From NCBI GenBank assembly GCA_964447495.1, contig CAYUTF010000002.1, positions 32,001 to 96,000 of the forward strand: a DNA stretch of 64,000 bases. The letters are read 5' to 3'. The position numbers were made by a program, and so were the translations under genes. The stretch comes from an uncultured archaeon. Lineage in GTDB: Archaea > Asgardarchaeota > Lokiarchaeia > Sigyniarchaeales > SOKP01. Positions 1 to 64,000 of the stretch are shown here, in pieces (within the stretch, counting starts at the first letter, position 1; each line of letters starts with the position of its first letter). The notes under the pieces are model-generated. The model ran no database searches and was not told the DNA's origin. It saw nothing but the letters and a program-made list of their open reading frames with translations.

Positions 1-224
1 GTTGGATGTTTCTTCCACTCATAATCGTTGTAGAAAACCGCGAATGGAAGGATCCGATTAAAATTATAACTATCATCTTAGTTATAAGCTGGGGGATATT
101 CGTTGGACTCTCTCGAATTGTCGTGGGAGCACATTACGCATCAGATGTTCTTTTTTCCACAGGAGTAGCAACCATTACAACCCTTCTTTTATATCGAAAA
201 TTTTATCTTAAAAGAAATGATTAA
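1..224 (+). CDS. PAP2-family phosphatase, C-terminal part (truncated by window edge)
   Basis: SRIVVGAHYASDV matches PAP2 motif 3 (SRxxxxxHxxxD); hydrophobic helices. Confidence 0.8.
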   Translation, partial: WMFLPLIIVVENREWKDPIKIITIILVISWGIFVGLSRIVVGAHYASDVLFSTGVATITTLLLYRKFYLKRND

Positions 225-245
225 AGTTACCTTGAACGATATATA

Positions 246-905
246 ATGAATAAAATTACTAATAACGTATACCATGTGGGAGATTCAGGGTGTTCAGTAT
301 ATCTAGTTAATACTCAATCAGTAGATGGTTTAATTTTAATTGATTGTGGTATGAGCCTGGAGATGATAAAAGCTATCGCAAAGGTAAATTTAGATCCAAA
401 TAATATACGGCACTGCATCTTAACACATTTCCATATCGATCATATAGGCGCATGCCATGATTTAAAGAAATTCAACAATATGGTAAAGTTTTATGCTCAT
501 GAATTGGACGCAAAGGCAATTGAAGAGAAAGGTCATGATGAGCAAACTGCAGCTTCTTGGTATGGAGTTAAGTATAATCCAATTACTCTTGAAAAAAGAC
601 TAAAAGCAGAGACTGAGATTTTAAAATTTGGAGACTTTGAATTTAAATGTATCCACACACCAGGACATACACCTGGCTCAATTTCCGTTTATTTAGAAAT
701 AGATAATAAAAAGATTCTATTTGGGCAAGATATCCACGGTCCTTTTTACCCTGCTTTTGGATCTAATTTAAAAGATTATCAAAAATCGATGGAAAAATTA
801 CTTTCCTTGGATGCGGATATCCTTTGTGAAGGTCACTTCGGTATTTTTGAACCCGCAGAAGAAGTCTATAAATATATCAAGAGATACATGAATCTAAATA
901 AATAA
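246..905 (+). CDS. Metallo-beta-lactamase-fold hydrolase
   Basis: THFHIDHIG (HxHxDH), HTPGHTPGS, C-terminal EGH. Confidence 0.9.
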   Translation: MNKITNNVYHVGDSGCSVYLVNTQSVDGLILIDCGMSLEMIKAIAKVNLDPNNIRHCILTHFHIDHIGACHDLKKFNNMVKFYAHELDAKAIEEKGHDEQTAASWYGVKYNPITLEKRLKAETEILKFGDFEFKCIHTPGHTPGSISVYLEIDNKKILFGQDIHGPFYPAFGSNLKDYQKSMEKLLSLDADILCEGHFGIFEPAEEVYKYIKRYMNLNK

Positions 906-1000
906 TGAATTTATTTACCACTTTTAATAATAGGAATATTTTAACAAATTTTAAATTAGAAAACGTTTAACTTAATTTATTGGGATTTTAGGTTTGTATT

Positions 1001-1837
1001 ATGCTGCATGTGTTATGGCAAGGTTTTAACGAAGCGTGGAGACGTTTCGAGTATGATTACATCTTTATTGATGGAGTTTTCTTTTTAGTGTGGCTAACCA
1101 TACTAATTAAAAAAAAGAAATGGAACCCTATCAAATTTGGCGCCATAACAGGTATTATCGTATATTTTATAGATGCAATATTTTGGTGGAATCTGCCCGC
1201 AGGTATTAATTATCCCAATGGGACAACAATTAGAGAATATTGGATCGGGGGAGTTAAGGTGCCCACATCATACGGTCAGTATTTCTGGGTAAAGTTTGGT
1301 GCGGATTTTATGATGTGTTTTTCTTATTCTATGTTTATTTTTGCATGGTTATGGATAATGCTTGAAAATTATATAAAGAAGAATGTAAAAGAAATTGTCC
1401 TTTTTACGGGAATCTTTTTTAGCGCGTGGTTATTAACTCCTTTTCTCTCAATTTGGCTCCCAATTAATAATACCTTAGTTGAAACCGTTAGGCATATGGA
1501 TACTCAGATGATAGTATGGTTTATCAATGCAACCTTAGGATATATTATCCTTTGCATTATTTACGGAACGAATAAATTTGGGAAAAAAAATCTAAAATAT
1601 ATTGGGTATACCTTTATTATTGGGTGTTTAGGTTCCTTCTTCATGGAATTTCCATTATTTATTACGGGTATTCGTCCCACAGGCATTGATTTTTTAATAT
1701 TTGAAATTTTTATCCTGTTTAATCAAGGGGCGCCTTATTTATTTATCGCCTACGATATTGTCCTTCCTAAAGTGACAAAATTCATAAAAACAAAATCAAG
1801 GAAAGGGCACAGAACAAGAAATTGTATTATTAAATAA
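1001..1837 (+). CDS. Multi-pass membrane protein, function unknown
   Basis: 278 aa ORF with several hydrophobic segments. Confidence 0.7.
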   Translation: MLHVLWQGFNEAWRRFEYDYIFIDGVFFLVWLTILIKKKKWNPIKFGAITGIIVYFIDAIFWWNLPAGINYPNGTTIREYWIGGVKVPTSYGQYFWVKFGADFMMCFSYSMFIFAWLWIMLENYIKKNVKEIVLFTGIFFSAWLLTPFLSIWLPINNTLVETVRHMDTQMIVWFINATLGYIILCIIYGTNKFGKKNLKYIGYTFIIGCLGSFFMEFPLFITGIRPTGIDFLIFEIFILFNQGAPYLFIAYDIVLPKVTKFIKTKSRKGHRTRNCIIK

Positions 1838-1855
1838 ATAAAAGGTTTAAATTAA

Positions 1856-4800
1856 TTATTTCAAATTACTTTTTATCACTTTGATATTGCTCTTCAAGAT
1901 TTTAATGAGAGGATGTTTATTGAATCCGCTCGAAACCAGAATTTTAAGAGCTTCTTCATGTCGGGTCATCGCTTCAGCATAACTTTTCTGATCTAAATAT
2001 ATCAAACCCATCTTATAATTAGTATCCGCTAATCCTCTTTTGTCATCTAATTTCTTAAATAAAGAAAGGGCCTCATTACACGTTTTCCATGCTTTTGTAT
2101 AATCTTTTTGATTGAGTTGGACTAAAGTTAAGTTATTTAAATATTCTGCCCTCTTGACTTCATCTTTTATTTTCCCTGCAATTTTTGCTGCTTCTTCAAA
2201 TCTTTTTGATGCAATATCATACTTCGCGTCATCTAAATAGATTAATCCGATGTTATTTAGACTTTCAGCTTTTCTTGATAAATTATTTAATTCTTCATCT
2301 ACTTTTAATGCTTCTTCAAAAGTCTTTAAAGCTTGAAGGTAATCTCCTTTATCTCGATATATTAGTGCAGTATTAAAGTAATTTACTGCTTTCTCTTCAG
2401 ATGATCCTAAGACTTTGAAGATTTTCACCGCTTTATCGTACCATTTTAGTGATTGTTCATAATTACCTTGATCTTGGTACACTAAGGCAATATTGTTCAA
2501 GCTCTCTGTTTTTCCAATTAGATCGCCCCTTTTTTCGAATAATTCTAAAGCTAAATTGTATCGTTTTAATGCATCCTTATAAATTCCAAGTTTGTAATAA
2601 CCCCATCCAATTTTATTAAATATTGATGCTTTCTTGTCTAAATCATCTAATTGTTTCGCTATTTTTAGTGCTTCATTATACCACTTTAAGGCTTCAGTAA
2701 AATCTCGTGAATTTTCATAAATGGACCCAATATTATCAAAACATTCGTAAATTCCTTCGAAGTTTTCAATTTCAACAAAGATTTTATAGGCTTGCTCATA
2801 CCATCCTAAAGCTTCCGTAAAAAGATTTTGTTCTTGATATAATTTACCGATTTTTCTTATAATTGTAGCTTGATTCGTTAAATTCCCTAATTGCTCCTCG
2901 ATATCTAATGCTTCTCGATAACTTTTTAGGACATCATCATACTTTTTATGTATAAGAAATATCGCTGCGATACTTGTAAGCCGTAACGCTTTTCCTTTCA
3001 AGTTAGCTAATTGTTCATCAATTTTCAATGCCTCTTCATACCATTTTAGGGCTTCAGGATAAGTTTCTTCATCATAATAAATATCTCCGATGCTATAATA
3101 GATATCTGCTTTCTTTTCAAGATTACCTAATTTCTCAGCAATATAAATCGCCTCATTGAACCGTCTTATTGCTTCGGGATAATGTTTTTGCGATTGATAA
3201 ATCTTTCCAATAATGGTTAATATTTCAACTTGATCTTCATAATTTCCCAGTTGATCAGCGATTATAAGCGATTCTTCATAATGCTTTAATGCTTCCAGAA
3301 AATCCCATTGATCTTTATATATGCTACCTATGATGTTTAAACAATGAGATTTTTTAGTTAAATTTCCAATTTGTTCTGCAATTTCAACAGCTTCTTCAAA
3401 TTTTTTTAAAGCTTCATCTAAATCGCCTAAATAATTATAATTCAAACCAATATAGTGTAGACTATCGATTTTTCCTTCCATATTTCCTTCAGCAGTAAAT
3501 ATTTCTAGAGCTTCTTCAAACTTTTTCAAAGCTTCATTATATTCTCCTTGATCTTGATAAATAGAACCAATTTTATTAAGTAAATCGGCTTGGTTTTCTA
3601 TTAAGTTTAAATTTGTGAATATATTTAAAGCATCTTTATATCTATTTAAAGCCTCTGTGAAATTCGCTTGTTCTTGATAATAAAATCCAATATTTTTTAG
3701 ACTTTCAGCACTTCCTTCAAGATTTTCTAAATCTTCATATACTTCAAGAGCCTCTTGGTAACTATTTAAAGCTTCACCGAATTTACGTTGTTCTAAATAA
3801 ATTTCTCCAATAATATTAAGAACTTCAGCTTTCCCTTTCATGTCCTCAAGAGCCTCATACATTTTTAAAGAATTGCCAAACTTTACTAATGATTTTTCAT
3901 AGTTCTTCTGTTTCTTATAAATTAGACCAATATTTACCTGTACATCTACTTTTCCTTTAAGTTTTCCAAGTTCCTCATATAATTGAAAAGATTCTTCAAA
4001 CCACCGTAGGGCTTCGTTGTACTTATCTTGTATATAATATATATTTCCAATCTGAAGAGAATAATCTGCTATTTGTTCTTTATTACCTTCTTCTTCAGCG
4101 ATAGAATATCCATCTTCAAATAATTCTAGCGCTTTTGGATAATTCCACTGATCGAGATAAATTAAACCCATATTTTTGATGGTTTTAAGTTTTCCGATAA
4201 CATTCTGATATCGCTCATATATCTCGAAAGCTTTATTGCATAATTCAATTCCTTTAATTGAATCACCATCTAGATGATAAACCATTCCTAATAGATTATA
4301 TATGTCTGCTTTCTCTTCAACATTTTCTAATTGTTCATTAATTTCTAATGAATCTTCAAGATATTGTATCGCTTTTTGATAATTTTTCTTAAAGTAATAT
4401 ATTTTTCCAATTTCTTTAAGATTTTTAGCTTTTTCCCGATTATTGTCGACCTTTTCGTTTATTTTAATTGCTATTTCATAGTTTTTTAGCGCGTCATCAT
4501 ATTTTTCTTGTTTACGATAAATACTGGCATAATGTTTCATAATCTTAGATTTTTCAGTTAAATCTTTAGACTTTTCATTTTCTTTAGATGCCAAATCAAA
4601 GTATTTTATCGCTTCGGAAAATTCATTTTGTTTTTGATTAATTAAAGCTATGTATTTAAAAATAGTACTTCTTTGAGCATAATTTTTTATTTTAATTTGA
4701 GCTTGTATTGCTTTTTGGAACCATTCTAATGATTTTTCATAATCCCCTTTATCAAAATTAATTTTACCCATTTCTACTAATGCTAATGATTTCCACACTT

Positions 4801-5965
4801 TATTGTCTGATTCATCGGCAATCCTGTAAATTCTTTCTAAACATCTTAGAGCGTCTGTATAATTATAGGTTTCATAATAAATTTTGTGAGTAACAAATAA
4901 TTTCGTAATTTCATTTGGTTCCTCTATAACCTTTGGAATCCAATTATTGATATCCAATGTGAACTGATCAGAGTCTAATGATTCTTTCGATTTAATAAAA
5001 TTAGTAATAAAATCTGATGTATTAATATCAATTCTATATATACCTAAAGAGGGATTTATGTGTTTAAGATTAAAAAGGATTAGATCTAGTCCATCAGCTT
5101 TCTCTGAATCTTGAATGTTTTGGAGGGAATATTCATGAATTTCGAGCTTCTTTCTTGCATCATCTACATGGTGTATCCATATTAAGTTTTCTAATTCTTT
5201 CATTACTTTTAAATTAGATAGGATATCATAATCATTATTTCCAGAATATCCCATTACAATAAGAGAACGTCCTTTTGTAAGATTGTCCAGAACCAATGAT
5301 TTAAATGGTTCTAATTGAATGAGACTGTTTCTTTCATGATTAAGGCTTATTAATTTAATGGTATTGACAAAGCTTTTTTTGGTGTTTTCACCAGTTATTA
5401 TATTCTTCGGTGAACCATGTATTTTATAAATAGGTGCTTTTCCACTTTTTATTAACTTCTCAGGATCCGAGTATTTATTAAAATCTTTTTCTGTGATTAC
5501 AGGAATTATTTTTTTCTTTGGTAATTCTGATTTTAATAACGCTTGTTCGATTAGATTATCAAAATTAGTAGTTATAACATAATTACCTTTCTTAAGCATT
5601 TCTGATAGAAAGAAATGAACGATATTTGGTTTATCACATTCAAGATAATAATCAACTATGTTTAAATCCTCATCAAGTATTTCACGTATTATCTCTAAAA
5701 GAACCTCAAATTTTAAATTCTCTATTTTTAATATATTATCAACTTCTGATTTTAAATTCTCTATTTTTAATATGTTATCAACTTCTGAAGGAGAACATAC
5801 ATATTTAATTAATTCCTTCATCATATCACGAGCAATAGGTAATCTTGAAGGGGACTTAACTGAAATTCCTGCTCCTACGAGAAAAGTGAGCCCTTGAGAT
5901 TCATTTAATAATTGAGTAATATCTAAATCAGAAGGTTTTTTAATTGAACTCAAATAAATTCGCAC
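1856..5965 (-). CDS. SIR2-like domain fused to a long TPR array
   Basis: FLVGAGIS, ITTNFD, KIHGS, VMGYSG motifs of SIR2_2-type domains, then >20 TPR-like repeats (GxIYxxQGxYxEALxxYEEAL). Confidence 0.85.
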   Translation of the reverse strand: MRIYLSSIKKPSDLDITQLLNESQGLTFLVGAGISVKSPSRLPIARDMMKELIKYVCSPSEVDNILKIENLKSEVDNILKIENLKFEVLLEIIREILDEDLNIVDYYLECDKPNIVHFFLSEMLKKGNYVITTNFDNLIEQALLKSELPKKKIIPVITEKDFNKYSDPEKLIKSGKAPIYKIHGSPKNIITGENTKKSFVNTIKLISLNHERNSLIQLEPFKSLVLDNLTKGRSLIVMGYSGNNDYDILSNLKVMKELENLIWIHHVDDARKKLEIHEYSLQNIQDSEKADGLDLILFNLKHINPSLGIYRIDINTSDFITNFIKSKESLDSDQFTLDINNWIPKVIEEPNEITKLFVTHKIYYETYNYTDALRCLERIYRIADESDNKVWKSLALVEMGKINFDKGDYEKSLEWFQKAIQAQIKIKNYAQRSTIFKYIALINQKQNEFSEAIKYFDLASKENEKSKDLTEKSKIMKHYASIYRKQEKYDDALKNYEIAIKINEKVDNNREKAKNLKEIGKIYYFKKNYQKAIQYLEDSLEINEQLENVEEKADIYNLLGMVYHLDGDSIKGIELCNKAFEIYERYQNVIGKLKTIKNMGLIYLDQWNYPKALELFEDGYSIAEEEGNKEQIADYSLQIGNIYYIQDKYNEALRWFEESFQLYEELGKLKGKVDVQVNIGLIYKKQKNYEKSLVKFGNSLKMYEALEDMKGKAEVLNIIGEIYLEQRKFGEALNSYQEALEVYEDLENLEGSAESLKNIGFYYQEQANFTEALNRYKDALNIFTNLNLIENQADLLNKIGSIYQDQGEYNEALKKFEEALEIFTAEGNMEGKIDSLHYIGLNYNYLGDLDEALKKFEEAVEIAEQIGNLTKKSHCLNIIGSIYKDQWDFLEALKHYEESLIIADQLGNYEDQVEILTIIGKIYQSQKHYPEAIRRFNEAIYIAEKLGNLEKKADIYYSIGDIYYDEETYPEALKWYEEALKIDEQLANLKGKALRLTSIAAIFLIHKKYDDVLKSYREALDIEEQLGNLTNQATIIRKIGKLYQEQNLFTEALGWYEQAYKIFVEIENFEGIYECFDNIGSIYENSRDFTEALKWYNEALKIAKQLDDLDKKASIFNKIGWGYYKLGIYKDALKRYNLALELFEKRGDLIGKTESLNNIALVYQDQGNYEQSLKWYDKAVKIFKVLGSSEEKAVNYFNTALIYRDKGDYLQALKTFEEALKVDEELNNLSRKAESLNNIGLIYLDDAKYDIASKRFEEAAKIAGKIKDEVKRAEYLNNLTLVQLNQKDYTKAWKTCNEALSLFKKLDDKRGLADTNYKMGLIYLDQKSYAEAMTRHEEALKILVSSGFNKHPLIKILKSNIKVIKSNLK
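5711..5788. repeat. 39-bp tandem duplication within the SIR2 domain
   Basis: ttttaaattctctatttttaatat(a/g)ttatcaacttctga at 5711-5749 and 5750-5788, one mismatch; encodes SEVDNILKIENLK twice. Confidence 0.95.
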
Positions 5966-6079
5966 CCTTAAAAATTATGTATTTAGATAAGAAGAGGATT
6001 TATTACTAATCTTAAATAATTTTGGTTTATAATTACAAAAAAGTTTGTTATAATAAATATCAGATCATAGGTTCTATTC

Positions 6080-6898
6080 CTAAAAACTGAAAAATAATTC
6101 AATTTCTTTTGTAATTTTAATGATATCTTCTACACTATACGGATCATGATCCATATTCTTAATGACAACTAATTCAAGATTAGGCAGGTGATTTAGGATT
6201 TTTGCTCTTAATTCTGATAAATTTATTAACTTATCCTTATCACCCAAAATTATTTTTAAGTTTTTATAAGAGATATTACTTAAATTCTTTTCAATTTGAA
6301 ATTCGTCCATGGTTAATTCCAATTTCACTTTTGAAATGAAATCTTCGACATTTTCAATACCATGAACGTTCCCTGGGAGAAATCGATTTATATAATATAA
6401 GTTTCTCGCAAAATCGTTATTTAATACGATCTTTTCTATATTAAGGGTGGGGGATAATAGCAGAAGTTTGTTTATATAATCGGTCTGTGAGCATAATATT
6501 AGCGCGATGTAAGCCCCGAAATCATAAGCAAGAACGTTTAGTTCCGTATTATCGAAAATTAAATTTTGTTGCATGATTTTTACAAACTCAATAACTTTTA
6601 TAGCGTCTGAAACCTGATTATTAAGTGAAATTACTCCTTCACTATCTCTATACCCCCTAAAATTAAAAACTAAAAATGCATATCCAGAATCAAGAAGAAA
6701 TTTATATGTCTTAACTATTTCGCTCAAAGTAAAGATTTGAGGAAATCCGGGGAAAAATATTATCAAAGGATAAGGCTTTTGATATATCTCTGGAGGAAAG
6801 TAAAGGAGTCCACGAAAAATCTGCTCTTCGTTATGAATTTCAACAACTGACACTTCATAAGGACCATCAAATTGTTTTTCTTTAAATTCCATGATCAT
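6080..6898 (-). CDS. Alpha/beta-hydrolase-fold protein with atypical nucleophile elbow
   Basis: FNFRGYRDSEG, AYDFGA in place of GxSxG, GDKD and DH near the C-terminus. Confidence 0.75.
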   Translation of the reverse strand: MIMEFKEKQFDGPYEVSVVEIHNEEQIFRGLLYFPPEIYQKPYPLIIFFPGFPQIFTLSEIVKTYKFLLDSGYAFLVFNFRGYRDSEGVISLNNQVSDAIKVIEFVKIMQQNLIFDNTELNVLAYDFGAYIALILCSQTDYINKLLLLSPTLNIEKIVLNNDFARNLYYINRFLPGNVHGIENVEDFISKVKLELTMDEFQIEKNLSNISYKNLKIILGDKDKLINLSELRAKILNHLPNLELVVIKNMDHDPYSVEDIIKITKEIELFFSF

Positions 6899-6989
6899 TT
6901 TAATCTTATTTGATAAACAGATAACTTATTCTTTATTTATTAATTAGTTAAAAGTAAAGAAAAATTCATCATTTTTAAAGGGATAAAGT

Positions 6990-7853
6990 ATGAAATTCGA
7001 AGATTATCATACACATAATTCATTATGTCGACATGCGACTGGTACTCTTCAAGATTATCTAAATAAAGCATTAGAATATGATTTGGGCTTAATTGGCTTC
7101 AGTGATCATTTTCCGTATGATTATTTATGTGATTTTGTACCCGAATTTGAAACTATCCCTTACCAAGAATATTCTATGCGGTTATCAGAAGTTGACGGGT
7201 ATATCTCTGAGCTAAAAAAGTTAAAAAAGAAACTAAAAGATAGAATTCAGATTAAAATCGGATTTGAACTCGATTATTTCGAAAATCAGGAAAAAAATAC
7301 TATTAATGCTCTTAATAGTTATTTAAACGATTTAGATTATATATATGGTTCCGTTCATATATTACCTACTAAAACAGGCTTATTTGCTTTTGATGATAGT
7401 AGGTTTCTGCAGAAATATAATGAATTTGAAAATATAGATGAGATTTATTTGAAATATTATGATACTTTGCAAAAAATGATAAACTCAACTACTTTTGTCT
7501 GTGATATTATAAGTCATTTTGATCTCCCGAAAAAATTTAATAAGCCATTTATCAATCAAGATTTAATCATGAATAAAGTTTCAGAAACGCTTGAATTAGC
7601 TAAAAAGAAAAATTTGGTTATCGAAATTAATTCAAGCGGGTTAAGAAAAGAAGTTCACGAGCAATATCCTAGTAAGGAAATCCTTAAAATAATGTATGAA
7701 TTAGATATTCCGGTAATATTAGGGTCTGATGCTCATCATCCAGATGAATTAGCATATGAGTTTAAGAGCATAATCACCTTATTAAGAGAAATTGGATATA
7801 ATTATCTAGCTCATTTTGATAAAAGAAAGAGAAGCTTTATTGAAATATCATAA
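6990..7853 (+). CDS. Histidinol-phosphatase, PHP (HisJ/HisK) family
   Basis: DYHTH, FSDHFP, GSVH, SHFDLPKK, GSDAHHP. Confidence 0.85.
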   Translation: MKFEDYHTHNSLCRHATGTLQDYLNKALEYDLGLIGFSDHFPYDYLCDFVPEFETIPYQEYSMRLSEVDGYISELKKLKKKLKDRIQIKIGFELDYFENQEKNTINALNSYLNDLDYIYGSVHILPTKTGLFAFDDSRFLQKYNEFENIDEIYLKYYDTLQKMINSTTFVCDIISHFDLPKKFNKPFINQDLIMNKVSETLELAKKKNLVIEINSSGLRKEVHEQYPSKEILKIMYELDIPVILGSDAHHPDELAYEFKSIITLLREIGYNYLAHFDKRKRSFIEIS

Positions 7854-7899
7854 TTTATTAAGAAAGAAATCTAAAATTTAATAACTATCAGTAATATGT

Positions 7900-8730
7900 T
7901 TATTCAATTTTTCTGGAACGAAGCCATCCTTCCATTACGATACTTTTAAAGAATTTAACGTGTTTTGAGTCTTTTGTATGGATCACTAAATGATTATCTT
8001 CTGAATTTCCGATAACCGCAAATAACAACTCTTCCCCATCTCTATCCATTACGTATCTGTCTTTAGCTTCATACATTCTTATTGATATATTATCAAGACT
8101 TTCAAATTCTTCTAACAATTCAGCGTCTTCTTCCAATCCTGGATCTATATAACAAGAAATTTTCATATTAACAGAAGACCGCACTTCATATAATAACAAG
8201 TGTTGAAGATCTTTTATATTGGGTACAGCAATAGTGACATTGTGAAGAGCATTCATTAAAATTTCCTTCATTTTGGTCAATATTTTACTTTTTGATATAT
8301 CAATATTTGTCCAGTCAATAATTTTAGAACCTGAAGCTGCTGCTAATTGATTTCTTATTTTTTCATTTTCATTTTCCAATAATTCTAAGTCTTCATCCGC
8401 TTTTTTTAATTCTCCTTGTAAAATTTCAAGTTTCCCTTGAATATCAGCAATTTCCTTATCCTTCTCTTCAAGTTTAGACTTTTCAACTCTCGTATCTAAT
8501 AAAACTTTAATTTCTTTTCCTTTTAACTCCACCGATTTCTCTAGAGTGCTAATTTTCTCATCTTTAATTTTTAATGAGCTATCTAATGTTTCGATTTGCT
8601 GACTTTTCAAGTTCATAGAATCTTTAATTGTCTTAATCTGATCTTCTTTAAGATTCATCGCTCGTTGTAAATTAACGATTAAATCATCTTTAGTTTTTAG
8701 CTGTTCATCTTTAATTTCTTTATCATCCAT
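7900..8730 (-). CDS. Coiled-coil protein with globular C-terminal domain (possibly TrmB middle-domain-like)
   Basis: heptad-rich N-terminal half (LKxKDxxI repeats); alpha/beta C-terminal half. Confidence 0.6.
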   Translation of the reverse strand: MDDKEIKDEQLKTKDDLIVNLQRAMNLKEDQIKTIKDSMNLKSQQIETLDSSLKIKDEKISTLEKSVELKGKEIKVLLDTRVEKSKLEEKDKEIADIQGKLEILQGELKKADEDLELLENENEKIRNQLAAASGSKIIDWTNIDISKSKILTKMKEILMNALHNVTIAVPNIKDLQHLLLYEVRSSVNMKISCYIDPGLEEDAELLEEFESLDNISIRMYEAKDRYVMDRDGEELLFAVIGNSEDNHLVIHTKDSKHVKFFKSIVMEGWLRSRKIE

Positions 8731-8975
8731 GTTTTCATTAACTTTCTTTTCATTGATTCTTTTAATAAATATAAAAAAATTCCTTTTTAATTGTTAGTTA
8801 AATAATATTGTTACTCTAATAAATATTAAAATATTTGAGTAAATTTATAATTTAAATTATAAAACTCATTTAATTATTTTTTATATATTTGCTAAAGATT
8901 TAATTCTTTTTGCACATTAATAGAACGATTATTATTTAGAATAGTTTTAAATTTGAGTACTGTTATTATAATCTC

Positions 8976-9710
8976 ATGAGCTCAGAACCAAATTTTAAAG
9001 ATTTAGAAAACGATATTACAGAAATTCTCGAAAAAGAGATGAAAGAAAATGCGGGGATTCTTGGAATAACAATTTCTTCTCATGGAGGTACACACTTAGC
9101 TAGTAAATTTAAAAAAGATATCGCTATGAAAAGAACTGAGATTTCAGCAGCAAGTAGTAGTTTAGTATTTTTATCTTCAAAAATGTTACAAGATGCATTA
9201 AATCAGAAAATTTCCTATAATTTGATTACTGGCAGTAAACGCATTATCCTATCAATCCTGACCGAAAATATAGCAATGATCTCATATTTAAATCGAGAAA
9301 TCGCTGAACTTGAAGGATTGGATACATATATCAACACTTTGAAAAAATTTTCCATGAAACTTTCCGCAATAATTGCAACATCAGATCTAATTAAAGAAGA
9401 GATTTTTGTTGCTATAAAGAGAGCAATTCCAAACGCTCTAGTAATAGCGATAATGACTAAAGATGGACTCCCCATTAAAATTCAATCAACGATGCCAGAA
9501 CCGATACTTTCCGCCATGACATCCGCAATATATAATCTATCAAGTGTTTTATTAGAAGGTGGTTTGGAATTCTCAATAATTGGGGGTGAAAATGGATCTA
9601 TCATTATCCATGAACTCGACAAAAATCGTATTATAGCAATTGCTGTACCTGAGGCGAATGAAAAAAAACTAGGAAGCTATATTGCTAAAATAAAAACTAT
9701 AATCGAATAA
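8976..9710 (+). CDS. Tandem roadblock/LC7-domain protein
   Basis: two ~120 aa units (ISSHGGTHLAS...ISAASSSL; IMTKDGLPI...LSAMTSAI...GENGSIII). Confidence 0.8.
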   Translation: MSSEPNFKDLENDITEILEKEMKENAGILGITISSHGGTHLASKFKKDIAMKRTEISAASSSLVFLSSKMLQDALNQKISYNLITGSKRIILSILTENIAMISYLNREIAELEGLDTYINTLKKFSMKLSAIIATSDLIKEEIFVAIKRAIPNALVIAIMTKDGLPIKIQSTMPEPILSAMTSAIYNLSSVLLEGGLEFSIIGGENGSIIIHELDKNRIIAIAVPEANEKKLGSYIAKIKTIIE

Positions 9711-9716
9711 GATACT

Positions 9717-10970
9717 TTAATTTCTAATTAGCTTTTCAATCTTGTCCACAACCTTTAGAGCACCAAAATAAGATTCTGCAAACGTGGTTCCATTATATAG
9801 TATTGTGCATAAAGGTTCATTCTTATAAATATCAAAATCAGGTGCTGATTTATCATGAACATAAGCCAATTTACTTATTTCATCTAATTTGGAGCTTTTT
9901 ATATCTTGAGAGGCAAATAAAATTAATTTTGTAGAAAAAGTATGGGTTTCAATAGTATCTAATCTCCTTAAGATAGTATTCCATTCATCTTCAGAAAAAG
10001 ATTGAATATGAAGATCCATTAAATTAATATTAAGTGCATTTTCTGACACCCTTAGAGAACCGGGGATTCTAGGATTAATTTCCATCAAATACGGATAATG
10101 ATTTTTTAATACAAAATCAAATCCATTTATCCCTTTTAATTTTAATGTTTTAGTTAGAAAAAGAGAGATTTCTGTAATTATTTCATTATCTATTTTAAGT
10201 AAATTTGCAGGTACAATATTTCCACAATAAGCAAACTGTTTAGGGGCATTTAGAAATTTTTCCCCAATTATTTGACGATTTATAGAGATAACTTTAGTAT
10301 TTACGCCATCAGAAATGATTGTGCAGCTTATAGGTAATCCTTGGATATATTCTTGAACTAACCATTCATTTGGTTGGAAGCCCTCAACTCCAAGTAGCTT
10401 CATGAGAAAGAGATATTGGTCATATGTATCTATTTTATAAATATTTATACCTCCTGAACTCTTTTTCTTTTTCAAAATTAGCGGATATTGTACATTTTGA
10501 CTCTGAAAATCAAACTCATCAGCACTTATGCTAATAGGGTATTTATAGTTATATTTTTCTAATAAATTATATAATCCGTGTATATCTCGTGCTTTTTTTA
10601 ATATTTCGATGTTGTTGTTCAAACTTTTTATGCCATATTTTTTATTCTTCAATTCTTGAAGAAATTGAGCTCTGTCATCAATGGCATCATCTAATCCACT
10701 TCCAATAACGAGATTCTCTATTTTGGGATGCCTCTCTAACATTTTTAATGCGAATTTTAATAAATACTGACTATAAGAATTTTTTAATACTTCATAATTT
10801 GCGCCAAGTTCCTTACTAATGATTAATGAATCTTTTACACAGGGAAATAAATCTACATCTCCAAAAAAATCCACAGCATATACCTTATAACCCGCTAAAT
10901 TTAAGGAAGTAGCTAATGGTCTAGTGTTAAAACCAACAACTAGTACAGAATTTTTATAATCACTCATCAA
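9717..10970 (-). CDS. ATP-grasp protein, family associated with pterin/methanofuran C1 cofactor genes
   Basis: VDFFGDVD, SSGGINI, QEYIQG, EINPRIPGS. Confidence 0.75.
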   Translation of the reverse strand: MMSDYKNSVLVVGFNTRPLATSLNLAGYKVYAVDFFGDVDLFPCVKDSLIISKELGANYEVLKNSYSQYLLKFALKMLERHPKIENLVIGSGLDDAIDDRAQFLQELKNKKYGIKSLNNNIEILKKARDIHGLYNLLEKYNYKYPISISADEFDFQSQNVQYPLILKKKKSSGGINIYKIDTYDQYLFLMKLLGVEGFQPNEWLVQEYIQGLPISCTIISDGVNTKVISINRQIIGEKFLNAPKQFAYCGNIVPANLLKIDNEIITEISLFLTKTLKLKGINGFDFVLKNHYPYLMEINPRIPGSLRVSENALNINLMDLHIQSFSEDEWNTILRRLDTIETHTFSTKLILFASQDIKSSKLDEISKLAYVHDKSAPDFDIYKNEPLCTILYNGTTFAESYFGALKVVDKIEKLIRN

Positions 10971-11009
10971 TCTAACAAATATTTCAAAAATTAAAACTTA
11001 TTTTATATG

Positions 11010-13249
11010 TTAAAGAATCTTTTTTAACTCTAAAATTAGATTTTTGGGATTGACTCTGTCAAATTGATAAATTTCTGCTTTTCCGAAATCTTTAAAATTC
11101 TCCTTTATCTTATTAGCAGCAAAAGTATTTACACCTAATCCTTGAGTGGCATAACTCTTTTTTGGTTCTAACACTACAAGATGAACCCCTTTTTTAGATA
11201 AAGCCTTTGTTAATTCTTTTAATTCATTGATAATCACATTATAATCACTTTGTACTTGGGCAATTAAATCAGGATATTTTACGGAAATGTTTGCACCACA
11301 ATCAGAACAAATAAAAATTACGGGGATTATATTTCTATTCTTTAATTTTTCTGCATTAATTAATTTAAGAGATTTCTTTAATGCTGCAGCCATTGGTGTA
11401 TATGATTTTCCTTCAATATTTTTTACTTTATTGGCAGCATTCTTGAAATAAACCGTTGGTTTTTGAAGAACAACTGCATCTTTTCCTCGAAAAATTATCA
11501 GACTTATTTTGTCCTTCTTTCGATAACCTTCTTTTTGTAAAGATAAAATTACATCTGTCATTTGCTTTATTACATAGTACATCGAAGCAGAGCTGTCTAA
11601 TACAAAAAATAAAACCAATGGTGCACGATATTCGTATATTTTGTCCATTAAATCATACTTATTGAATTTAATGGGAAAATCAATATCAGTTTGATTATAT
11701 ATTGTATTTTTCAAATAATTTCTGATAGTTGCATCTAATGCGATACTTTTGGGGTTATTAATTGGAGTTCGATATGATACGTACCTTCCTTTTTGTGAGG
11801 AAGAAATTTTGATTCTTCTTCCGATTCCTCTTCCACCATAGTTAGAAACTTTCCTTTCTTTTCGAATATTATCCAAAATCGAAGTCATTTTTTTTTCCAT
11901 TTTATAGATTAATGGGAGAGCATCGAAATCATAATCTAAAAAATCAAACAACTCCTCATTAAAGGGAATATCCTTTACTTTCCATCCTCCAGCCGGTGAA
12001 GGACTTCTTTTTTTATTATCATGATATTTTGGTGCCGGTAATTTCTGTTCTTTAGTTTCTGGTACATCAACCTTTTTTGGATCTATTGATTGCCGTTTAA
12101 ATTCTTTCTGAGGGGCATCGTCATATTTCAGAGGACCTTCTGTGTCTTTATTCGGTTTATAGGTATTAGTATCTTCATATGCTTTCTGTATTTTTCCATA
12201 TACCTCAACAATTTTAGCTTTTATCTCTTCCGGAGTCATCTCATAGTGAAGGGATTGAATACGATGTTCAAAAACTAAATCCATAGCTACATTCAAATCA
12301 TCCTCAGCAACCATCTTTCTCCCGTTAAAAGCCGCATGAGCACGGGCACATCTGATAAAGGTAATATCTGCTCTTTGAGAAAAAATACCTAATTCATTAA
12401 CAAGCCTTGATACAAACTCATACACAGTAGAAGGAATTTGAACTTCTTTCATAATTTCACGAGCATTTTTTATTTTTTTCCTTAGCATTTCCTGTTCTTC
12501 TTCATATAATTTATGAAATTCTTTTGGATTATCATCAAATTCTATAACTCGTCTTGAAATTTCTGCTCGTAATTTCGGATCACGAGGTGCTTTGATTTTA
12601 ACTTCCAAACCTAGTCTGTCAGCTATCTGTGGGCGGAGTTCCCCCTTTCCGAATCCTAATTCGCTGTGAATATAGGATCTTCGGGGTTCATACTCCCGAC
12701 CAAGATAAATCGCGAGGGATGAGATACAGAGATTCCTTCTCGTTCTATTATGTTAACACCTGATGCCGCTGAATCCAATAAAACATCTACGATGTGATCT
12801 TGTAATAGATTTATCTCATCTACGTAAAGAATTCCTCTGTGAGCTTTGGCAAGCAATCCAGGATGAAGACTGCGTATACCTTCTGTAAGTACTTTATCAA
12901 TAGACAAAGATCCGCAGACCATATCTTCCGTAACTCCTAAAGGTAAGTCAATTATGCGCATGCTACGCCTTGCCCTTTCCATTGTTCCATCCTTAAGTTT
13001 AACACGACATTCATCACATAATTCATCAATTTCTGCGTTTGGATCACACGAAAACGTACAATCTTTCACCACTTCTATTTCAGGCATCATTTCTGCCAAG
13101 CTTCTAACAGCCGTAGATTTTCCTGTTCCTTGTTGCCCAGTGAGTAATACTCCAGCAATTTGAGGGTCTATAACATTAAGAATTAGACCCATTTTCATTA
13201 TGTCTTGACCGAGTATTGCTGTAAATGGGAAACTATTCCTTTTTACCAT
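11010..13249 (-). CDS. Chelatase-type (ChlI/ChlD-like) AAA+ ATPase fused to vWA; two exons (13249-12679, 12646-11010), 735 aa after removing a 32-nt intron
   Basis: FPFTAILGQ, Walker A GQQGTGKS, Walker B LYVDE, spliced NPEEGELRPQIADRLGL, MIDAS DSSAS; 2240-32=2208 nt=736 codons. Confidence 0.88.
12647..12678 (-). other. Putative 32-nt BHB-type mRNA intron
   Basis: AUCCUAUAUUCACAGCGAAUUAGGAUUCGGAA; central helix CCGA/UCGG, bulges AG^A and AA^A; removal gives CCC GAA GAG GGG GAA CUC (PEEGEL). Confidence 0.82.
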
Positions 13250-13323
13250 AACTTGATGTTAAAAGTTTCATTTTTATTAAAAATTTCCCATTATAACAAA
13301 GTATTAGAGATATTATTACAAAG

Positions 13324-13719
13324 TTAGCAATTTGAATAATATTGCTTGAAGAATTTTATGATAGATAATGCTTCATAACCTTTTTTTGTTAATTCATACT
13401 TCCAAGAAATGTTTTTTTTATCAATTTTTATATAATATTCAGGGTAATCATTTCTATTAAAAAAACTGACTATCGTTCTCGGATTTTTAATATGTAGAGC
13501 ATTGGCTAAGGCCTTGCTAGTTATTGATTCACCTGATTTGGACATTTTATAAATAGTTTTTAAATATTTAACAAAATTATCACTTAATCTTTTAGGTAGT
13601 TTTAAGGGATCTTGAATTAAATTACTCTTATTTACAAATTTAAAATTTTTTTTCACCATATTTTTTTTTAAAGCTTCCCTTTGCTGATTAAAAAGTTTTC
13701 CATTTAATAAGAGTTTCAT
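13324..13719 (-). CDS. Winged-helix protein (DtxR/MarR-like HTH)
   Basis: YLKTIYKM...SKALANALHI...YELTKKGYEAL. Confidence 0.6.
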   Translation of the reverse strand: MKLLLNGKLFNQQREALKKNMVKKNFKFVNKSNLIQDPLKLPKRLSDNFVKYLKTIYKMSKSGESITSKALANALHIKNPRTIVSFFNRNDYPEYYIKIDKKNISWKYELTKKGYEALSIIKFFKQYYSNC

Positions 13720-13796
13720 AGATTCCAGACCTTTACCCTCCGAATTTAATTTCCATTTTTTCGATTATTGTCTTAATTCTATAGTATACTTTCTTC

Positions 13797-14069
13797 TTAT
13801 ATAAGTAATTTCTTTAAATTATTATAAAATGCATCTGCTTCATGGAAGGCATCTTTAAAAGCCTTATTTCGCTTGTATGCTAATGCTTTCTCTATTTTAG
13901 AAGGTAATGATTCCACTTCTGCTCGATCACCAGTTAAAAATAGCCATCGTCCAAAAGTGTCAAACGATTGAGCGAACGTTCGTATTACATCGAAAGGGAT
14001 AGGAACGTCTTTCGCACGAGAAGTCTGAATGAAACTAGCAATCATGCTTCTTAAGCTCCACATCACCAT
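13797..14069 (-). CDS. Hypothetical protein
   Basis: 90 aa ORF with a G-rich SD-like stretch (AGGGGG) upstream. Confidence 0.5.
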   Translation of the reverse strand: MVMWSLRSMIASFIQTSRAKDVPIPFDVIRTFAQSFDTFGRWLFLTGDRAEVESLPSKIEKALAYKRNKAFKDAFHEADAFYNNLKKLLI

Positions 14070-14151
14070 TGCGCCCCCTAAATTTTTATTAAAAGTAGGA
14101 TGGAATAGGAAAAATAAGTAGTTCTATAAACTGGTTTTGATTGTAAGAATG

Positions 14152-14331
14152 CTATGTGGGAAAAGTATCTTCGTGGAATTCATCTTCATTTTCACCCATT
14201 TTCTCATCTTCATCATTTTTTTTATTCCAGTCCTTGTCTTCTTCTTCTGTATTGTCTTCCTCGCGATTTATACTCCTCTCATTCCATTCATCAGTTTTAA
14301 TTTTTCTTTTACCTTTATTTTTTTTCTTCAT
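14152..14331 (-). CDS. Small basic-then-acidic protein, 59 aa (not in ORF track)
   Basis: ATG 14331 to TAG 14152: MKKKNKGKRKIKTDEWNERSINREEDNTEEEDKDW...; explains the low-complexity shadow ORFs on +. Confidence 0.55.
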   Translation of the reverse strand: MKKKNKGKRKIKTDEWNERSINREEDNTEEEDKDWNKKNDEDEKMGENEDEFHEDTFPT

Positions 14332-14613
14332 GATAATATTATCTATTAAGCATTTTTTCCAGTATGTATTTCAAATTTCAATTCATAATTTTAAATATTA
14401 GCGTTTTAAATTATAAAATCTCTAAAAATATTAATTACTCTTATTTAAAGAATGTTGTTCATATGATTTTATTTATTTTTATCTTAACACTTAATAAAGG
14501 CAATAGATCATTCAATTCAAAATGCAAACCAATCTAAGAATTCAAACCTATAAACAAATAATTAATAGTAAGAAATGAAACGTTAAAAAAAAAGCATTTC
14601 GATAAGCTATTTT

Positions 14614-15564
14614 TTAGAATTTTTTAGAAATTTCCATTAATTTTGTGTCTAATTTGGTTACTTCTTCATCCCATTCGGATAAAATAGCCTCCACTTGGGG
14701 AATAATCTCTGTTCTTTCTTTATATTCAAGATAATCCATGAATTCTTTGATATTGGCAATTTTTATATAGGTTTCTGCTACAAACTTTCTAATTTCATGA
14801 ACTTGATTATTTAATACCTCTGGGACTCTGTGAGATTCGCCTTTTCGAACTAATGTTGTCAAATATTCTTCAGTACCAAGTAATAAAGCTTTAAATTTAG
14901 TCAATTTATCTTGTATATATTTCTCGTATGTTTCAAAGAGATTGTCCTTAGGGAAGTAATTTGTCACATCAATTATGAATTTATGAGTTTGATTTACCAG
15001 TTGCTCCATACTTTCGTATCCTTCGATGCGGTAATCTACAGTATGATAAGATGCTTCAATTCCTCGAGATGTATCATCTAAGCTGAATATTTTAAAGCCT
15101 GGATCATTTTTAAGAGGTTTTTCTGGATCTCCTTTCTTATCAGGCATTTCTACTTGACGAATTAACCTTTCAGGGTTAAAAACGAGAGTGAAATACAAAG
15201 GATTGGCCGTTTGATGAAAAGCAAGATGTCTAATATCAATATGACTTAACATCACTTTAAATCCGGGATGTGTATGCCACGCTCCAACTGTGTATAAGCC
15301 CCTTGAAAATGCTTCATCATCAATTAAAGTATATGTAATGTTATCTTCTTCTGACCATTCATATTTATCTATAACAGCATCTTTATCCAATTTTTCATGC
15401 ATAATAGGATAAGATTCTTTTATAATGATATCCTCTTCTTTTTTCTCACCAATAAAAACACCATTTACTTCTAACCACACATCTTTTGAGATTTTTTGAT
15501 TGGCAAATCGTACAGCTGCGGCCACAATCGTTAGATAAACTTTTTTTGGTATAATTACCGTCAT
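14614..15564 (-). CDS. MPN/JAMM metalloprotease-domain protein with helical C-terminus
   Basis: EVNG glutamate and WHTHPGFKVMLSHID (HxHx7Sx2D). Confidence 0.85.
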   Translation of the reverse strand: MTVIIPKKVYLTIVAAAVRFANQKISKDVWLEVNGVFIGEKKEEDIIIKESYPIMHEKLDKDAVIDKYEWSEEDNITYTLIDDEAFSRGLYTVGAWHTHPGFKVMLSHIDIRHLAFHQTANPLYFTLVFNPERLIRQVEMPDKKGDPEKPLKNDPGFKIFSLDDTSRGIEASYHTVDYRIEGYESMEQLVNQTHKFIIDVTNYFPKDNLFETYEKYIQDKLTKFKALLLGTEEYLTTLVRKGESHRVPEVLNNQVHEIRKFVAETYIKIANIKEFMDYLEYKERTEIIPQVEAILSEWDEEVTKLDTKLMEISKKF

Positions 15565-15740
15565 ATTTACATTGTCTAAATACTAATATTATTGATCAAG
15601 TTATACTAATCCATATATTTATGTTTTTTTTTGGGAGAAATATAAAATTATTTAAATTCAAAATTTACCATTATATTATTACTTAAAGTCATATTGAAAC
15701 TGATTCCAATTAAATAATATTGATTAAATTGTGATTAAAA

Positions 15741-16361
15741 GTGAGCGATAAAGGGTTTGAACCATTAAGCAGTCAGTTAGGGATAGCAGGAACGTCTTAT
15801 AGAATTCAATTGGGTCTTATAAATGGACGTTGGGCTTCGCGTTTATTAAAAGGGAATGATGTTATTGATTCTTATGTTTATAAGGACGAGGATGTGCAAG
15901 GCGAATATCCGAATCAAAATATCATAGTAGGATGGGTCTTAAGAACCGTAGCAATTCCTAATATCAACCCCCATCAAGTAATGAAAACAACTCAAGCATT
16001 AGTGAAGCAAGCTATAGAAAAGAAAGAACAAAAGAAAGTTATGGCCCCAATATCAGAAACCAAGGATGTTGAATTGGAAAAGGTACCCGATAGTCAATTG
16101 AAGAGATCACAACCCATGGGATGGGTGAAAGATGAAGGTGTAAAATCAGTACAAGAGCTTGAGGACGAAAAACGTGAAGCTTTTAGAGAAAGGATGAAAT
16201 ACAAACATGTAGAAGAAGAAGCCAAAAGAGTTTCTGCTGTAAAAACTACTCGAGAATTACCTTCAATCCCTAAAATGGGAGGAGTAACTTCAAAAACTTG
16301 TCCAAGTTGTGGCAAAGATTTAGATTGGAAATTTTGCCCCTATTGTGGGGAAAAATTATAA
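15741..16361 (+). CDS. Hypothetical protein with C-terminal zinc ribbon
   Basis: CPSCG...CPYCG. Confidence 0.7.
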   Translation: MSDKGFEPLSSQLGIAGTSYRIQLGLINGRWASRLLKGNDVIDSYVYKDEDVQGEYPNQNIIVGWVLRTVAIPNINPHQVMKTTQALVKQAIEKKEQKKVMAPISETKDVELEKVPDSQLKRSQPMGWVKDEGVKSVQELEDEKREAFRERMKYKHVEEEAKRVSAVKTTRELPSIPKMGGVTSKTCPSCGKDLDWKFCPYCGEKL

Positions 16362-16587
16362 ATCTTATCACTATAACTTGATATCTACGTTTCTATATAA
16401 CAGAAAATTAGTTAAATATTAAATTTTATACTCTTTTCTTACAAAAGAAATTTATCCTTGTTTGCCAAATAGATATTGTAGTTTCTGGTTAAGAGCTTTA
16501 ACAAGTTAGATTCCATAATTGTAATAAGCATTATATCTGTAAGGTTCCAATTAATAGACATCAAAGTAGATTCTAAAAAATTATTAT

Positions 16588-16617
16588 AACTGAATTATTA
16601 GTAACAATAATTCAGTT
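16588..16617. promoter_or_regulatory. Perfect 12-bp inverted repeat upstream of the MPN gene pair
   Basis: AACTGAATTATT-agtaac-AATAATTCAGTT. Confidence 0.45.
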
Positions 16618-16766
16618 CAATATTATCTTTAATTAATATAAACTTAAAACCAAGATGATATAATTATCATAGAAGGATTTTTGATTAGTGTATCAAATTA
16701 AAATGCATATTATAAATGAGTTAAATTAATATATCTTAAAAATTAACTATATCTAAACTTATCAAA

Positions 16767-18272
16767 TTGAGTGATTTAATAATGGGAAAGTTTGTTGATG
16801 AAAGCACTGTGATAGTTAAGCCATTAGCATATTATAAGATGCTGGTACATGTACTTCGATTTGGTTCAAAAGCAAGGGATTTTAGGCAGTTTAGCGAAGT
16901 AATTGGAATGTTGGTGGGACATTTAGAAGGAGATGGAAAAATCAAAAATGTTATCGTGGAAGATGTAGTACCAATTTCACATGGGGGTTCTATAGAAGTC
17001 AAATTTACTGAAGAACAGTTAGGAGCATTCGGTGAGATTGATCTTCAGATATATAATGAGCATGGTATGAAAAATTGGTTCACAGTAGGTTGGTATCATT
17101 CGCATCCGGGCTTAAATATCTTTTTCTCATCAACTGATGTTTTTAATCAACTATTTTGGCAAGATAAAAATCCTAGTGGAGTAGGACTGGTATTCGATCA
17201 TACATATTTAGAGCGTGAAGGAGACATGGGTTTTCGAGCGTTTAGGTTGGATGATCCTTCGAAAAGTCTTAATTCTGAGTATCATGAAGTTAAAGCTATT
17301 GTAGAACCTCCAAAGGATAAGTCATTCTATTCTAATGTAATCACTTTAATTAATAATATTCAATCAAATCAGCCACCTTTATATGAGCTAAATGAAACTA
17401 CAGATCTATTTAGTGAAGTATTTATCCCAGATCAAGAACAATTAGAGATTCGAAAACCTGAATTACATCTTCAGGAATTACTATCTTCATTAAAATCCGG
17501 TATAACTTCCTTTTTAGATTTATCAATGATCCCTCTAATTACGTCTCTTAATGAATGGAGTCAAAGGATTACCAACAAAACATATTATAATAACACACAG
17601 ATGAGAAAAGATTTGGTAAAGTTAAAACAAAATTTAAGTGATAGTCTAAATGATATGCAGAAAACTTTTAATTACACTTTGCAAAATAATTTAAGCAAAT
17701 TAGATGACTACATCTCAGATACATTTGATGAATTTGAAGAGGAACAAGAAAATATTCGGAAAATTTATAGTAATTTTAAAAATCAAATCAATTTAGAAAA
17801 AGACACTTTATTTAATGAAAAATTAAAGTTTTCTGTTGAACAGATTTCTTTCATGTTTGATAATTGTCAGAAATTAATCTCACAAATTGATGAGACTAAT
17901 TCAAATTGTATCCAAATTTTAGAAAAAAATACTCAAATGATAGAAAGTTTATCGAAAATAATAATGCCCTCAGAAAAAAGAATTACTGGTAAATTGGATG
18001 AAAATAAGCAAAAAACTATAGAAAATTTCAAGAAAAAAATAATAAATCTCGACAATAATATAAGTAATTTAGATAAAGAAGCAAAGAAAATTATGTCGAA
18101 CCTCAAGGCAGCTATTTTAGTACTTGAAGGCTCAAAAGACCCTATTTTCAATAAGATTGAAAAATTAGAAAGTGAAAAGAAGAATTTACATACAACAATT
18201 AAGGACTTAAAAACCGATAAACAAGAACTACTGTCTCAAATTAAAGATTTAAAGAAAGGAGGAGGGAAATAA
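16767..18272 (+). CDS. Rpn11/CSN5-like MPN+ (JAMM) protein with long coiled coil
   Basis: KMLVHV, EVIGMLVG, VGWYHSHPGLNIFFSSTD, then ~270 aa heptad-rich region. Confidence 0.88.
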   Translation: MSDLIMGKFVDESTVIVKPLAYYKMLVHVLRFGSKARDFRQFSEVIGMLVGHLEGDGKIKNVIVEDVVPISHGGSIEVKFTEEQLGAFGEIDLQIYNEHGMKNWFTVGWYHSHPGLNIFFSSTDVFNQLFWQDKNPSGVGLVFDHTYLEREGDMGFRAFRLDDPSKSLNSEYHEVKAIVEPPKDKSFYSNVITLINNIQSNQPPLYELNETTDLFSEVFIPDQEQLEIRKPELHLQELLSSLKSGITSFLDLSMIPLITSLNEWSQRITNKTYYNNTQMRKDLVKLKQNLSDSLNDMQKTFNYTLQNNLSKLDDYISDTFDEFEEEQENIRKIYSNFKNQINLEKDTLFNEKLKFSVEQISFMFDNCQKLISQIDETNSNCIQILEKNTQMIESLSKIIMPSEKRITGKLDENKQKTIENFKKKIINLDNNISNLDKEAKKIMSNLKAAILVLEGSKDPIFNKIEKLESEKKNLHTTIKDLKTDKQELLSQIKDLKKGGGK

Positions 18273-19676
18273 ATGCCTAAAGATTCTGCTAATAACTTAG
18301 ATACTGGCTATGAAAATAAAGAAGTAGAAGTCTCAAAAGAGGGAAGAATTACAATTAAATATGATTGTTTTAGAAAGATGATATCTCATATTCTTAGATT
18401 TGCTAATGAATCTGAAGAAATAAGCCAGCAAGCACTTGGTATTTGTGTTGGCGAATATTTAAGTGAAGATAAGAGTTTCATTATCAACGATGCTATTCCA
18501 ATTACGCATGGTGATATTGTAGAACTGGGATTTTCCCAAGAAATTCATGATACTATAGAAACAATTAAATCGCAATATTCAGAAACAAACAATAAAATAA
18601 TAGGGTGGTATCACTCCCATTTAGGATATGGGTTATACTTTTCTAATTCGGATAAAGCAAATAATCAATACTTCCAAAATGACGATAATCCTTATGGATT
18701 TGGGATTGTGATTGAACAAACATTAATATCAGAGGATCAAAATTTTGGAACTGAAATTTTTAGGTTAAAAGATTTTATTAAAGGCTCAGAAAGCGATTAT
18801 GTTAAAGTTCAATTTGAAATTGAATCACCAAATACTTTAAAATACTTTAAATGGGTAAAGGAACTAATTGAATCTGCTCAAAAAAAAAATACTGCAATCA
18901 TTCATGAAGTTGATGAGCTCGTGAAACCTTCTCCTGAAGTACTTCAAGAGATCCCCACATCTCCACAAGATGAGCCTGAATCCACAGAAAAAGAAGGGTT
19001 TTCAATACTATATGGAGTAAAAGATGGTATAGAAAAATTTAAGGATGCTTTTCTTAGTGTTTATGAACAAGAACTGAATATATGGATGAATGATGTTTCT
19101 GAAGATGTATTAAAAGGCTCTGAATATATACGGAGTTCTATAAATAATATTAAAGAAACATTAGCATCAGGTTTAGTGGATGTTCAACGCATCTTTAATA
19201 GAAGTTTTACCGATATTTCAAATCTTTTTATGAAAAATATAAAAACAAGTGTTGACACACGTTTAACCAATCAAATTGAGCTTAAAAATGAAATCGAATC
19301 AAACTTTGAAGAGCAATTAAGTTATCTTTTTGAGAATTTAGAAAAAGAAATACGTGATATCACGAATTTAATTGAAGAAAAAATAACAACTATTAAAAAT
19401 GAATTAGATAAGATCACCCAAAATAATAACGTTATTGAACAGTCATTAAATCAGAATAACGAACTTTTGAATAAAGTTTATCAAGAGTCCGATAAATTAT
19501 CAAATACAATTATTCAACATATCGAAAATTCGACTAAAGCATTTGAATTAAAATTATTTAATGAAATCGAAGATTTCTCATCGAAAATGAATCCAAATAA
19601 AGAAACTTATCGTGAAATCGAAGATTTAATTGAAAGACTTCAAAAAGTAATATCAAGTTTAAGACAAGTAAAATAA
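18273..19676 (+). CDS. MPN-domain protein with coiled coil; catalytic Glu apparently replaced by Gln
   Basis: QALGICVG where paralogues have EVxG; IGWYHSHLGYGLYFSNSD retained; start abuts the upstream stop. Confidence 0.85.
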   Translation: MPKDSANNLDTGYENKEVEVSKEGRITIKYDCFRKMISHILRFANESEEISQQALGICVGEYLSEDKSFIINDAIPITHGDIVELGFSQEIHDTIETIKSQYSETNNKIIGWYHSHLGYGLYFSNSDKANNQYFQNDDNPYGFGIVIEQTLISEDQNFGTEIFRLKDFIKGSESDYVKVQFEIESPNTLKYFKWVKELIESAQKKNTAIIHEVDELVKPSPEVLQEIPTSPQDEPESTEKEGFSILYGVKDGIEKFKDAFLSVYEQELNIWMNDVSEDVLKGSEYIRSSINNIKETLASGLVDVQRIFNRSFTDISNLFMKNIKTSVDTRLTNQIELKNEIESNFEEQLSYLFENLEKEIRDITNLIEEKITTIKNELDKITQNNNVIEQSLNQNNELLNKVYQESDKLSNTIIQHIENSTKAFELKLFNEIEDFSSKMNPNKETYREIEDLIERLQKVISSLRQVK

Positions 19677-19715
19677 ACAAAGCTTTTTTTATATAAAAAG
19701 TACTTTTCCTGTAAA

Positions 19716-20030
19716 TTAAGAAAAATCCAGATGAGAAACCATAGAGATATGTAATTTATATTTGGGAATATTAGTTCTTAAGCGTTTTAATTGATTTCTT
19801 TTTGCTACATTACTTAAAATTCGTCCAATTCGATCAACCCTTATATTAATACCGAAGTTTTCTTTTAATACAGAATTAATCTTATAAGAAGAAAGAATTA
19901 CCACATTAGATATATTTTTTTCACAAAGCATTTCAATAGCTTGTTTAACAAAATGAACAATATTCTCTCTATCTTGATTTGTTTCCATACTCATATTAAT
20001 AATATTTTTTAAAGTTTTTAAAACTTTCAA
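19716..20030 (-). CDS. Small hypothetical protein, possibly winged helix
   Basis: basic ~100 aa ORF (RIGRILSNVAKRNQL); start uncertain. Confidence 0.55.
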   Translation of the reverse strand: MKVLKTLKNIINMSMETNQDRENIVHFVKQAIEMLCEKNISNVVILSSYKINSVLKENFGINIRVDRIGRILSNVAKRNQLKRLRTNIPKYKLHISMVSHLDFS

Positions 20031-20161
20031 ATGAGTAGTTAAATACGAATAATAGTGAGTAAAATTATTTTATATCACTTATTTACTAATTTATTTAAGA
20101 AAAAATTCATTTATAATAAGTCAAAGAATTGAATAAAATTAGTGTTGCTTGGATCTAACAA

Positions 20162-22483
20162 ATGAAAAAAATCAATTTATTATCAAAAATAAAAGGTTAT
20201 TTAAAGCCAATCATCAAGAAAATTATTTTTAAGGAGATTTATATTGAGGGCAAAGAACCCCCTAAGTCATTTGCATTTGAGAAACGTTTTATAGGTATTT
20301 ATTCGATATTTTTATTCTATTCATTCATCTTATTATTTGCAATTAATTTTCCAGATAATGTCATAATTTATATCGTGACTTTTGGGAACCCCTTTGTGTT
20401 TGGAAATGCTATTGTGGCATTATTTTTATGCCTCTCAGTACTCTTCAGTAATGATAAAATAAGACACTTTATTTTCGAAGAACATACTATGATCAAGCAG
20501 ATAATTTTATATATTGGATTAACAACTGCGTTTTATTTCATATTTTTATCTCTAATAAATATAAATTTGATGAGTTATCTTCTTGGGTTATCTACGTTCT
20601 GGCTTATATTATTAAGTATTCGATTTTTTATGTATTCTCGCAAATTTGCTACTAAAATAGAAGCGCGTTTTATAGAAAAATATTCACTAATGAGAAGGAT
20701 AGGCGCATTTTTAACACCATATTTTATCTTAGCTCTTTTAGTTTTAATAGCTTTGATGTATCGAGGATTATTAGTCTTTATATCATTGGATATGTTTGGA
20801 TCTTATGACCCTACTAGTGCTGTAAACGTATATAACATAGAAATGCGATTAATAATGCCTTTAATTTATTTTAGTTTAATACTTACTTTACTCTTTATTA
20901 TTTTTGAATTTGTTTTTACTCGAAAAAAGGCTGAAACTAAAAGGGCAGGCTTATATGATAACTACACATTTTCTCTAATTGTATTATTTATCTTTTTCTT
21001 TCAGGTTCTACAAGTCACAATTTTTCTTTTATTGAGTCCAGAAACGATATCTACTATAAAGGCCACTGTTAGTTCAACTGGTTCACCTGTTACTTATATC
21101 TTTATATTTGAATTCTTTATTTCAATGTTCTTTCTATATCGTATTGTTAAAAAATTAGGAAAATCAATTGGATGGCAATTATTAATCTTTAAGAGAGATG
21201 GGTTAATTATATTAATTTTAGGGTGTGTTTTTGCTCAAACTTTGAGCCGTTTTTCCTTACAAACCCAAATTCCAAATCAATCCATTACGTTATTAGGAAA
21301 TTTCTTTATGGCTGATAAGTATGTTGTGTCGATAATAATGATTATCTTTCTTGGGTTAACATTGCTGATATATTATCTAAAACCACATGAAACTTCAATG
21401 TTTATTAGGCTGCAAAAAGAAACTATAAATAGAGAAGAGGAAAGCTTGGATATTATCTATAAATTAATAAAAAGTGAATATATAAGAAGAGCAGATGCGT
21501 ATCCTATCGAAATTCTTGAACGAGAATTGATTAAAGCAACAAAATTACCAAAGAATGAAGTATACTCTTTAATTCAAAAACTTACAGATGCAAATATGGA
21601 CGTTTACTTAACTGAAAAAACAGATGATTACGGAATAAAACAAAAAATTATTGATTTTGTGTCTGTCACAGAAAAATTTGACAGTAAAGGAGTTGCGCAA
21701 AAAAAGGCTAAGAAGTTTCTTTCGCAGAGATTATACAAAACTATGGCAAAAAAAAGTCAAACTCATCTTGCATTAAATAATAATTTAAAATCAGAGAAAG
21801 CATCTGATAAATTTCTAAATTCATTAGCAACAGATTTTACTAAAAAACAAAAAGATGATCAAAAAATAAAGCTGAAACAAAATGAAACTGAGATCTCATT
21901 TATTAGAAAAGATATTCCTGAATCATTGAAGGAGTCAATATTAAGTATTCTTAAAAAAGAATATACTTATCGTATTGAAAATGAAGAGAAATACCCTAAT
22001 TTCCTTTTTACAATCTCAGAAATTGCACCTGAAATTCAATTGGAAACGAGGATTAACCCGGGAGAGCTTTATCCTATTTTAGAAAATTTAAATCAAACAG
22101 ATATTGAATTGAAACTTTTAGATAATCCAGAAGAACCAGAAGATAAGATAATTAGCTTTTTTCCTATAGCAGATGATGATTTAACTTATGTCATCTCAAG
22201 TTTTAGACCTGAAGAATATAATAAAATTAAAATAGAAGTTATAAAGAACTTTATTAAGTATTTAGGACGAAAACGAGTAAAAGCTACCCTATCAAAGATA
22301 AAAAAGGAGATATCGAATGATACAGAACAGCAAAAACAATGGAATTTTATATATAGAATTTTATTAGATTATTTCTCTAATTTTGCTGAGCAAATGGAAA
22401 AAGAGAAAAAAGGAGGAGATATTTTAAAGGTTTTTAAGGTATTCCCCTTAAAAGATATTGATATTTTTAGTATTGAACTCTAA
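20162..22483 (+). CDS. Polytopic membrane protein with large soluble C-terminal region
   Basis: ~10 hydrophobic segments, then ~370 aa with two similar units (IKSEYIRR / LKKEYTYR). Confidence 0.7.
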   Translation: MKKINLLSKIKGYLKPIIKKIIFKEIYIEGKEPPKSFAFEKRFIGIYSIFLFYSFILLFAINFPDNVIIYIVTFGNPFVFGNAIVALFLCLSVLFSNDKIRHFIFEEHTMIKQIILYIGLTTAFYFIFLSLININLMSYLLGLSTFWLILLSIRFFMYSRKFATKIEARFIEKYSLMRRIGAFLTPYFILALLVLIALMYRGLLVFISLDMFGSYDPTSAVNVYNIEMRLIMPLIYFSLILTLLFIIFEFVFTRKKAETKRAGLYDNYTFSLIVLFIFFFQVLQVTIFLLLSPETISTIKATVSSTGSPVTYIFIFEFFISMFFLYRIVKKLGKSIGWQLLIFKRDGLIILILGCVFAQTLSRFSLQTQIPNQSITLLGNFFMADKYVVSIIMIIFLGLTLLIYYLKPHETSMFIRLQKETINREEESLDIIYKLIKSEYIRRADAYPIEILERELIKATKLPKNEVYSLIQKLTDANMDVYLTEKTDDYGIKQKIIDFVSVTEKFDSKGVAQKKAKKFLSQRLYKTMAKKSQTHLALNNNLKSEKASDKFLNSLATDFTKKQKDDQKIKLKQNETEISFIRKDIPESLKESILSILKKEYTYRIENEEKYPNFLFTISEIAPEIQLETRINPGELYPILENLNQTDIELKLLDNPEEPEDKIISFFPIADDDLTYVISSFRPEEYNKIKIEVIKNFIKYLGRKRVKATLSKIKKEISNDTEQQKQWNFIYRILLDYFSNFAEQMEKEKKGGDILKVFKVFPLKDIDIFSIEL

Positions 22484-22592
22484 TATTTCCATTAATATCT
22501 TAATAAAGTAATTAAAAGCAAAATTCAAGAAAGAAAAATAATTTATCTCTATCAATTTTTTCAGTATGATATGAAATTATCTCGTGGGATAA

Positions 22593-23864
22593 GTGATTAA
22601 AAAGCAATCTTTAAGAGTCTTTACAGGTATTTCTTCATTTCAATTCTTAGCAATGTTTAGAAGAGGCTTATTCTATACGTATCTGTCTATTTATTTAAGA
22701 GATTTCCTACACTTATCCGTTTGGCAGACGACCTTGTATGCCACTCTTCCCATGATTATGAGTGTCATATTTCAAAATTTTGCATGGGGTCCCTTAAGTG
22801 ATAAGCTGCAAAAGCGTAGATCTTTTATTTTATTAGGAGAAGTTTTAGCAGGAATAGGTACAACTTTAGTGTGGTTTATACATTCAATATTTATTGATTT
22901 TTTTGTTGCTGGTTTTGTAATTATTATAGGCTTATCATGTATTGAGATTTTCTGGAGCATGTCAAATATAGGATGGAGCGCCTTAATAAGCGATCTTTAC
23001 CCATTAAAAAAGAGAAGTAAAATCATGGGAGAGTTAACTAGTATTGGTGGTATAGGTCGTATTATTGGTATTTCCATTGGCGGATATCTCTATGATAGCG
23101 GTTTTGGATTTCGAAATGGGCCCTTGTTCTTTATTGCATCCCTTATAATGTTCTTATCTACTATCCCAATGTTTTTCACACCAGAAGGAGGGATTAAGAT
23201 TAGTAGAGATCCAATTTTAGAAGAGAATAATGTGAGTAACAATCATACTAATTACAAGACTATCTTTATCATTTTTATTGTCGCCTTAATTTTTGTAAAT
23301 TTTGGCCGAAATTCTATTGCTACAATTTATAGCCAATATTTAATCTTAGATGGCGGGTTTAATGTCGATAGTATATTATTGAGTTATATCGCTAATACTC
23401 GATCAGTTGCGGTATTAATAATAGGAGTTAGTGCTGGAGGATTAAGCAAGAGATTTGGAGATTCGAAAACATTCATTTTGGGGATTTTATTTGCTATTCT
23501 CGCACTTCTCATTACTGGATTAACTCCTGAATTACTTTTTATTTTTATTGGGAGTTTTCTAATAGGTACTGCAGAAGTTATCATATCTGCATCATCATAT
23601 ACTATTGCATCCAACCTTATTCCACCAAAAATTCGCGGTAAATTATTTGGTGTATATAATGCTACTTTCTTCCTTTCTTGGGGCTTAGCTTGCACCTTAA
23701 TATCGGGGCCTCTTATAGATTTTTTAATCAATCAAGGGATTAATGAAGTACTTGCCTATCAATCTGCCTTTATTGTAGGGGCATTAATAACCTCAATTGG
23801 ACTTATAATATATATAATTTTAGAAATTTGGCTAAATATTAGAAAGAAAAAGAAAGACCTATAA
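22593..23864 (+). CDS. MFS transporter
   Basis: GPLSDKLQKRR and GGLSKRFG motif-A-like loops; ~12 TM. Confidence 0.9.
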   Translation: MIKKQSLRVFTGISSFQFLAMFRRGLFYTYLSIYLRDFLHLSVWQTTLYATLPMIMSVIFQNFAWGPLSDKLQKRRSFILLGEVLAGIGTTLVWFIHSIFIDFFVAGFVIIIGLSCIEIFWSMSNIGWSALISDLYPLKKRSKIMGELTSIGGIGRIIGISIGGYLYDSGFGFRNGPLFFIASLIMFLSTIPMFFTPEGGIKISRDPILEENNVSNNHTNYKTIFIIFIVALIFVNFGRNSIATIYSQYLILDGGFNVDSILLSYIANTRSVAVLIIGVSAGGLSKRFGDSKTFILGILFAILALLITGLTPELLFIFIGSFLIGTAEVIISASSYTIASNLIPPKIRGKLFGVYNATFFLSWGLACTLISGPLIDFLINQGINEVLAYQSAFIVGALITSIGLIIYIILEIWLNIRKKKKDL

Positions 23865-23916
23865 CTTAACGAGTAAAATTAGATTAAATTAAAAATAGAA
23901 ATTAAAAAAAATATTA

Positions 23917-24087
23917 TTATTTACAACAATTTTCACACACATACTCATCTAATCGGATATATCCGCAAGTGGGACCCATATAACATTCAAATGCATTTGA
24001 TTCCTCATTATAAGTCATAGTGTATCCACAGTGCATGGGTATTGTTTCGCTTACTTTTCCACATTTCGTACATTTTAACTCTGTCAT
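23917..24087 (-). CDS. Small Cys-rich metal-binding protein, 56 aa (not in ORF track)
   Basis: GAGGTGA SD; MTELKCTKCG...PMHCG...CYMGPTCG...CENCCK; resembles the C-terminal domain of the upstream CopA. Confidence 0.8.
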   Translation of the reverse strand: MTELKCTKCGKVSETIPMHCGYTMTYNEESNAFECYMGPTCGYIRLDEYVCENCCK

Positions 24088-24108
24088 TATTTATCACCTC
24101 TCACAATT

Positions 24109-27108
24109 CTATTTAATGAGTTTCATGGGCTTTCCATGATGTTTTGGCACAGGTACATTACCACATGAAGCACCCATCCAGCAAACTAACTGATCTCCTT
24201 CCTTATGCATGGGTTTTCCGCAATGCATAGGCACATCTTGCTCAAGTCCACATTCTTCACATTTTAATTTTGACATACTTTTATCATTCTCTTTTTTTTT
24301 ATTTAGTTCAATATATTTTTCAGGATTGTTTTTAAATTCTGCTCTACATGATTCACTGCAAAAATAGTATTTCTTCCCATTTAATTCATACTCAATCCAA
24401 TCTTCTGGCTTCCCTTTCATGCCACATACAGGATCAGTAACTAATTCAGATTCCTCACTCATCATCTGCATTAATTTAGGATTCATGTTATCATAGTTTT
24501 TAAATTTCTCAGGCTCTCTTTTGAAATGTGCTTCACAATTAGGACTACAAAAATGATATAATTTATCCTCATATACGTATTCAATCGCACGGCGGGGCTC
24601 AATTTTCATACCACATACAGGATCAACAACCTTTTCTTGGGATAATAATATTCGTTCCTCTTCAACTTGTAATGGAGTCTTTGGTTCGTATCTTTTCAGA
24701 AGCAGCGCATTTGCTACTACTGAAACTGAACTGGAAGCCATAAAAACCGCTGCTAAATAGGGAGGCAAAAAGAATCCAGTGACATAATATAAAACTCCTG
24801 CTGCAATTGGTATACCTATTAGATTATATATAAATGCCCAGAATAAATTGGTTAACATTTTCTTGTAGGTTTTTTTAGATAAATTAATCGCAGCTACAAC
24901 ATTTCTTAAGTCTCCGCGCATTAAAACGATATCTGCTGTTTCTATAGCTATATCTGTACCTGAACCAATCGCAATCCCGACATCAGCTTGAGCCAATGCA
25001 GGAGCATCATTGATTCCATCCCCGACCATTGCAACTACTGCTTTTTTATATTCCTGCAATTTTTTAATAGTCTCGGCTTTTTCGTTAGGAAGAACTTCTG
25101 CTAAGATATTATTTTCTTCTATTCCTAGTTGCTTTCCAATGCTTAAACCAGTTTTTTTATTATCCCCAGTTATCATATAAATCTTAAGTCCCTTTTCCTT
25201 TAATTTTTCGAGTGTATAGAATGCCTGGTCTTTGATTTTATCTGAAATACCAATAACTCCCCGTAATTTATTGTCAACACTGATTAAAATTGAAGTCACT
25301 CCGTCTTCTTGGAATTCATTTAATTTTGAATGGTATTTATCTATGGAAACGTTATTCTCAAGCATTAATTTTTCATTACCGACAATGACCTCTTCATCAT
25401 TTATTTTTGCGATGATTCCTTTTCCCGGTTTCGCATCAAATTCATTAGGAGTTTCTAAGACTAATCCTCTTTGATTAGCTTCCTCTATTATTGCACGAGC
25501 TAATGGATGTTCAGAACCCATTTCAGCACTACCCGCAGCGAATAAGACCTTTCGTTCGTCAAATCCGTCTCCATTTAATTCTTTCTCAGTGAAAATTTTT
25601 GAAACTCTTGGTTTCCCGACAGTTAAAGTTCCAGTTTTATCGAAAACAATGGTGTTAACCGAATTAATTGCTTCCAATGAGTCTCCTCCTTTGAGTAAGA
25701 TCCCATTTTCCGCTCCTTTCCCTGTTCCCACCATTATAGCAGTTGGAATTGCTAAGCCTAGGGCACATGGACATGAAATTACAACAACAGAAGTAAATAC
25801 AAGTAAGGATAATTCTAAACGTTGGGAAAATTCCATATCGTTAAATGCTATAAAAAACCAATATAAAAACGCCCCAATAGCAATTAAAACTACAGTTGGT
25901 ACAAAATAATTGCTAACTTTATCGGCGAGTCTTTGTTTTGCCGCCTTTTTACTTTGTGCTTCCTTTACAAAGTCAATAATTTGGAACAGAAGAGTGTCTT
26001 TCCCTATTCGTTCAGATACTACATTTATTAGCCCAGTTTGATTCACTGTTGCCCCAATTACTTCACTATCAACTTCCTTTTTTACATATTGACTTTCACC
26101 GGTAATCATCGACTCATCAATTTTAGATTTTCCTTTTACTACTCTCCCATCGACAGGGATTTTCTCACCGGGTCTCACAATTAAAATATCTCCAACTTCA
26201 ATCTCTTCTATAGGAATCTCTAATTCTTTTCCATCTTTTAACAACGTTGCTGTCTTAGGTTGTAAGCCAATAAGTTTTTTTATTGCCTCAGATGTTTGCC
26301 CTTTTGTCTTTTGTTCAAAATATTTCCCAATTAATAGGAATGATAAAATCATTGACATTGCTTCATAAAATGTTTTTCCATCAATGAAGAAAGTTGTTAA
26401 TATTGAATAGACTAAGGCAGTAGTAGTTCCTAACGCAACTAAAACATCCATATTTGTTGATTTATTTTTTAATGATTTGTATGCTCCTATAAGAAAAAAA
26501 GAACCTGCAATACTATAATTGCCTAAAGCTAAGAAAAAAAGTACAATATTCCTAATAAAAGATTCTGCTACCCACCAGCTTATTGGAGTAATAACCAGAG
26601 TAAAACTTAAAGATATCAATAAGATTCGAAGCCTATATCTCATTTCTTTTTTATGTTTTTCAATTTCCTTATCAATAGCCCCTGCTGCTTTTTCGATATT
26701 ATAACCCAATTTCTTAATATTCGTATATATTTTATTTTCATCAATTTTTAATTCATTGAATTCAATGAATAATTTAGATGCCACAAAATTTCCTCGAACA
26801 TTATATATCCCCTCAATTAATTTAACATTACTAATTAGTGAATTAAAAGCATTCTCATCAAGGGGATCATTAATTTTAATATCCACTTTTGCTAAAGTTG
26901 ATTTATAACCTAAATCACGAATAGCTTTATCAAATTCTCCATAATTTGTTAATTTATCATTATATTCTACTGTCGCTTCCTCATTCGCGAAATTTACCAC
27001 GGAACTAGAAACTCCTGGCATATCTTTAAGTTTTGTTTCAATTTTTAAAGCACATGATGCACAAGTCATTCCGCCAAGCTTGATTTTAATTTTTTCTGGA
27101 GATTCCAG
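24109..27108 (-). CDS. copA: Cu(I)-translocating P1B-ATPase with N-terminal HMA, two C-terminal YHS/TRASH domains and a Cys/His tail; start probably CTG at 27108
   Basis: [33 protein letters not shown], two DPVCGM. Confidence 0.92.
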
Positions 27109-27268
27109 ATTTAATCACCTTATAAAATAATCCTACTCTAAAAATAGATAATACAATAAAAATAGCTATTGCTTATAATTTGAAATACATCCGAATTATT
27201 TACAAATAATAAGTACTACTAAGGGAGAGATTTCATTTAAAGTATTACTATATTTAAAATAGAGACTC

Positions 27269-27655
27269 TTAGCTCTTATTTTGTTTAGAAAAATATTTCT
27301 GAATTGCATCATGTAAAGCATCAGCTGCTAAATTGCTGCAGTGGAGCTTTATAGGAGGTAATCCGCCCAATGAGTCAGCAACATCATCTCTTGTTATTTT
27401 ATTAGCTTCTTCTAAAGTTTTTCCTTTAGCTAATTCAGTAATCATTGACGATGTAGCTATGGCTGCGGCACAGCCAAATGTTTGAAAGGAAATATCATTA
27501 ATAATTTTCTTTCCTTCCTTCTCTTTGACCTTAATATATATATACATAAGATCTCCGCAAACAGGGTTCCCAAACTCGCCCACAACATCTGCATCCTTCA
27601 TTTCTCCAATATTCCGAGGATTTTTGAAATGATCCAATACTTTATCTGAGTACAA
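27269..27655 (-). CDS. iscU: Fe-S scaffold IscU/NifU-N
   Basis: YSDKVLDHFKNPRN, GNPVCGD, FGCAAA, KLHCSNLA. Confidence 0.92.
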   Translation of the reverse strand: MYSDKVLDHFKNPRNIGEMKDADVVGEFGNPVCGDLMYIYIKVKEKEGKKIINDISFQTFGCAAAIATSSMITELAKGKTLEEANKITRDDVADSLGGLPPIKLHCSNLAADALHDAIQKYFSKQNKS

Positions 27656-27729
27656 TGTTGCTAACCTTCTTTAATTTAATGAATGTCAAATGTGTAATGT
27701 AAAATTCTAATATTATATTGATATTGTAT

Positions 27730-30012
27730 TTAATTTAAAATTAATAATTTTCTTTTCTGAGGTAATGATACCTTCTCTACACCTAATTCTTTCACATAGT
27801 CTACAACGTCTATTAGATTTTTAGCAGACTGATGAAAAAAGCATACTTCTTTCGGTTCAAGGTTTTCAATCATTTTTGTGAGTTGTTTTTTATCAGAGTG
27901 TAGGATAATTTTTAACTGAGGAACAAAAGTATTTATTAATAGTGCTCTGAAGGGGACTTTCCATGTTTCTGAAAATGTAATTTCATCGCTTCCAGAAATT
28001 AAAGCTTGTCCAGGTTCTTCATGAATAGAGCCTGCGAGATAGACTAAATTATGTGGATTCCTTCCAATGATATTAATAATGTTTCGAATAATCCCATAGG
28101 AGAGATCAGGAGGATGACTTATAATAATATTATTCTTTTTTCTTAAAAATTCTAAATCCGTTACGTCAAACCACCGAAATTTTATACTATTAAAAGGATT
28201 CGCTTTATCTCGTATGAGGTTAGAAATTGGTCCGTAAATATATTCATAGCGATGATTTATAACTTGAATATTTTTCTTTACCATCATATCGACATAAATA
28301 TTGGGTCTATTTTTAAAATTCTTTCTTATTTGTAGTTTTCTAAAATATCTCCAAAAGATTAACATGAAAGTAATTGCTAAACTTGAAGGGTCAGCTCCGA
28401 TTAACACACTATCCTCATATTCTGCTTTTTGTTCCAAGAATAATATTAAACTGTGAAATGTTTCAGATATATCTCCGTAATCTTCCATTGCACAGGTTCC
28501 ATCTATTAGAAGATAATCAATAGGTTTCGAAATTTGTCCTAAAAATCTTCTTGTTCCAGCAAACGGGGTTATATCATAATAAGTGTAATCCCCTGTATAT
28601 AGAAAACGGAAATCCTTGACTTTTGCTAATATCATTAGTGCGCCAGGCATGTGACCCGCATGGTAGAAAGAAAGATAACATCCCTTCTCCTTGAATTTTA
28701 CCTTCGAACCGTTTTCTACATAAATAACATTTCTAACTATATTTTGATATTCCTCTTCCTCTATATTTGTATGTGATTCTTGCTTCAAAAAGTTAGAATC
28801 GCGAAGTAAATATAAATCCAAAGTTATTCTTGAGCATAAAATTGGAATATCAGGAAAAGTTTTTATGAGTTGTTTTAATCCAGAGATATGATCGTAATGG
28901 CTATGTGATAAAAATATTGCATCTATCTCAGAATTTACTTGTTCAAAGTTAATATCTTTTTCTAGTTCCAATTGACTCCTTTTTTTCTCAGCATCAGCCA
29001 GAAGTTTTGAAAAATTAACTAAATATTCTTGTATATAGTTGAAATCACCTTCTTTATCCTCTTCTTCTTTTGGTTCAGAGAGACCGCAATCTAATAAAAT
29101 ATTGAGCTTTCCTAATCCTAAGATATGACAGTTATGATTTGGTTTCAATACAATAGGATATATTGTAACTCTTATCTTTTCAGAATCACTTTCCCCATTA
29201 TTTAAAGAAATATTTTCAAAGTATGATTCATTATATCTCTTCTCGATTTTATCAATAGCAAGTGAGATTTCACTACCTCCAACAGGGACGCCTGTTATGT
29301 AAAAATACCAGCCATATTTATTTACTATCTCCTTTAAATTTTCATACATCACGTCTGCAATTAAAGATTTTACCACAATAACTCTTTTTTCTTGATAATA
29401 TATTATTTTTTTTATTGATTTCTTCTCCTTTTCAGGAATAGTTTGGTTCTTATAAAAGAGATCATCGAGGACTTCTTTAATGGGCATTTGAGGGATTTTT
29501 TCTGATTCTAAAACTCGTTTGTAAGCAAAATATTCTTTAGTATTGTATAAAGCCCGCATATTTCGTTTTTCTTTTAAACTAATTGTATTATCGTTGAACT
29601 GGTATTTTTCGGTGAGTATAGTTTCTTCTTCTTTATGGATTTGAGCTTTTTTTTGCTTCTTCTTTTCAGCTTTTAAAACATAAAAATACCATCCATACAT
29701 TTGAATTAATTTATCCCGATTATAGATGAAATCTTTTCCAGATTTAGTAATGGGTATAATAGTTCTATGTTTTTCTGAAAATATTATTCTAGAAATTGAT
29801 TTTTTTGTTTTTTCAGAAATAAGATTATTTTTTACAAAGAGATGTTCTATTACTTCCTTTATAGGTTTTTGAAGGATATTTTTTTGTTCCATTAATTTTA
29901 GTTTATTGGAATATGATTTAGTTTTAAAAGAGACATCAGATATGTCTTTTTCTTCTAAATTAATTGTATAATCCGAAAATTTTAATTCCTCACTAACCAT
30001 TAAATAGATCAA
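27730..30012 (-). CDS. MBL-fold/beta-CASP-like ribonuclease with duplicated N-terminal domain
   Basis: LLDCG, SHSHYDH, AGHMPGA, YTGDY; two ~100 aa N-terminal repeats ending YGWYFY. Confidence 0.78.
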   Translation of the reverse strand: MIYLMVSEELKFSDYTINLEEKDISDVSFKTKSYSNKLKLMEQKNILQKPIKEVIEHLFVKNNLISEKTKKSISRIIFSEKHRTIIPITKSGKDFIYNRDKLIQMYGWYFYVLKAEKKKQKKAQIHKEEETILTEKYQFNDNTISLKEKRNMRALYNTKEYFAYKRVLESEKIPQMPIKEVLDDLFYKNQTIPEKEKKSIKKIIYYQEKRVIVVKSLIADVMYENLKEIVNKYGWYFYITGVPVGGSEISLAIDKIEKRYNESYFENISLNNGESDSEKIRVTIYPIVLKPNHNCHILGLGKLNILLDCGLSEPKEEEDKEGDFNYIQEYLVNFSKLLADAEKKRSQLELEKDINFEQVNSEIDAIFLSHSHYDHISGLKQLIKTFPDIPILCSRITLDLYLLRDSNFLKQESHTNIEEEEYQNIVRNVIYVENGSKVKFKEKGCYLSFYHAGHMPGALMILAKVKDFRFLYTGDYTYYDITPFAGTRRFLGQISKPIDYLLIDGTCAMEDYGDISETFHSLILFLEQKAEYEDSVLIGADPSSLAITFMLIFWRYFRKLQIRKNFKNRPNIYVDMMVKKNIQVINHRYEYIYGPISNLIRDKANPFNSIKFRWFDVTDLEFLRKKNNIIISHPPDLSYGIIRNIINIIGRNPHNLVYLAGSIHEEPGQALISGSDEITFSETWKVPFRALLINTFVPQLKIILHSDKKQLTKMIENLEPKEVCFFHQSAKNLIDVVDYVKELGVEKVSLPQKRKLLILN

Positions 30013-30063
30013 ATTATCTTAACAAAAAATTGTTACGAATTTTTCATATTTTTTATTTATCAC

Positions 30064-30642
30064 TTAAACCTTTCGTCTTTTAAATAAAAGCCAACGAGTT
30101 CTTTCTCTTGGAGGAAAATTACCTCCATCAACAGAACTTACTTGTTCAATAGAAATAAAAGCTTTGGGATTATTCTTTCTAATGATACTTAAAACTTTGG
30201 GAAGATTTTTACGTTTAATAATTAACATAACTAATTTAACCATTCCCTTTGTCCCTTCAGCAGTCATAGTAGTTAATCCATATCCTTTTTCTCTTAAAAT
30301 ATTGATTAATTTTTCTGGATTTTCTTTAACTATTAAATGAAGATTTAATAATCCTAATGAAATTTTATTTTCGATCATTAAACCCACATAATTTCCCGTT
30401 GCAAAACCTCCCGCATATGCAAAATAATAGATTATATTTGTTAAATCGCTGAATATTTGTCCAATTGCTAGTAACCATATTAAAATCTCAAAAAATCCCA
30501 CAATGGGAGCTAATTTTTTCCTACCTTGTGAAATAAACACTATTCTTAAAGTTCCTAATGTTACATCAGCAACCCGAGCGAAAAAAATAAGTATTGGTAA
30601 AATAATCAAAGAAAATATTGGATTTTCAAATAAAAATAACAT
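30064..30642 (-). CDS. DUF2179/DUF5698-type membrane protein
   Basis: RVADVTLGTLR, GFFEILIW, YAGGFATGNYVG. Confidence 0.85.
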   Translation of the reverse strand: MLFLFENPIFSLIILPILIFFARVADVTLGTLRIVFISQGRKKLAPIVGFFEILIWLLAIGQIFSDLTNIIYYFAYAGGFATGNYVGLMIENKISLGLLNLHLIVKENPEKLINILREKGYGLTTMTAEGTKGMVKLVMLIIKRKNLPKVLSIIRKNNPKAFISIEQVSSVDGGNFPPRERTRWLLFKRRKV

Positions 30643-30721
30643 AAGTAATCAAATAATAACATCCTAATAGATATTAAATAAAAATTATCAGGAAAAAAAT
30701 ACTTTATGAACAAAAAAAAGA

Positions 30722-31147
30722 TTATTTTTGCTTTGAAAAAACAGTATTTTTTAAGATTGTTTTTAATTCATTAAGAGGATAACCTTTACTTTCTAAATCA
30801 GTTACAACATTAGCAGTACTAAGAGCGTTTAGCATCTCTTTTTGGTTTTCTTTTGAAAGTTCTACACCTATTTCAGTTGGTAATGATTTCTCAGTATATG
30901 CTATTTCATTTAGTTCCATAAATCTAGGCATTATGAATTTCTCTAATTTTTCACTAAACTTTGATGATATAGTTGATGATACTGACATTAAATCAATTGC
31001 TTCTACAAACACGTTAATTAGATTTTTGTTTACTTTAATAATTCCATATTCTTGCCCTTTTTTCTTAAATTCACTTTTTATATAAATGATATCATTTACT
31101 ATCGAATTATATTTATAAGTATATTGATTCATTTTTTCATCACCCAA
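30722..31147 (-). CDS. Hypothetical protein
   Basis: 141 aa ORF co-oriented with neighbours. Confidence 0.6.
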   Translation of the reverse strand: MGDEKMNQYTYKYNSIVNDIIYIKSEFKKKGQEYGIIKVNKNLINVFVEAIDLMSVSSTISSKFSEKLEKFIMPRFMELNEIAYTEKSLPTEIGVELSKENQKEMLNALSTANVVTDLESKGYPLNELKTILKNTVFSKQK

Positions 31148-31215
31148 GAAAATAGTTCTCTGGTTTTTAATAATAACATCTTTTTTTTAAAATTTTTTAT
31201 TATAAAATTATTCTT

Positions 31216-31842
31216 CTATTTTTTTTGTGTTTTTTCTATCTCTTTTTTTAAATTATTCATTTCTAAATTAATTTTATTTATATCCTCGTTCAATTTAAGC
31301 CAATCTTGTTCTATTAAACTATACTCTTTTTTAAGCTTTTTTGCATCAGAATCAGAACTTTCTTGTTCCATTTTATTTCGTAACTCATCTAATTCTTCTT
31401 TTTTTTTCGTTAAGTACGTTTCTAACGTTTTTGCTTCTTCTTCTTTTGTTAATATTTGCTTCAAAATTAATTCTCTTTTATCCATATCAATTAGTTCTTC
31501 GATTCTAGTAAGATATCGTTTAATAAGAGTAAGGTTAATCTCTTTTGATTCTTCATTTTTAAAAAACAATGCGATATTACTCTCTTCACCTAGTTTCAAT
31601 AATATAATGGATACTTCTTCTGTTTCAAATATAAGTTTGATATAATCATTAGTTTTAAACTTACATAAACCATTAATTTTTCTTGCCTGATTTAATATTT
31701 TCGCTAAAACTTCACCTAATTTAGGGATATTAATATCTTGCTCAAATGTGGTTTGAAAAATAGTGCCATTATTATAAAACATTACTATATGAATTACTTC
31801 GGGTAATGCTGCTTTTATACGATTGATATTTTTAAAAACCAT
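31216..31842 (-). CDS. Roadblock/longin-like N-terminal domain plus coiled coil
   Basis: HIVMFYNNGTIFQT...LIFETEEVSIILLKLGEESNIALFF, then heptads. Confidence 0.6.
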   Translation of the reverse strand: MVFKNINRIKAALPEVIHIVMFYNNGTIFQTTFEQDINIPKLGEVLAKILNQARKINGLCKFKTNDYIKLIFETEEVSIILLKLGEESNIALFFKNEESKEINLTLIKRYLTRIEELIDMDKRELILKQILTKEEEAKTLETYLTKKKEELDELRNKMEQESSDSDAKKLKKEYSLIEQDWLKLNEDINKINLEMNNLKKEIEKTQKK

Positions 31843-31848
31843 TTTATC

Positions 31849-33295
31849 TCACTCTATGAAAATATTTCTAAATCTATTTATAACTTTTTCAATTATGTTT
31901 TTTAACTTTTTAGGACCAATCTTAATTATAATAAAAAGTGTAATGATTAGGATAACAATAGATAAAGTAATCATTATTCCAATAAGAAACTTGAAGATTA
32001 GAGTATAATATATCGATGCTAGTGTTATCTGATAGAGTGTTGTTATAAAACCTATTTTGAAAAACTGTTTAAAACTGATAGGACGCTTATTTTGTTCAGC
32101 TATTTGGACTACTAATATGTTATCCCCAAGCGGTGTAAGATTATCTCCCCAATTAGCTCCAATAGCTAGACAAAAGAAAAATTGATGTCGCATAGCTGAT
32201 GGGTAGTTATTTGAAATGGTATTTATGACAGGGATTAACAATTTAGTTATAGGAATATTATCAATAGCACTGCTTAAAAATGAAGATATCCAGAGAATAA
32301 TAATGAGTTGAGAAAATATATCTCCTCCAGAGAGATTTGACATTATTTCTCCCAGGAATTGAACAACTCCCAGGATATCAAGAGCTCCAGCAATAATAAA
32401 TATCCCCAAAAGATAGAGGATTAACTCAAAATCTATTTTAGAAATAATTTGTTTTGCTTCAAGTCTACTAATGATTATTAAAAATAATGCCATAATTAAC
32501 GCAATTATATCAGTAGGTAATATTGATGTAGGAATAATAATAAACAAGATAAATACAAGGATTAACGTAAATAGTGATTTTAATAACAACATTTTATTAG
32601 GTACAAAATTCCATACATTAAATTCTCTTAAAATTTTAATACCTTCTTGGGGGATGTCTAGGGATTTCCTAAATATAAAAATAAAGAAGACAAGTGTTAA
32701 ACAAAAATTATTAAAGAAATCGTTCCAACATTCAAAAAGAAATCAATAAATTGAATATCAGCATAAGTACTAATTAATATATTAGGTATAGATGAAATCG
32801 TGAAAAAAGTTCCACCAATATTGACTAAAATTGCTTGAGTTAGTATATAAGCAGAAGGATTTACATTTAAAATACGAGAAACTGTTATTGTCAGAGGGAT
32901 AAGTATAATAACAGTCAGAATGTTGTTTAATATCGCAGAAATAAATATCGTAATTAAACAAAAAATTGACATTAGATAAAGTGGCTTTCCTTTTGATAGT
33001 TTAATTAAGTTTAAAGCGATATATTGAAAAAGCCCTGCTTCATTAGAAATTGCCACAATAAGCATCATGCTTATAATTAAAATAAGGGAGTGAAGATTTA
33101 CAAAACCTTCACTTTCAGTTCCAAATAATAGTTCAATGATTACATTAAAGTTCATTCCTTCTAAGAACGTTCATACAAAATAAACAATAACTGCTCCTGA
33201 TAAAGCTGCTATTGCTCTATTTAATTTTTCTGTGATTATAAGAATTATTACTCCAATGAAACATCCTAAAGCTATAATTATACTAAGAATTTTAT
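31849..33295 (-). pseudogene. Disrupted ArsB/NhaD (SLC13-like) permease
   Basis: continuous permease-like reading (TEKLNRAIAALSGA...NNILT...DNIP...GDN) broken by in-frame TGA at 33171-33173 and a 1-nt frameshift near 32700; no in-frame start seen. Confidence 0.7.
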
Positions 33296-33396
33296 AATCA
33301 CTATATCATCATCAATTTATATTAGAAATATATAGCGATTTGTTAAATAAAAAAAAATTTTTTATTTTAATTTTAAATAAGAGAAATTTTTTGATT

Positions 33397-34062
33397 TTAA
33401 TATAACTTGGACAATTTTACTAAATCTATTGGCCCCTTAATATTGATCAAACTAGTTAAATTTTGATCTAGAGGTTGTATCTTTTCCTCTACAGGCACAT
33501 AATTAATTTTCCAGTTTTTATCAATTAAGTTTAGTAGTCCGTAATTCTCATTCATTAAGATTTCTTTTGCTTTTTGGAATCCTTTCTCCACGGGATAAAT
33601 TGCAAAATATGGTTCTAAAAAACCATTTTTCCATTGGGGGATAACACAATCATAACCGATAGCTTGTTTTATCATAAGTTCAACAACTTCTGGCTTAATT
33701 AACGGCATATCACAAGACAATACAAATGCTTTCTGAAAATTTTGTCTTAAGAGTTCTTTAAATCCAGAATATATGCCCAACATTGGTTGAAAAATTTTAG
33801 GATGATTAAAAATAGCTCGATCATCAACAATAAAAGTAATTTCTCTTGGAAATTCGATTTCTTTCCTATAACTAAATATTTGTTCATCTGAATGGGCGAC
33901 TAAAAAGATATCTTCATCAAATTTAGTTAGTGTCTCTATTTGGTGCAAAATTAGTGGTTTTCCTAATAATTGTATTACTGCTTTTTCAGTTCCAAAGCGA
34001 GTACTTTTTCCTCCTATTAGTATTAAAATAGCTAATTTTTTAGAATTCTCTTCGCTAGCCAT
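33397..34062 (-). CDS. mobA: Molybdenum cofactor guanylyltransferase
   Basis: LIGGKSTRFGTEKA, SCDMP, EPYFAIY. Confidence 0.85.
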   Translation of the reverse strand: MASEENSKKLAILILIGGKSTRFGTEKAVIQLLGKPLILHQIETLTKFDEDIFLVAHSDEQIFSYRKEIEFPREITFIVDDRAIFNHPKIFQPMLGIYSGFKELLRQNFQKAFVLSCDMPLIKPEVVELMIKQAIGYDCVIPQWKNGFLEPYFAIYPVEKGFQKAKEILMNENYGLLNLIDKNWKINYVPVEEKIQPLDQNLTSLINIKGPIDLVKLSKLY

Positions 34063-34199
34063 ATAATCAATTATGATGAATTAAAATATATTTTTTATTA
34101 ATAATGAGAAGTCGCTTTAAAAAAAATTTTCACTTATTTTGAATATCAATTATAGAATCGAAGAACGAGCATAGTAGAATTTGCAGATTAGAGTAATAC

Positions 34200-34379
34200 T
34201 TAATCCTCATCTATGTCATCATCTATATCATCAAAATCGTCATCGTCCATATCCCAGTCCTCATCGTTTTCATCGGAATCTTCGTCATCGAAGTCTCCAT
34301 CGTTATCATCATCATCATCATCATCCCAATCTTCATCGTCCTCGTCTTTCTCCAACCCAATATTATATTCTAGGTCCAT
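34200..34379 (-). CDS. Extremely acidic 59-aa protein (not in ORF track)
   Basis: GGAG SD, ATG 34379 to TAA 34200: MDLEYNIGLEKDEDDEDWDDDDDDDNDGDFDDEDSDENDEDWDMDDDDFDDIDDDIDED. Confidence 0.65.
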   Translation of the reverse strand: MDLEYNIGLEKDEDDEDWDDDDDDDNDGDFDDEDSDENDEDWDMDDDDFDDIDDDIDED

Positions 34380-34500
34380 ATCTTTCTCTCCTTTTTTTTT
34401 ATTTATTTCATATTATTAAACTATATATAAACAATTACATTAAAAATCAATATGGATATTTAAATATTACTCTTTAAACCCGCTATTTTTAAACTTTACT

Positions 34501-34660
34501 CCAATTAATTTAATTGGAAAAAATTTATAAACTATTATAGGCATATTATTGTTTAAAAATCTAATAAAATTTCATAGATTTTATATTAAAATTTATTGCT
34601 AAAAAGGTCTATCTAGAAAGAATATTCGATGATAAAACTACTACCAATTAATTTAATTGG
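34501..34660. promoter_or_regulatory. Two identical 17-bp palindromes in a divergent intergenic region
   Basis: CCAATTAA-T-TTAATTGG at 34501-34517 and 34644-34660. Confidence 0.65.
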
Positions 34661-34745
34661 ATTTAGATTTTCCCTACTCTATAGACTTTTTTGTAAAATG
34701 TTTATTTTTAATTCACATAATACATAATAAAATGTAAAAAGGAAA

Positions 34746-36683
34746 ATGCCAGAAAAATCGAACAATATTACTAATTCTAAAAAACAAAATATTCGTAATA
34801 ATGTGAATAAACCCATTTGTTTAGGTCCTATAGCTGATTTAGAAGAATATGTAAAAAAAGATTGGTGGAAAAAAATCTTTAATGCCTATTATTTAAAAAC
34901 AGATGGGGATGTTGTGGATGATGATTTAATTACATCCCATGAAATAAATCTTTTTTCAGAAATTGTACAGCTTAGACCTGAGAGCCATATTTTAGATCTT
35001 TGTTGCGGCCAGGGGAGGCATAGTATTGAATTATCAAAAAGAGGATTCGAAAGAGTCGAGGGACTGGATCGATCTCACTACTTAATTCAAAAAGCTCGAG
35101 CAACAATTAAGAAAAATGGTCTTCTATGTAAATTTCGGGAGGGTGATGCCAGGAAACTTCCTTATCCTTCAGATAACTTTGATAATGTTTTAATATTAGG
35201 AAATAGTTTTGGTTATTTTGAAACAATTAATGATGATTTACGCGTTCTTAAAGAGACATTTCGCACGCTAAAGCCTTGGGGGAAAATATTGATAGATATA
35301 ACCGATGGGGGTTTTTTACGAAATAATTTTTTACCACGATCATGGGAATGGATTGATAAAGACTTCTTTGTTTGTAGAGAGCGATCCTTATCATTAGATA
35401 AACAACGATTAATCTCTCGAGAAGTAATTACCCATGTTAATAAGGGGGTTCTTGTAGATCAATTTTACGCCGAAAGATTATATTCAGTTGAAGAGATCAC
35501 TGAAATTCTTGAGAAAGCAGGATTTAGTGATATTGTATTTCATGGGAATTTATCGCCCAATTCTCAAAAAGATCAAGATCTAGGGATGATGGAAAGAAGA
35601 ATTATTGTTACTGCAGTTGTTAAGAAAGAATGGACCCAAAAAACAAAACGATTAAAAGCAATAAATAAAAATATTATAGTATTACTTGGTGATCCGCATA
35701 AACCTGACTTATTAAAACCTTCAACCATTTTTGATGATGATGATTTTTATACAATCGCACAATTAAAGGCAGCACTCCAAGAATTGGAGGGATATAATTT
35801 CATATATATAGATAATCATGATACCTTGATTCAAGAACTAACAAAACTGAAAGGAAAAATTGATTATATTTTTAACTTATGTGATGAAGGATATTATAAT
35901 GATCCTCGTAAAGAATTACATATTCCCGCAATTTTAGATATTCTCAAGTATCAATATACTGGTTCTGGACCTCAATGTTTAGCATTTTGTTATGATAAGT
36001 CGTTAGTTCGAGGCGTTGCTAAGGAGTTAGAAGTTCCCGTACCTGAAGCAATCTTTGTTAAACCTGAGGATAAAATAATTGATCTTCCTTTATATTTTCC
36101 TGCAATAGTGAAACCAAATTTTGGTGATTCAAGTTTTGCAATTACTCAGAATAATGTTGTATTTAATGGAGAGCAATTATTAAATGCGGTACGCGATATT
36201 CGTGAAAGATTCGGTTATAATAATTCAATACTAATAGAACAATACTTATCGGGAAAAGATTTAACATTAGGAATCATTGGGAATCCCCCATATAATTATA
36301 TTGTTTTGCCAATATTAGAAGAAGATTATTCCGTATTACCCCCAGAATTGCCTAAAATCTGTGGTTATGAAGCAAAATGGCTTCCCGAATCACCCTATTG
36401 GAATTTAAAATCTATTCAGGCAGAACTAGACCCTGAAACAGTTCAAATTATCGAATCATGCTCATTAAAACTATTTGAAAGACTTGAATGCAAAGATTAC
36501 GCACGTTTTGATTGGAGACTTGATTCTGAGGGAAATCCTAAGCTGCTTGAGGTCAATCCTAACCCTGGTTGGTGTTGGGACGGACATCTCGCTAAAATGG
36601 CTAAGCATGCAGGGCTTTCTTATAAAGAAATGCTCCAAAATATTCTTGAATCTGCGGAAAAAAGATATGGAATAGAGAAATAG
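34746..36683 (+). CDS. SAM methyltransferase fused to D-Ala-D-Ala-ligase-like ATP-grasp domain
   Basis: ILDLCCGQGRH; YTGSG...YDK, VKPNFGDSS, ARFDWR, EVNPNPG. Confidence 0.85.
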   Translation: MPEKSNNITNSKKQNIRNNVNKPICLGPIADLEEYVKKDWWKKIFNAYYLKTDGDVVDDDLITSHEINLFSEIVQLRPESHILDLCCGQGRHSIELSKRGFERVEGLDRSHYLIQKARATIKKNGLLCKFREGDARKLPYPSDNFDNVLILGNSFGYFETINDDLRVLKETFRTLKPWGKILIDITDGGFLRNNFLPRSWEWIDKDFFVCRERSLSLDKQRLISREVITHVNKGVLVDQFYAERLYSVEEITEILEKAGFSDIVFHGNLSPNSQKDQDLGMMERRIIVTAVVKKEWTQKTKRLKAINKNIIVLLGDPHKPDLLKPSTIFDDDDFYTIAQLKAALQELEGYNFIYIDNHDTLIQELTKLKGKIDYIFNLCDEGYYNDPRKELHIPAILDILKYQYTGSGPQCLAFCYDKSLVRGVAKELEVPVPEAIFVKPEDKIIDLPLYFPAIVKPNFGDSSFAITQNNVVFNGEQLLNAVRDIRERFGYNNSILIEQYLSGKDLTLGIIGNPPYNYIVLPILEEDYSVLPPELPKICGYEAKWLPESPYWNLKSIQAELDPETVQIIESCSLKLFERLECKDYARFDWRLDSEGNPKLLEVNPNPGWCWDGHLAKMAKHAGLSYKEMLQNILESAEKRYGIEK

Positions 36684-36714
36684 TTTAATTTAATCATGTT
36701 TTTTTTAAGGTTAT

Positions 36715-38013
36715 ATGAATCTAATTCTAATAATTTTTGTCTTTATTATATTTGGAATAATTTTGGTGAGTTACTCATCCAAAAATTTAGATTTTGTCGC
36801 TATTTCATTATTTGGTTGTTTTACGGCAGCATTTGTTACCGGTGTTGTTAATAATTTAACTTTTTGGGATTTTATTGATTATATTGAATTTGATGCCATT
36901 ATCATTATTTTAAGTATGAGTATTATCACTAAAATCGCGCAAGATTCAAACATATTAGAATATTTAGCAGTTAAGCTTTTCAAAATCTCAAAAGGAAACC
37001 GAAGAACCTTTCTTTATTTAATATGCATTATAACAACTATTTTAGCAGCTATTATTAATGATGTTATTGTTGTTTTGATTTTAGCTCCTGTTGTAATACG
37101 ATTATGTCGATTTTTAAAAATTAGATCGGGTACCTATTTATTGGGAATGACTATTTGCATAAATATTGGTTCGATCATCACCCCTTTTTCTAGTGGTGAA
37201 AATATTATTATATCGACAGCATTTTCCTTAGATACTGCATATTTTATTACAAATTATTGGATTTTTTCCTTTTTCCTCTTATTTATAACTATTTACCTTA
37301 TAGACAGGTTTATCTTAAAAAAGGAACCAGAAATAGAAGAACAACAGAAGAATTTTGTCCTAGAACTAGTTGATACAGATGTTATGATTTCAAATCGTAA
37401 AATGTTTTATGTTAACAGTATTGGAATCATAATTACAATTGCTCTTTTTGCAGTTTTACCTTTATTATATTTAACAGCTGCATTTTCTGCTTTTACCTTA
37501 GTATTGATTAATACGAAATTTACTAAAAAAAAGACTATCGATATATTAAAAGATGTAGAGTGGGAAATTATATTTTTCTTTATCGCTTTATACGTGGTTA
37601 TTGGGTGTTTATTGGAAGCGGGGTTCAAAGATCTTTTTATAAATATTCCCTTCGAAGTTTTAAGCCCTTTTATGGTTAGTTTTATTATCTTATTACTTGT
37701 AAGCTTAATCTCTGGTTTTGTAGCAAACACTCCAACAGCATTAATTTTTATTCCAATCATATCATTGTTGATTGATACATTTCATTTTCCCTCTATTCCC
37801 TTATTTTTCGCTTTTATAATTAGTATTAATATTGGAGGTAATTTGATACCTCAAGGAGCCGCATGTGATATGATGACGCTGAAAATTGCTCAGAACAATG
37901 GTGTAGAAAATTTAAATTTTAAAAGATTATTAAAAGTAGGAGCAACATTCGCGGTCATTCATATTGGTTTATCTATTGGATATTTATTTTTATTATCGTT
38001 ATTCACACTCTAA
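36715..38013 (+). CDS. ArsB/NhaD (SLC13-like) permease, intact
   Basis: NIGSIITPFSSGEN, ANTPTA, NIGGNLIPQG; many TM segments. Confidence 0.85.
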   Translation: MNLILIIFVFIIFGIILVSYSSKNLDFVAISLFGCFTAAFVTGVVNNLTFWDFIDYIEFDAIIIILSMSIITKIAQDSNILEYLAVKLFKISKGNRRTFLYLICIITTILAAIINDVIVVLILAPVVIRLCRFLKIRSGTYLLGMTICINIGSIITPFSSGENIIISTAFSLDTAYFITNYWIFSFFLLFITIYLIDRFILKKEPEIEEQQKNFVLELVDTDVMISNRKMFYVNSIGIIITIALFAVLPLLYLTAAFSAFTLVLINTKFTKKKTIDILKDVEWEIIFFFIALYVVIGCLLEAGFKDLFINIPFEVLSPFMVSFIILLLVSLISGFVANTPTALIFIPIISLLIDTFHFPSIPLFFAFIISINIGGNLIPQGAACDMMTLKIAQNNGVENLNFKRLLKVGATFAVIHIGLSIGYLFLLSLFTL

Positions 38014-38027
38014 AAAACAAGTATTAC

Positions 38028-39221
38028 CTATTCTTTTTTTGTAAGAGGGGATAGCTTTCTTAATCGTTCCACGATAGGAGGAAGCTTTTTAAGAAAATAA
38101 TCTACCTCCTTATCAGTAGTAAATCTTCCTAAAGTTATTCTTAAAGATCCATGTGCATCTTGAGGTTCTATACCAATAGCTAATAATACATGAGAGGGCT
38201 CTAGTGATTTAGATGAGCATGCTGAACCAGTAGATACACCAATGCCCTCAAAATCTAAATCTAAAACCATTGATTCACCTTCAATATATTTAAAACTTAA
38301 ATTTACATTGTTAGGAAGGCGTTGAGTAGGGTGCCCATTTAAGAAGCAGTCTTCTATATTTTCAGATACATTATTTATAATTTTATCTCTAAGATGAGTT
38401 AGTCTTTTAATTTCATATGGCATCTCTTCACCAACTAATTCTACGGCTTTTGCAAATGCAGAAATTCCCGGAACATTTACGGTACTCGGTCTCATATCTC
38501 TTTCATGACCTCCTCCATACATTAATGGTTTAATAAATTTCCCCCATCCCTCCCGAAATCCCTTATTTCGGATATAAAGCATTCCAACTCCTTTAGGACC
38601 ATACAGTTTATGGGCAGAAGCAGATAATAAATCGATATTTAACTCATTTACATCAATTGGAACTTTACCAAATGCTTGAACCGCATCTGTATGGAAAACA
38701 ATATCATGCTCCTTTGCAATTGCTCCGATCTCTTTAATAGGTTCAATTGTCCCAATTTCATTATTTGCAAACATAATACTGATGAGAATAGTACTTTCAG
38801 TAATATTACTTTCTAATGTGTTAGGATCAATTAGACCATATTTATCAACGGGTAAGAAAGTAATGTCAAATCCATTCTTTTCTAAATACTTACAAGGGTT
38901 TTCTATTGCATGATGCTCAATTGCACTTGTGATAATATGATTTCCACGCATTTTATTTTTTAATGCTACTCCCATAACTGCTAAATTATCTGATTCTGTT
39001 CCTGAGGAAGTAAAAAATATATCATCGCGATCAGCATTTATTAATGAGGCGACGGTATTACGTGAATTAACTAAAGATCTTGCCGCTTTTTGTCCAATTG
39101 TATGGAGACTTGAGGAATTACCGTAATTTTCATTCATACTTCTATTATAAACTTCGATAGCACGAGGATCCATTGGTGTTGTCGCAGCGTAATCTAGGTA
39201 AATATATTTTGATTCCTTCAC
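38028..39221 (-). CDS. iscS: Cysteine desulfurase IscS/NifS
   Basis: YLDYAATTP, HTDAVQ, SAHKLYGPKG, STGSACSS. Confidence 0.93.
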   Translation of the reverse strand: MKESKYIYLDYAATTPMDPRAIEVYNRSMNENYGNSSSLHTIGQKAARSLVNSRNTVASLINADRDDIFFTSSGTESDNLAVMGVALKNKMRGNHIITSAIEHHAIENPCKYLEKNGFDITFLPVDKYGLIDPNTLESNITESTILISIMFANNEIGTIEPIKEIGAIAKEHDIVFHTDAVQAFGKVPIDVNELNIDLLSASAHKLYGPKGVGMLYIRNKGFREGWGKFIKPLMYGGGHERDMRPSTVNVPGISAFAKAVELVGEEMPYEIKRLTHLRDKIINNVSENIEDCFLNGHPTQRLPNNVNLSFKYIEGESMVLDLDFEGIGVSTGSACSSKSLEPSHVLLAIGIEPQDAHGSLRITLGRFTTDKEVDYFLKKLPPIVERLRKLSPLTKKE

Positions 39222-39361
39222 AATTAATCATAAATAGTATTACTCAATTTAAAACAATTTCACTTATGTTCTTAAAATTAATAAGTCTTATAATTAGATT
39301 TTATATATAAAGAATAATTCTTAAAAAGTTAATTTTATATCTAATTAGAGAGGAAAAGTAA

Positions 39362-39916
39362 ATGTTTAAGCTTTTATGGGGTATAACTGGGACAGGTTTC
39401 GTGTTGGATGAGTCAATTGCTTTGATGGAGGACCTTCAGCTTAATTATGAAGTAGATCTTACAGTTATTCTGACGAAAGAAGGAGCTGCGGTCGTTAAAT
39501 GGTACAAGAAATGGTTAAAATTAAAAGAAGTTGTTAAAAAGGTAAGTATTGAAAAGACCCCTAATATTCCTTTTTATGCTGGACCATTACAAATAGGAAA
39601 ATTTGATGTATTTATTGTATGTCCTGTATCAGCAAATAGTGTGGCAAAAATTGTATATGGCATCGCAGATACCCTTATCACAAATTGTGTTGCACAAGCT
39701 ATTAAGGGAGGGCAAAAAGTATATATTTTTCCTTCTGACCAAGACACAGAACCAATTGTTACCACTAGACCTGATGGAAATCCATTAGTTTTGAAAATTA
39801 GAGATATAGAATTAGAAAATATAAAGAAATTACATCAATTAGAAGGTATATATGTGATCTCCAAGTTCTCTGAAATTAAAGATCTTATTTTAAGTAAAAT
39901 GAAAGAAAAAGAATAA
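39362..39916 (+). CDS. Archaeal flavoprotein (AfpA-like, HFCD superfamily)
   Basis: WGITGTG, PVSANSVAKIVYGIADTLITN. Confidence 0.8.
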   Translation: MFKLLWGITGTGFVLDESIALMEDLQLNYEVDLTVILTKEGAAVVKWYKKWLKLKEVVKKVSIEKTPNIPFYAGPLQIGKFDVFIVCPVSANSVAKIVYGIADTLITNCVAQAIKGGQKVYIFPSDQDTEPIVTTRPDGNPLVLKIRDIELENIKKLHQLEGIYVISKFSEIKDLILSKMKEKE

Positions 39917-39925
39917 TAATCCTTA

Positions 39926-40369
39926 TCATAACTCATATTTAACAGGTTTTATTGCACCTGTAGGACATGATAACTCACATTTCAAACATCCTTGACACTT
40001 TGCGATCTCTTTATACTTAAATCTTATTCCAATTTCTTCTTCATCTCCTTTATGAACTTTAGCTTTATAGAAAAGGTTTTTAGGACAAAATTTCCCATTA
40101 TCCTCCAAGCACATTTCACACATATTACATAATTCATGATCTATCTTAATACTTACAACTTGATCTGGTTGTGTTATTGAAGATACTTCGATCGCATTTC
40201 GAGGGCAGACAAGGACACAGTTAAGGCAAGCCTTACATTTAGCATAATCAACTCTTCTAATACCATGATCGAAGTAGATAGCATTTGCTTTACAGGCTTT
40301 AAGACAACGCTCACATCTTAAACACATTTCTTGGTTTATCTGAACGGGGATAAATTTTTCTCTAATAAT
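39926..40369 (-). CDS. Polyferredoxin (four 4Fe-4S-type motifs); start probably upstream of the annotated ATG
   Basis: CxxCxxCxxxC motifs; AGGAGG followed by in-frame ATT codons. Confidence 0.8.
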   Translation of the reverse strand: MIREKFIPVQINQEMCLRCERCLKACKANAIYFDHGIRRVDYAKCKACLNCVLVCPRNAIEVSSITQPDQVVSIKIDHELCNMCEMCLEDNGKFCPKNLFYKAKVHKGDEEEIGIRFKYKEIAKCQGCLKCELSCPTGAIKPVKYEL

Positions 40370-40508
40370 AATAACCTCCTTATACAGCTAATCCATTTTA
40401 GGAAATGAACTAAGAAAAATAAAGGTAGGTTTAATAAAATATTAATTCAAAAACTTAGATAAAAATAAAAAGTAGATAAAAATAGAAAATTTTGGTAAAT
40501 TCATTAAA

Positions 40509-41309
40509 TTATTGAAAATATTGAGTATAGCGTTCTTTAGGTTCTTGAGGTAATTGTTGTCTTTGATATTGTTGAGCTTTTTCTGCTAACTCTAACATTT
40601 TTGCTTTTATTTCTTTTCCTTCTTCTATAAGCTTAGATGTTTCAATCTTTAGATTATAGATTTGGTTTAGGACTTCTATAATAGAAGCGGCTCCTTCAGG
40701 AGTAGGGATTTCCAATACTGGGGTAAACAAAGCATAGGCTTTCAATTTACTAGTTAAAGCTTCATTAAGAATTGTACTCTCAGGACCAACTATGATTCCT
40801 TTATCAAGTTTTTCCAGACCATATGTCTCTAATTTTTCAATCATCTCTTCCTCTGCAGCGTAATACACCGGATAATCATCGATTATACCTCTTTGAGGAA
40901 TTCCTTGAAAGATTAAAACCTCTTTAGCCTTAACATCGTCCGATAATAACCAGTTTGTGATTGTTTTGCTAAGATCATTATAAGCTGCCGAAACTTGAAA
41001 AGGAACTTCAACTATTCCAATTATCAGATTATGCTGAGGAGAGTAATATATTCTGAAAGGATGCTTTAATACTCCTTGATAGAATACAGATATCGGAGGA
41101 AGATACTCAGATGTAACAAAACCAATTTCTTTTATATCAGGTATCTGCTCAATTAGAGCATTGGCTACAATAGGACCGATTAAACCGATTCCTGCGAATC
41201 CTAAAATCATTGTAGCTCCCTCTTTTATTTCAGTATGCAGATCCTCGATTACAAGAGTACTTCTTTTCCCTTTGGAACATATATATTCTTTTTTAACCAT
41301 GAATATCAC
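40509..41309 (-). CDS. PAC2-family proteasome assembly chaperone-like protein
   Basis: GFAGIGLIGPI, HPFRIY, PTPEGA, LIEEGKEIK; C-terminal YFQ. Confidence 0.8.
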   Translation of the reverse strand: MIFMVKKEYICSKGKRSTLVIEDLHTEIKEGATMILGFAGIGLIGPIVANALIEQIPDIKEIGFVTSEYLPPISVFYQGVLKHPFRIYYSPQHNLIIGIVEVPFQVSAAYNDLSKTITNWLLSDDVKAKEVLIFQGIPQRGIIDDYPVYYAAEEEMIEKLETYGLEKLDKGIIVGPESTILNEALTSKLKAYALFTPVLEIPTPEGAASIIEVLNQIYNLKIETSKLIEEGKEIKAKMLELAEKAQQYQRQQLPQEPKERYTQYFQ

Positions 41310-41525
41310 CTTTTTATTTAGAATTATAATTTATTGAATTTTAAGATACAACATTATTATACTTTTTTTTTAATTATTATATTTAGTGAACACTACACTA
41401 TAAAAGTTGATCTGTTATAAATTTTCAATTATAAAATAAATTAGAATAAGAATGATAAAATAAACTATTAAAAAATCTAAGAATTATAAATAATAGTAGA
41501 ATATAACTAATTAAAAAGAAGAAAA

Positions 41526-42323
41526 ATGCTACTAGAACTAAAGAACGTAACTATTCCTACTTTTGACCAAAAATGTGTAATTGTAAACAATATTTCATTT
41601 GGAGTCAAAGAAAATTCCATACATGCCGTTATTGGACCTAATGGTTCAGGAAAATCCACATTGGCATATACCATAATGGGATTAGAGTTATATAAAATAA
41701 AAGAGGGTAATATCATATTCGATGGAAAGGATATTACTAATCTTTCAATAACAGAACGGGCAAAGTTAGGAATAACTTTAACATGGCAAGAACCAGCGAG
41801 AATAGAAGGATTATCTGTTTTCAAATATATAACACTTGGAATTAAAGATAAGACTATTTTAAAAGAGAGAGTTGATGAATCATTAAAAATAGTTAATTTA
41901 GAGCCTGAAAAATATATGAATCGAAAGATAGATGAGACACTTAGTGGTGGAGAACGCAAAAGAATTGAATTAGCTGCGGCAATCGCGATGAGACCAAGAT
42001 TAATCATTTTAGATGAACCTGATAGTGGATTAGATATGATTGTTGTGGAGGATTTCTTAAATATTTTTAATAGAATAAAAGCTTTGGATATGACAATTTT
42101 ACTCATCACTCATCGTGAGGATATAGGGATGGTAGCAGATTATGGAACACTTTTATGGCGAGGAGATGCATTATTAACAGATGAATTCCCTAAAGTGATG
42201 CTTAAATATTGTGCTAAGGCAGGACTGAAAGAATTCTGTAAAAGAACCCTCTATAAGAATGGAGGAGTATGTTTTGATAACGATTATATCGATAAAATTT
42301 TCAGAGAGGAAAATATGTCATGA
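41526..42323 (+). CDS. sufC: SufC/SmsC-like ABC ATPase
   Basis: GPNGSGKST, LSGGERKRIE, DEPDSGLD; C-terminal Cys residues. Confidence 0.85.
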   Translation: MLLELKNVTIPTFDQKCVIVNNISFGVKENSIHAVIGPNGSGKSTLAYTIMGLELYKIKEGNIIFDGKDITNLSITERAKLGITLTWQEPARIEGLSVFKYITLGIKDKTILKERVDESLKIVNLEPEKYMNRKIDETLSGGERKRIELAAAIAMRPRLIILDEPDSGLDMIVVEDFLNIFNRIKALDMTILLITHREDIGMVADYGTLLWRGDALLTDEFPKVMLKYCAKAGLKEFCKRTLYKNGGVCFDNDYIDKIFREENMS

Positions 42324-43282
42324 GTAAAACTGGCTATCCTGAAGAAATATTGCAAAGTCTTGAAGATTATAACATCGATATTCGAGATTTTATGCCTGGT
42401 CATGGTAAGGGTGCAAAATTATTATTGAATTTTAATAAAATTTCAGGAATAGAACAAGTAGAGGGTGTTATTTTACAAGGAAAAGAAATTCCAAATGGTA
42501 TTATTGCTGATGTGATTATTAAAGAGGGAACGGTTCATGAAGAACCGATACATCTATGTTTTGGAGTAAACAAAGAAACGGGAATTCAAGAAATCTTTCC
42601 TAGGATTATTGCAGAGGATAATACTGATGTAAAAATACAAGCACATTGTAGTTTTCCTAATGCAGATGGTTTAATCCATAAAATGTTCGGTCATTTTTAT
42701 ATAGGAAATAATTGTAATTTCGAATATAGCGAAACTCATTACCATGGAGAGAAGAGTGGTGCTTTAGTGGCTCCTGTAGCCTATATGTATATAGGAGAGA
42801 ATAGCGTTTTCGAAAATAATTTCAATTTAACTAAGGGAACTCCTGGTAAGGTTAAAATTTTAATTGATATTTATGCGATGAAAAATAGTGTAATTAAGTC
42901 AAATATAAGAGCATTTGGCAAAAGTAGGCGTGATTCGATCAGAATTAAAGATTCTGTGTTTCTTGAGGGGGAAAAAGCAAGAAGTATAATAAAAATGAAA
43001 GCTGCAGCTCGAGATGGTGGAGAGGTTTTAATGTTCGGCGTTACTGAAGGGAATGCTCCATATTGTAATGGTCATGTAGAATGCAGCGAAATAGTACTTG
43101 GAAAAGGCTCAATCTGCAGAGCACGTCCATTTATTAGGGCAACAGACCCTACATGTAGTGTTTCACATGAAGCTTCTTTAGGAAGATTTCCGCAAAAATG
43201 GTTAGATGAAATTCAAGCAAAAGGTTTGACAGAAGCAGAAGCAACAGATATCCTAATAGAAGCAATGCTTAATGAAGATTAA
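42320..43282 (+). CDS. SufB/SufD-family (SmsB-like) Fe-S assembly protein
   Basis: PIHLCFG, AHCSFPNA, GHVECSEI, SHEASLG; overlaps the sufC stop (ATGA). Confidence 0.85.
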   Translation: MSKTGYPEEILQSLEDYNIDIRDFMPGHGKGAKLLLNFNKISGIEQVEGVILQGKEIPNGIIADVIIKEGTVHEEPIHLCFGVNKETGIQEIFPRIIAEDNTDVKIQAHCSFPNADGLIHKMFGHFYIGNNCNFEYSETHYHGEKSGALVAPVAYMYIGENSVFENNFNLTKGTPGKVKILIDIYAMKNSVIKSNIRAFGKSRRDSIRIKDSVFLEGEKARSIIKMKAAARDGGEVLMFGVTEGNAPYCNGHVECSEIVLGKGSICRARPFIRATDPTCSVSHEASLGRFPQKWLDEIQAKGLTEAEATDILIEAMLNED

Positions 43283-43337
43283 TAATATTAAAAATGAGAA
43301 TTAGAGAGGAAAATTAAAATAGAAAAAGTGAAAAAAA

Positions 43338-43856
43338 ATGGGAAAAAATAAACTAAAAGTGGGAGAGAAAGCTCCTTTATTTCAAATAAATTCCTTTAAT
43401 ATGGGCAATATTGTACTAAAAGATTTAATAGGCAAACAAAAAATAGTAATAATCTTTAGTAGATACTTCGGATGCCCGATATGTCAGTTAGATTTGAACA
43501 TTTTACTTGAGAGTGTTCCAAAAATACGAGAAAAAGGAGCAATATTGTTATATATAACACAATCAGGGGAAGAAGTGGCTAATCAATTTATTAAGAAATA
43601 TTCAATTGATTTCCCTGTAATATCGTCTACAAAGGAAGAATTATATGCCGAATATGGGTTAGGAATGATGACTGCGGGTGCATTAACGAAAATTCCGGGA
43701 AAATTAAAAGAAGCAAAATCTAAGGGAATAGAGCATGGTGACTATGAAGGTTGGGAAAAACAAGGCCCAGGACAGTTTGTAATAGATGAGAATGGAATAA
43801 TTATCCATGCAGAAACAGGTTGGTTATATCTTCCTGGAATATTTGAAGTTTTATGA
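43338..43856 (+). CDS. AhpC/TSA-family redoxin
   Basis: GEKAPLF, RYFGCPIC, FVIDENG. Confidence 0.85.
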   Translation: MGKNKLKVGEKAPLFQINSFNMGNIVLKDLIGKQKIVIIFSRYFGCPICQLDLNILLESVPKIREKGAILLYITQSGEEVANQFIKKYSIDFPVISSTKEELYAEYGLGMMTAGALTKIPGKLKEAKSKGIEHGDYEGWEKQGPGQFVIDENGIIIHAETGWLYLPGIFEVL

Positions 43857-43911
43857 TTCAGTCAAATAGATAAAATGTAGAAGTGAACAATATATAAGTT
43901 TGGAATGATAA

Positions 43912-44556
43912 ATGAAAGAAAATACGAAATACCATGATTATCTTTTCAATGGTAAGATTGTAGTTGATGAAATCCAACCTTGGTTTGAGTTTGGAACCGG
44001 AAAACCGTGGGATGATTCTGAAATACCATGGGTTTTGGATAATAAAGTTCGGAGAGAAATTTTAATAATTCTTTCAGATGGATCTAAAACGCTAAAGGAA
44101 ATACGGGATAAGATACATTTTTCGCCAAAACCATTGTTGATTAATCAAGAAAAATATAATCCTAAGATAAAATATCAGTGGGATGAGGCTACTATTCAGA
44201 ATCATTTAATGAATCTGGAATGGTATAATCTCATTAAAGTTAAAGATAACAAATATGAATTAACCTTTCCGATCTTTAAAAAGAAAGATATGTCCAATTT
44301 AGAGCAATATATATTACAGTTTGCTAATAATTGGATAAAAGTTATTTTAAATACAAAAGAGCATCTGCAGAAAGCTTATGCAAATTCTGATAATTACCCA
44401 GAAATATTAGAAATTTTGATAGATAAAGCAGTTGGAAAACTCTATGAACTTCTAAAAGAACAAAATCTGCTTCCAAATGAACCCAATTTAAAAGCATTAT
44501 GGGCGGAGCAAATAAGAGCTATTAAATTTGAAGAGTGGCTTAAAAAAGCTTTTTAA
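43912..44556 (+). CDS. ArsR-like winged-helix protein
   Basis: LDNKVRREILIIL...IQNHLMNLEWYNLI. Confidence 0.6.
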   Translation: MKENTKYHDYLFNGKIVVDEIQPWFEFGTGKPWDDSEIPWVLDNKVRREILIILSDGSKTLKEIRDKIHFSPKPLLINQEKYNPKIKYQWDEATIQNHLMNLEWYNLIKVKDNKYELTFPIFKKKDMSNLEQYILQFANNWIKVILNTKEHLQKAYANSDNYPEILEILIDKAVGKLYELLKEQNLLPNEPNLKALWAEQIRAIKFEEWLKKAF

Positions 44557-44732
44557 ATTTCACCAATGGGTTCTTTTTCAAATTTTTTTCTTTTTTATAT
44601 TACCTGCATATCACTTAATTTCAAAAGAAAATCTCATATTTTTTTAATATATATATGTGGATATTTCTCTGCTATTATAAGCTTATCCATAGATAATTTT
44701 CATAATATGAAAACCTGTGTAGGAATCAAATC

Positions 44733-44996
44733 ATGATGATTAGTTCGGATCTAAGTGAATCGGAGCCCATTTTAAATTTAAAAGATTTATTTTATGATAT
44801 TGCCGTTTTTGAAGATATTAAACAAAAGATTGAAAATATTCCTAGAAATTCAATAAATGAAAACTTCAAATTGCTTCAACAGATTCAAAACATTCTTCAA
44901 AAGTGCTCTCACCTAACCGATAAACAAAAATTTTTATATTGCGAAAGTCAAAGATATTTTATGAAATTATATTTACGGGATGTTAACAGCCAATAA
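44733..44996 (+). CDS. Hypothetical protein
   Basis: 87 aa ORF, no recognised motif. Confidence 0.4.
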   Translation: MMISSDLSESEPILNLKDLFYDIAVFEDIKQKIENIPRNSINENFKLLQQIQNILQKCSHLTDKQKFLYCESQRYFMKLYLRDVNSQ

Positions 44997-45040
44997 ATAT
45001 GATTATCCTCATTTTATTCCCTAAATTTATTCCTAATGAT

Positions 45041-46741
45041 TTAAAAATAATACTTTCTTACTTCTCTGATTACTAAATTAATCAAATCACTATCTTTCTT
45101 GATAGGATATAAGTTCACTTTTTTAGAGAGGTCCTTAAACTTATTTTTAGGAATTTTAGAGGATCCAATGAAAAACCCAACAACATGATGCCCTTGGTCT
45201 GTTAAAGTTAGGAACAACTTTTTGGAAGCATTCCAATTATAAATTCCAAAATCAGTAATAATAAAGACCAAAACATTATTAGTGGCAATTTTACATTGAT
45301 TAGAAATTGCTTTCAGTGGGAGTTGAGTGCCTCCACCTTGATATCTCAGTAAAGTTTCTTCTGCTAAATGATAATTTGATGTCCAATTGCATGTATCTGC
45401 TATGTTAGAAAAATTAATTACGCTAAATTTTATTGCTTTTTGCGCAGCAAAGTGAAGTGCCGCAAAAGCTGCAATTAATGCAGTATGATAAGTTCCTGTG
45501 GGATGCTTTTTATTATAATTCCAATTCATTGAACCTGAAGAATCAATAACAAGTAAAAGATCTGGTATTTGTACTTCACGAATTATTCCATCATGTTCTC
45601 TCTTTACCCATTTTCGTGTTGTAATATTTGGTATAATAATTGGACTGTTTAGTAGAGTTTGAGTTATATCTAATTCCTCTATAGGATCCCCTAATCGCCA
45701 TGTTTCTGGAAAAATGGGCAATTCTTCTCCCTTTTTCTCTTCATATATTTTAATTTGGATTAAATCTTTAGCTTTTCCTCTATACCATGTAGCTAAAGGA
45801 TTCAAATCTAAGAGAATTCCTGCTTGACTCGCAGGAGCTCCAAATTCTGAATAAGGTGTTTCTTTTGCAAAATCCTCTGCTTTTTGAGTTAAAGTATCCT
45901 TATTATCGGGTTTTAATTTATCAATATTTCTACTTTCGATGGGATTATCCATTATTTCTATAATATCTTCTGGAATTTCAATATACATATTTTCTTCTGC
46001 AGGAGATTTCTTATTAACGAAATTTTTTCTTTTTTTGTGTTTGATGTCGACTAGATTAAATGTTACATTTATTAATGGCTGTAAAATTAAAGCGAGTTTT
46101 GATACTTTTTTCTCCCATAAAGATTCATCTTCAAATTTATTAGAGATAATCTCTTCTGCCCTCTCTGCTAGAAGATTTAATTCATCAGGTATTTTACTCT
46201 TTAGAAGTGTGATTTTTAACAATTTTTCATAAACACAAAAAAGAAATATGGAGAAATCACTCATTCTTTTATGATGAGCTTCTAATATATGATTGTAAGT
46301 GGTTTTAAGTTCCCAAGATATAAGTTTAGGGTGTTTTGCGTATAACTTTGTATCAATAATTAAATCGGAAAACAAATTTACTACGATTGGAGCAAAAGTT
46401 TCATTAATATGTTTCATTGCTGCTTTTAATAACTTAGCATTAGTGAATCCATCATAAGGAATGATCTGATAATGAGATACTTCGTGTAATGTAATAGCAT
46501 AAAAAAAATTAATATAATCGTCATCGTTTAAAAAAACCGGACAATTTGCTAAATTCATTGTAATTTGCCATCTATGAATAGGATCTATATAAAATCCTTC
46601 TCTATTTGAATAATCAAATACGAAATTTGGTTCACTTAAAGGAGGAAAGTAAAATTCAGCAAGAGTTTTATTAAATGCTACTTTGGCAAATGTTATGACT
46701 TTTTTCTCTTTATCGTTTAAGTCTCTATTTTTAGCGCTCAT
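45041..46741 (-). CDS. vWA-domain protein with N-terminal HExxH motif; likely partner of the MoxR-like ATPase
   Basis: HEVSH; LVIDSSGSM (MIDAS), GGGT, IITD. Confidence 0.85.
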   Translation of the reverse strand: MSAKNRDLNDKEKKVITFAKVAFNKTLAEFYFPPLSEPNFVFDYSNREGFYIDPIHRWQITMNLANCPVFLNDDDYINFFYAITLHEVSHYQIIPYDGFTNAKLLKAAMKHINETFAPIVVNLFSDLIIDTKLYAKHPKLISWELKTTYNHILEAHHKRMSDFSIFLFCVYEKLLKITLLKSKIPDELNLLAERAEEIISNKFEDESLWEKKVSKLALILQPLINVTFNLVDIKHKKRKNFVNKKSPAEENMYIEIPEDIIEIMDNPIESRNIDKLKPDNKDTLTQKAEDFAKETPYSEFGAPASQAGILLDLNPLATWYRGKAKDLIQIKIYEEKKGEELPIFPETWRLGDPIEELDITQTLLNSPIIIPNITTRKWVKREHDGIIREVQIPDLLLVIDSSGSMNWNYNKKHPTGTYHTALIAAFAALHFAAQKAIKFSVINFSNIADTCNWTSNYHLAEETLLRYQGGGTQLPLKAISNQCKIATNNVLVFIITDFGIYNWNASKKLFLTLTDQGHHVVGFFIGSSKIPKNKFKDLSKKVNLYPIKKDSDLINLVIREVRKYYF

Positions 46742-47087
46742 CCCTATTAACTGAGTTATATTTATGATATTTTGTAGTTAAATCATTTATTCTTATTATA
46801 AGAGGATATTTATTTTTTTTATTCCTTAGACTTATATAAGCAATAATATAATAATAATTTATAATTACAATAACTCTTAGAACTTTTAAATTTAAAAGGT
46901 TTGCAATAAGATTATCCAATCCAAATTTAATAATAAAAGATTATAGAAAATTTCTCTTTAAGATCACCTATTAAAATTGACATAATAAAAGTAGTAAATA
47001 AGCAATCACTTGAATTTGCCCATTTTGCGAGTATTTGGAAGAAAAAGCCATCCATGGAAATAAAGAATAATAAAATATTGATGTGTT

Positions 47088-47774
47088 TTGGTAATTTTAG
47101 ATATGTCGTATGTTTATATGAAAGCATTGGAAAAAAAGGCGAAAAAATATGATAAAGGAATAAGATTTTTAACGTTAGGACGACTTCCGAAAATCAAAAG
47201 TTATATTTCAGATACTATAGTTCAGAAGAATGATACTATTTTAGATATCGGCATGGGCACGGGAACATTCGCAATTTTATGTGCAAAAAAAGGAGCAAAT
47301 GTTATTGGTATTGACAATTCAGAAAAAATGCTGGAAGTGGCAAAAAAAAATATTGAAGTAAAAAGATTAATGCATAGGATCCAAATCATTAAAATGCCAG
47401 TCATTGAATTAGATCACCAATTTTCTGATAATTCATTTGATAAAATTACTGCTATATTAGCATTTAGTGAACTTTATCAGGACGAGCAAAATTTTTGCTT
47501 GAAACAGATAAATAGAATATTACGCGATGATGGTGAATTTATTTTAGTTGATGAAGTTAAACCTAAAAAAATTTTGAAAAAAATTGCATATCTTATTATT
47601 AGACTACCTTTAGTGTTTATCACATATCTAAAATCTCAATTAACCACTAAATCTTTAAAAAACATTGAAGAGAGACTAAAAAATTATAATTTTTCTTTAA
47701 TTGAAGAAAAATATTTTTTATTAGATACTTTAAAATTATTTAGGTTGAAAAAGAGGATTAACACTGAGATGTGA
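47088..47774 (+). CDS. Class I SAM methyltransferase next to a corrinoid protein (CpaM-like)
   Basis: ILDIGMGTG, GIDNSEKML; stop overlaps the next start. Confidence 0.8.
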   Translation: MVILDMSYVYMKALEKKAKKYDKGIRFLTLGRLPKIKSYISDTIVQKNDTILDIGMGTGTFAILCAKKGANVIGIDNSEKMLEVAKKNIEVKRLMHRIQIIKMPVIELDHQFSDNSFDKITAILAFSELYQDEQNFCLKQINRILRDDGEFILVDEVKPKKILKKIAYLIIRLPLVFITYLKSQLTTKSLKNIEERLKNYNFSLIEEKYFLLDTLKLFRLKKRINTEM

Positions 47775-48871
47775 GAAAAATGAGGATAAAAGATAGAGTA
47801 AAATTATTTTTTAGCTTTTTTTTTAGATGGACTGGTTTCCCTATAGAACCAACCCTTATAAAAGTTGGAAACCCTACAAATGAAAGTCCAGTTCTGCTTA
47901 CATGTAATTTCATTTTAACAGTTAGGCGAGTTTTAAAGGCAATTAAAAAGCTTGACTGCTTTTTATTAATCGCTCCTTCCAAAGGAATTAATGTATGGTG
48001 TGGAGCGTGTGGAGATGATTTTCATACAGATTCAGTCTTATCAATTATAAAAACCAGCGGGATTAACGATGTTGTGTCTAATAGGACTTTAATTTTACCT
48101 CAATTAAGCGCTCCTGGAATAGATCCAACAATTATTAAAAAAAAATCGGGATGGACAGCAATATTTGGACCAGTTTATGCAAAAGATATTCCATCATTTA
48201 TTAATAGTAAACTTAAAAAATCAGAGTCACAAAAAATAGTTAGATTTCCGATTTCTCATAGAGCTGAAATGGCTACATTATATTTCTCTATTTTAATTCT
48301 TTTATTTTCAATTATCTTTTGGATTGTTGCCATTTTTTTATCAATCTTGAATCTAATACTTTATTTAGAGACCGTCTCAATTTTAGCGATTATTATTTAT
48401 GGCTCTATGCTGATTTTACCCAGTATTCCCTTTAAATCTGGAAAAATAATGGTATGGATTTATGAGGGTTTTGTTCTTCTCTTAATAGTACTATTCAATC
48501 TATTCATAATGGTTAGTATTTTTCATCTAATATGGAACATAATCTTTTCTTTTTTAATTTCAATGATTATGGCAGAAGATTTCCATGGGTTAACCCCAAT
48601 TTATAAAAGTGAATTAGGTGAAAAAACTTGGAAGAAAGGTAATGAAAAAATGAGATTTTTATTTGGTGAATACAAATTACAGCCATATGGTCAGATTGCT
48701 ATTATGAGAGATAAATGCATTGGATGTAAAGTATGTTTAGAAGTCTGTCCGAGAAGTTTATATGTATATAATGAAATTGATAAAAAGGTTGATTTAAGAA
48801 CTCCTGAAAAATGCATAAATTGTAATGCTTGCGTTAAAAGATGTTTAGCCCAATGTCTTGAAATAAAGTAA
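47771..48871 (+). CDS. HgcAB-like fusion: corrinoid domain, TM helices, 2x[4Fe-4S] ferredoxin
   Basis: GNPTNESPVLLTCN, GINVWCGACG, LILPQL, FGPVYAKDI; CIGCKVCLEVCP and CINCNACVKRC. Confidence 0.82.
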   Translation: MRKMRIKDRVKLFFSFFFRWTGFPIEPTLIKVGNPTNESPVLLTCNFILTVRRVLKAIKKLDCFLLIAPSKGINVWCGACGDDFHTDSVLSIIKTSGINDVVSNRTLILPQLSAPGIDPTIIKKKSGWTAIFGPVYAKDIPSFINSKLKKSESQKIVRFPISHRAEMATLYFSILILLFSIIFWIVAIFLSILNLILYLETVSILAIIIYGSMLILPSIPFKSGKIMVWIYEGFVLLLIVLFNLFIMVSIFHLIWNIIFSFLISMIMAEDFHGLTPIYKSELGEKTWKKGNEKMRFLFGEYKLQPYGQIAIMRDKCIGCKVCLEVCPRSLYVYNEIDKKVDLRTPEKCINCNACVKRCLAQCLEIK

Positions 48872-48948
48872 GTATTAATGAAATACATTGTCATATGCTC
48901 ACGTTCATAATATATGTTGTATTAATCTAAAATAAAAATGTTCATTCG

Positions 48949-49521
48949 ATGGTTATAATGCCTAATTCAAACAATACAAAAATGAATGATGGGGAATTAC
49001 CACGCTCTGGATCGGTTATGTTTAATTTTCATTTTCAAAATGAAGAGGATAAGAAAAAGGTTTTAAAGCGATGGCAAAAAATAAATAAATATTTAATGAT
49101 TCCATTGTATAGAGTGAAATTGCTACCGTTATTAGGATTTGGGAAAATTTTTTTGATTTTAAAGACAAAAGGAAGGAAAACGGGAAAAATAAGAAGAACT
49201 CCATTAGAATATAGACGATACAACGATACTATTACCATTTTTGCTTCAAGAGGGGAAGATACAATGTGGGTAAAAAATCTGCGTTCACATCCAGAGGATG
49301 TGTCAGTAATGTATGGATTCCATCATTTTAAACCTCAAATAGAATTTATTGAAGATAAAAATCAAAAACTTACAATTATGAAATGGTATGTAAAGAATTT
49401 TGGAAAAGCAGCAAAAATGCTTTTTGGATGGGATCCAAAAAATGATGATCCTGAAACAATTGATTTTACAAAATTAATAAATTTGATATCTATTATCTTA
49501 CTTCATAAAATTAGTAAATGA
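48949..49521 (+). CDS. Deazaflavin (F420)-dependent nitroreductase family (Ddn-like)
   Basis: TKGRKTGKIRRTPL, WVKNLRSHP. Confidence 0.85.
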   Translation: MVIMPNSNNTKMNDGELPRSGSVMFNFHFQNEEDKKKVLKRWQKINKYLMIPLYRVKLLPLLGFGKIFLILKTKGRKTGKIRRTPLEYRRYNDTITIFASRGEDTMWVKNLRSHPEDVSVMYGFHHFKPQIEFIEDKNQKLTIMKWYVKNFGKAAKMLFGWDPKNDDPETIDFTKLINLISIILLHKISK

Positions 49522-49542
49522 ATTATTAAAGTAGTTGAAAAA

Positions 49543-51330
49543 TTATCCTTCTTTTTCAATATATTCTAAATTTTCTAAAAGAGATCTTAACTTTAAGGCA
49601 TTTGCACCTCCAGATACCTGTATATTAACTATTGAATCCTCATCCGTACCAGTAACATTGGTTTCGATTAATACCTTTTCTGCTCGTATCTGTTTTGTTT
49701 GCCGTTTACTTAATGCTTCTTTTAAGGGTTGATCCAAATTTGGAAATTCAGCAGCAATTTCTACCCAGACTTCTTTTTGATGAGAATATTTAAACGTAAA
49801 ATCTGAGACTGTTTGTTTATAAAGTTCTTGATCGCACCAATTAATTAGATAGGCTCTATTAGGAAATTCAAGATCATCAATTAAATTATTCCTAATTTCA
49901 GATAAACTTTTAATATCTCCATTCTTCACAGCGATATCTATTTTTCTAGCTAATTTTGAATACTTTTTTGCTTTTACTGATTTTATAAAAGAGATCAGAT
50001 CAAATTTAACTATTAAATCGTTCATTGCATAATTATCGAGCATTTTTAAATCATTTACTTCTGGAGTTCCATCACGAAAACGAGTAGCTATTTCATAACA
50101 GGGCTTTCGATTAATATATCGTTTCTTAATTTCTTCTAAAACATGTTTAGTAAACTCATATTTATTACCCCAGAATGGTGCTTTCTCCAATTCTCGTGAT
50201 GTATATTTCACGCGATGGGATATTATGTAAGGTGCAATTGTATTTACAATATTAATATCAACTATATTCAAGTTTAATAACCATGCTAAAGCTTTAGAAT
50301 ATCTAAGAAGATCTTTTGCTACTCTTACACTTAGAATGGAATCAATTTTATTGCAAACGCTTTGTTCGGTGTTGAAATGACATCCAGAACACAATCCAGA
50401 ACTGGGTTTGATATTTTCAGAATTCCCCTTATCTACGCGAGCACATAAAGTATATTCTCTTATTATTGCATGAATATAATTATTCACTTCTGTTTCGAAT
50501 TTCATCTTGTTTACATGGTACCAAATTTCCATGAGACCATCAATATGTAAGATTTTAGGTACTTCAATCAATTCATCATATCCAGAATATTTTTCGTCCT
50601 TTCCTGTAAGTATTAATGATAAATCATTACTTGTTGGCATTGAGATAGGAACTGATATTCCAAAACGATCTAGAAACGGTTGAGACAGTTTTCGAATAAT
50701 TTGGAAATCAAATTAAATTTCGAATGTCCCAACATCTTGTGGATTTATAGTAGCATAAAGCGTGTATTTTTCTATAGTATTAATGGCATCGTAATATTTT
50801 ACTTTTCCTTCAGCTAATAAGGATAAAAGAATATCTTGGGCATATGGTGTCAATCTGTTGACCTCATCGATAATTTTCCAAAATCCAGTTACAAATTGCC
50901 TCCAAACGACTACTTCTTCCCCGTCTTTCATTAACTTTCCTAATTTTAAAGTCCCTGTAAGTTTTTCTTCTGTGAGTTGCGGTTAGCCGTTAAACGCTGA
51001 GAGCGATTAACTATGACCCCTTACAATGGAACTTTCAATTTGATCCAATGTCATACCAGTGAACATCCTACCTAATAGTTTAACTAAAGTAGTTTTACCC
51101 CCACCATGTCCTCCAACTAATAACATAGCAGAGTTTGGTACTAGCGCATTTAAAACACACATAGATAAAATTTCAGGCAATGTATTTGTTATAAGCTTCT
51201 TCTTATCCTCATTAAAATATTTAACTTCCAAATTTTTAGAATGAACAAATAATTGATTTGCTTGGATGAGGTTAATAGTGTTCCATACTTTTTTTCTTAA
51301 TGATTCTTCTTCTCCTAATATATTTGACAT
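49543..51330 (-). CDS. MoxR-like AAA+ ATPase; three exons (51330-51013, 50982-50719, 50688-49543), 575 aa after removing two 30-nt introns
   Basis: Walker A GGHGGGKT, spliced RGHPQLTEEKL, Walker B IIDEVNR, spliced NPQDVGTFELSQPFLDRF; all exons in one frame and the only internal stops lie inside the two inserts. Confidence 0.88.
50689..50718 (-). other. Putative 30-nt BHB-type mRNA intron (intron 2 of the MoxR-like gene)
   Basis: AUUUAAUUUGAUUUCCAAAUUAUUCGAAAA; outer helix GUUGGGACA/UGUCUCAAC, central UUCG/CGAA, bulges AA^A and AA^C. Confidence 0.85.
50983..51012 (-). other. Putative 30-nt BHB-type mRNA intron (intron 1 of the MoxR-like gene)
   Basis: AGUUAAUCGCUCUCAGCGUUUAACGGCUAA; central GGUC/GGCU, bulges AU^A and AA^C, inner GUUAA/UUAAC plus CGCU/AGCG. 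Confidence 0.85.
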
Positions 51331-51443
51331 AAAGATTATCTTTCAAAGATTTTTATTATTATTTTAATTATGGTTCTATAGTATTTATAAAATAGTATTA
51401 CAAAATTAATAGAGAAGGGAGAATCAATTTAGTTATAAAACAA

Positions 51444-53036
51444 TTAAAACGTGTATTTTTTCCGTTTCTCGGGTAAAATAATGTTCCCTGAAAGTCCAAA
51501 TTCAGTAAAGGTTTCTGCATGCTCAGTATGCACTGGAATGATATTATCGGCTTGAATTGTGGATAACGTAGAAATCAAGTCCTCTACATTAACATGTCCC
51601 GAGGAATGGATGGTTTCAGTCTTGATAACACCAAATTTATTCAACCATGCATTTAATTTTTTATCTTGAATAACCATTTCTTCATTAAATGGATCTGTTG
51701 TAGAATTTATGAATAATATAGAATCTTGTTTCTGATCTAAATCAATTAATTCGTTCATCATAAAATAATCAAGATACATTAGGTACTTATCCGGCTCAGC
51801 TTTAACATCTTTATAATTGATATAATTTTCTTCTTTTAAAATGATTCGTTCAAATTTTTTATAATCTTCTGATTCGAATTTACCCCATCCTTTCCGTGGT
51901 AAATAAATCGATAAAAAGTCATCATTAAATTCAGGTAAATTGTAATCTCTATAAAATTCTTTAATATTTTCCTCCTCCATCTCATCAAGTTTTTTCTTTA
52001 ATGATTCAATATACATATGAATTTTTGGAGTTATAGCAATAATACGGTTATTTTTCTTAGCCAAATTATAATATAGTAAGAGTCTATCAAGATTTCTGGA
52101 TGGATAATTGAATAAAATTAAACCATGATAGTTATTAATTAATTCTCCAGAAATCTCTTGGACATCTTTCTCCGATTGAGTATCATCTTTAAATTTTTCA
52201 TTCTTAAAATCCTCAACAGAAGGCACACGTGTTCCTTCTGTGATTATTGTTATAGGATTAGACTTTTTAGCATTATTAATAAAAGTTCTTACCCAATCAC
52301 TATGTAATCCATGTGTTCTAAAATCTCCGGTATAAATGATACTTCTTCCGTCGTGTTCTATAATATAGGAACATGCTCCTGGAATGGAATGGTCTACAGG
52401 ATACTGCGTAATTTTAATCTCTCCATTAGATGTATTAAAGAAATAAGGCTTACTAGAATCCATCAGTTTAATTTTCCTTAAACAATCGTGTTTCTTATAA
52501 TCAGTTCTCTTTGCTCTTTTATATTGAATTTCATCATTAGTTTTTTGCTTCTTTTTTGGAACTTGCTTGAATGCCTCATAAAAATGCAAAATCTCAGGAA
52601 CTAATGGATCAGAAGAAATTTCATCTAAATAATTAGCAATTGCTTCTGTTATCCAATTCATATATATTGGGGTACTTTTCTTAAGGAAGCCTAAGAACTT
52701 ACAATGATCTAAATGTGCGTGAGTTAGAAAACAAGCATCGATTAGATTATCATCAGAGGGCGTTATATTGTATCTTCCTGAACGTAATTTTTCTTTAAAT
52801 GGTAGAATAAAATCATTTCTGTATATTTTATTGATTGGAGGGATAAGTCCTAAATATAAATAGTCAATAACACCATTAAATTTTCGAGGATTGAGGAAAT
52901 TTGAAAAATATTGATTCATATCTTTAAAGGATAATCCAAAATCAAAACAGAAGGTTTTATCTCCATTCTTTATAAAGATTTTATTTCCTCCAATCTCGTT
53001 TATACCACCATATATAGAAACTTGCATGAAAAACAA
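51444..53036 (-). CDS. RNase J-like MBL-fold hydrolase
   Basis: GGINEIGGNKI, THAHLDH, VDHSIPGA, YTGDFR, HSSGH, PVHTEH. Confidence 0.85.
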   Translation of the reverse strand: MFFMQVSIYGGINEIGGNKIFIKNGDKTFCFDFGLSFKDMNQYFSNFLNPRKFNGVIDYLYLGLIPPINKIYRNDFILPFKEKLRSGRYNITPSDDNLIDACFLTHAHLDHCKFLGFLKKSTPIYMNWITEAIANYLDEISSDPLVPEILHFYEAFKQVPKKKQKTNDEIQYKRAKRTDYKKHDCLRKIKLMDSSKPYFFNTSNGEIKITQYPVDHSIPGACSYIIEHDGRSIIYTGDFRTHGLHSDWVRTFINNAKKSNPITIITEGTRVPSVEDFKNEKFKDDTQSEKDVQEISGELINNYHGLILFNYPSRNLDRLLLYYNLAKKNNRIIAITPKIHMYIESLKKKLDEMEEENIKEFYRDYNLPEFNDDFLSIYLPRKGWGKFESEDYKKFERIILKEENYINYKDVKAEPDKYLMYLDYFMMNELIDLDQKQDSILFINSTTDPFNEEMVIQDKKLNAWLNKFGVIKTETIHSSGHVNVEDLISTLSTIQADNIIPVHTEHAETFTEFGLSGNIILPEKRKKYTF

Positions 53037-53168
53037 CCAGATTATTAAGATGATGTAAATATCGCAATTGAATTTTTTCTTATAATAGTATAATACAAAT
53101 ATAGGTTTAAAAAATCGTTTATTATTGCGAGACTATGGAAAATTATTAGTATTTATACTAAAATAAAC

Positions 53169-53525
53169 TTAAAAATAACCTAAATGACCCAAATTTTTTC
53201 CATTCTCGTCTAAAATATATACTATACCAAGTGAAAGTGAATCCGCTTCATTAGTAGATTTAGTGGGTTTTGCAACCTTTTTTAGGGTTTCAAGCTTTAA
53301 TATATAAACTCTATTACACTTCTTGCATTTAATATATATTTTTTTTGTAATTTTTTCGTCGTCTTCAGATTCTTCGATTTTAAAAGGTTCTAATAATTTT
53401 ATATCCTCATTATCACATCCTGGTAAGAAGCATGCATCTAATGATATCCGTTCCATTCCACGGCGAGCCAGAGATATGTATGCATAACTAGGAATTTCTT
53501 GTCTTAAATCTTCATAATCATCCAT
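53169..53525 (-). CDS. Hypothetical protein, possibly Zn-binding
   Basis: CFLPGC and CKKC pairs. Confidence 0.6.
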   Translation of the reverse strand: MDDYEDLRQEIPSYAYISLARRGMERISLDACFLPGCDNEDIKLLEPFKIEESEDDEKITKKIYIKCKKCNRVYILKLETLKKVAKPTKSTNEADSLSLGIVYILDENGKNLGHLGYF

Positions 53526-53668
53526 ATGCTAGAAAAAGAATTGAGTTTTTTAATTATTATTATTATTTTCTAAAATAAGTTTTTAAGATATTAAGTAAGT
53601 GTATAAAAAACCTTATTTAAAATCGAGGATTAATTACTCTGATAAATATACCTAAATTCAAGAAAGAT

Positions 53669-53980
53669 ATGGCCCCTAAAAAGGAAATTTCAAAAGAAAT
53701 TTTAGATTATATATCTAAATTAGCCCTATTAGAATTAAGTGAGGAAGAACAAGAAGATTTTATAAATCAGTTAGAGAATATTCTAAATTACTTTAAAAAA
53801 CTAGAAGATTTAAACACAGAAAATATTGAACCTACACGTCATCCCATTGAGGGTTTAAAAAATGTTTTTCGAGACGATATTCCTTGGAAATCTCTTTCTA
53901 AGAGAGATGCTTTAAAGAATGCTAAATATACTAAAGATGGTTATTTTAAAGCTCCAAAAGTAATAAAAGATAAAAATTAA
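53669..53980 (+). CDS. gatC: Asp/Glu-tRNA amidotransferase subunit C
   Basis: ISKLALLEL, NVFRDD, DGYFKAPKV. Confidence 0.88.
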   Translation: MAPKKEISKEILDYISKLALLELSEEEQEDFINQLENILNYFKKLEDLNTENIEPTRHPIEGLKNVFRDDIPWKSLSKRDALKNAKYTKDGYFKAPKVIKDKN

Positions 53981-54975
53981 TCAGCATATTCCTTATTTAG
54001 GATTTCAATTGCTTTTTCCATATCTTTTAACGCTTTTTTTCTCTCTTTTGGAGTCATATTATAAAAATCATCTTCTGCGTTTATGCCAATTTTTTGAGAT
54101 TCTGCTATAGGTTTAAATTTTTTATATACCAATGCTGTTATATAGCGCTCATAATGAGATAAAGCCTTATTAAGCTCAGGATTATCCTTAATTTTATCCC
54201 ATAATTCTAAAGTCTCTAAAGATCTTATCCCTATATCAATACGAAACCAAGATATTGGAAAGAGTAGCTTCTTTTTAATACCATATTCGATAATTTTAAT
54301 ATTTTCACTATCAATATAAATCTCAGGTATTTCATCCTTACTAAAAACTATATTGTCGCTCATTATATAGAGGTTAGCCGCATTTCTGGAAGTACAGACT
54401 ATACCAACCGCAAAGCCTTTTGCTAATCTTAATTTATTAATTAAATCTTCAAGATGGGTCCCTTTAATATGTAAATTATTTTTTTTAGTTCCCTGAAATT
54501 CGATTTTTATTTTTTTCGCTCCCTTATCCTCTAAAATCTTTGGGAATAACTCCTTTTCTCTAGAGTGTTTATGAGCTTCCATTAATTTATTGATAATGGA
54601 ATAATCAAGTTTTAGTTCTGGAATAACCGTATGTTTTTCATCTAAAAAAGCATCGACTTCAAAATCCGCAATACCATAGAATATTTTTCGATTATTTATT
54701 ATTTGATAAATGGTTTTGACAATAATGTCCACTAATGCTTCAGGATCTTCACGAATAGAGTCATATTCAGTAGTCATAAATGTGTCAATTTGATCTTCAA
54801 GCCCTTCCTCTTCATAAAAGGCAGCCCAAGACATTTCGGTATAAATATTGCCTTCATTAAAGAAATTATGGAAGCTATCTATACTAATTATTGACTTTGA
54901 ACCTCCAATTTCTACTCCTTTTTTTGTCCCGAATGCTAGAATTGCAGAAGGAGGATTGAAGAATTCTATCGACAT
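53977..54975 (-). CDS. Hypothetical protein
   Basis: 332 aa ORF, no recognised motif. Confidence 0.65.
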   Translation of the reverse strand: MSIEFFNPPSAILAFGTKKGVEIGGSKSIISIDSFHNFFNEGNIYTEMSWAAFYEEEGLEDQIDTFMTTEYDSIREDPEALVDIIVKTIYQIINNRKIFYGIADFEVDAFLDEKHTVIPELKLDYSIINKLMEAHKHSREKELFPKILEDKGAKKIKIEFQGTKKNNLHIKGTHLEDLINKLRLAKGFAVGIVCTSRNAANLYIMSDNIVFSKDEIPEIYIDSENIKIIEYGIKKKLLFPISWFRIDIGIRSLETLELWDKIKDNPELNKALSHYERYITALVYKKFKPIAESQKIGINAEDDFYNMTPKERKKALKDMEKAIEILNKEYAD

Positions 54976-55111
54976 AATTCTATCACAATTTAAATAATTA
55001 ATATTAGATACACATTTTAAATTTAGAGTTTTTGGAAAATCTAAATTTGAGAATAATGAATATTAAAAATTGTCGATATATTGTATCCCTTTATAATTTA
55101 GGCAATGTCAC

Positions 55112-57739
55112 TTAATCATTAAAAGGTAATCTCACAATGAATGTTGAACCCTTGTTTTTACCTTCAGATTCTGCCCAAATTTTTCCACCATGTAGTTGAA
55201 CGATTTCTTTCGCAATATGAAGCCCTAATCCAGTTGTACCTAACTGAATGTCTAAATCTTTATCTAATGGGGTTTGGATTTTGCCAAATTTTTTGAAAAG
55301 TTTTCCAATTTCATTTTTAGTTAACCCAATACCAGTATCCTTGATTCGTATATCTGCATAATCATCGTATTCTTTTATAGTTATACATATCGTTCCTTTT
55401 TTGGGTGTATATTTTATTGCATTAGTTAATAGATTTGTAATGACCAATTCTATTCTAGATTCATCTAAATTTAAAAAGAGATTCTCAGGTATATTTAATT
55501 CGAGATTATGATCTCCTCTTTTAAAGAAATAGGTTAATTCATTCACACATTTCAATATTAGCTTAGATAAATCAACATTATGTTTTTCTAGGGTAAACAT
55601 TCTTGATTCCATTCTGGAGACATCTAAGAGATCATCGACTAATTTTTTTAATCTTTTTGTGCCATTTACCGCCATATCTAGTAATTCTTGAGCATCTTTA
55701 CTAACTTCATTTCGATATTGGCTATTTAATAATTGATACGCGCCATAAACGGTTGTTATTGGTGTTTTTAATTCATGAGAGGCACGATTTATAAATTCTT
55801 TTCTCATCTCATCCAATTCTTTCAATCCTTTTTCTGCTTTTTTCTTTTCAGAAATATCATGCCCCATTATAATAATGAATGGCTTATTGTCTATTTTTAC
55901 AAATGAAGATTCAATATTAGTCCATATTTTTGTTCCATCTTTCCTAATCAATTCAACATCCATAGGGGGGATAGAAATACCCTTAGTGATTTTCTCAAGT
56001 CTTTCTAATAGCTTTGATAAATACTCTTCAGGAACTATTAATAATTTTCTATATTTTTTTCCAATCAATTCATCTCTAGAATAACCTATGAGTTTTTCCA
56101 AAGATGGATTGCAATCTACAATCTTTCCAGACTTTTCTATGAGTAAAATAGAGAATGGGGCGTTCTGAAATAAGAAACGGTATTTCTCCTCAGACTCTTT
56201 CAACTTTTCTTGTGTTGTCTTTCGATCACTTATATCAATAAAAGAAACAAGAAATGCCGGGTTTTCTTCAAATTCAATTTTTTTATAATAGACATCTAAC
56301 CAAATTATCTCTCCCTGTTTGGTTAATCCTCTCGCTTCGTAATAAATTGCTTTATTATTTTCATACTTATCAATGGATGTAGCTAAACTTATAATTCTTT
56401 TTTTATCCTCAGAGTGTATCGTCTTAAAAAATTCTCCCTTTTTCCAATTGAGCATTTCTTTTGCAGTGTAACCCAGTAAATCGGCAAGATTTTGATTTAC
56501 ATACTTCACCTGCTCATCTTGAATAATACTAATACCCATTAACGATTGTTCTGCGATTGTACGGAACTTCTCTTCGGATTCTTTTATTCGATTTTCAGCG
56601 ATTTTCATATCAGTGATATCATGAATAACACTTCTAATTCCCACAATTTCTCCTTCATTGTAAATAGGAGTCGCATAAATTCTTGAGTAGAAGACGCTCC
56701 CATCTTTTCTTTTCAGCCTTAAAAGTTGGGGTTCAATTATTTCTCCCTTAAAAAGTCTTTTTAAAACGTCGTTTACGAAATTTCTCTCATCAGGAAGAAT
56801 AAAATCATTGACATGCAATCCCTTTTTAAAATCTTCATGAGAGTATCCGAAGATCTTAGAAGCTATAGAATTTGTGTATACCAAATTGTAATCGGTGTCA
56901 ATTTCAAAAATAACCTCGAGTAATGATTCTGCCAAATTTCTATATCTTTTTTTCGATTCGCTTAATATTTCTGCTGTTTTTTTTCGCTCTGTAATGTCTC
57001 TAGTTACTAATTGGATTTTTAAATTTCCATCACTATCTCTGAACATATTTCCATTAGTTTCAGTCCATACATAATGTCCATCTTTATGTCTAATCCTCGC
57101 CTCGATGATTCTCTCTTCTCCTTCAATGGATTTTTTAAATTCTTGTAATACCTTCTCTCTATCATCGGGATGAATAAACTCTAAAGAACTGCGACCAATT
57201 AAATCGTCCTTATCATAGTTCATCACTTTTTTATGTTTTTCCTCGTTAATATATTCTATTTGCATTTCAGTGTTGATGATGGTTATCATATCGTTTATAT
57301 TTTGAGTTAATAATCTATACTTCTCTTCAGATTCTTTGAGTTTGATTTCTAATGATTTTCTCGGAGTTATGTCCTGCGCTAAAACCTGAATTAGTAAATT
57401 ATCGCCTACTTTGACTAATGAACCTATTACATTAATCCATAAAGCATCTTTGTGATTATTAGTAATTAGAATTTCTCCTGGACTGAAATTTTCACCCTTT
57501 AATAGATTTGTAAAGACATTTTTCATTTTTGGTAGAGTTGAATCTGGAATAATCCCCAGTTTAGTAAAATGATATCCAATAAGCTGAGTCCTATCATAAC
57601 CAGATAATTTTTCAGTTGCGGAGTTGACTTCTACAATTTGTCCATTTAAATCTAAAAGGGTAATTGAAATTGGAGATTTCTCAAAAATCAACCTAAATGC
57701 TTCATTATGACCCTTTTGATATAATTGATTATTATTCAA
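55112..57739 (-). CDS. Cytoplasmic sensor histidine kinase with five PAS/PAC domains
   Basis: ESEEKYR/DIT linkers; SHELKTP, NLLTNAIKY, DTGIG, GLGL. Confidence 0.92.
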   Translation of the reverse strand: MNNNQLYQKGHNEAFRLIFEKSPISITLLDLNGQIVEVNSATEKLSGYDRTQLIGYHFTKLGIIPDSTLPKMKNVFTNLLKGENFSPGEILITNNHKDALWINVIGSLVKVGDNLLIQVLAQDITPRKSLEIKLKESEEKYRLLTQNINDMITIINTEMQIEYINEEKHKKVMNYDKDDLIGRSSLEFIHPDDREKVLQEFKKSIEGEERIIEARIRHKDGHYVWTETNGNMFRDSDGNLKIQLVTRDITERKKTAEILSESKKRYRNLAESLLEVIFEIDTDYNLVYTNSIASKIFGYSHEDFKKGLHVNDFILPDERNFVNDVLKRLFKGEIIEPQLLRLKRKDGSVFYSRIYATPIYNEGEIVGIRSVIHDITDMKIAENRIKESEEKFRTIAEQSLMGISIIQDEQVKYVNQNLADLLGYTAKEMLNWKKGEFFKTIHSEDKKRIISLATSIDKYENNKAIYYEARGLTKQGEIIWLDVYYKKIEFEENPAFLVSFIDISDRKTTQEKLKESEEKYRFLFQNAPFSILLIEKSGKIVDCNPSLEKLIGYSRDELIGKKYRKLLIVPEEYLSKLLERLEKITKGISIPPMDVELIRKDGTKIWTNIESSFVKIDNKPFIIIMGHDISEKKKAEKGLKELDEMRKEFINRASHELKTPITTVYGAYQLLNSQYRNEVSKDAQELLDMAVNGTKRLKKLVDDLLDVSRMESRMFTLEKHNVDLSKLILKCVNELTYFFKRGDHNLELNIPENLFLNLDESRIELVITNLLTNAIKYTPKKGTICITIKEYDDYADIRIKDTGIGLTKNEIGKLFKKFGKIQTPLDKDLDIQLGTTGLGLHIAKEIVQLHGGKIWAESEGKNKGSTFIVRLPFND

Positions 57740-57912
57740 GATTGCAGCATCAATATACTTTTTTTGAATCTCTAGATTTTATATTACAAAAATGGGTTTT
57801 TTATTCATCTAATAGAATAAGAAAGAACTTTTTTTTTAATTTAAGTAATTTTTAAAAAGTTCGTACTACCATCTTTTAATCCAAATTTATAAGGATAAGT
57901 ATGAAATTAGAT

Positions 57913-59439
57913 TTAAGGAGAAGCAAAAAGAGTAAGTCTATTTCTACGATATTCTGAATATTGGCATAGAATCTTAAGACATTTTGTTGGTAAATCCCAT
58001 AGTTCGAATATAGGAATATCATATGAAAGAAATTTTTGAAACCATGGATATTTATATGGAAATGGCCCAGCATAAAATACAGGGATAGAATATTTCTTCA
58101 TTAAGCGTTTTATTGGTTTTAATACTGCATTATCTATCATCATCTTTATATCCTTCATTTTATCATCTAATATCATCCCCGAGTTTTCCATGGTATCTAA
58201 AACTTCATCGAAATCAAAAACACCATATACTATAATTGCATTAACCTCCCCTGATTTCATAACGATTTTTGGTATTTTGTAGAGAAGATTAACGAAGTTT
58301 ACATCAAAAGTAACATCAATCGGATTGATTGCACTTGCGGTGGGAGGAATTATCTCAAATATACTTTTTTTTAATTCACTCGAAAATTCTGGGACAATAA
58401 GGCCATTTAACTCTGCAGTTTTAGCCATCATACTTCCACTACCTCCTGAGTCAGTTATTATCCCAATCCTTTTGCCATTTGGAAAAATATTATATTTTTG
58501 GGCAGCAGAAAAAGTACGAAGATAATGTAAAAATTCAATAATAGAATCGGTGTGGAAAATTCCTGTAGTATTGAAAACTGCTTTCATCATTTTATTACTC
58601 CCTCCTATAGAGCCTGTATGGCTCATTATAGAGCGTGAGGCTGCTTTTGTTCCACCCGCATACATTGCAACAATTGGTTTCTTAGGGGTAATATCTTTTG
58701 CAATTTTTATAAATTCTTTACCCCGCTTAACTTCTTCAATATATAGCCCTATTACTTCAGTTTGATCGTCATTTTTAAAATATTCTAAAAAATCTACTAA
58801 ATCGATGTTTCTCTCATTTCCAACAGATATCGATTTACTTATTTTAACACCTAATTCTTTAGCATGCCAGAATGTTTGAGCCGCAATTGTACCGGACTGA
58901 CTTATTAGAGAGATATTGCCTCTTTCCGGGATCATATATGGCCAAAAAGTATTAATATAGGCATCTTTTTTCTCAGGATAGCCATACCACGCATTATAAA
59001 ACCCTAAACAATTAGGTCCTATAAATCGGATATTGTATTTTTTGGCTAACTTGTCAAGTTTATTTGATAAATTAATACCTTCGGAACCAATTTCTCTAAA
59101 TCCACCAGATGTGATTAATAGATGTTTAATTCCTTTTTGTCCGCATTCTTCCATCACATCTATGACTGCTTTTGGAGGTAATATTAAAAATGCAAAATCA
59201 GGAGTAACTGGTATATCAAAAACAGATTCATAGGCTTTAAACCCTTGCACTTTCTCTAATCTTGGATGTACAGGAAAAATTTCTTCAATTCCTTTTCCAG
59301 TAATAATATTTCGTAATTGCATGGATCCCATTGTACTTAAAAGATTATTATTAGCTCCAAATATTGCCATACTTCTTGGATTTAAAAAGGAATATAAAAA
59401 ATGATCTTTATTAGGTGATTTTTGTTCAAACTTTGACAT
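57913..59439 (-). CDS. Acyl-CoA synthetase (NDP-forming), alpha/CoA-binding subunit
   Basis: NPRSMAIFGA, GPNCLG, SQSG, SHTGS, NPIDVT. Confidence 0.88.
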   Translation of the reverse strand: MSKFEQKSPNKDHFLYSFLNPRSMAIFGANNNLLSTMGSMQLRNIITGKGIEEIFPVHPRLEKVQGFKAYESVFDIPVTPDFAFLILPPKAVIDVMEECGQKGIKHLLITSGGFREIGSEGINLSNKLDKLAKKYNIRFIGPNCLGFYNAWYGYPEKKDAYINTFWPYMIPERGNISLISQSGTIAAQTFWHAKELGVKISKSISVGNERNIDLVDFLEYFKNDDQTEVIGLYIEEVKRGKEFIKIAKDITPKKPIVAMYAGGTKAASRSIMSHTGSIGGSNKMMKAVFNTTGIFHTDSIIEFLHYLRTFSAAQKYNIFPNGKRIGIITDSGGSGSMMAKTAELNGLIVPEFSSELKKSIFEIIPPTASAINPIDVTFDVNFVNLLYKIPKIVMKSGEVNAIIVYGVFDFDEVLDTMENSGMILDDKMKDIKMMIDNAVLKPIKRLMKKYSIPVFYAGPFPYKYPWFQKFLSYDIPIFELWDLPTKCLKILCQYSEYRRNRLTLFASP

Positions 59440-59583
59440 AATTCTAAATTTAATGTCTATAATTGTTAAAATCTATTAGAATTTATAAGACGGTAAATAG
59501 TAAAATTAACTAAATAATTTGAATGTTTTTTTATTTCTAAATAAGTTATAGAGAAAAATTAGAGATTTTTTGATATTTCCCAA

Positions 59584-60114
59584 TTAAGATTTTCCAGTTG
59601 AACCAAAACCTCCTAATCCTCTGTCTGACTTCGGTAAATTTTCGGTCTCAATGAACTCATATTCATATAACTTTCCTAAGATTAATTGGCAGATTCGATC
59701 TTCTTTCTTGAGTATGACGTCTCTATTTGATAAATTAACGACAATCGCCATCCACTCATTTCTATACCCAGAATCAATTGTACCTGGACTATTCACAATC
59801 GATATACCTTCCCAAAGGGCTAATCCACTTCTTGGAACCACCTTAAAATAATATCCTTCCGGAATAGCTGTTGAAAAGCCAAGTGAGCACCCTATTCTAT
59901 CTAAGGGTTTTAAAACATAAGTATCTGATGCAACATCGATTAACTCTTTCCTTCCACCTTCAGAAACGATTCTTTTGAACCCCATAATCCTGGCATCAGC
60001 CCCTGCATCCCCCGGTTTTGAAGGCTCTGGAATCTGTACGCTTTTATCCAATTTCTTTAAGGGGATTGATAATTTTTCTTGTACCATTTGCTTAGAGTCT
60101 TTTTTACTATTCAT
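59584..60114 (-). CDS. dut: dUTP diphosphatase
   Basis: AGAD, PRSGLA, GTIDSGYR, RICQL, RGLGGFGSTG. Confidence 0.93.
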   Translation of the reverse strand: MNSKKDSKQMVQEKLSIPLKKLDKSVQIPEPSKPGDAGADARIMGFKRIVSEGGRKELIDVASDTYVLKPLDRIGCSLGFSTAIPEGYYFKVVPRSGLALWEGISIVNSPGTIDSGYRNEWMAIVVNLSNRDVILKKEDRICQLILGKLYEYEFIETENLPKSDRGLGGFGSTGKS

Positions 60115-60267
60115 TTTATATCTATATCTATTATTATAAAAGATAATTAATAGTTTTTATTAAATCATAATTAATGGAATAAAGAAAAAACATTATAAAA
60201 TCACTAATCATTAAGAAAATTATCAATTAATTCACTCTCTAAATTATTAGTTTTTAAATGAAAAATC

Positions 60268-60723
60268 ATGATTGTTATCGATAGATACGATCCTCGTTTA
60301 GATCGGGATGCCTTAAAAGAAATTTTTGAAGATTTCATTGAGAATAAATCATTTTTCTTTTCTCACTGGCAGAAGTTTGAACAAGAATTAAATAAGCGTG
60401 TTTTAGATTTACAATATAGGAACTCCATGATTGTAGCGAGGGAGGATGGAAAATTGGTTGGTTGGGGTACGTACACTTCTTTCAGAGATTATCTGGGAAA
60501 TGATAGAGCCATTATTCATCAAATTCTTACTAAAAAAGAGGATTCCTATAAAAAAGGTATCGACGAAATAATGATTCGCGAACTACAGTTATATATTAAG
60601 AAGACCCTTAAACTTGATAAAGTTTATTACTTTTGCCCCGATTCTGACGGAGCATTGCGAAGCGTGTTTATGAAGCTTGGAATTAAGAAAGCCAAACATT
60701 TCCTCTATGAAAATGATATCTAA
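60268..60723 (+). CDS. GNAT-fold-like protein
   Basis: IVAREDGKLVGW, YKKGI, FMKLG. Confidence 0.6.
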   Translation: MIVIDRYDPRLDRDALKEIFEDFIENKSFFFSHWQKFEQELNKRVLDLQYRNSMIVAREDGKLVGWGTYTSFRDYLGNDRAIIHQILTKKEDSYKKGIDEIMIRELQLYIKKTLKLDKVYYFCPDSDGALRSVFMKLGIKKAKHFLYENDI

Positions 60724-60800
60724 GTATGAAATTTATTTGTATTTGTATATAAACATAAATAATCTTAAAGAGAATTAAGAAATATCCAAATTGATGTTAT

Positions 60801-60908
60801 TCACTTTTTTAATAACCGATTATGAATAATACAGCATATAATAAATATCAATAAGATCACTATTCCAGCAAGAATATAACCACCAAAAGCCTCAATTATG
60901 TCTAACAT
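60801..60908 (-). CDS. Possible 35-aa single-TM protein (not in ORF track)
   Basis: MLDIIEAFGGYILAGIVILLIFIICCIIHNRLLKK: one hydrophobic helix and a basic tail. Confidence 0.4.
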   Translation of the reverse strand: MLDIIEAFGGYILAGIVILLIFIICCIIHNRLLKK

Positions 60909-61144
60909 GATTTGTTCTATCCATTATCGGATTTAGTAATAGCAATATGATCTAAACTATATTTCTATTTAAAATTTATCTGTAGATAAGACTTGAATGC
61001 ATAAACTATAAAGAAAAAGAAAAAAATAAAAATTAAATAGATTAACTTGAGCAACCTTTTCATATGCGCTAAAGGATCTCTAAGGCATTTATCTTCTCAT
61101 ATGCTTGATTAGGCTATGTTATTGCGCTGAAATAATAAGATGAA

Positions 61145-61360
61145 TTAGCTTTTTTCAATTTGGAAATTTACTTGGACTCGGACTCGATAGATTAATTTGT
61201 CTTGATCTTCCTTAACTTTAACATCGCTTTCAACGATCTGAATGTTCCTAATACCCCGTAATGTTTTCTTAGCTTCATCGTACGCGTTTCTGACCGCATC
61301 TGCCCAGTTCTTATCGCTCGTTGCTACTAGCTGAATACTTTTATACACTGGCATTTTCAA
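61145..61360 (-). CDS. Dodecin-family flavin-binding protein
   Basis: VYKSIQLVATS...WADAVRNA...KTLRGI...YRVRVQVNF. Confidence 0.85.
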   Translation of the reverse strand: MKMPVYKSIQLVATSDKNWADAVRNAYDEAKKTLRGIRNIQIVESDVKVKEDQDKLIYRVRVQVNFQIEKS

Positions 61361-61605
61361 TACACCTTTTAATTCAATAAATTTTCATTGATTTCTTAAG
61401 TAAGTCATATTTTAATTATTTTATATTTAAATATTACGCTAATTTTAATGAAAGCTTTGATGATTAATAGATATAAATATAACTCTAATTGATTTATGAG
61501 GCGTTTTTTGAGCGCTTTAATTCTTTTTATATAATTTAAGTTTTAAAAAGGAGTATATTAATTAAATGGAATAATTTAATTATCATATTTAATCAAATTG
61601 ATTTC

Positions 61606-62235
61606 ATGAAAATCTTGAATGGAAACAAAGATAAAATAAGTAAAGCACTTAAACTTAAGAAAGAGGAAAAATTTGAGGAAGCTTTAGAAATTTTGAATGA
61701 TCTACATAAAAGCAAGCCTAATTCTAAAGATATAAAAAACGCTTTAATTGAGGTTTTGTTTGAGTACGGCGCGTACTTAAATGATGATTGGGTTTCAGGC
61801 TATGAAAAAGCTGTTGAATGTTTTAACAGAATTATTGAAATTGATGGAAATCATTACAAAGCATGGTATAATTTGGGCATAGCCTTCTTCAAATTAAAAG
61901 AAACTGAAAAAGCATTAGAGGCATATAACCAAGCACTAAAGATAAAACCCGATTATGAATATATCTATTACAATATCGGATTGCTATATGAAGTTGATAA
62001 AGAGGATTTAGAGACTGCTTTAAAGTATTATGAAGAGGCTTTAAGATTAAATGAAAATTTTACATATGCCCTCCAAGCAATGAGAGATGTCCGTCAGAAA
62101 TTGGAGTATATTAAATTAAACAAGCAAAAAAAAGATGTTTCTGATTTTGAAACCCAAATTATTTGTAAAAAATGTGGGAATATAAATAGAGCTAGTGCTA
62201 AATTTTGTGATGAATGTGGAGAATCGATACACTAA
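61606..62235 (+). CDS. TPR protein with C-terminal zinc ribbon
   Basis: AWYNLGIAF..., YYNIGLLY; CKKCG...CDECG. Confidence 0.85.
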   Translation: MKILNGNKDKISKALKLKKEEKFEEALEILNDLHKSKPNSKDIKNALIEVLFEYGAYLNDDWVSGYEKAVECFNRIIEIDGNHYKAWYNLGIAFFKLKETEKALEAYNQALKIKPDYEYIYYNIGLLYEVDKEDLETALKYYEEALRLNENFTYALQAMRDVRQKLEYIKLNKQKKDVSDFETQIICKKCGNINRASAKFCDECGESIH

Positions 62236-62300
62236 AAGCATTGAATTAACTATCAATGAAAAATAAATAAAAAAAAGAATTACTTAAGAAATTAACAAGA

Positions 62301-63611
62301 TTACGCATCAAGGTTTTCAAGTAGTATAGCAACGCCCTGTCCACCACCACAACAGGCGTTTGCAACTCCATATTTCGCTTTTTTCTCCTTAAGAATGCGA
62401 GCTAATGTACCTGGTAATCGTACCATTGTAGAGCCTAATGGATGACCTATCGCTGTTGCACCTCCCTTGATGTTAACTTTCTCTTCAGGAATGTTGAAGT
62501 AATGCATGCATCCAAGTGTGACAATACAAAAAGCTTCGTTTATTTCCCAGAAATCAATTTGATCTGCTTTTAATCCAGCATGTTTTAAAGCCATTTCTGT
62601 TGCGGGTATTGGTCCCCATCCCATAATAGTAGGATCAACACCTGCCCATCCTATACTGACGACTTTAGCCATTGGTTCAAGTCCCCGCTTTTTAGCTTCC
62701 CCCGCTTCCATTAATACTGCTGCTGTAGCCCCAGCATTTAAAGGACTAGAATTACCTGCTGTTATGACTCCTTCTTTCGTTCCTTCTCTCTCAAGATATC
62801 CTTCCTTACCCCCAATATCCACACCTTTCCAATTCTTTTTGAGATAGAAAGGTTTTGAAAGTCTTCTCAATGCTGCAACTTTTTCTAGAACAGATTTTCT
62901 AGCAGCCATATCTTTAGTTATCATCATTTTCTCATCAGGATTGCCTTCAGCATGTCCTTCAATGGGGATGATTTCACCATCAAACCATCCTTTTTCTTGA
63001 TTTTCAACCGTTAGGTTATGACTTCTTACTCCAAACTTATCTAAATCTTCTTTAATAAACGCAGGAGTAATATATTCATATAATTTTTGAGCTGTCTGCA
63101 ACATGTTTGTAGTGGTAAGTAAATCATATTCTGGTCGATACCATATACTATTTTTATTTATCATCAATAAGTTAGGTTTAATATGCGGATTATTTTTTAA
63201 ATCCATACCTACACGAGTCATATGTTCAAAACCGGTGGCTAATGTGCATTTACTATATCCACACATGATTTCCATAGCACCTACATGAAATCCGCTACCT
63301 GCAGAACCACATTGTCTATCAACACATAATCCAGGAACAGTCACAGGAAAGCTTGCCATAAAAAGGGGTAAGCGACCCCCATAGGTCCAATTCTCTCCTA
63401 CAGCCATCGCTGATCCAATAGTGTATTCATCAATATCTTTTTTTTCAATGCCTTTATCTGCTAATTTTTCATCAAAAAATTTCATTAATAAATGAGCCAT
63501 TAGTTCATCTGCACGTTGATCACCAAAAACATCTCGTTCAGGAGTATCTGGTCTTGAACGAGAAAAAGCAGTGCGTGCATAATCAATAAGCCATACTTCT
63601 TTTGTTTCCAT
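62301..63611 (-). CDS. Acetyl-CoA acetyltransferase (thiolase)
   Basis: RQCGS, TAGNSS, EINEAF, GHPLG, CCGGGQG. Confidence 0.93.
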   Translation of the reverse strand: METKEVWLIDYARTAFSRSRPDTPERDVFGDQRADELMAHLLMKFFDEKLADKGIEKKDIDEYTIGSAMAVGENWTYGGRLPLFMASFPVTVPGLCVDRQCGSAGSGFHVGAMEIMCGYSKCTLATGFEHMTRVGMDLKNNPHIKPNLLMINKNSIWYRPEYDLLTTTNMLQTAQKLYEYITPAFIKEDLDKFGVRSHNLTVENQEKGWFDGEIIPIEGHAEGNPDEKMMITKDMAARKSVLEKVAALRRLSKPFYLKKNWKGVDIGGKEGYLEREGTKEGVITAGNSSPLNAGATAAVLMEAGEAKKRGLEPMAKVVSIGWAGVDPTIMGWGPIPATEMALKHAGLKADQIDFWEINEAFCIVTLGCMHYFNIPEEKVNIKGGATAIGHPLGSTMVRLPGTLARILKEKKAKYGVANACCGGGQGVAILLENLDA

Positions 63612-63820
63612 ATTAGATTTTACCTCAATATTTTGAATGAATTTTTAATTTATTTCGAATAAGATTTTATTCTAGCTTAAGAAATCGTAAAAATATATTA
63701 AAGTTTTTGATAAAATAGAGTCTAGAGATACACAAACAAGTTAGCATTTTTGAAAATAAATAACGCGATTATGTTGTTTTTTTAGAATTATTTTTATTTT
63801 TAGAAAATTTAAGATAAAAT

Positions 63821-64000
63821 ATGACCATTTCGCATGGAGAAAAAAATCATAACGCATTAATTTCTATAATTGCTGGTAGTACTTCAGATAAAGAAGTATA
63901 TGGAAAAGCTGAAGAAGTTTTAAAAGAGAATAAAATTGCTTATGATTTACAAATTATTTCCGCTCATCGTGATCCAGATAAACTTGATAAATATTTAAAA
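63821..64000 (+). CDS. purE: PurE-family AIR carboxylase/mutase, N-terminal part (runs off window)
   Basis: IIAGSTSD...IISAHRDPDKL read from ATG 63821. Confidence 0.85.
   Translation, partial: MTISHGEKNHNALISIIAGSTSDKEVYGKAEEVLKENKIAYDLQIISAHRDPDKLDKYLK

Follow-up and report, generated by a model that had tools for sequence, protein, structure and literature searches.

A 32-nt insert on the minus strand (positions 12647-12678) of the window, the 64,000-nt stretch of DNA of an Asgard archaeon analyzed here, is most likely a tRNA-type, bulge-helix-bulge (BHB) intron that is cut from an mRNA. We regard it as very likely that this segment is an archaeal BHB intron in the coding part of a ChlI/ChlD-type AAA+/vWA gene, that the splicing endonuclease EndA excises it and that the ligase RtcB joins the exons. 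The source genome of the window is referred to as G000.

The insert separates an ORF of 197 aa from one of 532 aa. The 197-aa ORF (12656-13249) runs into the insert and ends there at a TAG codon. The 532-aa ORF is listed at 11010-12608, and its frame is open from 12644, with a TTG, 13 codons in, as its first start codon. Excision of the insert yields ..NPEEGELRPQIADRLGL.. and restores the frame at the exon join (..NPEE/GELRPQ..), so that positions 181 and 182 of the NCBIfam profile TIGR02442 are brought together. The insert was also considered as translated sequence, and this reading was rejected because all carriers have an in-frame stop within it. When the intron was searched against G000 with blastn-short, only its own locus and chance matches of 13-16 nt were returned, and the intron is therefore not a repeated element. 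An Rfam search of the window matched no family, self-splicing introns included, and ARAGORN returned nothing on the window. The coordinates of the features are collected in Table 1.

Table 1. Features of the two interrupted genes, in positions of the window
Feature	Position	Strand	Remarks
5' exon of the ChlI/ChlD-type AAA+/vWA gene	12679..13249	-	ATG at 13249; last base G12679 is base 1 of a split Glu codon; Pfam Mg_chelatase/AAA_5; TIGR02442 1-181
Probable BHB-type intron, 32 nt, with in-frame TAG 12658-12656	12647..12678	-	7 genomes of the genus with, 32 without; skipped exactly by one RNA-library contig; pair counts (see text)
3' exon (remaining AAA+ core, AAA lid, vWA domain)	11010..12646	-	stop 11010-11012; Pfam AAA_lid_2, VWA_2; TIGR02442 182-625
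5' strands: exon helix h CC 12686-12685, central helix H CCGA 12684-12681	12681..12686	-	third bases of codons AAC and CCC pair here
Unpaired U12653; 3' strand of H, UCGG 12652-12649; 3' bulge AA^A 12648-12646; 3' strand of h, GG 12645-12644	12644..12653	-	H and h invariant in 6/6 distinct rows
Outer exon-exon helix, 3' strand ACUCC	12635..12639	-	partner GGAGU at 12692-12696; helix 1, 80% of cells paired
Second interrupted gene, AAA+ (AAA_5)	49543..51330	-	three ORFs, 51007-51330, 50713-50931 and 49543-50640; continuous in G046
Insert A, 30 nt, in frame, stop-bearing	50983..51012	-	H 4/4 (two G-U), strict 3-nt 5' bulge, 5+4-bp intron stem, 1-bp exon helix
Insert B, 30 nt, in frame, stop-bearing	50689..50718	-	H UUCG/CGAA 4/4, 9-bp exon helix, canonical 3' bulge, relaxed 5' side

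The first ORF matches Pfam Mg_chelatase/AAA_5, and the second matches AAA_lid_2 and a vWA domain (PF01078, PF17863, PF13519). On TIGR02442 the two pieces abut at 181/182, inside the AAA+ core, and an uninterrupted orthologue, L006, spans positions 1-625 of this profile in one stretch. Among solved structures, the nearest are ChlI (8osf_A, 4e-100) and, for the C terminus, BchD (2x31_A). An intact orthologue scores 579.7 bits against the TIGR02442 cut-off of 779.45, and it also stays under the cut-offs of TIGR02030 and TIGR02031. Because no NCBIfam score reaches its curated cut-off, the host protein is, as judged from its sequence, a ChlI/ChlD-type relative below the equivalog level. The first-pass annotation of this DNA had proposed a chelatase-type AAA+/vWA host of the ChlI family and a joining of the two ORFs, and the Pfam and TIGR02442 matches, the ChlI structure and the restored frame agree with both proposals.

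The genus was searched in 42 genomes, of which 39 have the region, and the site itself was read in 35. A 32-nt insert is present at the same site in seven genomes (G000, G005, G008, G016, G023, G042 and G050), including carriers that are only 75-81% identical to G000. Another 28 genomes run on uninterrupted with the pattern ..AAY CCN GAR GAR GGN.., and the matches in G004, G048, G049 and G054 are 32 nt shorter than the query span. For the genus as a whole, the insert is thus present in 7/39 genomes, and the gene is continuous in 32/39. Among the 80 best loci from other species, taken with one genome per species, 79 are continuous, homologues from bacteria and methanogens included, and the sole exception has a G023-type insert. 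The orthologues that lack the insert are continuous exactly at the cut positions given by the BHB rule. A BHB-like intron of 32 nt at 12647-12678 had been claimed in the first-pass annotation, which named orthologue comparison as a check; the comparison in the genus and in the wider set of loci places the boundaries at those same cuts.

The central helix H of the BHB consists of CCGA paired with UCGG, with 4/4 Watson-Crick pairs, and is situated between the two cut sites. It is flanked by the exon helix h of 2 bp (CC with GG), and the intron itself contributes the stems UCCUA/UAGGA and AUUC/GAAU. The 3' bulge A12648 A12647 ^ A12646 comprises 3 nt, is canonical, and is closed by the 2-bp exon helix. 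The 5' bulge, A12680 G12679 ^ A12678, departs from the strict 3-nt bulge of the hBHBh' form: AG^A faces the unpaired U12653, so that this side forms a 3x1 loop; pairing of A12678 with U12653 would turn it into a 2-nt bulge. Owing to the extra U opposite the 5' bulge, the motif is a relaxed BHB of the hBH type and not a strict one. This had been noted in the earlier annotation, and the pairings, stems and outer helix that it listed for the minus strand are those of the sequence as written. Both cuts lie two bases beyond the 4-bp helix, one on each strand, and the first base of the intron is A, G or U among the carriers. When the cut was shifted within +/-6 nt, the 4/4 helix was found only at shift 0.

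A chance test was performed on the 127,780 32-nt segments of both strands of the window. A 4/4 central helix occurs in 3,138 of these segments; 489 of them add an exon helix of at least 2 bp, and 19 (0.015% of all segments) also have an adjoining intron stem of at least 5 bp. The corresponding values for the real site are 4/4, 2 and 6. Folding of the RNA, which the first-pass annotation had suggested as a further check, did not reproduce the motif. The BHB is absent from the unconstrained fold of an 81-nt sequence (MFE -26.4 kcal/mol, z = -1.8, with 12/200 shuffles as good), and a fold constrained to the BHB has an energy of -19.8 versus an MFE of -24.1 kcal/mol, so the BHB is not the minimum-energy fold.

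Covariation was assessed on seven carrier sequences, six of them distinct, which give 120 pair cells and represent about three lineages. Standard pairs occupy 90.8% of the 120 cells, compared with 20.8-58.3% when the partner strand is slid. Helices H and h do not vary between the distinct carriers, and two pairs change on both sides, one in the intron stem (C-G to U-A) and one in the outer helix (U-A to C-G). The latter change, at columns 10 and 63, involves two synonymous exon sites and is seen in 2/6 rows. The covariation score is 0.150 versus 0.098 +/- 0.018 and was reached by 3/500 shuffles; the count of double-change pairs was reached by 177/500. Covariation therefore backs the structure, and the support is modest because the sample comprises about three lineages. 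In h and H, the third bases of the codons AAC CCC GAA are paired; 7/7 carriers use these codons, versus 1/28 non-carriers.

The RNA data consist of one sediment metatranscriptome, in the form of contigs (0.10 of sampled words). Eight of its contigs match the gene at about 93-98% identity, and in this gene the population from which the RNA came shares about 96-97% identity with G000. A contig of 257 nt covers 12592-12645 and 12678-12871 and omits 32 nt, with 7 mismatches in 248 aligned bases. The join 12645|12678 slides by one base and is therefore the same product as that obtained by excising 12647-12678. This contig has a depth of 3.2 and is ~97% identical, and the library may contain DNA. 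The junction anticipated by the first-pass annotation is thus present in one contig exactly as splicing predicts, at a depth of 3.2, and a strain without the insert would give the same contig. An insert-less source is unlikely, since the RNA population is so close to G000 and carriers at 75-81% identity keep the insert. Parts of the gene are without RNA cover, and at this depth the lack of an unspliced contig is uninformative.

The genome of G000 contains a pair of tRNA_int_endo genes (201 and 205 aa) and encodes an RtcB ligase. The alpha EndA paralogue keeps the catalytic Tyr/His/Lys, and its best solved relative is the A. pernix-type chain 3p1z_B (8e-36). A K-P-R motif in this paralogue aligns with K44-P45-R46 of the 3p1z_B specificity loop, in which, according to the accessible text of PMC3241643, residues K44 and R46 were shown to confer a broad substrate range. 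The second paralogue has a Ser at the position of the catalytic His. An (alpha-beta)2 EndA has been reported for Asgard archaea (PMC5829648, accessible part), and the pair of paralogues would fit such an enzyme, for which a heterotetramer is predicted. We infer that EndA and RtcB act on this RNA, and that the strain behind the RNA contig bears the insert in its DNA. Because of this locus and at least three nearby sister cases, it is very probable that mRNAs are also substrates of the broad-specificity EndA of Asgard archaea.

In the proposed mechanism, the exon segment CC-CCGA of the pre-mRNA would pair with UCGG and GG, of the intron and the downstream exon respectively, to form the 4-bp central helix, and the intron's own hairpin would hold the BHB, with its canonical 3-nt 3' bulge and relaxed 5' bulge, in place. 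Cleavage by the two-subunit EndA would then follow the second base of each bulge, G12679 on the 5' side and A12647 on the 3' side. Ligation of the exons by RtcB would restore the frame and give one protein of about 735 aa, whereas reading of the unspliced RNA would end at the TAG within the intron.

If the insert were not removed, the locus would be a pseudogene or would encode two polypeptides, and the RNA contig would come from a close strain with insert-less DNA. The strain is represented by RNA sequences, gain or loss does occur in the genus, and the nearest relatives of G000, G041 and G046, are without the insert. Against this, the insert has been kept to saturated synonymous divergence, and both exons are under purifying selection in the carriers, with a dN/dS of 0.04-0.11 for pairs with unsaturated dS: 0.005/0.128 and 0.025/0.232 for G005-G042, 0.014/0.222 and 0.017/0.256 for G016-G008, and 0.033/0.36 for exon 2 of G005-G016. 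Both exon frames are open in 7/7 carriers. On this sequence evidence, such conservation would not be expected of a dead gene, or of two unrelated polypeptides split within the AAA+ core, where the break falls. The late TTG start of the downstream frame, the conservation of the structure with compensatory changes, and the closeness of the RNA population to G000, when far more divergent carriers retain the insert, also argue against non-removal, and we consider it improbable.

Excision of the 32 nt from the RNA by an endonuclease or ligase other than EndA plus RtcB is still less probable. In its favour, the 5' bulge is not that of the strict motif, but the cuts obey the EndA rule, likewise in inserts A and B of the second gene, and an EndA with the broad-specificity loop is encoded together with RtcB; the Rfam result on the window, self-splicing introns included, points the same way. 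A hairpin with a stop codon just past the break resembles bypass elements, and the insert could in principle stay in the mRNA while the ribosome bypasses it by hopping or by a shift of frame. However, the take-off and landing codons are unmatched in the needed frame, and landing on GAA 12649-12647 continues in the wrong frame. The 32 nt are moreover absent from the RNA-library contig, and the BHB geometry would be left unexplained, so that translational bypass has very little to recommend it. Excision of the 32 nt as a BHB intron by EndA, followed by ligation by RtcB, is therefore the reading that we prefer.

Inserts of the same build occur elsewhere. G001, G015, G022 and G057 have a different insert in the chelatase gene, situated further downstream, which is 30 nt long, in frame and TAA-bearing; its BHB is weaker (H 3/4, h 2). 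When positions 1-60000 of the window were compared with close relatives (~18 kb aligned of the first 20 kb, with G046, and 37,291 of the 40,000 bases of the rest), a second AAA+ gene was found to be interrupted, by two inserts, A and B. The G046 orthologue of this gene is one ORF of 574 aa, in which AAA_5 (residues 69-203) extends across both insert sites. Among 26 genomes, insert A is present in two (G000 and G017) and absent, with the exons flush, from 24; insert B is present in three (G000, G041 and G042) and absent from 23, and 22/26 genomes have neither. With cuts after 51013/50983 and 50719/50689, the exon translations are flush in the insert-less genomes (gap 0 vs 30). The rule that each strand is cut two bases after the 4-bp helix also holds for both inserts, and in both the 4/4 central helix is found only at shift 0. 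In insert B, an H pair changes from C-G to U-A in G041 and a stem pair from A-U to G-C in G042, where the 5' bulge is strict. Indels of 12-39 nt near window positions 5700 and 25820 were examined as further candidates and rejected, since the ORFs there are continuous and the indels are ordinary and in frame.

Four other 20-kb regions of G000, compared with five relatives (72,139 bases aligned), contained no ORF-breaking inserts, and the indels found there leave the frame of the longer allele open. Three inserts were thus found in about 128 kb compared, all within the window and in two AAA+ genes, and this number cannot be stated as a density because the window was chosen for one of the inserts. 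A de novo scan of the genome for ORF-joining BHB motifs showed no enrichment over slid-partner controls, with 583 hits at 394 stop codons versus 586-627 hits at 395-440 stops, and, for introns of up to 40 nt, 14 hits versus 11-16. The scan is uninformative on abundance, since the real site sits among ~100 chance hits.

The carriers are not one clade. In an RtcB tree of 38 genomes of the genus, based on this single marker, they are scattered over three positions, namely G000 (with the insert-less sisters G041 and G046), G023, and the clade G005/G008/G016/G042. In the AU test, a single group of all carriers is rejected with both exons (exon 1, p 1.4e-4; exon 2, p 4.8e-6). For exon 1 the test also rejects the group G000+G041+G046 (p 0.016), a group that was named after seeing the trees. 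The identity of G005 and G016 is 0.72 in exon 1 and 0.91 in exon 2 (dS 2.35 vs 0.36), and the switch occurs 60-80 nt downstream of the intron site. For G000, the closest sequences differ by exon: G005/G042 for exon 1 (0.90 at the 5' end) and G041/G046 for exon 2. The intron types track exon 1, with ATCCTA.. in G000, G005, G042 and G023, and KTTCTC.. in G008, G016 and G050. Because the locus is mosaic and the intron types follow exon 1, the sequences indicate that intron-bearing segments are exchanged between species and that a recombination tract spans the intron. The patchy presence may reflect spread, repeated precise loss, or both. The polymorphism within the genus, the recombination tract and the two inserts in the second gene are observations that go beyond what the first-pass annotation had claimed.

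The locus has comparative, structural and transcript support and is accompanied by three or more sister cases, of which two lie in the window and one is found in relatives. The variable presence of the intron within one genus, together with a recombination tract, means that the gain, loss and transfer of introns of this class can be tested directly. There is also a consequence for annotation, in that gene callers will list genes of this type as fragments or pseudogenes, the 197-aa and 532-aa ORFs being an example. We tentatively raise a wider possibility, which we do not hold to be the likelier case: that the protein genes of this genus contain tens of 30-32-nt BHB mini-introns per genome, and that these move between species by homologous recombination with flanking exon sequence. 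If this is true, genes described as "split" or "pseudo" in Asgard assemblies would in many cases be intact spliced genes.

This kind of intron is firmly documented so far in one archaeal protein gene only. The cbf5 pre-mRNA of Crenarchaeota contains a coding-region BHB intron shown by experiment (Watanabe 2002; Yokobori 2009, PMC2738675), and, according to the accessible text of the latter, other archaeal coding-region BHB introns were only predicted as of 2009. The accessible part of a 2020 paper (PMC7714728) likewise gives cbf5 of Crenarchaeota as the only coding-region case, besides a 5'-UTR case in Haloferax. In the open full-text literature, with subscription journals outside its scope, no coding-region BHB intron was found reported for Asgard archaea. 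The intron described here resembles that of cbf5, as far as the latter is described in the accessible text of PMC2738675, in that it is a short BHB type in a coding region, with a motif that is often relaxed, in a host with a hetero-oligomeric EndA (predicted as such here), and in that its lineage-specific presence is read as gain and loss. Judged by sequence, the host gene is not cbf5, and the intron would be of the same kind without being the same intron. Whereas cbf5 encodes a pseudouridine synthase and the intron occurs in Desulfurococcales/Sulfolobales, the present gene encodes an AAA+ chelatase-type ATPase in an Asgard host; here several introns are found in two genes, patchy within one genus, with one in a recombination tract. 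For cbf5, splicing was shown experimentally, whereas for the present gene it rests on one metatranscriptome contig.

The non-canonical tRNA introns of Asgard archaea share the motif and presumably the enzymes, and they too show repeated gains and many relaxed motifs (accessible parts of PMC11291895 and bioRxiv 10.64898/2026.10.13.758758); those introns sit in tRNA genes, whereas the present one is in a protein gene. The same preprint reports two EndA paralogues in 44/60 Asgard genomes. The term "mRNA" is absent from its main text in the accessible version (bioRxiv 10.64898/2026.10.13.758758), and mRNA introns are unmentioned in the accessible text of PMC11291895. The BHB intron of HVO_1309 in Haloferax volcanii is similar in that a BHB in an mRNA serves as the target of the splicing endonuclease; in contrast to the present case, that intron is situated in the 5' UTR, restores no frame and is cut by a different EndA type (PMC7714728, accessible part).

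If the proposed mini-intron population exists, mRNA splicing by protein enzymes would be routine in the closest archaeal relatives of eukaryotes. In eukaryotes themselves, HAC1/XBP1 mRNA contains a short frame-changing intron that is removed without the spliceosome, by a protein endonuclease and an RtcB-type ligase; the endonuclease is IRE1, the motif is a pair of stem-loops, and splicing serves as a regulated stress switch. The insert in the chelatase-type gene would likewise be a short, frame-changing mRNA intron whose removal is spliceosome-free and involves an RtcB-type ligase. Its motif is a BHB in place of the pair of stem-loops, and EndA would be the endonuclease in place of IRE1.

A different 30-nt insert, distinct from the 32-nt intron, was found in the chelatase-type AAA+/vWA gene of four relatives, at loci L038 (genome G022), L040 (G015), L042 (G001) and L043 (G057). 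It is in frame, contains a TAA, and adds 10 codons following ..EVYGKLQ, near codon 157 in the stretch that aligns with window positions 11013-12644. The insert can be drawn as a candidate relaxed BHB with 3 of 4 central pairs and an exon helix of 2 bp. The clade that holds this insert lacks the 32-nt intron.

The chelatase-type locus that carries the 32-nt intron is a recombination mosaic, comprising window positions ~12570-13249 and the orthologous stretches in genomes G005, G016, G041 and G046. The intron, together with the 5' exon upstream of it and ~60-80 nt of the 3' exon downstream, differs in ancestry from the remaining gene and from RtcB. Identity between G005 and G016 is 0.72 in the mosaic segment versus 0.91 in exon 2.

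The contamination estimate of the source assembly (G000) is 3.75%. A genome scan revealed a G+C-rich stretch on contig C205, outside the window, against the A+T-rich remainder of the assembly, and this contig may be a contaminant. The gene for the catalytic EndA subunit (L052) is situated on a short contig of ~3.5 kb (C196), which was placed in the G000 bin by binning alone; its composition looks like that of the remaining genome. ARAGORN reported many intron-bearing tRNA genes and one tRNA-SeC in G000. Some of these predictions have very long "introns" (670-807 nt) and look unreliable.

The window contains a second interrupted AAA+ gene, split into three ORFs by two inserts, A and B. Both inserts are absent in 22 of the 26 genus genomes. 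Insert A is also present in G017, and insert B is common to G000, G041 and G042, with compensatory changes.

Interrupted AAA_5 gene in the window and tRNA calls elsewhere in G000
Feature	Position	Strand	Description
Second AAA+ (AAA_5) gene	49543-51330	-	three ORFs
Insert A	50983-51012	-	30 nt, in-frame, stop-bearing, BHB geometry
Insert B	50689-50718	-	30 nt, in-frame, stop-bearing, BHB geometry
ARAGORN tRNA calls	contigs C1, C2, C4, C8, C15, C17, C24, C54 (outside window)		

Insert B and the 32-nt intron reside in two distantly related AAA+ proteins, and their sites lie only a few residues apart in a homologous NP..G..L...DRF stretch (window positions 50719-50745 versus 12679-12700). The insert B site reads ..NPQDVGTFE^LSQPFLDRF.., and that of the 32-nt intron ..NPEE^GELRPQIADRL... 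This close placement may reflect coincidence or a site preference.

Follow-up and report, generated by a model that had tools for sequence, protein, structure and literature searches.

Among the closest described systems is the BHB intron in the cbf5 pre-mRNA of Crenarchaeota, which is reported from lineages with a hetero-oligomeric EndA and described as gained and lost among relatives (PMC2738675). Asgard archaea have been reported to carry many non-canonical tRNA introns and to encode a two-subunit EndA (PMC5829648, PMC11291895, bioRxiv 10.64898/2026.10.13.758758). In Haloferax volcanii, the HVO_1309 mRNA contains a BHB intron in its 5' UTR and serves as a substrate of EndA both in vivo and in vitro (PMC7714728). 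Our literature search found cbf5 to be the only gene cited with a coding-region BHB intron in archaea, and Asgard introns were reported in tRNA genes only.

Eukaryotic HAC1/XBP1 transcripts carry a short mRNA intron that is removed by protein enzymes without a spliceosome, RtcB being the ligase in animals. This IRE1-type splicing is marked by the IRE1 kinase-RNase and by twin stem-loops whose 7-nt loops are conserved. Programmed bypassing (T4 gene 60, mitochondrial 'byps') involves otherwise intact genes in which a short coding gap contains a stop and a hairpin. Splicing of HAC1/XBP1 by IRE1/RtcB is mentioned in PMC13149111.

Results

We analyzed a 64,000-nt stretch of an Asgard archaeal genome (hereafter the window) in which an earlier note had described inserts of 32, 30 and 30 nt with in-frame stops in two AAA+ genes. 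These coordinates and lengths hold: the three inserts lie on the minus strand at 12647-12678 (32 nt), 50983-51012 (30 nt) and 50689-50718 (30 nt). Gene 1 (11010-13249, minus) encodes a Mg-chelatase-like AAA+ domain followed by an AAA lid and a VWA domain (Pfam). Its first exon (12679..13249; ATG at 13247-13249), defined from the ORF list and Pfam Mg_chelatase/AAA_5, comprises the AAA+ P-loop module and ends with ...SMNPE and the first base of the following Glu codon. The candidate intron (12647..12678) shifts the frame and brings a TAG in frame at 12656-12658; its limits follow from the exact gap relative to orthologues and from the best BHB geometry, which yields NPEEGELRPQ. Exon 2 (11010..12646; GELRPQIADR...) encodes the AAA lid and VWA domain (Pfam AAA_lid_2, VWA_2) and closes with a stop codon at 11010-11012; its orthologues share 72-91% identity.

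Gene 2 (49543-51330, minus) is AAA_5/MoxR-like (Pfam). Its exon 1 (51013..51330; ATG at 51328-51330) contains the Walker A region and ends with ...IVRGH; exon 2 (50719..50982; PQLTEEK...GTFE) is the core of the AAA_5 domain (Pfam AAA_5/AAA_3 and alignment); exon 3 (49543..50688) runs from LSQPFLDRF... to the stop codon at 49543-49545. Between them lie candidate introns A (50983..51012; two in-frame TAA), supported by orthologue gap, BHB geometry and contigs from other samples, and B (50689..50718; one in-frame TAA), supported by its fold, same-site inserts elsewhere and contigs from other samples. Both have in-frame lengths and together hold three in-frame TAA.

The inserts are precisely delimited. 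Alignment with intron-less orthologues, a check proposed in the earlier note, gave gaps exact to the base at all three sites. Insert A is absent from 17 of the 19 gene 2 orthologue sequences (exact 30-nt gap) and its site is occupied in the congener G017; insert B is absent from 18 of the 19, again with an exact gap, and the gene 1 insert from 74 of the 81 distinct sequences spanning its site. As had been claimed, excision recovers the conserved AAA+ motifs, and the junction peptides are those of the orthologues at 3/3 sites.

We considered that the host genes could be pseudogenes in which small hairpin elements (MITE-like or replication-slippage products) were inserted and never removed. Each insert indeed introduces a stop or a frameshift, short direct repeats lie beside some of them (e.g., 8 nt at intron B) and their presence among species is patchy. 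However, strong purifying selection acts on the host genes: between insert-bearing orthologue pairs, dN/dS is 0.065, 0.097, 0.114 and 0.056 (i.e., 0.06-0.11, with synonymous sites saturated between some of these orthologues) relative to 0.043 and 0.048 between insert-less pairs. These values do not show the relaxed exon selection that the earlier note named as evidence against its reading. Moreover, all ten insert-bearing orthologues of gene 1 (10/10) are free of stops once their inserts are removed. The inserts are also single-copy: a BLAST search of the three inserts with their flanks detected no second copy of any of them in the whole genome, and beyond self matches it returned only chance matches of 14-43 nt (E at least 0.01). 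This speaks against a MITE-like miniature mobile element, for which multiple similar genome copies would be expected. Together with the same-site inserts and the EF-1alpha genes described below, this makes the pseudogene explanation very unlikely.

The genome is a 223-contig bin with 7,400 N (seventy-four 100-N gaps' worth) and some gaps are flanked by duplicated sequence, which would be compatible with assembly or sequencing artefacts. Against this, the window has no N, orthologous inserts occur in independently assembled genomes, and four other samples yielded contigs in which the gene 2 inserts show 0 differences (intron A in all 4, intron B in 2, X2 and X3), without any joint that skips them. 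No RNA run was listed among the datasets containing this sequence. The inserts are real DNA; the insert-lacking DNA that could have spoken against the earlier note was not what these samples carry at the contig level. We give the artefact reading a negligible probability, and it is refuted as far as contigs show. All the genomes compared are metagenome bins and contigs drop rare variants, given which insert-free alleles may be present in the population.

We then analyzed the predicted RNA structures. At all three sites, the exon end and the insert end form a 4-bp helix with a 3-nt bulge on each strand and the cut falls after the second bulge base. A blind search over ~50 start positions and 5 lengths per site ranked this geometry top at all three sites, with a junction peptide matching the orthologue each time; the geometry and bulges of the earlier note were correct. 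In the 4-bp register, the central helix is paired at 4/4 positions at each window site, the flanking helices being partly relaxed. In the gene 1 intron, CCGA:UCGG forms the central helix and the bulges are AG^A and AA^A; the inner hairpin has 6+4 bp, the outer helix has 2 bp, and the 5' bulge has 2 nt in the minimum-energy fold. In intron A of gene 2, the central helix is GGUC:GGCU, in which two pairs are G-U; the bulges are AU^A and AA^C, the inner hairpin has 5+4 bp and the outer helix is weak. Intron B presents UUCG:CGAA, bulges AA^A and AA^C, a 9-bp exon-exon outer helix and a 7-bp inner hairpin (fold z = -4.0); because its central helix has 6 bp in the minimum-energy fold, two U-U mismatches precede the inner helix when the 4-bp register is used.

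At six further sites, this geometry again scored highest and yielded the peptide of the orthologue; five of these sites pass the BHB test criteria. The unconstrained folds of two other introns are textbook hBHBh' motifs (z = -3.8, with 0/200 shuffles as good, and z = -2.4), and the central helix is paired at only 3/4 positions in the C76 intron and at gene-1 site B. The earlier note had stated that the inserts start with A and end with AA, which is true of the three window inserts but not universal in the wider set: exceptions are found in gene 1 orthologues (AG^G, AG^U) and in other introns (GG^U/AG^A, AA^U/AU^A). Random coding positions pass the BHB test in 31/404 and 21/357 trials (±12 nt search). 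A structure-only scan of the genome found no excess of BHB motifs relative to controls, and BHB geometry alone therefore discriminates poorly in this AT-rich genome. When the predicted product was required as well, 6/16 stop-bearing inserts passed, relative to 4/116 natural stop-free insertions; in a subset defined post hoc (inserts of at least 7 aa, at least 55% identity), 6/9 passed (P = 3e-6 against the same 4/116; Fisher test).

Alternatively, the inserts might be dealt with during translation: the ribosome could bypass them in a programmed manner, as is known from phage T4 gene 60 and yeast mitochondrial 'byps', or read through them. Short hairpins with a stop near the 5' end are features shared with T4 gene 60. 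Yet identical or cognate take-off and landing codons in the right frame were not found by eye at the three sites and their orthologues, some junctions would have to split a codon (G|AG in gene 1, A|AG in EF-1alpha), two introns are 32 nt long, and bypassing leaves unexplained why BHB geometry predicts the exact boundaries. Read-through would add 10 residues to catalytic motifs and leave the frameshift unfixed. We regard both forms of this explanation as highly improbable.

The genome encodes the enzymes that BHB splicing would require: two EndA paralogues (ORFs with an EndA domain, 201 and 205 aa long) and RtcB (561 bits). Read by eye against known motifs, the catalytic His appears to be kept in only one of the two EndA paralogues. 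Another endonuclease-ligase pair, or self-cleavage, could conceivably remove the inserts from the RNA, and some motifs do deviate from the canonical BHB. The predicted cuts nevertheless obey the EndA rule at 9/9 well-supported sites, and sequences of this size are too small to be group I or group II ribozymes. Relaxed motifs are, moreover, known to be accepted by the two-subunit EndA type (PMC5829648). Removal by an activity other than EndA/RtcB thus appears unlikely.

The inserts appear to be structurally conserved. Some congeners possess inserts at identical sites with the exact length kept and a few compensatory pair changes, which also argues against pseudogenes. Across six 32-nt sequences at the gene 1 site, 93.8% of cells are paired, relative to 19-58% when partners are slid, with one C-G to U-A exchange. 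The insert of one distant gene 1 orthologue is 30 nt long, and its central helix is shifted (CGAA:UUCG) so that the reading frame is still restored. Site B of gene 2 is also occupied in G041 and G042; in the three sequences the central helix is 100% paired (UUCG:CGAA changed to UUUG:CAAA) and the inner helix shows one A-U to G-C change. Overall, both-sided changes number 1 in gene 1 (6 sequences) and 2 at gene-2 site B (3 sequences), with 89-94% of cells paired; this covariation is thin, as shuffles match the observed score in 29/500 and 55/500 cases, respectively. Intron A varies at 5/30 bases between its two copies, and two of these changes break inner-helix pairs.

We extended the comparison to other genes, setting this genome against 57% of one congener. 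Two further inserts were identified in this genome, in acetyl-CoA synthetase and in an Oxidored_q6 gene (hydrogenase-like), and five in the congener, whose hosts include EF-1alpha, acyl-CoA dehydrogenase, amidohydrolase and low-molecular-weight phosphatase. The earlier view of the inserts as a feature of AAA+ ATPases was thus too narrow. The suggestion that they are common in this genome stands in that more of them exist, with five in the comparable part; since only these five were found there, the three in 64 kb represent a local cluster, and a handful per genome is far below that density.

In G017, the only close EF-1alpha gene has its P-loop Lys codon split by a 33-nt insert containing two stops; this gene must yield protein, although a second copy could lie within the missing 2% of this genome. 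The sole close EF-1alpha gene is likewise interrupted by such an insert in G045 and G018, which is difficult to reconcile with pseudogenes. Some host proteins are 97% identical between species, yet the intron is present in one and absent in the other, and intron sequences can exceed their host genes in similarity. From these sequence comparisons, the inserts appear to be part of a larger group of mRNA introns, 21-33 nt long and variable between species, that extends over this genus and at least one sister genus.

Discussion

Our results indicate that the three inserts are very probably archaeal BHB introns in protein-coding genes of a Promethearchaeota-type Asgard archaeon, removed by EndA with the exons joined by RtcB. 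All the tests run fit this core reading of the earlier note (presence/absence in orthologues, junction-predicting geometry, some compensatory changes, purifying selection, DNA from other samples, and two EndA genes with RtcB); the cleavage and ligation of these transcripts we infer from sequence. In the proposed mechanism, the final bases of the upstream exon would pair with those of the insert in the 4-bp helix. A 3-nt bulge would lie at either end of this helix, one on each strand, and the inner hairpin and the exon-exon outer helix would stabilize the arrangement. The two-subunit tRNA-splicing endonuclease EndA would cleave behind the second base of each bulge and RtcB would ligate the exons, restoring the AAA+ motifs NPEE-GELRPQ, RGH-PQLTEE and GTFE-LSQPFLDRF. 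None of our results favors the earlier note's further idea that splicing could act as an expression switch.

It is possible, although we propose it only tentatively, that this Asgard family harbors a dynamic population of EndA/RtcB-dependent micro-introns (21-33 nt), often in catalytic motifs and even in EF-1alpha. The pattern of presence/absence and intron similarity would fit introns moving between genomes or alleles, for which reversed cleavage-ligation followed by reverse transcription and recombination might offer a route. If the introns are spliced, mRNA splicing by the tRNA machinery would be a recurrent feature of Asgard genomes, touching EF-1alpha and acetyl-CoA synthetase; production of key proteins would hinge on how much that machinery can process, and the closest prokaryotic relatives of eukaryotes would possess a layer of mRNA splicing by protein enzymes, with a bearing on the origin of eukaryotic RtcB-based mRNA splicing. 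In annotation, such genes are called fragments or pseudogenes, and EF-1alpha is a phylogenomic marker that is also counted in completeness estimates. For intron evolution, many gains and losses among close species are available for study.

Relative to known systems, the inserts resemble the intron of cbf5 (a pseudouridine synthase gene) as short BHB introns within protein-coding genes. They are not cbf5-type introns of Crenarchaeota, as their hosts are AAA+ ATPases, acetyl-CoA synthetase, EF-1alpha and others in an Asgard lineage, in which the introns number several per genome and one gene holds two of them; experiments demonstrated splicing for cbf5, whereas it is presumed here. Archaeal tRNA and rRNA BHB introns share the motif, the cut rule and the presumed enzymes, but here the introns sit in an mRNA, the motif's exon half consists of codons and the reading frame has to be preserved. 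HVO_1309 is likewise an mRNA serving as an EndA substrate (presumably so here), but its intron lies in the untranslated leader, in a euryarchaeal host with a different EndA type, whereas the present inserts are coding. Unlike bypassing, which needs matching take-off and landing codons, the boundaries here follow rules of RNA structure. Finally, HAC1/XBP1 resembles the proposed process in that protein enzymes remove an mRNA intron without a spliceosome, but it relies on a different endonuclease (IRE1) and a different RNA motif (twin stem-loops), and its splicing is stress-regulated.

Interrupted ATPase genes and their orthologues

The genome bin that contains the window measures 3.8 Mb in 223 contigs (31% G+C). 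Gene 1 (11010-13249, minus strand) encodes a Mg-chelatase-like AAA+ module, an AAA lid and a VWA domain, and gene 2 (49543-51330, minus strand) presents a weak AAA_5/MoxR-like match and a long C-terminal part outside known families. We aligned both genes with intron-less orthologues, as the earlier note had advised, and the inserts stood out as exact extra segments. The gene-1 insert (12647-12678, minus strand) adds 32 bases and shifts the frame. Inserts A (50983-51012) and B (50689-50718) of gene 2, both on the minus strand, each add 30 bases in frame and together contain three in-frame TAA codons. Among 19 gene-2 orthologues, A is absent in 17 and B in 18, and the gaps are a clean 10 codons, between RGH and PQLTEE (A) and between GTFE and LS.PFLDRF (B). 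All compared genomes are bins. Gene 2 was matched in 29 of the 42 genomes of the genus, four of which have internal stops: this genome (G000) and its congeners G017, G041 and G042. Site A of G017 carries a 30-nt insert with 5 of 30 bases different, and site B holds 30-nt inserts in G041 and G042 as well.

The gene-1 set comprised 103 loci, or 84 distinct sequences, 81 of which cover the site. The 32-nt insert occurs in six of these 81 and a 30-nt version of it in one distant orthologue; three other sequences contain a distinct insert of 30 nt that lies 0.5 kb downstream. The insert is patchy on the gene tree and absent from the closest relative of our gene 1, a distribution that calls for a number of exact losses or for transfer of some kind. 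Synonymous sites are saturated when this genome is compared with the other insert carriers, yet the insert length and its 3' half are kept. The 30-nt intron of the distant orthologue L098 is identical at ~27 of 30 positions to those of orthologues L025 and L026, with host synonymous sites again saturated; structural constraint or lateral intron movement could account for this likeness. One paralogue with two stops (genome G025) was discarded as an intron carrier, its gene-1 site being without insert.

If the inserts were an artefact, they should not recur in independent samples and assemblies, and they do. The gene-2 inserts are identical in contigs from four other samples (X2-X5), where no joint skips them, which upholds them as real DNA. 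Among 24 listed sequencing runs, none was an RNA run containing this sequence. When the inserts and flanking bases were searched by BLAST against the whole genome, only the inserts themselves and chance matches were returned, so they are single-copy. In other families of the order (G025:C3, G032:C1, G036:C259, G038:C1, G039:C121), a gene-1-like AAA+/VWA gene is located 2-4 kb from the gene-2 orthologue, on the opposite strand; the spacing of the two interrupted genes in this genus is ~35 kb. These neighboring loci suggest that the two ATPases work together.

Structure of the inserts

The earlier note had described a bulge-helix-bulge (BHB) geometry at the three inserts, in which four exon-end bases pair with four bases near the insert 3' end and a 3-nt bulge lies on each strand. 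Scoring this geometry blind to the protein, over ~50 start positions and five lengths per site, bore it out: at all three sites the top-scoring solution, cut after the second bulge base as in the BHB rule, gave the junction peptide of the orthologues. The motif is relaxed in gene 1 (outer helix of 2 bp) and in insert A (weak outer helix, two G-U pairs in the central helix). At insert B the exon-exon outer helix reaches 9 bp and the inner helix starts after two mismatches. Fold z-scores were -2.0, -0.8 and -4.0 for gene 1, A and B, respectively. Unconstrained folding of two sites found in G017, in amidohydrolase and phosphatase genes, yielded textbook hBHBh' motifs.

Across six gene-1 insert sequences, 93.8% of cells are paired, compared with 19-58% with slid partners; a single C-G pair is exchanged for U-A, and two further changes are one-sided and compatible. 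The central helix of the 30-nt gene-1 variant is displaced by two bases, so that the reading frame is still restored. At site B of gene 2, pairing of the central helix is complete (100%) in all three sequences, UUCG:CGAA being replaced by UUUG:CAAA, and the inner helix contains one A-U to G-C exchange. Shuffles reached the observed score in 29 of 500 cases (six gene-1 sequences) and 55 of 500 (three site-B sequences). Covariation appears real but thin. Over all intron sites, the first bulge base is A in 10 of 11 5' bulges and in all 11 3' bulges (A frequency ~0.34), and intron positions often fall within catalytic motifs (P-loop, CxGN loop, YTGDG, NPEEGE).

The inserts might in principle be skipped by translational bypassing. 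This is contradicted by three features: no take-off codon has a matching landing codon, junctions fall within codons, and 32-nt introns exist.

State of the interrupted genes

Another reading, that the interrupted genes are pseudogenes, predicts relaxed selection on the exons, which was not seen. The dN/dS values of gene 1 were 0.065, 0.097, 0.114 and 0.056 in insert-bearing pairs (a range of 0.056-0.114), the same range as in insert-less pairs (0.043 and 0.048). The interrupted genes present no further lesions: with the inserts removed, none of the 10 insert-bearing gene-1 orthologues has a stop in its translation. By these sequence comparisons, the interrupted genes appear to be alive.

The pseudogene reading is also contradicted by EF-1alpha, an essential single-copy gene that is interrupted in G017 by a 33-nt insert splitting the P-loop Lys codon (C11:167313-167345). 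The interrupted gene is the only close EF-1alpha gene of G017, the next match being a 32%-identical paralogue, and 38 of the 42 genomes of the genus have exactly one match. Three genomes of the genus (G017, G045 and G018) carry the insert, which is absent in relatives with 95-97% protein identity. Two stops in the P-loop region of such a gene would be difficult to account for if the insert were not taken out. At the level of the class, EF-1alpha was matched in 147 of 161 genomes. Stops with extra length occur in the single-copy EF-1alpha of G113, G119, G110 and G014: G113, from another genus, has the same stops and extra length (+33 nt) as the carriers of the 33-nt insert, and the stop-bearing excesses of G119 (+24 nt) and G110 (+30 nt) are different ones. 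These may represent further intron sites.

Census of candidate introns

The genome scan for BHB-flanked inserts proposed in the earlier note proved uninformative when based on structure only (BHB geometry and ORF restoration, frames of at least 80 codons on both sides, length 14-70 nt). It returned 1118 loci relative to 1113-1136 with shifted partners, and 48 relative to 47-61 with bulge and length filters, i.e., no excess in either case. It also missed introns with three of four central pairs and the acetyl-CoA synthetase intron described below, the latter because the shifted frame stays open, and we abandoned it as a census method. The tRNA intron calls of aragorn (15 of 56 tRNAs) were likewise discarded as a reference set, many being implausible in this AT-rich genome.

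A pairwise census followed, in which 2.16 Mb (57%) of G017 was compared with this genome. All ORFs of 100 aa or more from each side served as queries against the other, and 1330 and 1367 of them had matches of at least 50% identity. In this genome, two of five in-frame stop-bearing inserts and two of four frame-changing candidates passed a combined test of BHB and product: gene 1, insert B, a 32-nt insert between YPGYY and YTGDGARR of acetyl-CoA synthetase (C50:6743-6774) and a 30-nt insert in an Oxidored_q6 gene (C76:8696-8725). Insert A was unflagged because both genomes carry it, and was added to the set. G017 presented no frame-changing candidates and 11 in-frame stop-bearing inserts. Four of these passed: the EF-1alpha insert, 33 nt in an acyl-CoA dehydrogenase (C17:23476-23508), 30 nt in an amidohydrolase whose exons cover Pfam profile positions 1-288 and 303-472 (C17:377423-377452), and 21 nt within the CxGNxxRS loop of a low-molecular-weight phosphatase (C17:37247-37267). 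A 30-nt insert in an unnamed gene (C19:22763-22792) nearly passed.

As controls, the BHB test was passed by 2 of 69 and 2 of 47 natural insertions that lack a stop, which could reflect chance or stop-free introns, and by 31 of 404 and 21 of 357 mock coding positions. By our estimate, four independent in-frame introns would all contain a stop with a probability of ~0.1 at such a base composition, and we do not regard the stops as a selected feature. Judged from these comparisons, the insert class is real and extends beyond AAA+ genes, in which the earlier note had described it. The note's suggestion that such introns are common in the genome stands in part: further cases occur outside the window, but the density is a handful per genome, with the three in 64 kb forming a local cluster. 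This density is a lower bound since introns common to both genomes are invisible to the comparison.

Other candidates of these two kinds did not pass the test for BHB or for product; they resemble gene boundaries or alignments of low quality (C121:1199, C46:15197, C4:14313, C1:113373, C50:22144 and C82:8245 in this genome; C5:15921, C23:72900, C17:307642, C19:97129, C23:35885, C17:199172, C10:14189, C11:418592 and C3:8489 in G017). Splits with "155 extra bases" in four otherwise intact genes of this genome (C18:~47180-47280, C20:~16900-17010, C24:~3775-3880 and C28:~27220-27325) are scaffold gaps of 100 N with ~55 nt of duplicated flank, not introns. The genome contains 7,400 N in total, and such gaps mimic 155-nt inserts in protein comparisons. 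A split membrane-protein gene in the window (~32690-32730, minus strand), which is one 497-aa ORF in G017, owes its split to a 1-nt frameshift within a T/A-rich stretch rather than to an intron; the shift may be genuine or stem from misassembly. Compared with G017, 1-nt frameshifts also seem to disrupt the genes at C4:~83150 and C43:~12590 (+1 and -1 in split alignments).

Comparison with known BHB introns

In the full-text literature, supplements and subscription journals lying outside the coverage, we came across no BHB intron described for a coding region of an Asgard archaeon. As far as the consulted parts go, Asgard papers of 2024 (PMC11291895) and 2026 (bioRxiv 10.64898/2026.10.13.758758) describe tRNA introns only. 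According to the portion consulted of the 2009 cbf5 paper (PMC2738675), cbf5 was the only gene with confirmed splicing, and the corresponding part of a 2020 paper (PMC7714728) gives cbf5 as the only BHB intron reported in archaeal mRNA besides a described 5'-UTR case. Less probably, an enzyme other than the tRNA-splicing endonuclease EndA would remove the inserts. The genome encodes two ORFs with an EndA domain, one of 201 aa on contig C196 and one of 205 aa on contig C3, as well as one RtcB ligase, which fits the two-subunit EndA that, in the part consulted of PMC5829648, is reported for Asgard archaea and accepts relaxed motifs.

Follow-up and report, generated by a model that had tools for sequence, protein, structure and literature searches.

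A probable BHB intron in the coding sequence of a MoxR-like AAA+ ATPase from a Lokiarchaeial archaeon

A 30-nucleotide segment in a protein-coding gene of a Lokiarchaeial (Asgard) archaeon is very probably an archaeal bulge-helix-bulge (BHB) intron that interrupts the coding region for a MoxR-like AAA+ ATPase. The gene lies in the window, by which we mean the whole 64-kb stretch of DNA that was analysed. It is interrupted by two such segments, and the upstream one (intron 1) is separated by 264 nt from the one that is our main subject (intron 2). Read on the minus strand, the gene falls into three ORF pieces, all in the same frame. A first-pass annotation, made from the sequence alone, had placed a 30-nt insert with an in-frame UAA at 50718..50689, and both the coordinates and the stop codon proved accurate on the minus strand. 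The features discussed in the following are:

49543..51330, minus strand: MoxR-like AAA+ ATPase gene, interrupted twice; 575 codons without the two 30-nt inserts
51013..51330, minus strand: exon 1, with the Walker A region, ending in ...RGH
50983..51012, minus strand: putative intron 1, 30 nt, relaxed BHB, with UAA in frame twice
50719..50982, minus strand: exon 2, 264 nt or 88 codons, with Walker B and the sensor region, ending in ...GTFE
50725..50733, minus strand: outer helix 5' strand, GUUGGGACA, in Val-Gly-Thr codons; 9/9 positions paired in the window allele
50721..50724, minus strand: central helix 5' strand, UUCG, in exon 2; predicted cut between 50719 and 50718
50689..50718, minus strand: putative intron 2, 30 nt, with an in-frame UAA as its second codon
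50691..50694, minus strand: central helix 3' strand, CGAA, in intron 2; predicted cut between 50689 and 50688
50679..50687, minus strand: outer helix 3' strand, UGUCUCAAC, in Leu-Ser-Gln-Pro codons
49543..50688, minus strand: exon 3, starting with LSQPFLDRF... and running through the stop codon

The host gene belongs to the MoxR-like AAA+ ATPases, judging from its AAA domain and from conserved motifs that we take to be Walker A, Walker B and the ...NP...DRF region. Its read-through translation of 595 aa, as against 575 aa for most of the listed homologs, matches AAA_5 (E 1.4e-7, 32 bits, cut-off 22), while AAA_3 reaches 18.2 bits on the interrupted read-through, under its cut-off of 27, and an NCBIfam model search of the same protein gave no match. 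Among the matches listed, at least 120 orthologs have lengths of 565–584 aa, mostly 575; most of them carry both PF07726 and PF07728, and those that are named are annotated as MoxR or AAA family ATPases of Lokiarchaeota/Promethearchaeota. The motifs GGHGGGKT, DEVNR and LDRF are invariant across the aligned orthologs.

On the RNA level, intron 2 forms a 4-bp central helix with two 3-nt bulges, flanked by an outer and an inner helix. The bulges, AAA at 50720..50718 and AAC at 50690..50688, each lie 3' of the central helix on their own strand, and of the 30 nt of the intron, one belongs to the 5' bulge, 23 to a hairpin, four to the CGAA strand and two to the 3' bulge. The outer helix, formed between the two exons, comprises 9 bp (eight Watson-Crick and one G-U), and the inner stem has 7 bp following two U-U oppositions; a script parse reproduced all of these elements, including the UUCG/CGAA helix, as the first-pass annotation had drawn them. 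The 71-nt fold of this region has z = -4.6, a value equalled by none of 200 shuffles. In one respect the earlier drawing has to be amended. The minimum-energy fold of the window allele contains a 6-bp central helix (UUCGAA/UUCGAA, -21.4 kcal/mol), and the canonical 4-bp form, at -16.8 kcal/mol, is less stable by about 4.6 kcal/mol; the G089-type allele has the canonical BHB as its minimum-energy fold. We prefer the 4-bp register because it gives an in-frame product and fits the RNA junction described below, whereas the 6-bp register would shift the cut by two bases, which the RNA joint does not fit.

The comparison with orthologs argues for the same boundaries. The two 10-residue inserts of the read-through protein correspond to exact gaps in 14/14 aligned orthologs, and for each intron, cuts after the second bulge nucleotide take out exactly the 10 extra codons. 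Removal of intron 2 gives the junction GTFE-LSQPF, present in every aligned ortholog, as had been anticipated from the sequence (TFE-LSQPFLDRF), so that the predicted cuts would be expected to yield a functional product. Orthologs with ten additional residues at this position, which the first-pass annotation would have counted against an intron, were not found among these 14, and in the 122 genomes of the class no other full-length match contains the 30 extra bases without a stop. The proposed identity as a BHB intron is thereby upheld on two counts, a geometry like that in pre-tRNA and cuts that coincide with codons absent from the orthologs.

Intron 2 is not confined to the window. Two pattern scans returned nine loci, namely seven metagenome contigs and two genome records that repeat G088 and G089, and the intron occurs in three species genomes, that of the window included. 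Across 10 alleles, 91.4% of 220 cells are paired, as against 28–55% when the partner strand is slid; four pairs have changed on both sides, and none of 500 shuffles reaches the covariation score. The central helix is paired in all 10, with a compensatory CG/UA swap that divides them 5:5. The outer helix shows one UA-to-CG double change, with 90% of its cells paired, and two pairs of the inner stem show double changes (88.9%). As the 10 alleles are related, this covariation rests on few events. Every allele retains an in-frame stop, UAA in six and UGA in four.

A comparison of the outer helix between intron-bearing and intron-less genes, which the first-pass annotation had proposed as a check, shows a difference in pairing: 8.1 of the nine exon-exon positions are paired in the 10 intron-bearing alleles, compared with 5.4 in 28 intron-less orthologs. 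Its further suggestion that codon choice is constrained by the structure is partly supported by this higher pairing, but selection on codons cannot be separated from co-inheritance, because we are dealing with related alleles and with an intron that seems to move together with flanking exon bases by recombination. The introns are patchily distributed among close relatives, intron-bearing and intron-less alleles are only a few per cent apart, and recombination breakpoints adjoin intron 2.

Intron 1 is of a more relaxed type. It can be parsed with a central helix GGUC/GGCU, bulges AUA and AAC and an inner hairpin of 23 nt, while its outer helix has just 1 contiguous bp. G118 (L005) and the metagenome locus L036 have it at this site as well. 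Within the gene family, introns occupy three insertion sites, with up to two in a single gene, and all of them are 30 nt long and lie between codons.

The genome encodes the enzymes that such introns would need, a splicing endonuclease and an RtcB-type ligase. There are two EndA paralogs (PF01974, 104 and 69 bits), both of which match tRNA-splicing endonuclease chains in the PDB. One is nearest to chain B of the structures 3p1z and 3ajv (E 8e-36). Its more divergent counterpart, inspected by eye, presumably lacks the catalytic histidine. RtcB is represented by one PF01139 match of 561 bits. In excerpts of a study of these enzymes (PMC5829648), Asgard archaea are assigned an (alpha-beta)2 EndA, and a loop is linked to broad specificity.

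We envisage the following pathway. Nine exon 2 bases in the pre-mRNA would pair with nine in exon 3, and UUCG, the final stretch of exon 2 to be paired, would bind CGAA close to the intron's 3' end, giving a 4-bp helix flanked by two 3-nt bulges. EndA, here a two-subunit enzyme, would cut after the second nucleotide of each bulge, and RtcB would join the exons. The outcome would be the conserved sequence GTFE-LSQPFLDRF, restored between the sensor region and the arginine finger. Both the participation of EndA and RtcB and the productive joining of exons 2 and 3 are inferred.

Direct evidence at the RNA level comes from one 224-nt metatranscriptome contig (run X16), which matches the gene with 112 nt on each side of a joint and no mismatch. 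The joint leads from 50719 to 51012 and thus goes back 294 nt, with a 1-nt ambiguity by which both ends may shift one base (1 base is shared at the joint). The final base of exon 2 is thereby linked to the opening base of intron 1. For intron 2 and intron 1, respectively, these are the positions at which the 5' cut was predicted; we estimate the chance of both falling on predicted cut sites within the 1.9-kb stretch at about 2 in 100,000. The contig, a single one from a single run at a depth of 2.5, represents a 294-nt circle of intron 1 and exon 2, an off-pathway product and not mature mRNA. It documents cleavage and ligation in RNA at the predicted 5' sites, in one contig and for the 5' sites only. 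Since its ends stem from the 5' cuts in two separate BHBs, we regard the circle as a by-product of partial processing. In all, three RNA pieces from two runs fall on the host gene; all lie within exon 2 and intron 1, at thin coverage that does not extend to the junction of exon 2 and exon 3 (50719/50688). The spliced junction read that the first-pass annotation had called for was not seen among them. One of them is an adapter-flanked 136-nt piece inside exon 2 (run X17), which carries no junction information. We attach no weight to the lack of RNA over the rest of the gene.

The same observations could be read differently, in that the BHBs are real EndA sites that mainly destroy or throttle the mRNA, with joining being rare and circles and fragments being the main products. 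The sole RNA junction is, after all, a dead-end circle, and the weak outer helix of intron 1 makes incomplete cutting plausible. Yet circles are expected to outlast linear mRNA, for which reason one circle says little about flux. Moreover, the frame is restored to the codon at two sites, and the three exons are under strong purifying selection, whereas a gene whose message is purely destroyed would decay. We consider this reading unlikely, if the best of the alternatives.

This selection is evident from several comparisons. dN/dS is about 0.04–0.13 in four intron-bearing/intron-less pairs; an intron-bearing gene compared with L003 gives a dN of 0.096 against a dS of about 1.9, and L039 compared with L007 gives 0.017 against 0.395. 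The host genes are thus under strong purifying selection in all three exons of the intron-bearing alleles, and there are no other stops or frameshifts in the 575 codons. These values leave little room for the view that the gene is a pseudogene and the insert an unremoved insertion scar or small mobile insertion, which would account for the in-frame stops that divide the gene into three ORFs and for the patchy occurrence of the insert among relatives. A pseudogene would hardly keep its BHB through compensatory changes over 10 alleles or have an RNA end at the predicted cut, and a blastn-short search found no further copy of either intron in the genome; we judge this very unlikely. In G071, a second partial copy of the gene is frameshifted and truncated; it is not an intron case.

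Even less probable is an artefact of assembly or library preparation, a concern that arises as the window stems from a metagenome-assembled genome and the RNA joint from one contig of low depth. The insert is present in DNA contigs of two runs (X1, from which the window may derive, and X3), which are collinear and retain intron 2, as well as in the metagenome contigs and species genomes named above, and the RNA joint, exactly matched over both flanks, has both ends on predicted cut sites. Finally, ribosome bypass (hopping of the kind seen in phage T4 gene 60) or stop readthrough, which would suit a stop directly after the first insert codon followed by a hairpin, and UUCGAA at both ends in the window allele, can be set aside as scarcely credible: landing on the downstream GAA would resume translation at AAC, out of frame with LSQPF, G088-type alleles do not have the repeated GAA, no single recoding rule fits a stop that is UAA in some alleles and UGA in others, and readthrough would place ten extra residues between the sensor motif and the arginine finger.

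We also searched for other such introns in the same genome. A scan for canonical BHBs combined with ORFs, covering contigs C1–C80 of 223 and introns of 12–150 nt, ranked the intron 2 site at the top by helix score (outer 9 + inner 7), tied with one low-complexity site, which we rejected as a plain gene boundary. Candidates of true geometry numbered 24,805, and a control with mirror geometry gave 25,003; whichever threshold was applied, the true geometry was not enriched over the control (as in 145 against 137). The scan is therefore unable to count further introns, and nothing in it points to coding-sequence introns being frequent in this genome. We also listed, across the whole genome, same-frame segments of at least 80 codons each with gaps of at most 21 codons, a design that any relaxed BHB, or any intron of a length not divisible by three, would escape. 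It yielded 536 pairs, 223 with some BHB-like pairing. For the best 10 pairs after intron 2, Pfam searches of the read-throughs matched families in eight and gave no match in two; the eight look like ordinary neighbouring genes, because their domains lie on one side of the junction or the other. A further top-scoring site, on C16, was rejected as the end of one gene with a signal-peptide start after it. Rfam and tRNA scans of the 64-kb window found nothing, and an archaeal SSU rRNA was not found in the genome. ARAGORN with intron calling reported 56 tRNAs and assigned introns of 7–807 nt to 15 of them, calls that we judged too unreliable to use.

Taken together, these observations allow a broader and much more tentative proposal, namely that Lokiarchaeia possess a class of BHB mini-introns in protein genes: 30 nt long, placed between codons, stop-bearing, polymorphic in populations, and spread or lost by recombination with few flanking exon bases. 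At least three sites would have been colonised in one gene, and EndA and RtcB would process a two-intron pre-mRNA, with exon-containing circular RNA as an additional product. This is possible, and we put it forward as rather less than an even chance. If true, mRNAs with more than one intron would be spliced, with circles as by-products, in the archaea most closely related to eukaryotes, and the retained stop would be under selection, sparing the hexamer a poisoned subunit from unspliced transcripts. Intron 2 by itself would imply that the lineage nearest to eukaryotes employs mRNA splicing by protein enzymes, and it offers a concrete case in which a splicing RNA structure is placed within the codons of a conserved active-site region. 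Since the alleles are a few per cent divergent and have breakpoints beside the intron, gain and loss of BHB introns become directly approachable. For annotation, it matters that gene callers fragment such genes, as the three ORFs here illustrate.

Among known systems, the canonical BHB introns of archaeal pre-tRNAs are built in the same way: exon sequence forms the outer helix, the 5' exon and the 3' end of the intron form a 4-bp helix with two 3-nt bulges, and the intron folds into an inner hairpin. EndA and RtcB are the enzymes to be expected in both. In contrast to these, the exons here are codons, the outer helix is drawn from Val-Gly-Thr and Leu-Ser-Gln-Pro, there is no tRNA body to aid recognition, and an in-frame stop is kept in each of the 10 alleles. 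The pieces excised from pre-tRNAs can be circularised. The 294-nt joint has the form expected from RtcB closing EndA-type ends, as in the EndA-dependent circles of archaea (excised tRNA introns and circular pre-rRNA intermediates), but it holds a coding exon and an uncut intron and not an excised intron; BHB-linked circular rRNA forms in archaea are described in abstracts.

HAC1/XBP1 splicing by Ire1, followed by tRNA ligase or RtcB, is similar in that a short mRNA segment is removed non-spliceosomally at paired structured sites. There, however, the sites are Ire1 stem-loops and the event is a regulated stress switch that changes the frame, whereas here we find BHBs and an in-frame intron. In animals, XBP1 is joined by RtcB, according to abstracts that name XBP1 and RTCB.

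The nearest precedent within coding sequences is the BHB intron of the crenarchaeal cbf5 pre-mRNA, reportedly described by Watanabe in 2002 and Yoshinari in 2006. In the literature searched (supplementary intron tables aside), endonuclease-spliced coding introns of archaea are cited for crenarchaeal cbf5 only, and Asgard archaea are described with tRNA introns only. As far as excerpts of the cbf5 survey tell (PMC2738675; Yokobori 2009), most cbf5 introns are unconventional BHBs, are cut between the second and third bulge residue, and have been gained and lost among relatives. The present case thus resembles them in an intron within archaeal coding sequence, a BHB-like structure, a hetero-oligomeric EndA, the same cut rule, and gain and loss. 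It differs in lineage and gene (Asgard/Lokiarchaeia and a MoxR-like ATPase, as opposed to cbf5 in Desulfurococcales or Sulfolobales), in the number of sites (three in the family with up to two introns per gene, as opposed to one, at the catalytic Asp codon), in the uniform 30-nt length and position between codons, and in the canonical BHB of intron 2 with its 9-bp exon-exon helix. Given that the searched literature cites cbf5 only, we regard intron 2 as a known kind of intron in a new lineage and gene, which adds to cbf5 a second host gene, a new phylum, two introns in one gene and three sites within a family.

The gene for the MoxR-like AAA+ ATPase (51330..49543, minus strand) lies in a genome (3.81 Mb in 223 contigs, 98% complete, G+C about 30%) and reads as three ORF pieces in a single frame. 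Its read-through translation, with stops written as X, matches Pfam AAA_5, and among the matches listed its closest relatives are Lokiarchaeota/Promethearchaeota proteins, mostly of 575 aa and at most 82% identical, which bear the names MoxR or AAA family ATPase. When aligned with 14 orthologues, the read-through protein displays two 10-residue inserts, one after ...RGH and the other after ...GTFE, each of which is an exact gap in all 14, as the first-pass annotation had anticipated for the latter site; the surplus of 595 over 575 residues is therefore explained by two 30-nt inserts. The upstream gene on the same strand (51444..53036) has weak matches to Lactamase_B_2 (metallo-beta-lactamase fold) and to RMMBL, described as an RNA-specificity domain, which hints at an RNA-metabolising nuclease as neighbour.

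The second insert, intron 2, occupies exactly the proposed positions, 50718..50689 on the minus strand, and its codon 2 is the in-frame stop UAA. Sequence reading and a script parse of the minus strand likewise recover, base for base, the bulge-helix-bulge (BHB) structure that had been drawn for it.

Elements of introns 1 and 2
50733..50725 with 50687..50679, minus strand: outer helix of intron 2, 9 bp, one G-U among them
UUCG 50724..50721 with CGAA 50694..50691, minus strand: central helix of intron 2, 4 bp
AAA 50720..50718 and AAC 50690..50688, minus strand: bulges of intron 2, 3 nt each
Within intron 2, minus strand: inner stem, 7 bp beyond two U-U oppositions, with a loop of 5 nt
51012..50983, minus strand: intron 1, with 4-bp helix GGUC/GGCU, bulges AUA and AAC, and a 23-nt hairpin

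Judged by its sequence, the layout of intron 2 is that of pre-tRNA introns: the 4-bp helix is formed by 5'-exon bases and the 3' end of the intron, a bulge lies 3' of this helix on both strands, and the exon-exon helix adjoins the 3' bulge. For the 71-nt region the folding z-score is -4.6, a stability equalled in none of 200 shuffles. The minimum free energy fold of the window allele has a 6-bp central helix (-21.4 kcal/mol) rather than the canonical one of four pairs (-16.8 kcal/mol), so that the 4-bp form claimed earlier is not the most stable one for this allele; it is, however, the only register that yields an in-frame product. With the 6-bp register, intron 2 would be cut at 50717|50716, in disagreement with the RNA joint described below.

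Part of the stretch is present in 24 sequencing runs, two of them RNA (X16 and X17), and both were compared with two DNA runs, X1 (from which the window may stem) and X3, whose contigs are collinear with it and contain intron 2. X16 provides one 224-nt RNA contig, which without a mismatch follows the plus strand over 50900..51011 and then 50718..50829, and thus goes back 294 nt at a joint where one base is shared. Read in the direction of the gene, exon 2 runs to its final base at 50719 and is followed directly by 51012, where intron 1 begins (or each end lies one base on), and both ends are the predicted 5' cut sites. The joined piece of 294 nt comprises intron 1 and exon 2, either circular or head to tail. 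It probably arose when cleavage occurred at the two 5' bulges but failed at intron 1's weak 3' site, and the ligase then sealed the ends. X17 contributes a lone 136-nt piece within exon 2. Among the few RNA pieces of both runs, none crosses the junction between exons 2 and 3, so productive joining of these exons is what we infer.

The genome encodes one RtcB ligase and two paralogues of the splicing endonuclease EndA (201 and 205 aa). One of these matches chain B of 3p1z and 3ajv (E 8e-36), while the other is more divergent, with 1a79 as its best match (E 1.4e-20), and presumably lacks the catalytic His, as judged by eye against the catalytic motif. According to the available text of PMC5829648, the Asgard EndA has (alpha-beta)2 architecture and a loop that broadens its specificity, and the two-paralogue set fits this.

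A scan with a fixed-gap pattern found seven more intron-2 alleles in metagenome contigs, and also returned two genome records repeating G088 and G089, two related genomes. In the gap-free intron-2 alignment of 10 sequences, 91.4% of 220 cells pair on the proposed structure, compared with 28-55% after a shift of the 3' partners by 1-3 columns, and none of 500 shuffles attains the covariation score. The central helix pairs in all ten alleles with a CG/UA swap, five each, in which a synonymous Phe codon change on the exon side is matched by a change on the intron side. Covariation of the outer helix, the check proposed in the first-pass annotation, is found as a single UA-to-CG double change in the metagenome locus L036, where a synonymous Val change is coupled to a Gln-to-Arg change; the inner stem has double changes at two pairs. 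Such events are few because the alleles amount to about three sequence types. A stop at codon 2 (window 50712..50717; alignment columns 31-33) is present throughout, as UAA in six alleles and UGA in four, and this A/G difference is one compensated stem position. The stop may have been kept because translation of unspliced mRNA is selected against, or by descent alone.

Intron 1, which accompanies intron 2 in L036 as in the window, has an outer helix of just one contiguous pair and is therefore a relaxed BHB. The gene was matched in 108 of 135 family genomes, the window's own counted. Besides that genome, G088, G089, G118 and G018 have stops inside the match, as does an additional, partial copy of the gene in G071. 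Class-wide, it was matched in 122 of 161 genomes, with no stops in the 16 matches outside the family.

Inserts located by tblastn in related genomes
G118: after residue 106
G088 and G089: after residue 194
G018: after residue 78, within the Walker A motif

Every intron found in this gene family, over three sites in all, is exactly 30 nt long, falls between codons and breaks down into 1 + 23 + 4 + 2 nt, the 23 nt being the hairpin. The sequences at the three sites, including those of loci L005, L036 and L031, are unrelated; by eye, the heptamer CUCAGCG is common to window intron 1 and the G018 intron, offset by one position. The G071 copy (L032, 4931..5571 on G071:C132, about 2.7 kb from the intact gene) was rejected as an intron case: with a frameshift near residue 23 and a truncation shortly past the LDRF motif, it is, from its sequence, a pseudogene fragment.

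The first-pass annotation had also suggested that structure constrains codon choice. In the ten intron-bearing alleles, the nine exon-exon positions pair in 81 of 90 cells, whereas 28 intron-less orthologues (L029, not matched by the search expression, was left out) average 5.4 of 9 (between 3 and 7), and 27 of them have 0-1 contiguous pairs beside the junction. Likewise, the Gly codon is GGG in 10/10 intron-bearing but 5/28 intron-less alleles, and the first codon past the junction is CUG or UUG in 8/10 versus 2/28. These counts favour a link between intron and exon context, without telling selection apart from co-inheritance.

On a quick maximum-likelihood tree of 41 orthologues, intron 2 requires at least six state changes and intron 1 at least three. 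Genes with and without the intron can be very close, as are intron-bearing L039 and intron-less L007 (dN 0.017, dS 0.395), and L039, L040 and L044, placed in different subclades, share identical introns. Window-by-window identity reveals mosaics: upstream of the intron, L039 resembles L044/L040 (57-60 of 60 in three windows) and its tree sister L007 in only 47-52 of 60, and across the intron window L040 looks like L044 (56 of 60), from 60 nt downstream like L023 (58-60 of 60, versus 44-52 with L044). Recombination with breakpoints adjoining the intron therefore moves or erases it. No further copies of either intron were found in the window's genome. Purifying selection on the intron-bearing genes (dN/dS about 0.04-0.13 in compared pairs) excludes a pseudogene in decay.

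A BHB-plus-ORF scan of contigs C1-C80 (of 223) gave as many hits with a mirror-geometry control as with the true geometry, and the ten top-ranked in-frame candidates other than intron 2 had no Pfam domain across the junction (eight resemble ordinary neighbouring genes, two lack a Pfam match); neither supports BHB introns being common in this genome. Another top-scoring hit was a gene boundary, and intron 2 itself has the top helix score in these candidate lists. On contig C16, a cluster of BHB-like hits around 9400..9650 (plus strand), spaced by 34-124 nt, suggests a tandem repeat region, and 2932-4434 (minus strand) encodes long Asp-Thr/Asp-Ser/Asp-Ala repeats with a Cys-rich C-terminal part, a product predicted to be secreted or lipoprotein-like. 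The genome also contains 265 pairs of same-frame open segments (at least 80 codons) split by a single stop codon, probably mostly tightly packed neighbouring genes, a class that would also conceal stop-codon recoding or very short introns. ARAGORN calls tRNA introns of 670 nt (tRNA-Lys), 807 nt (tRNA-Val) and 128 nt (tRNA-SeC), which may be genuine long introns or erroneous calls.

Searches of openly accessible main texts turned up no Asgard protein-coding gene described as carrying a BHB intron; the available texts of the Asgard papers found treat tRNA introns only, and those of recent endonuclease papers cite the cbf5 work as the sole pre-mRNA case. As described in the available text of PMC2738675, the cbf5 pre-mRNA intron of Crenarchaeota is a BHB intron processed by a hetero-oligomeric EndA, which cuts after the second bulge residue. 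The mechanism here would be the same as for cbf5; what is unusual are a gene with two introns, a family with three sites and a constant size of 30 nt, together with the conserved stop, the recombination-linked patchiness and the putative exon-containing circle.

Follow-up and report, generated by a model that had tools for sequence, protein, structure and literature searches.

A probable bulge-helix-bulge intron within the coding sequence of an AAA+ ATPase gene of an Asgard archaeon

The window analysed is a 64,000-nucleotide stretch of the genome under study (G000), a Promethearchaeota (Asgard) assembly. On its minus strand, positions 51330..49543 carry a gene for an AAA+ (Pfam AAA_5) ATPase that is intact apart from 30-nt inserts (Table 1). 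The gene is broken into three ORFs, 51330..51007, 50931..50713 and 50640..49543, all of which lie in one frame. Across the first insert (hereafter intron 1), for which the original prediction had the coordinates, strand and letters exactly right, the frame reads RGH-S-stop-S-L-S-A-F-N-G-stop-PQLTEEKL. The two in-frame UAA codons that had been predicted are thus present (TAA at 51009-51007 and 50985-50983), and without splicing translation of the host gene ends after 107 residues. The site lies, as had been proposed, between the Walker A motif (GGHGGGKT, upstream) and the Walker B motif (WKIIDE, downstream). The earlier name for the gene, MoxR-like, stands in part only. The product matched AAA_5 with 32 bits (cut-off 22; E 1.4e-7), while its score of 18.2 bits for AAA_3, the MoxR family, did not reach the Pfam gathering score of 27; intron-less relatives have precomputed matches to both PF07726 and PF07728, and public sources call these close relatives MoxR-like or MoxR family. 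In public records the pieces of the gene are listed as separate proteins of 105-107 aa and 195 aa, several of them as "hypothetical protein", and such interrupted genes are systematically mis-called as split or broken. Truncated public proteins also end after FWKII, LLSLLA and CVLNA, which are candidate positions for further introns. No spliced or intron-less form identical to the G000 exons was found in public records, where the best relative of exon 2 was 94% identical.

Table 1. Positions in the window of the exons, introns, structural elements and RNA-library joint of the ATPase gene
Feature	Positions	Strand	Remarks
Exon 1	51013..51330	-	Met1 to His106, with Walker A GGHGGGKT; from the alignment with 25 genus orthologues
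Intron 1	50983..51012	-	30 nt; not in 24/25 genus orthologues; the RNA back-splice joint has 51012, its 5' end, on one side
Exon 2	50719..50982	-	Pro to Glu, 88 codons, with Walker B and sensor 1
Intron 2	50689..50718	-	30 nt, with a single in-frame TAA; the RNA joint has its 5' cut on one side
Exon 3	49543..50688	-	Arg-finger motif LDRF, C-terminal part, terminal TAA
Intron 1, outer helix h, 5' strand (exon 1)	51019..51026	-	G51019-C50981; 51026-51020 with 50976-50970
Intron 1, central helix H, 5' strand GGUC (exon 1)	51015..51018	-	Pairs with 50988-50985
Intron 1, 5' bulge AUA	51012..51014	-	Predicted cut 51013/51012; invariant in 8 sequences
Intron 1, inner helix h' and loop	50989..51011	-	23-nt hairpin inside the intron; in the 66-nt MFE
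Intron 1, central helix H, 3' strand GGCU (intron)	50985..50988	-	Pairs with 51018-51015
Intron 1, 3' bulge AAC	50982..50984	-	Predicted cut 50983/50982; invariant
Intron 1, outer helix h, 3' strand (exon 2)	50970..50981	-	Includes 4-nt bulge 50980-50977
Intron 1 plus exon 2, 294 nt	50719..51012	-	Ends joined head to tail in RNA-library contig X17

The orthologues do not retain sense codons across intron 1: 24 of the 25 from the same genus lack exactly these 10 codons and read RGH-PQLTEEK, so that the limits of the insert are fixed independently of any fold. The product that had been predicted for its removal, IVRGH-PQLTEEKL, matches the sequence of the intron-less orthologues. A 30-nt insert at the same site was found in one member of the genus (G017) and in six metagenome contigs, and in all eight carriers (six distinct sequences) it contains at least one in-frame stop. 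The inserts of G000 and G017 differ at only 5 of 30 positions. It should be noted that the six metagenome sequences were found with a pattern that fixed the 3' end of the intron, and the invariance of that end among them is therefore by construction. An order-wide search found the gene in 120 of 154 genomes, with in-frame stops only in G000, G017, G041, G042, G078 and one degenerate second copy. The intron distribution is patchy on the gene tree, and the insert occurs in eight sequences from several lineages.

[quoted passage not shown] The elements of the original drawing were all recovered: a central helix H of GGUC and GGCU with two G.U pairs, the bulges AUA and AAC, and an inner stem GUUAA/UUAAC stacked directly on H. 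The outer helix, described as short, has one base pair adjoining the 3' bulge, then a bulge of 4 nt and then 7 bp, and the BHB is therefore relaxed rather than canonical. Cuts after the second base of each bulge would remove 30 nt and leave CAT/CCG, which encodes the His-Pro that the 24 intron-less orthologues of the genus all have at the junction. No cuts other than those predicted from the bulges restore His-Pro; moving them by one base in either direction alters the codon.

The fold-energy signal for intron 1 is weak. The 66-nt fold had z = -1.04, with 28 of 200 shuffles as good, and its MFE structure pairs GGU with ACC in place of H. In a 100-nt context the BHB lies only 0.9 kcal/mol above the MFE, and the probability that H pairs is 0.07-0.09 in G000 vs. 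0.23-0.58 in G017. All four pairs of H together with the first five inner pairs, in the fixed 30-nt register, occur at 2007 of 7,595,790 genome positions (2.6e-4). A search of positions 50500-51400 against Rfam gave no match.

Comparison among the carriers nevertheless supports the drawn BHB, in which 91.3% of cells pair across the six distinct sequences; sliding the 3' partners lowers this to 13.5-44.4%. In these six, all cells of H (100%) are paired, and in two of the six a U-to-C change turns a U.G pair into C-G. The same change breaks the alternative pairing preferred by RNAalifold (15-48), which is C.A in two of eight rows. Four pairs have changes on both sides. Three of them are among the nine pairs of h', where 88.9% of cells are paired, and the fourth joins exon to exon in h (90.5% of cells paired), where column pair 6-60 goes from U-A to C-G at synonymous sites. 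The shuffle control was exceeded only moderately: 17-21 of 500 shuffles reached the covariation measures, and 70 of 500 reached the percentage of paired cells.

The gene contains a second insert of the same length, intron 2, which is not present in 22 of the 25 genus orthologues. Its central helix UUCG/CGAA (50724-50721 with 50694-50691) is flanked by the bulges AAA (50720-50718) and AAC (50690-50688) and by an outer helix of 9 bp. The fold had z = -4.53, with none of 200 shuffles as good, and compensatory changes turn C-G into U-A in its H and A-U into G-C in its h'. Its MFE structure offers a 6-bp central helix instead, which was rejected: cutting there would remove 28 nt, the helix has an A.C in G041, and the RNA joint described below fits the 4-bp register. 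A long-range BHB that would link the two 5' sites to each other was likewise rejected, as GGUC does not pair with UUCG. In another genus, G078 has a third intron of the gene inside the P-loop. Introns occupy at least three sites of this AAA+ gene: the P-loop itself, the stretch from Walker A to Walker B, and a position immediately ahead of the arginine finger. The rule that places each cut after the second bulge base restores conserved residues for intron 1, for intron 2, for a shifted form of intron 2 in L094 (parsed by hand, with a computed fold) and for the P-loop intron of G078.

RNA data also bear on the cut sites. In RNA run X17, a 224-nt metatranscriptome contig (record 1) matches the gene with 0 mismatches, 112 nt on each side of a joint that connects 50719 to 51012 or, given 1 ambiguous letter, 50718 to 51011, whereas the DNA run X3 is colinear across this site. 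The joined ends are those predicted for 5' cleavage of intron 2 and of intron 1, in the form of a 294-nt back-splice, which would fit one type of RNA molecule cut and ligated at both of these sites. The contig has a depth of 2.5 and comes from a single run, and DNA can occur in RNA libraries. Since its sequence continues through 50983, the 3' site of intron 1 is uncut in it, and no cut at 50983/50982 was observed there. In the RNA runs X17, X18 and X21 together, only four contigs lie on the gene with tiny cover, and none bridges exon 1-exon 2 or exon 2-exon 3; because the cover is so low, these missing joints say nothing either way.

The genome encodes candidates for both enzymatic steps. A profile search found two ORFs, 206 and 208 aa long, that match PF01974 (EndA), on contigs C196 and C3, with scores of 104.2 and 68.6 bits, over the cut-off, as well as one RtcB (PF01139, 561.2 bits). 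Asgard archaea are described in PMC5829648 as having a broad-specificity (alpha-beta)2 EndA.

We therefore propose, with a probability of about 0.85, that the pre-mRNA of this conserved AAA+ ATPase gene, from an archaeon of the Promethearchaeota, contains a BHB intron at 51012..50983, and that the 30-base insert is very probably cut out of the messenger RNA by tRNA-splicing enzymes. Every testable part of the original prediction held, apart from the refinements given above. In the proposed course of events, GGUC of exon 1 would pair with GGCU at the 3' end of the intron, giving a 4-bp helix flanked by two 3-nt bulges, with a hairpin in the intron and an interrupted exon-exon helix. [quoted passage not shown] Intron 2 would have to be removed as well. 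Cleavage at the 3' bulge, ligation of exon 1 to exon 2 and the parts assigned to EndA and RtcB are all predictions of this scheme.

The gene might alternatively be a pseudogene in which the 30-nt stretches are inert and never removed, so that no full-length ATPase is made. Its three in-frame stops, the weak fold energy of intron 1 and the lack of a spliced joint in the four RNA contigs would fit such a state, and broken genes do occur in this genome, since a conserved transporter gene elsewhere in it has a single nonsense codon. Selection on the protein argues otherwise. The dN/dS of the host gene against five relatives is 0.045-0.09 (with synonymous sites saturated, pS 0.67-0.75), similar to the 0.044 of the uninterrupted pair G041 and G046, and its 574 codons contain no frameshifts or other defects. 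Decay also would not explain why the 30-nt insert is common to eight sequences from several lineages, why 44 of 88 short public proteins break off at this very site, why the helices show compensatory changes or why the RNA joint falls exactly at the predicted cuts. We consider this explanation improbable.

Slightly less probable still is that the insert is a tiny mobile DNA element or a scar left by recombination, with an incidental BHB-like fold and an RNA joint that is an artefact of the library. Patchiness on the gene tree would be expected of such an element, but it is equally expected of BHB introns, as the lineage-specific loss described for the cbf5 intron illustrates (Yokobori 2009, PMC2738675). 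A recent transfer would fit the higher conservation of the intron compared with synonymous sites; yet the 3.8-Mb genome contains no second copy, its best other match being 13 nt, there is no target duplication, and terminal repeats are limited to the hairpin. In addition, covariation links bases of the exon to bases of the intron. As for the joint, its assembly from k=31 words needs reads that truly span it, and microhomology-driven switching is unlikely because its two sides share only 1 letter.

Ribosomal bypassing is known from phage T4 gene 60, and known bypass elements have a length that is a multiple of three, start just before a stop and have a hairpin inside. Intron 1 shares these three features, but the idea that it is kept in the mRNA and dealt with by stop read-through, TAA recoding or bypassing is the least probable of all: TAA is a stop here, ending the host gene and 1582 of 2272 ORFs (at least 200 aa, end codon read whole); the second-site inserts of G042 and L094 use TGA, so that one codon reassignment would not serve; read-through would lengthen the conserved core by ten residues that are missing from 24 of 25 orthologues; there is no matched pair of take-off and landing codons, only GGU and GGC with landing right before TAA; and the covarying exon-exon helix and the RNA joint would be left unexplained.

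We looked for other interrupted genes by a motif-free comparison of 663,994 bases of the relative G046 with G000, in which both introns were found as a positive control. The 382 matched G046 ORFs (at least 60% identity) revealed 29 insertions of at least 3 aa in G000, none with a stop, and the reverse comparison of 397 G000 ORFs gave 19 insertions, of which four had stops, all upstream of start codons. Among these about 380-400 orthologue pairs (664 kb), no other interrupted protein gene was thus found. A scan of in-frame ORF breaks was less informative. The relaxed BHB rule was passed by 566 of 2494 breaks and a nonsense rule of parallel pairing by 493, so the relaxed rule does not discriminate; the sole 30-nt candidate, at 56030-56059 of contig C11, proved to be two adjacent genes. 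Split N-terminal matches in other genera were in-frame lysine-rich linkers rather than introns. ARAGORN made 15 intron calls among 56 tRNAs, several of them implausibly long, and these were set aside. Searches with PADLOC, against NCBIfam and against the PDB by sequence gave no match.

A broader and distinctly speculative reading, which we regard as rather unlikely, is that a class of uniform 30-nt BHB mini-introns has repeatedly entered, or been selectively kept in, the catalytic core of this one conserved AAA+ gene of Promethearchaeota. If so, the cell would need its tRNA-splicing machinery to make the ATPase, which would amount to a splicing gate, incomplete cutting would yield an exon-containing circular RNA (intron 1 plus exon 2, 294 nt), and intron gain, loss and possibly regulation could be followed live in the closest archaeal relatives of eukaryotes.

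The nearest precedent is the BHB intron in the cbf5 (pseudouridine synthase) pre-mRNA of Crenarchaeota, which Watanabe reportedly described in 2002. That intron resembles the introns of the ATPase gene in being short, inside an archaeal protein-coding sequence, folded as a BHB, patchy in distribution and a cause of gene-prediction errors, and in having hosts with a hetero-oligomeric splicing endonuclease. Its splicing was shown by RT-PCR, whereas that of the ATPase-gene introns is predicted. Intron 1 would be of the cbf5 kind but not the same intron, because its host is an AAA_5 ATPase gene, here in the Asgard phylum. Further differences are that two introns occupy one gene, with a third site in another genus, and that all of them are exactly 30 nt and in frame.

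A more distant parallel is the unconventional splicing of HAC1/XBP1 mRNA by IRE1 and RtcB in eukaryotes, which is protein-only and spliceosome-independent, with a structure-reading endonuclease followed by an RNA ligase, and which works as a regulated stress switch. There, as predicted here, a short mRNA segment is removed and splicing decides whether a functional protein is made. The nucleases and their substrates differ, IRE1 acting on paired stem-loops and EndA, as we predict, on a BHB in the ATPase gene. IRE1/RtcB splicing is named in PMC13149111.

Within Asgard archaea, the non-canonical BHB introns of tRNAs, for which repeated gains within lineages are inferred (PMC11291895; bioRxiv 10.64898/2026.10.13.758758), share with intron 1, as those articles present them, two 3-nt bulges across a 4-bp helix, a motif half built by exons, and the same presumed enzymes. 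Here, unlike in the tRNAs of those articles, the host RNA is an mRNA, so that the half of the motif built by exons has to code for protein as well, and covariation falls on synonymous codon positions. In the literature searched, no BHB intron in a protein gene of an Asgard archaeon was described. The HVO_1309 mRNA of Haloferax volcanii, described in PMC7714728 as having a BHB intron in its 5' UTR, is likewise an EndA substrate outside tRNA and rRNA, as is predicted for the ATPase gene, but its intron lies in an untranslated leader, whereas intron 1 interrupts the frame in the catalytic core. In 2020 the same article gave cbf5 as the sole other mRNA case and the only coding-region case then known, and reference lists up to 2025 (PMC12397907) still cite only cbf5 papers. 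Introns in archaeal protein-coding sequences are, on that account (PMC7714728), nearly unknown, with one such sequence documented so far. The present case would place the cbf5 kind of mechanism in a new lineage, the Asgard archaea, at several sites of one gene and with presence and absence differing between species, and would offer a tractable system for BHB intron gain and loss in mRNAs, for coding and RNA-structure constraints acting together and for a possible splicing gate.

Two 30-nt inserts interrupt the ATPase gene, which forms a single reading frame whose 595-position product contains three internal TAA codons and a terminal one; listed mechanically, it falls into three ORFs in the same frame (107, 72 and 365 aa). 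Read with X at the stops, the product matched Pfam AAA_5 (E 1.4e-7, 32 bits; cut-off 22), scored 18.2 bits for AAA_3, under the cut-off of 27, and had no match in NCBIfam, in PDB by sequence or in PADLOC. The first insert starts one codon ahead of the first TAA, and the second TAA forms its last codon. The original prediction had described a 30-nt insert with two in-frame stops and had drawn it as a bulge-helix-bulge (BHB) intron; each letter of the drawing was found in the sequence, and the insert was confirmed.

In the genus, the gene was found in 26 of 42 genomes, including the source genome G000 (Asgard, Promethearchaeota; 3.81 Mb, 223 contigs, 98.4% complete, G+C 27-33%), and in 24 of the 25 relatives aligned with it ...RGH-PQLTEEK... 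is uninterrupted and exactly ten codons shorter than in G000. The relative G017 carries a 30-nt insert at the same site, with one TAA and differences from G000 at 5 of 30 positions. This likeness at 25 of 30 positions is far above that at neutral sites and points to constraint on the fold, transfer between lineages, or both; the intron-bearing rows are scattered over the gene tree. The second insert is missing in 22 of the 25 relatives and found in G041 and G042. Among the 120 of 154 genomes of the order in which the gene was found, in-frame stops occurred only in G000, G017, G041, G042, G078 (another genus) and a degenerate second copy in G131, and among the matches listed from a phylum draw (204 of 400 genomes with a match) there was no further stop-bearing case. 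Six more metagenome contigs, found by a scan with the insert 3' end and following exon, carry a 30-nt insert with in-frame stops at the intron-1 site.

Coordinates of the features discussed
Feature	Position	Strand	Remark
Window	G000:C2:32001-96000
AAA_5 ATPase gene	51330-49543	minus
Gene directly upstream	51444-53036	minus	metallo-beta-lactamase-fold protein with RNA-specificity domain RMMBL
Intron 1	51012..50983	minus	30 nt
Central helix (H), intron 1	51018-51015 (exon 1) with 50988-50985 (insert 3' end)	minus	4 bp; motif of the original prediction
Bulges, intron 1	51014-51012 and 50984-50982	minus	3 nt each, flanking H
Hairpin between bulges, intron 1		minus	23 nt
Outer exon-exon helix, intron 1	51026-51020 with 50976-50970	minus	one compensatory pair
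Intron 2	50718..50689	minus	ten codons; just ahead of LDRF arginine-finger motif; fold z = -4.53
Third intron, L099	G078:C72, locus 1427-1474	minus	30 nt; other genus; splits Walker A/P-loop between GGGK and TTL
Degenerate gene copy, L100	G131:C132:23000-26200	minus	nonsense substitution; similarity lost past LDRF
Single in-frame TAA	G000:C132, position 3445 (outside window)		Asn in G046; no insertion

TAA is not a sense codon in G000: it ends the ATPase gene and 1582 of the 2272 ORFs of at least 200 aa whose end codon was read whole, and the second-site inserts in other genomes carry TGA. As judged from its sequence, the gene is also alive. Apart from the inserts it has no further defect, and dN/dS against five relatives was 0.045-0.09, with synonymous sites saturated (pS 0.67-0.75); an uninterrupted pair gave 0.044, equal to that of the interrupted gene. 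In contrast to the intron-bearing genes, L100 is a true pseudogene fragment. The single TAA on contig C132 of G000, in a conserved membrane protein gene (445 codons, 80% identical to its orthologue in the relative G046), is due to a nonsense point mutation or to misassembly. Split N-terminal matches at L018 and L019 (G032 and G028, other genera of the order) were rejected as introns; they reflect an in-frame linker, variable and rich in lysine, that spans about 20-50 residues. The RMMBL-protein gene precedes the ATPase gene in G046 as well.

A cut between the second and third bases of each bulge takes out exactly intron 1 and leaves CAT joined to CCG; a one-base shift either way ruins the His or Pro codon kept by all intron-less orthologues. 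The same rule works at intron 2 and at the G041/G042, L094 and G078 sites. At intron 2 (H UUCG/CGAA, bulges AAA and AAC), the cut restores GTFE-LSQ; G041 and G042 restore the same residues by different letters, with compensatory changes that include C-G to U-A in H. At L094, a hand parse and fold placed the BHB one base further on, with a Leu codon rebuilt across the joint. The P-loop intron of G078 has a BHB as its minimum free energy (MFE) structure, with GGAA/UUCC as H and two AAA bulges. All four intron contexts (P-loop, Walker A/B, pre-arginine-finger and the latter's one-base-shifted form) have a length of exactly 30 nt, although their sequences are unrelated; an intron of another length would have shown up.

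Predicted energy alone is not convincing for the intron-1 BHB. The 66-nt fold has z = -1.04, much weaker than the intron-2 fold (-4.53), its MFE structure pairs GGU with ACC in place of H, and a BHB set in a 100-nt context lies 0.9 kcal/mol above the MFE. The comparative evidence from aligned sequences is much stronger. Among eight mutually related sequences (six distinct), 91.3% of cells were paired, against 13.5-44.4% with the 3' partners slid, and H was paired in 100% of cells. Changes on both sides were found in four pairs, one of them in the outer helix, where third-codon-position changes give U-A in two sequences and C-G in three. A U-to-C change in H improves the BHB pair and breaks the alternative pair preferred by RNAalifold. 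It should be noted that the six metagenome rows were ascertained by a pattern fixing columns 41-50; 17-21 of 500 column shuffles reached the observed covariation measures. If the register is set beforehand, 2.6e-4 of genome positions show a central helix paired 4/4 together with five stacked inner pairs.

Of the 24 sequencing runs listed, three were RNA libraries with a small share of the stretch, and these were compared together with one DNA run. Four RNA contigs fell on the stretch, and no exon-exon junction was found among them. One from run X17 (224 nt, 0 mismatches, depth 2.5) aligns over its first 112 letters to 50900-51011 and over its last 112 to 50718-50829, with a backward jump of 294 at the joint, where one letter fits either side. 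In mRNA sense, this single contig of one run, from libraries that may hold DNA, joins 50719 to 51012, exactly the predicted 5' cuts of introns 2 and 1. The DNA run is colinear across the region. The intron-2 5' cut is supported by this one contig of one run at depth 2.5. The X17 joint would arise if the endonuclease had cut both 5' bulges and a ligase had circularised the piece between them (intron 1 and exon 2). The intron-1 3' site is uncut in this molecule, which fits the irregular helix adjoining the 3' bulge.

No other copy of either intron was found in G000. A motif-based scan does not discriminate, and a motif-free two-way comparison with 664 kb of G046 (382 and 397 orthologue-like pairs; both introns recovered as control) showed no other interrupted genes. 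Judging by public protein sequences, many uncultured lineages have an interrupted ATPase gene. Of 88 exon-1-like proteins (58-186 aa), 44, the product of the window among them, stop at ...RGH followed by a single residue (S, N or C), and three more run into an insert at the intron-1 site or show a motif variant; 12 of 13 exon-2 relatives of 192-197 aa stop at the second site, with ...GTFE and no more than one further residue. Exons are called as separate proteins (P0121-P0208, P0001-P0116), of 105-107 aa ending ...RGHS or ...RGHN and of 195 aa with one residue after a final ...GTFE; 'hypothetical protein' is the name of several, and others bear unrelated names such as ABC-transporter or DnaC. 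Truncated relatives (P0134, P0160, P0139, P0141, P0194, P0206 and P0208) end just past FWKII (Walker B), LLSLLA or CVLNA; additional intron sites of other lineages may lie at these protein ends.

The exact orthologue gap, the conserved fold and the restoration of His-Pro support the original reading of 51012..50983 as a BHB intron, a relaxed one in an Asgard protein-coding gene and one of two in this copy. Full-text literature searches, supplements excluded, turned up no account of a BHB intron in an Asgard protein-coding gene, and the retrieved portions of the Asgard literature concern tRNA introns. In the portion retrieved, PMC7714728 names cbf5 as the only case then known within a coding region and contributes one from Haloferax that lies in a 5' UTR; that of PMC2738675 describes the cbf5 intron as gained and lost. 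G000 encodes one RtcB ligase and two proteins with a tRNA-intron endonuclease domain (ORFs of 208 and 206 aa; 104.2 and 68.6 bits). These two paralogues match the broad-specificity Asgard (alpha-beta)2 EndA, which is described with two paralogues in the retrieved portions of PMC5829648 and bioRxiv 10.64898/2026.10.13.758758.
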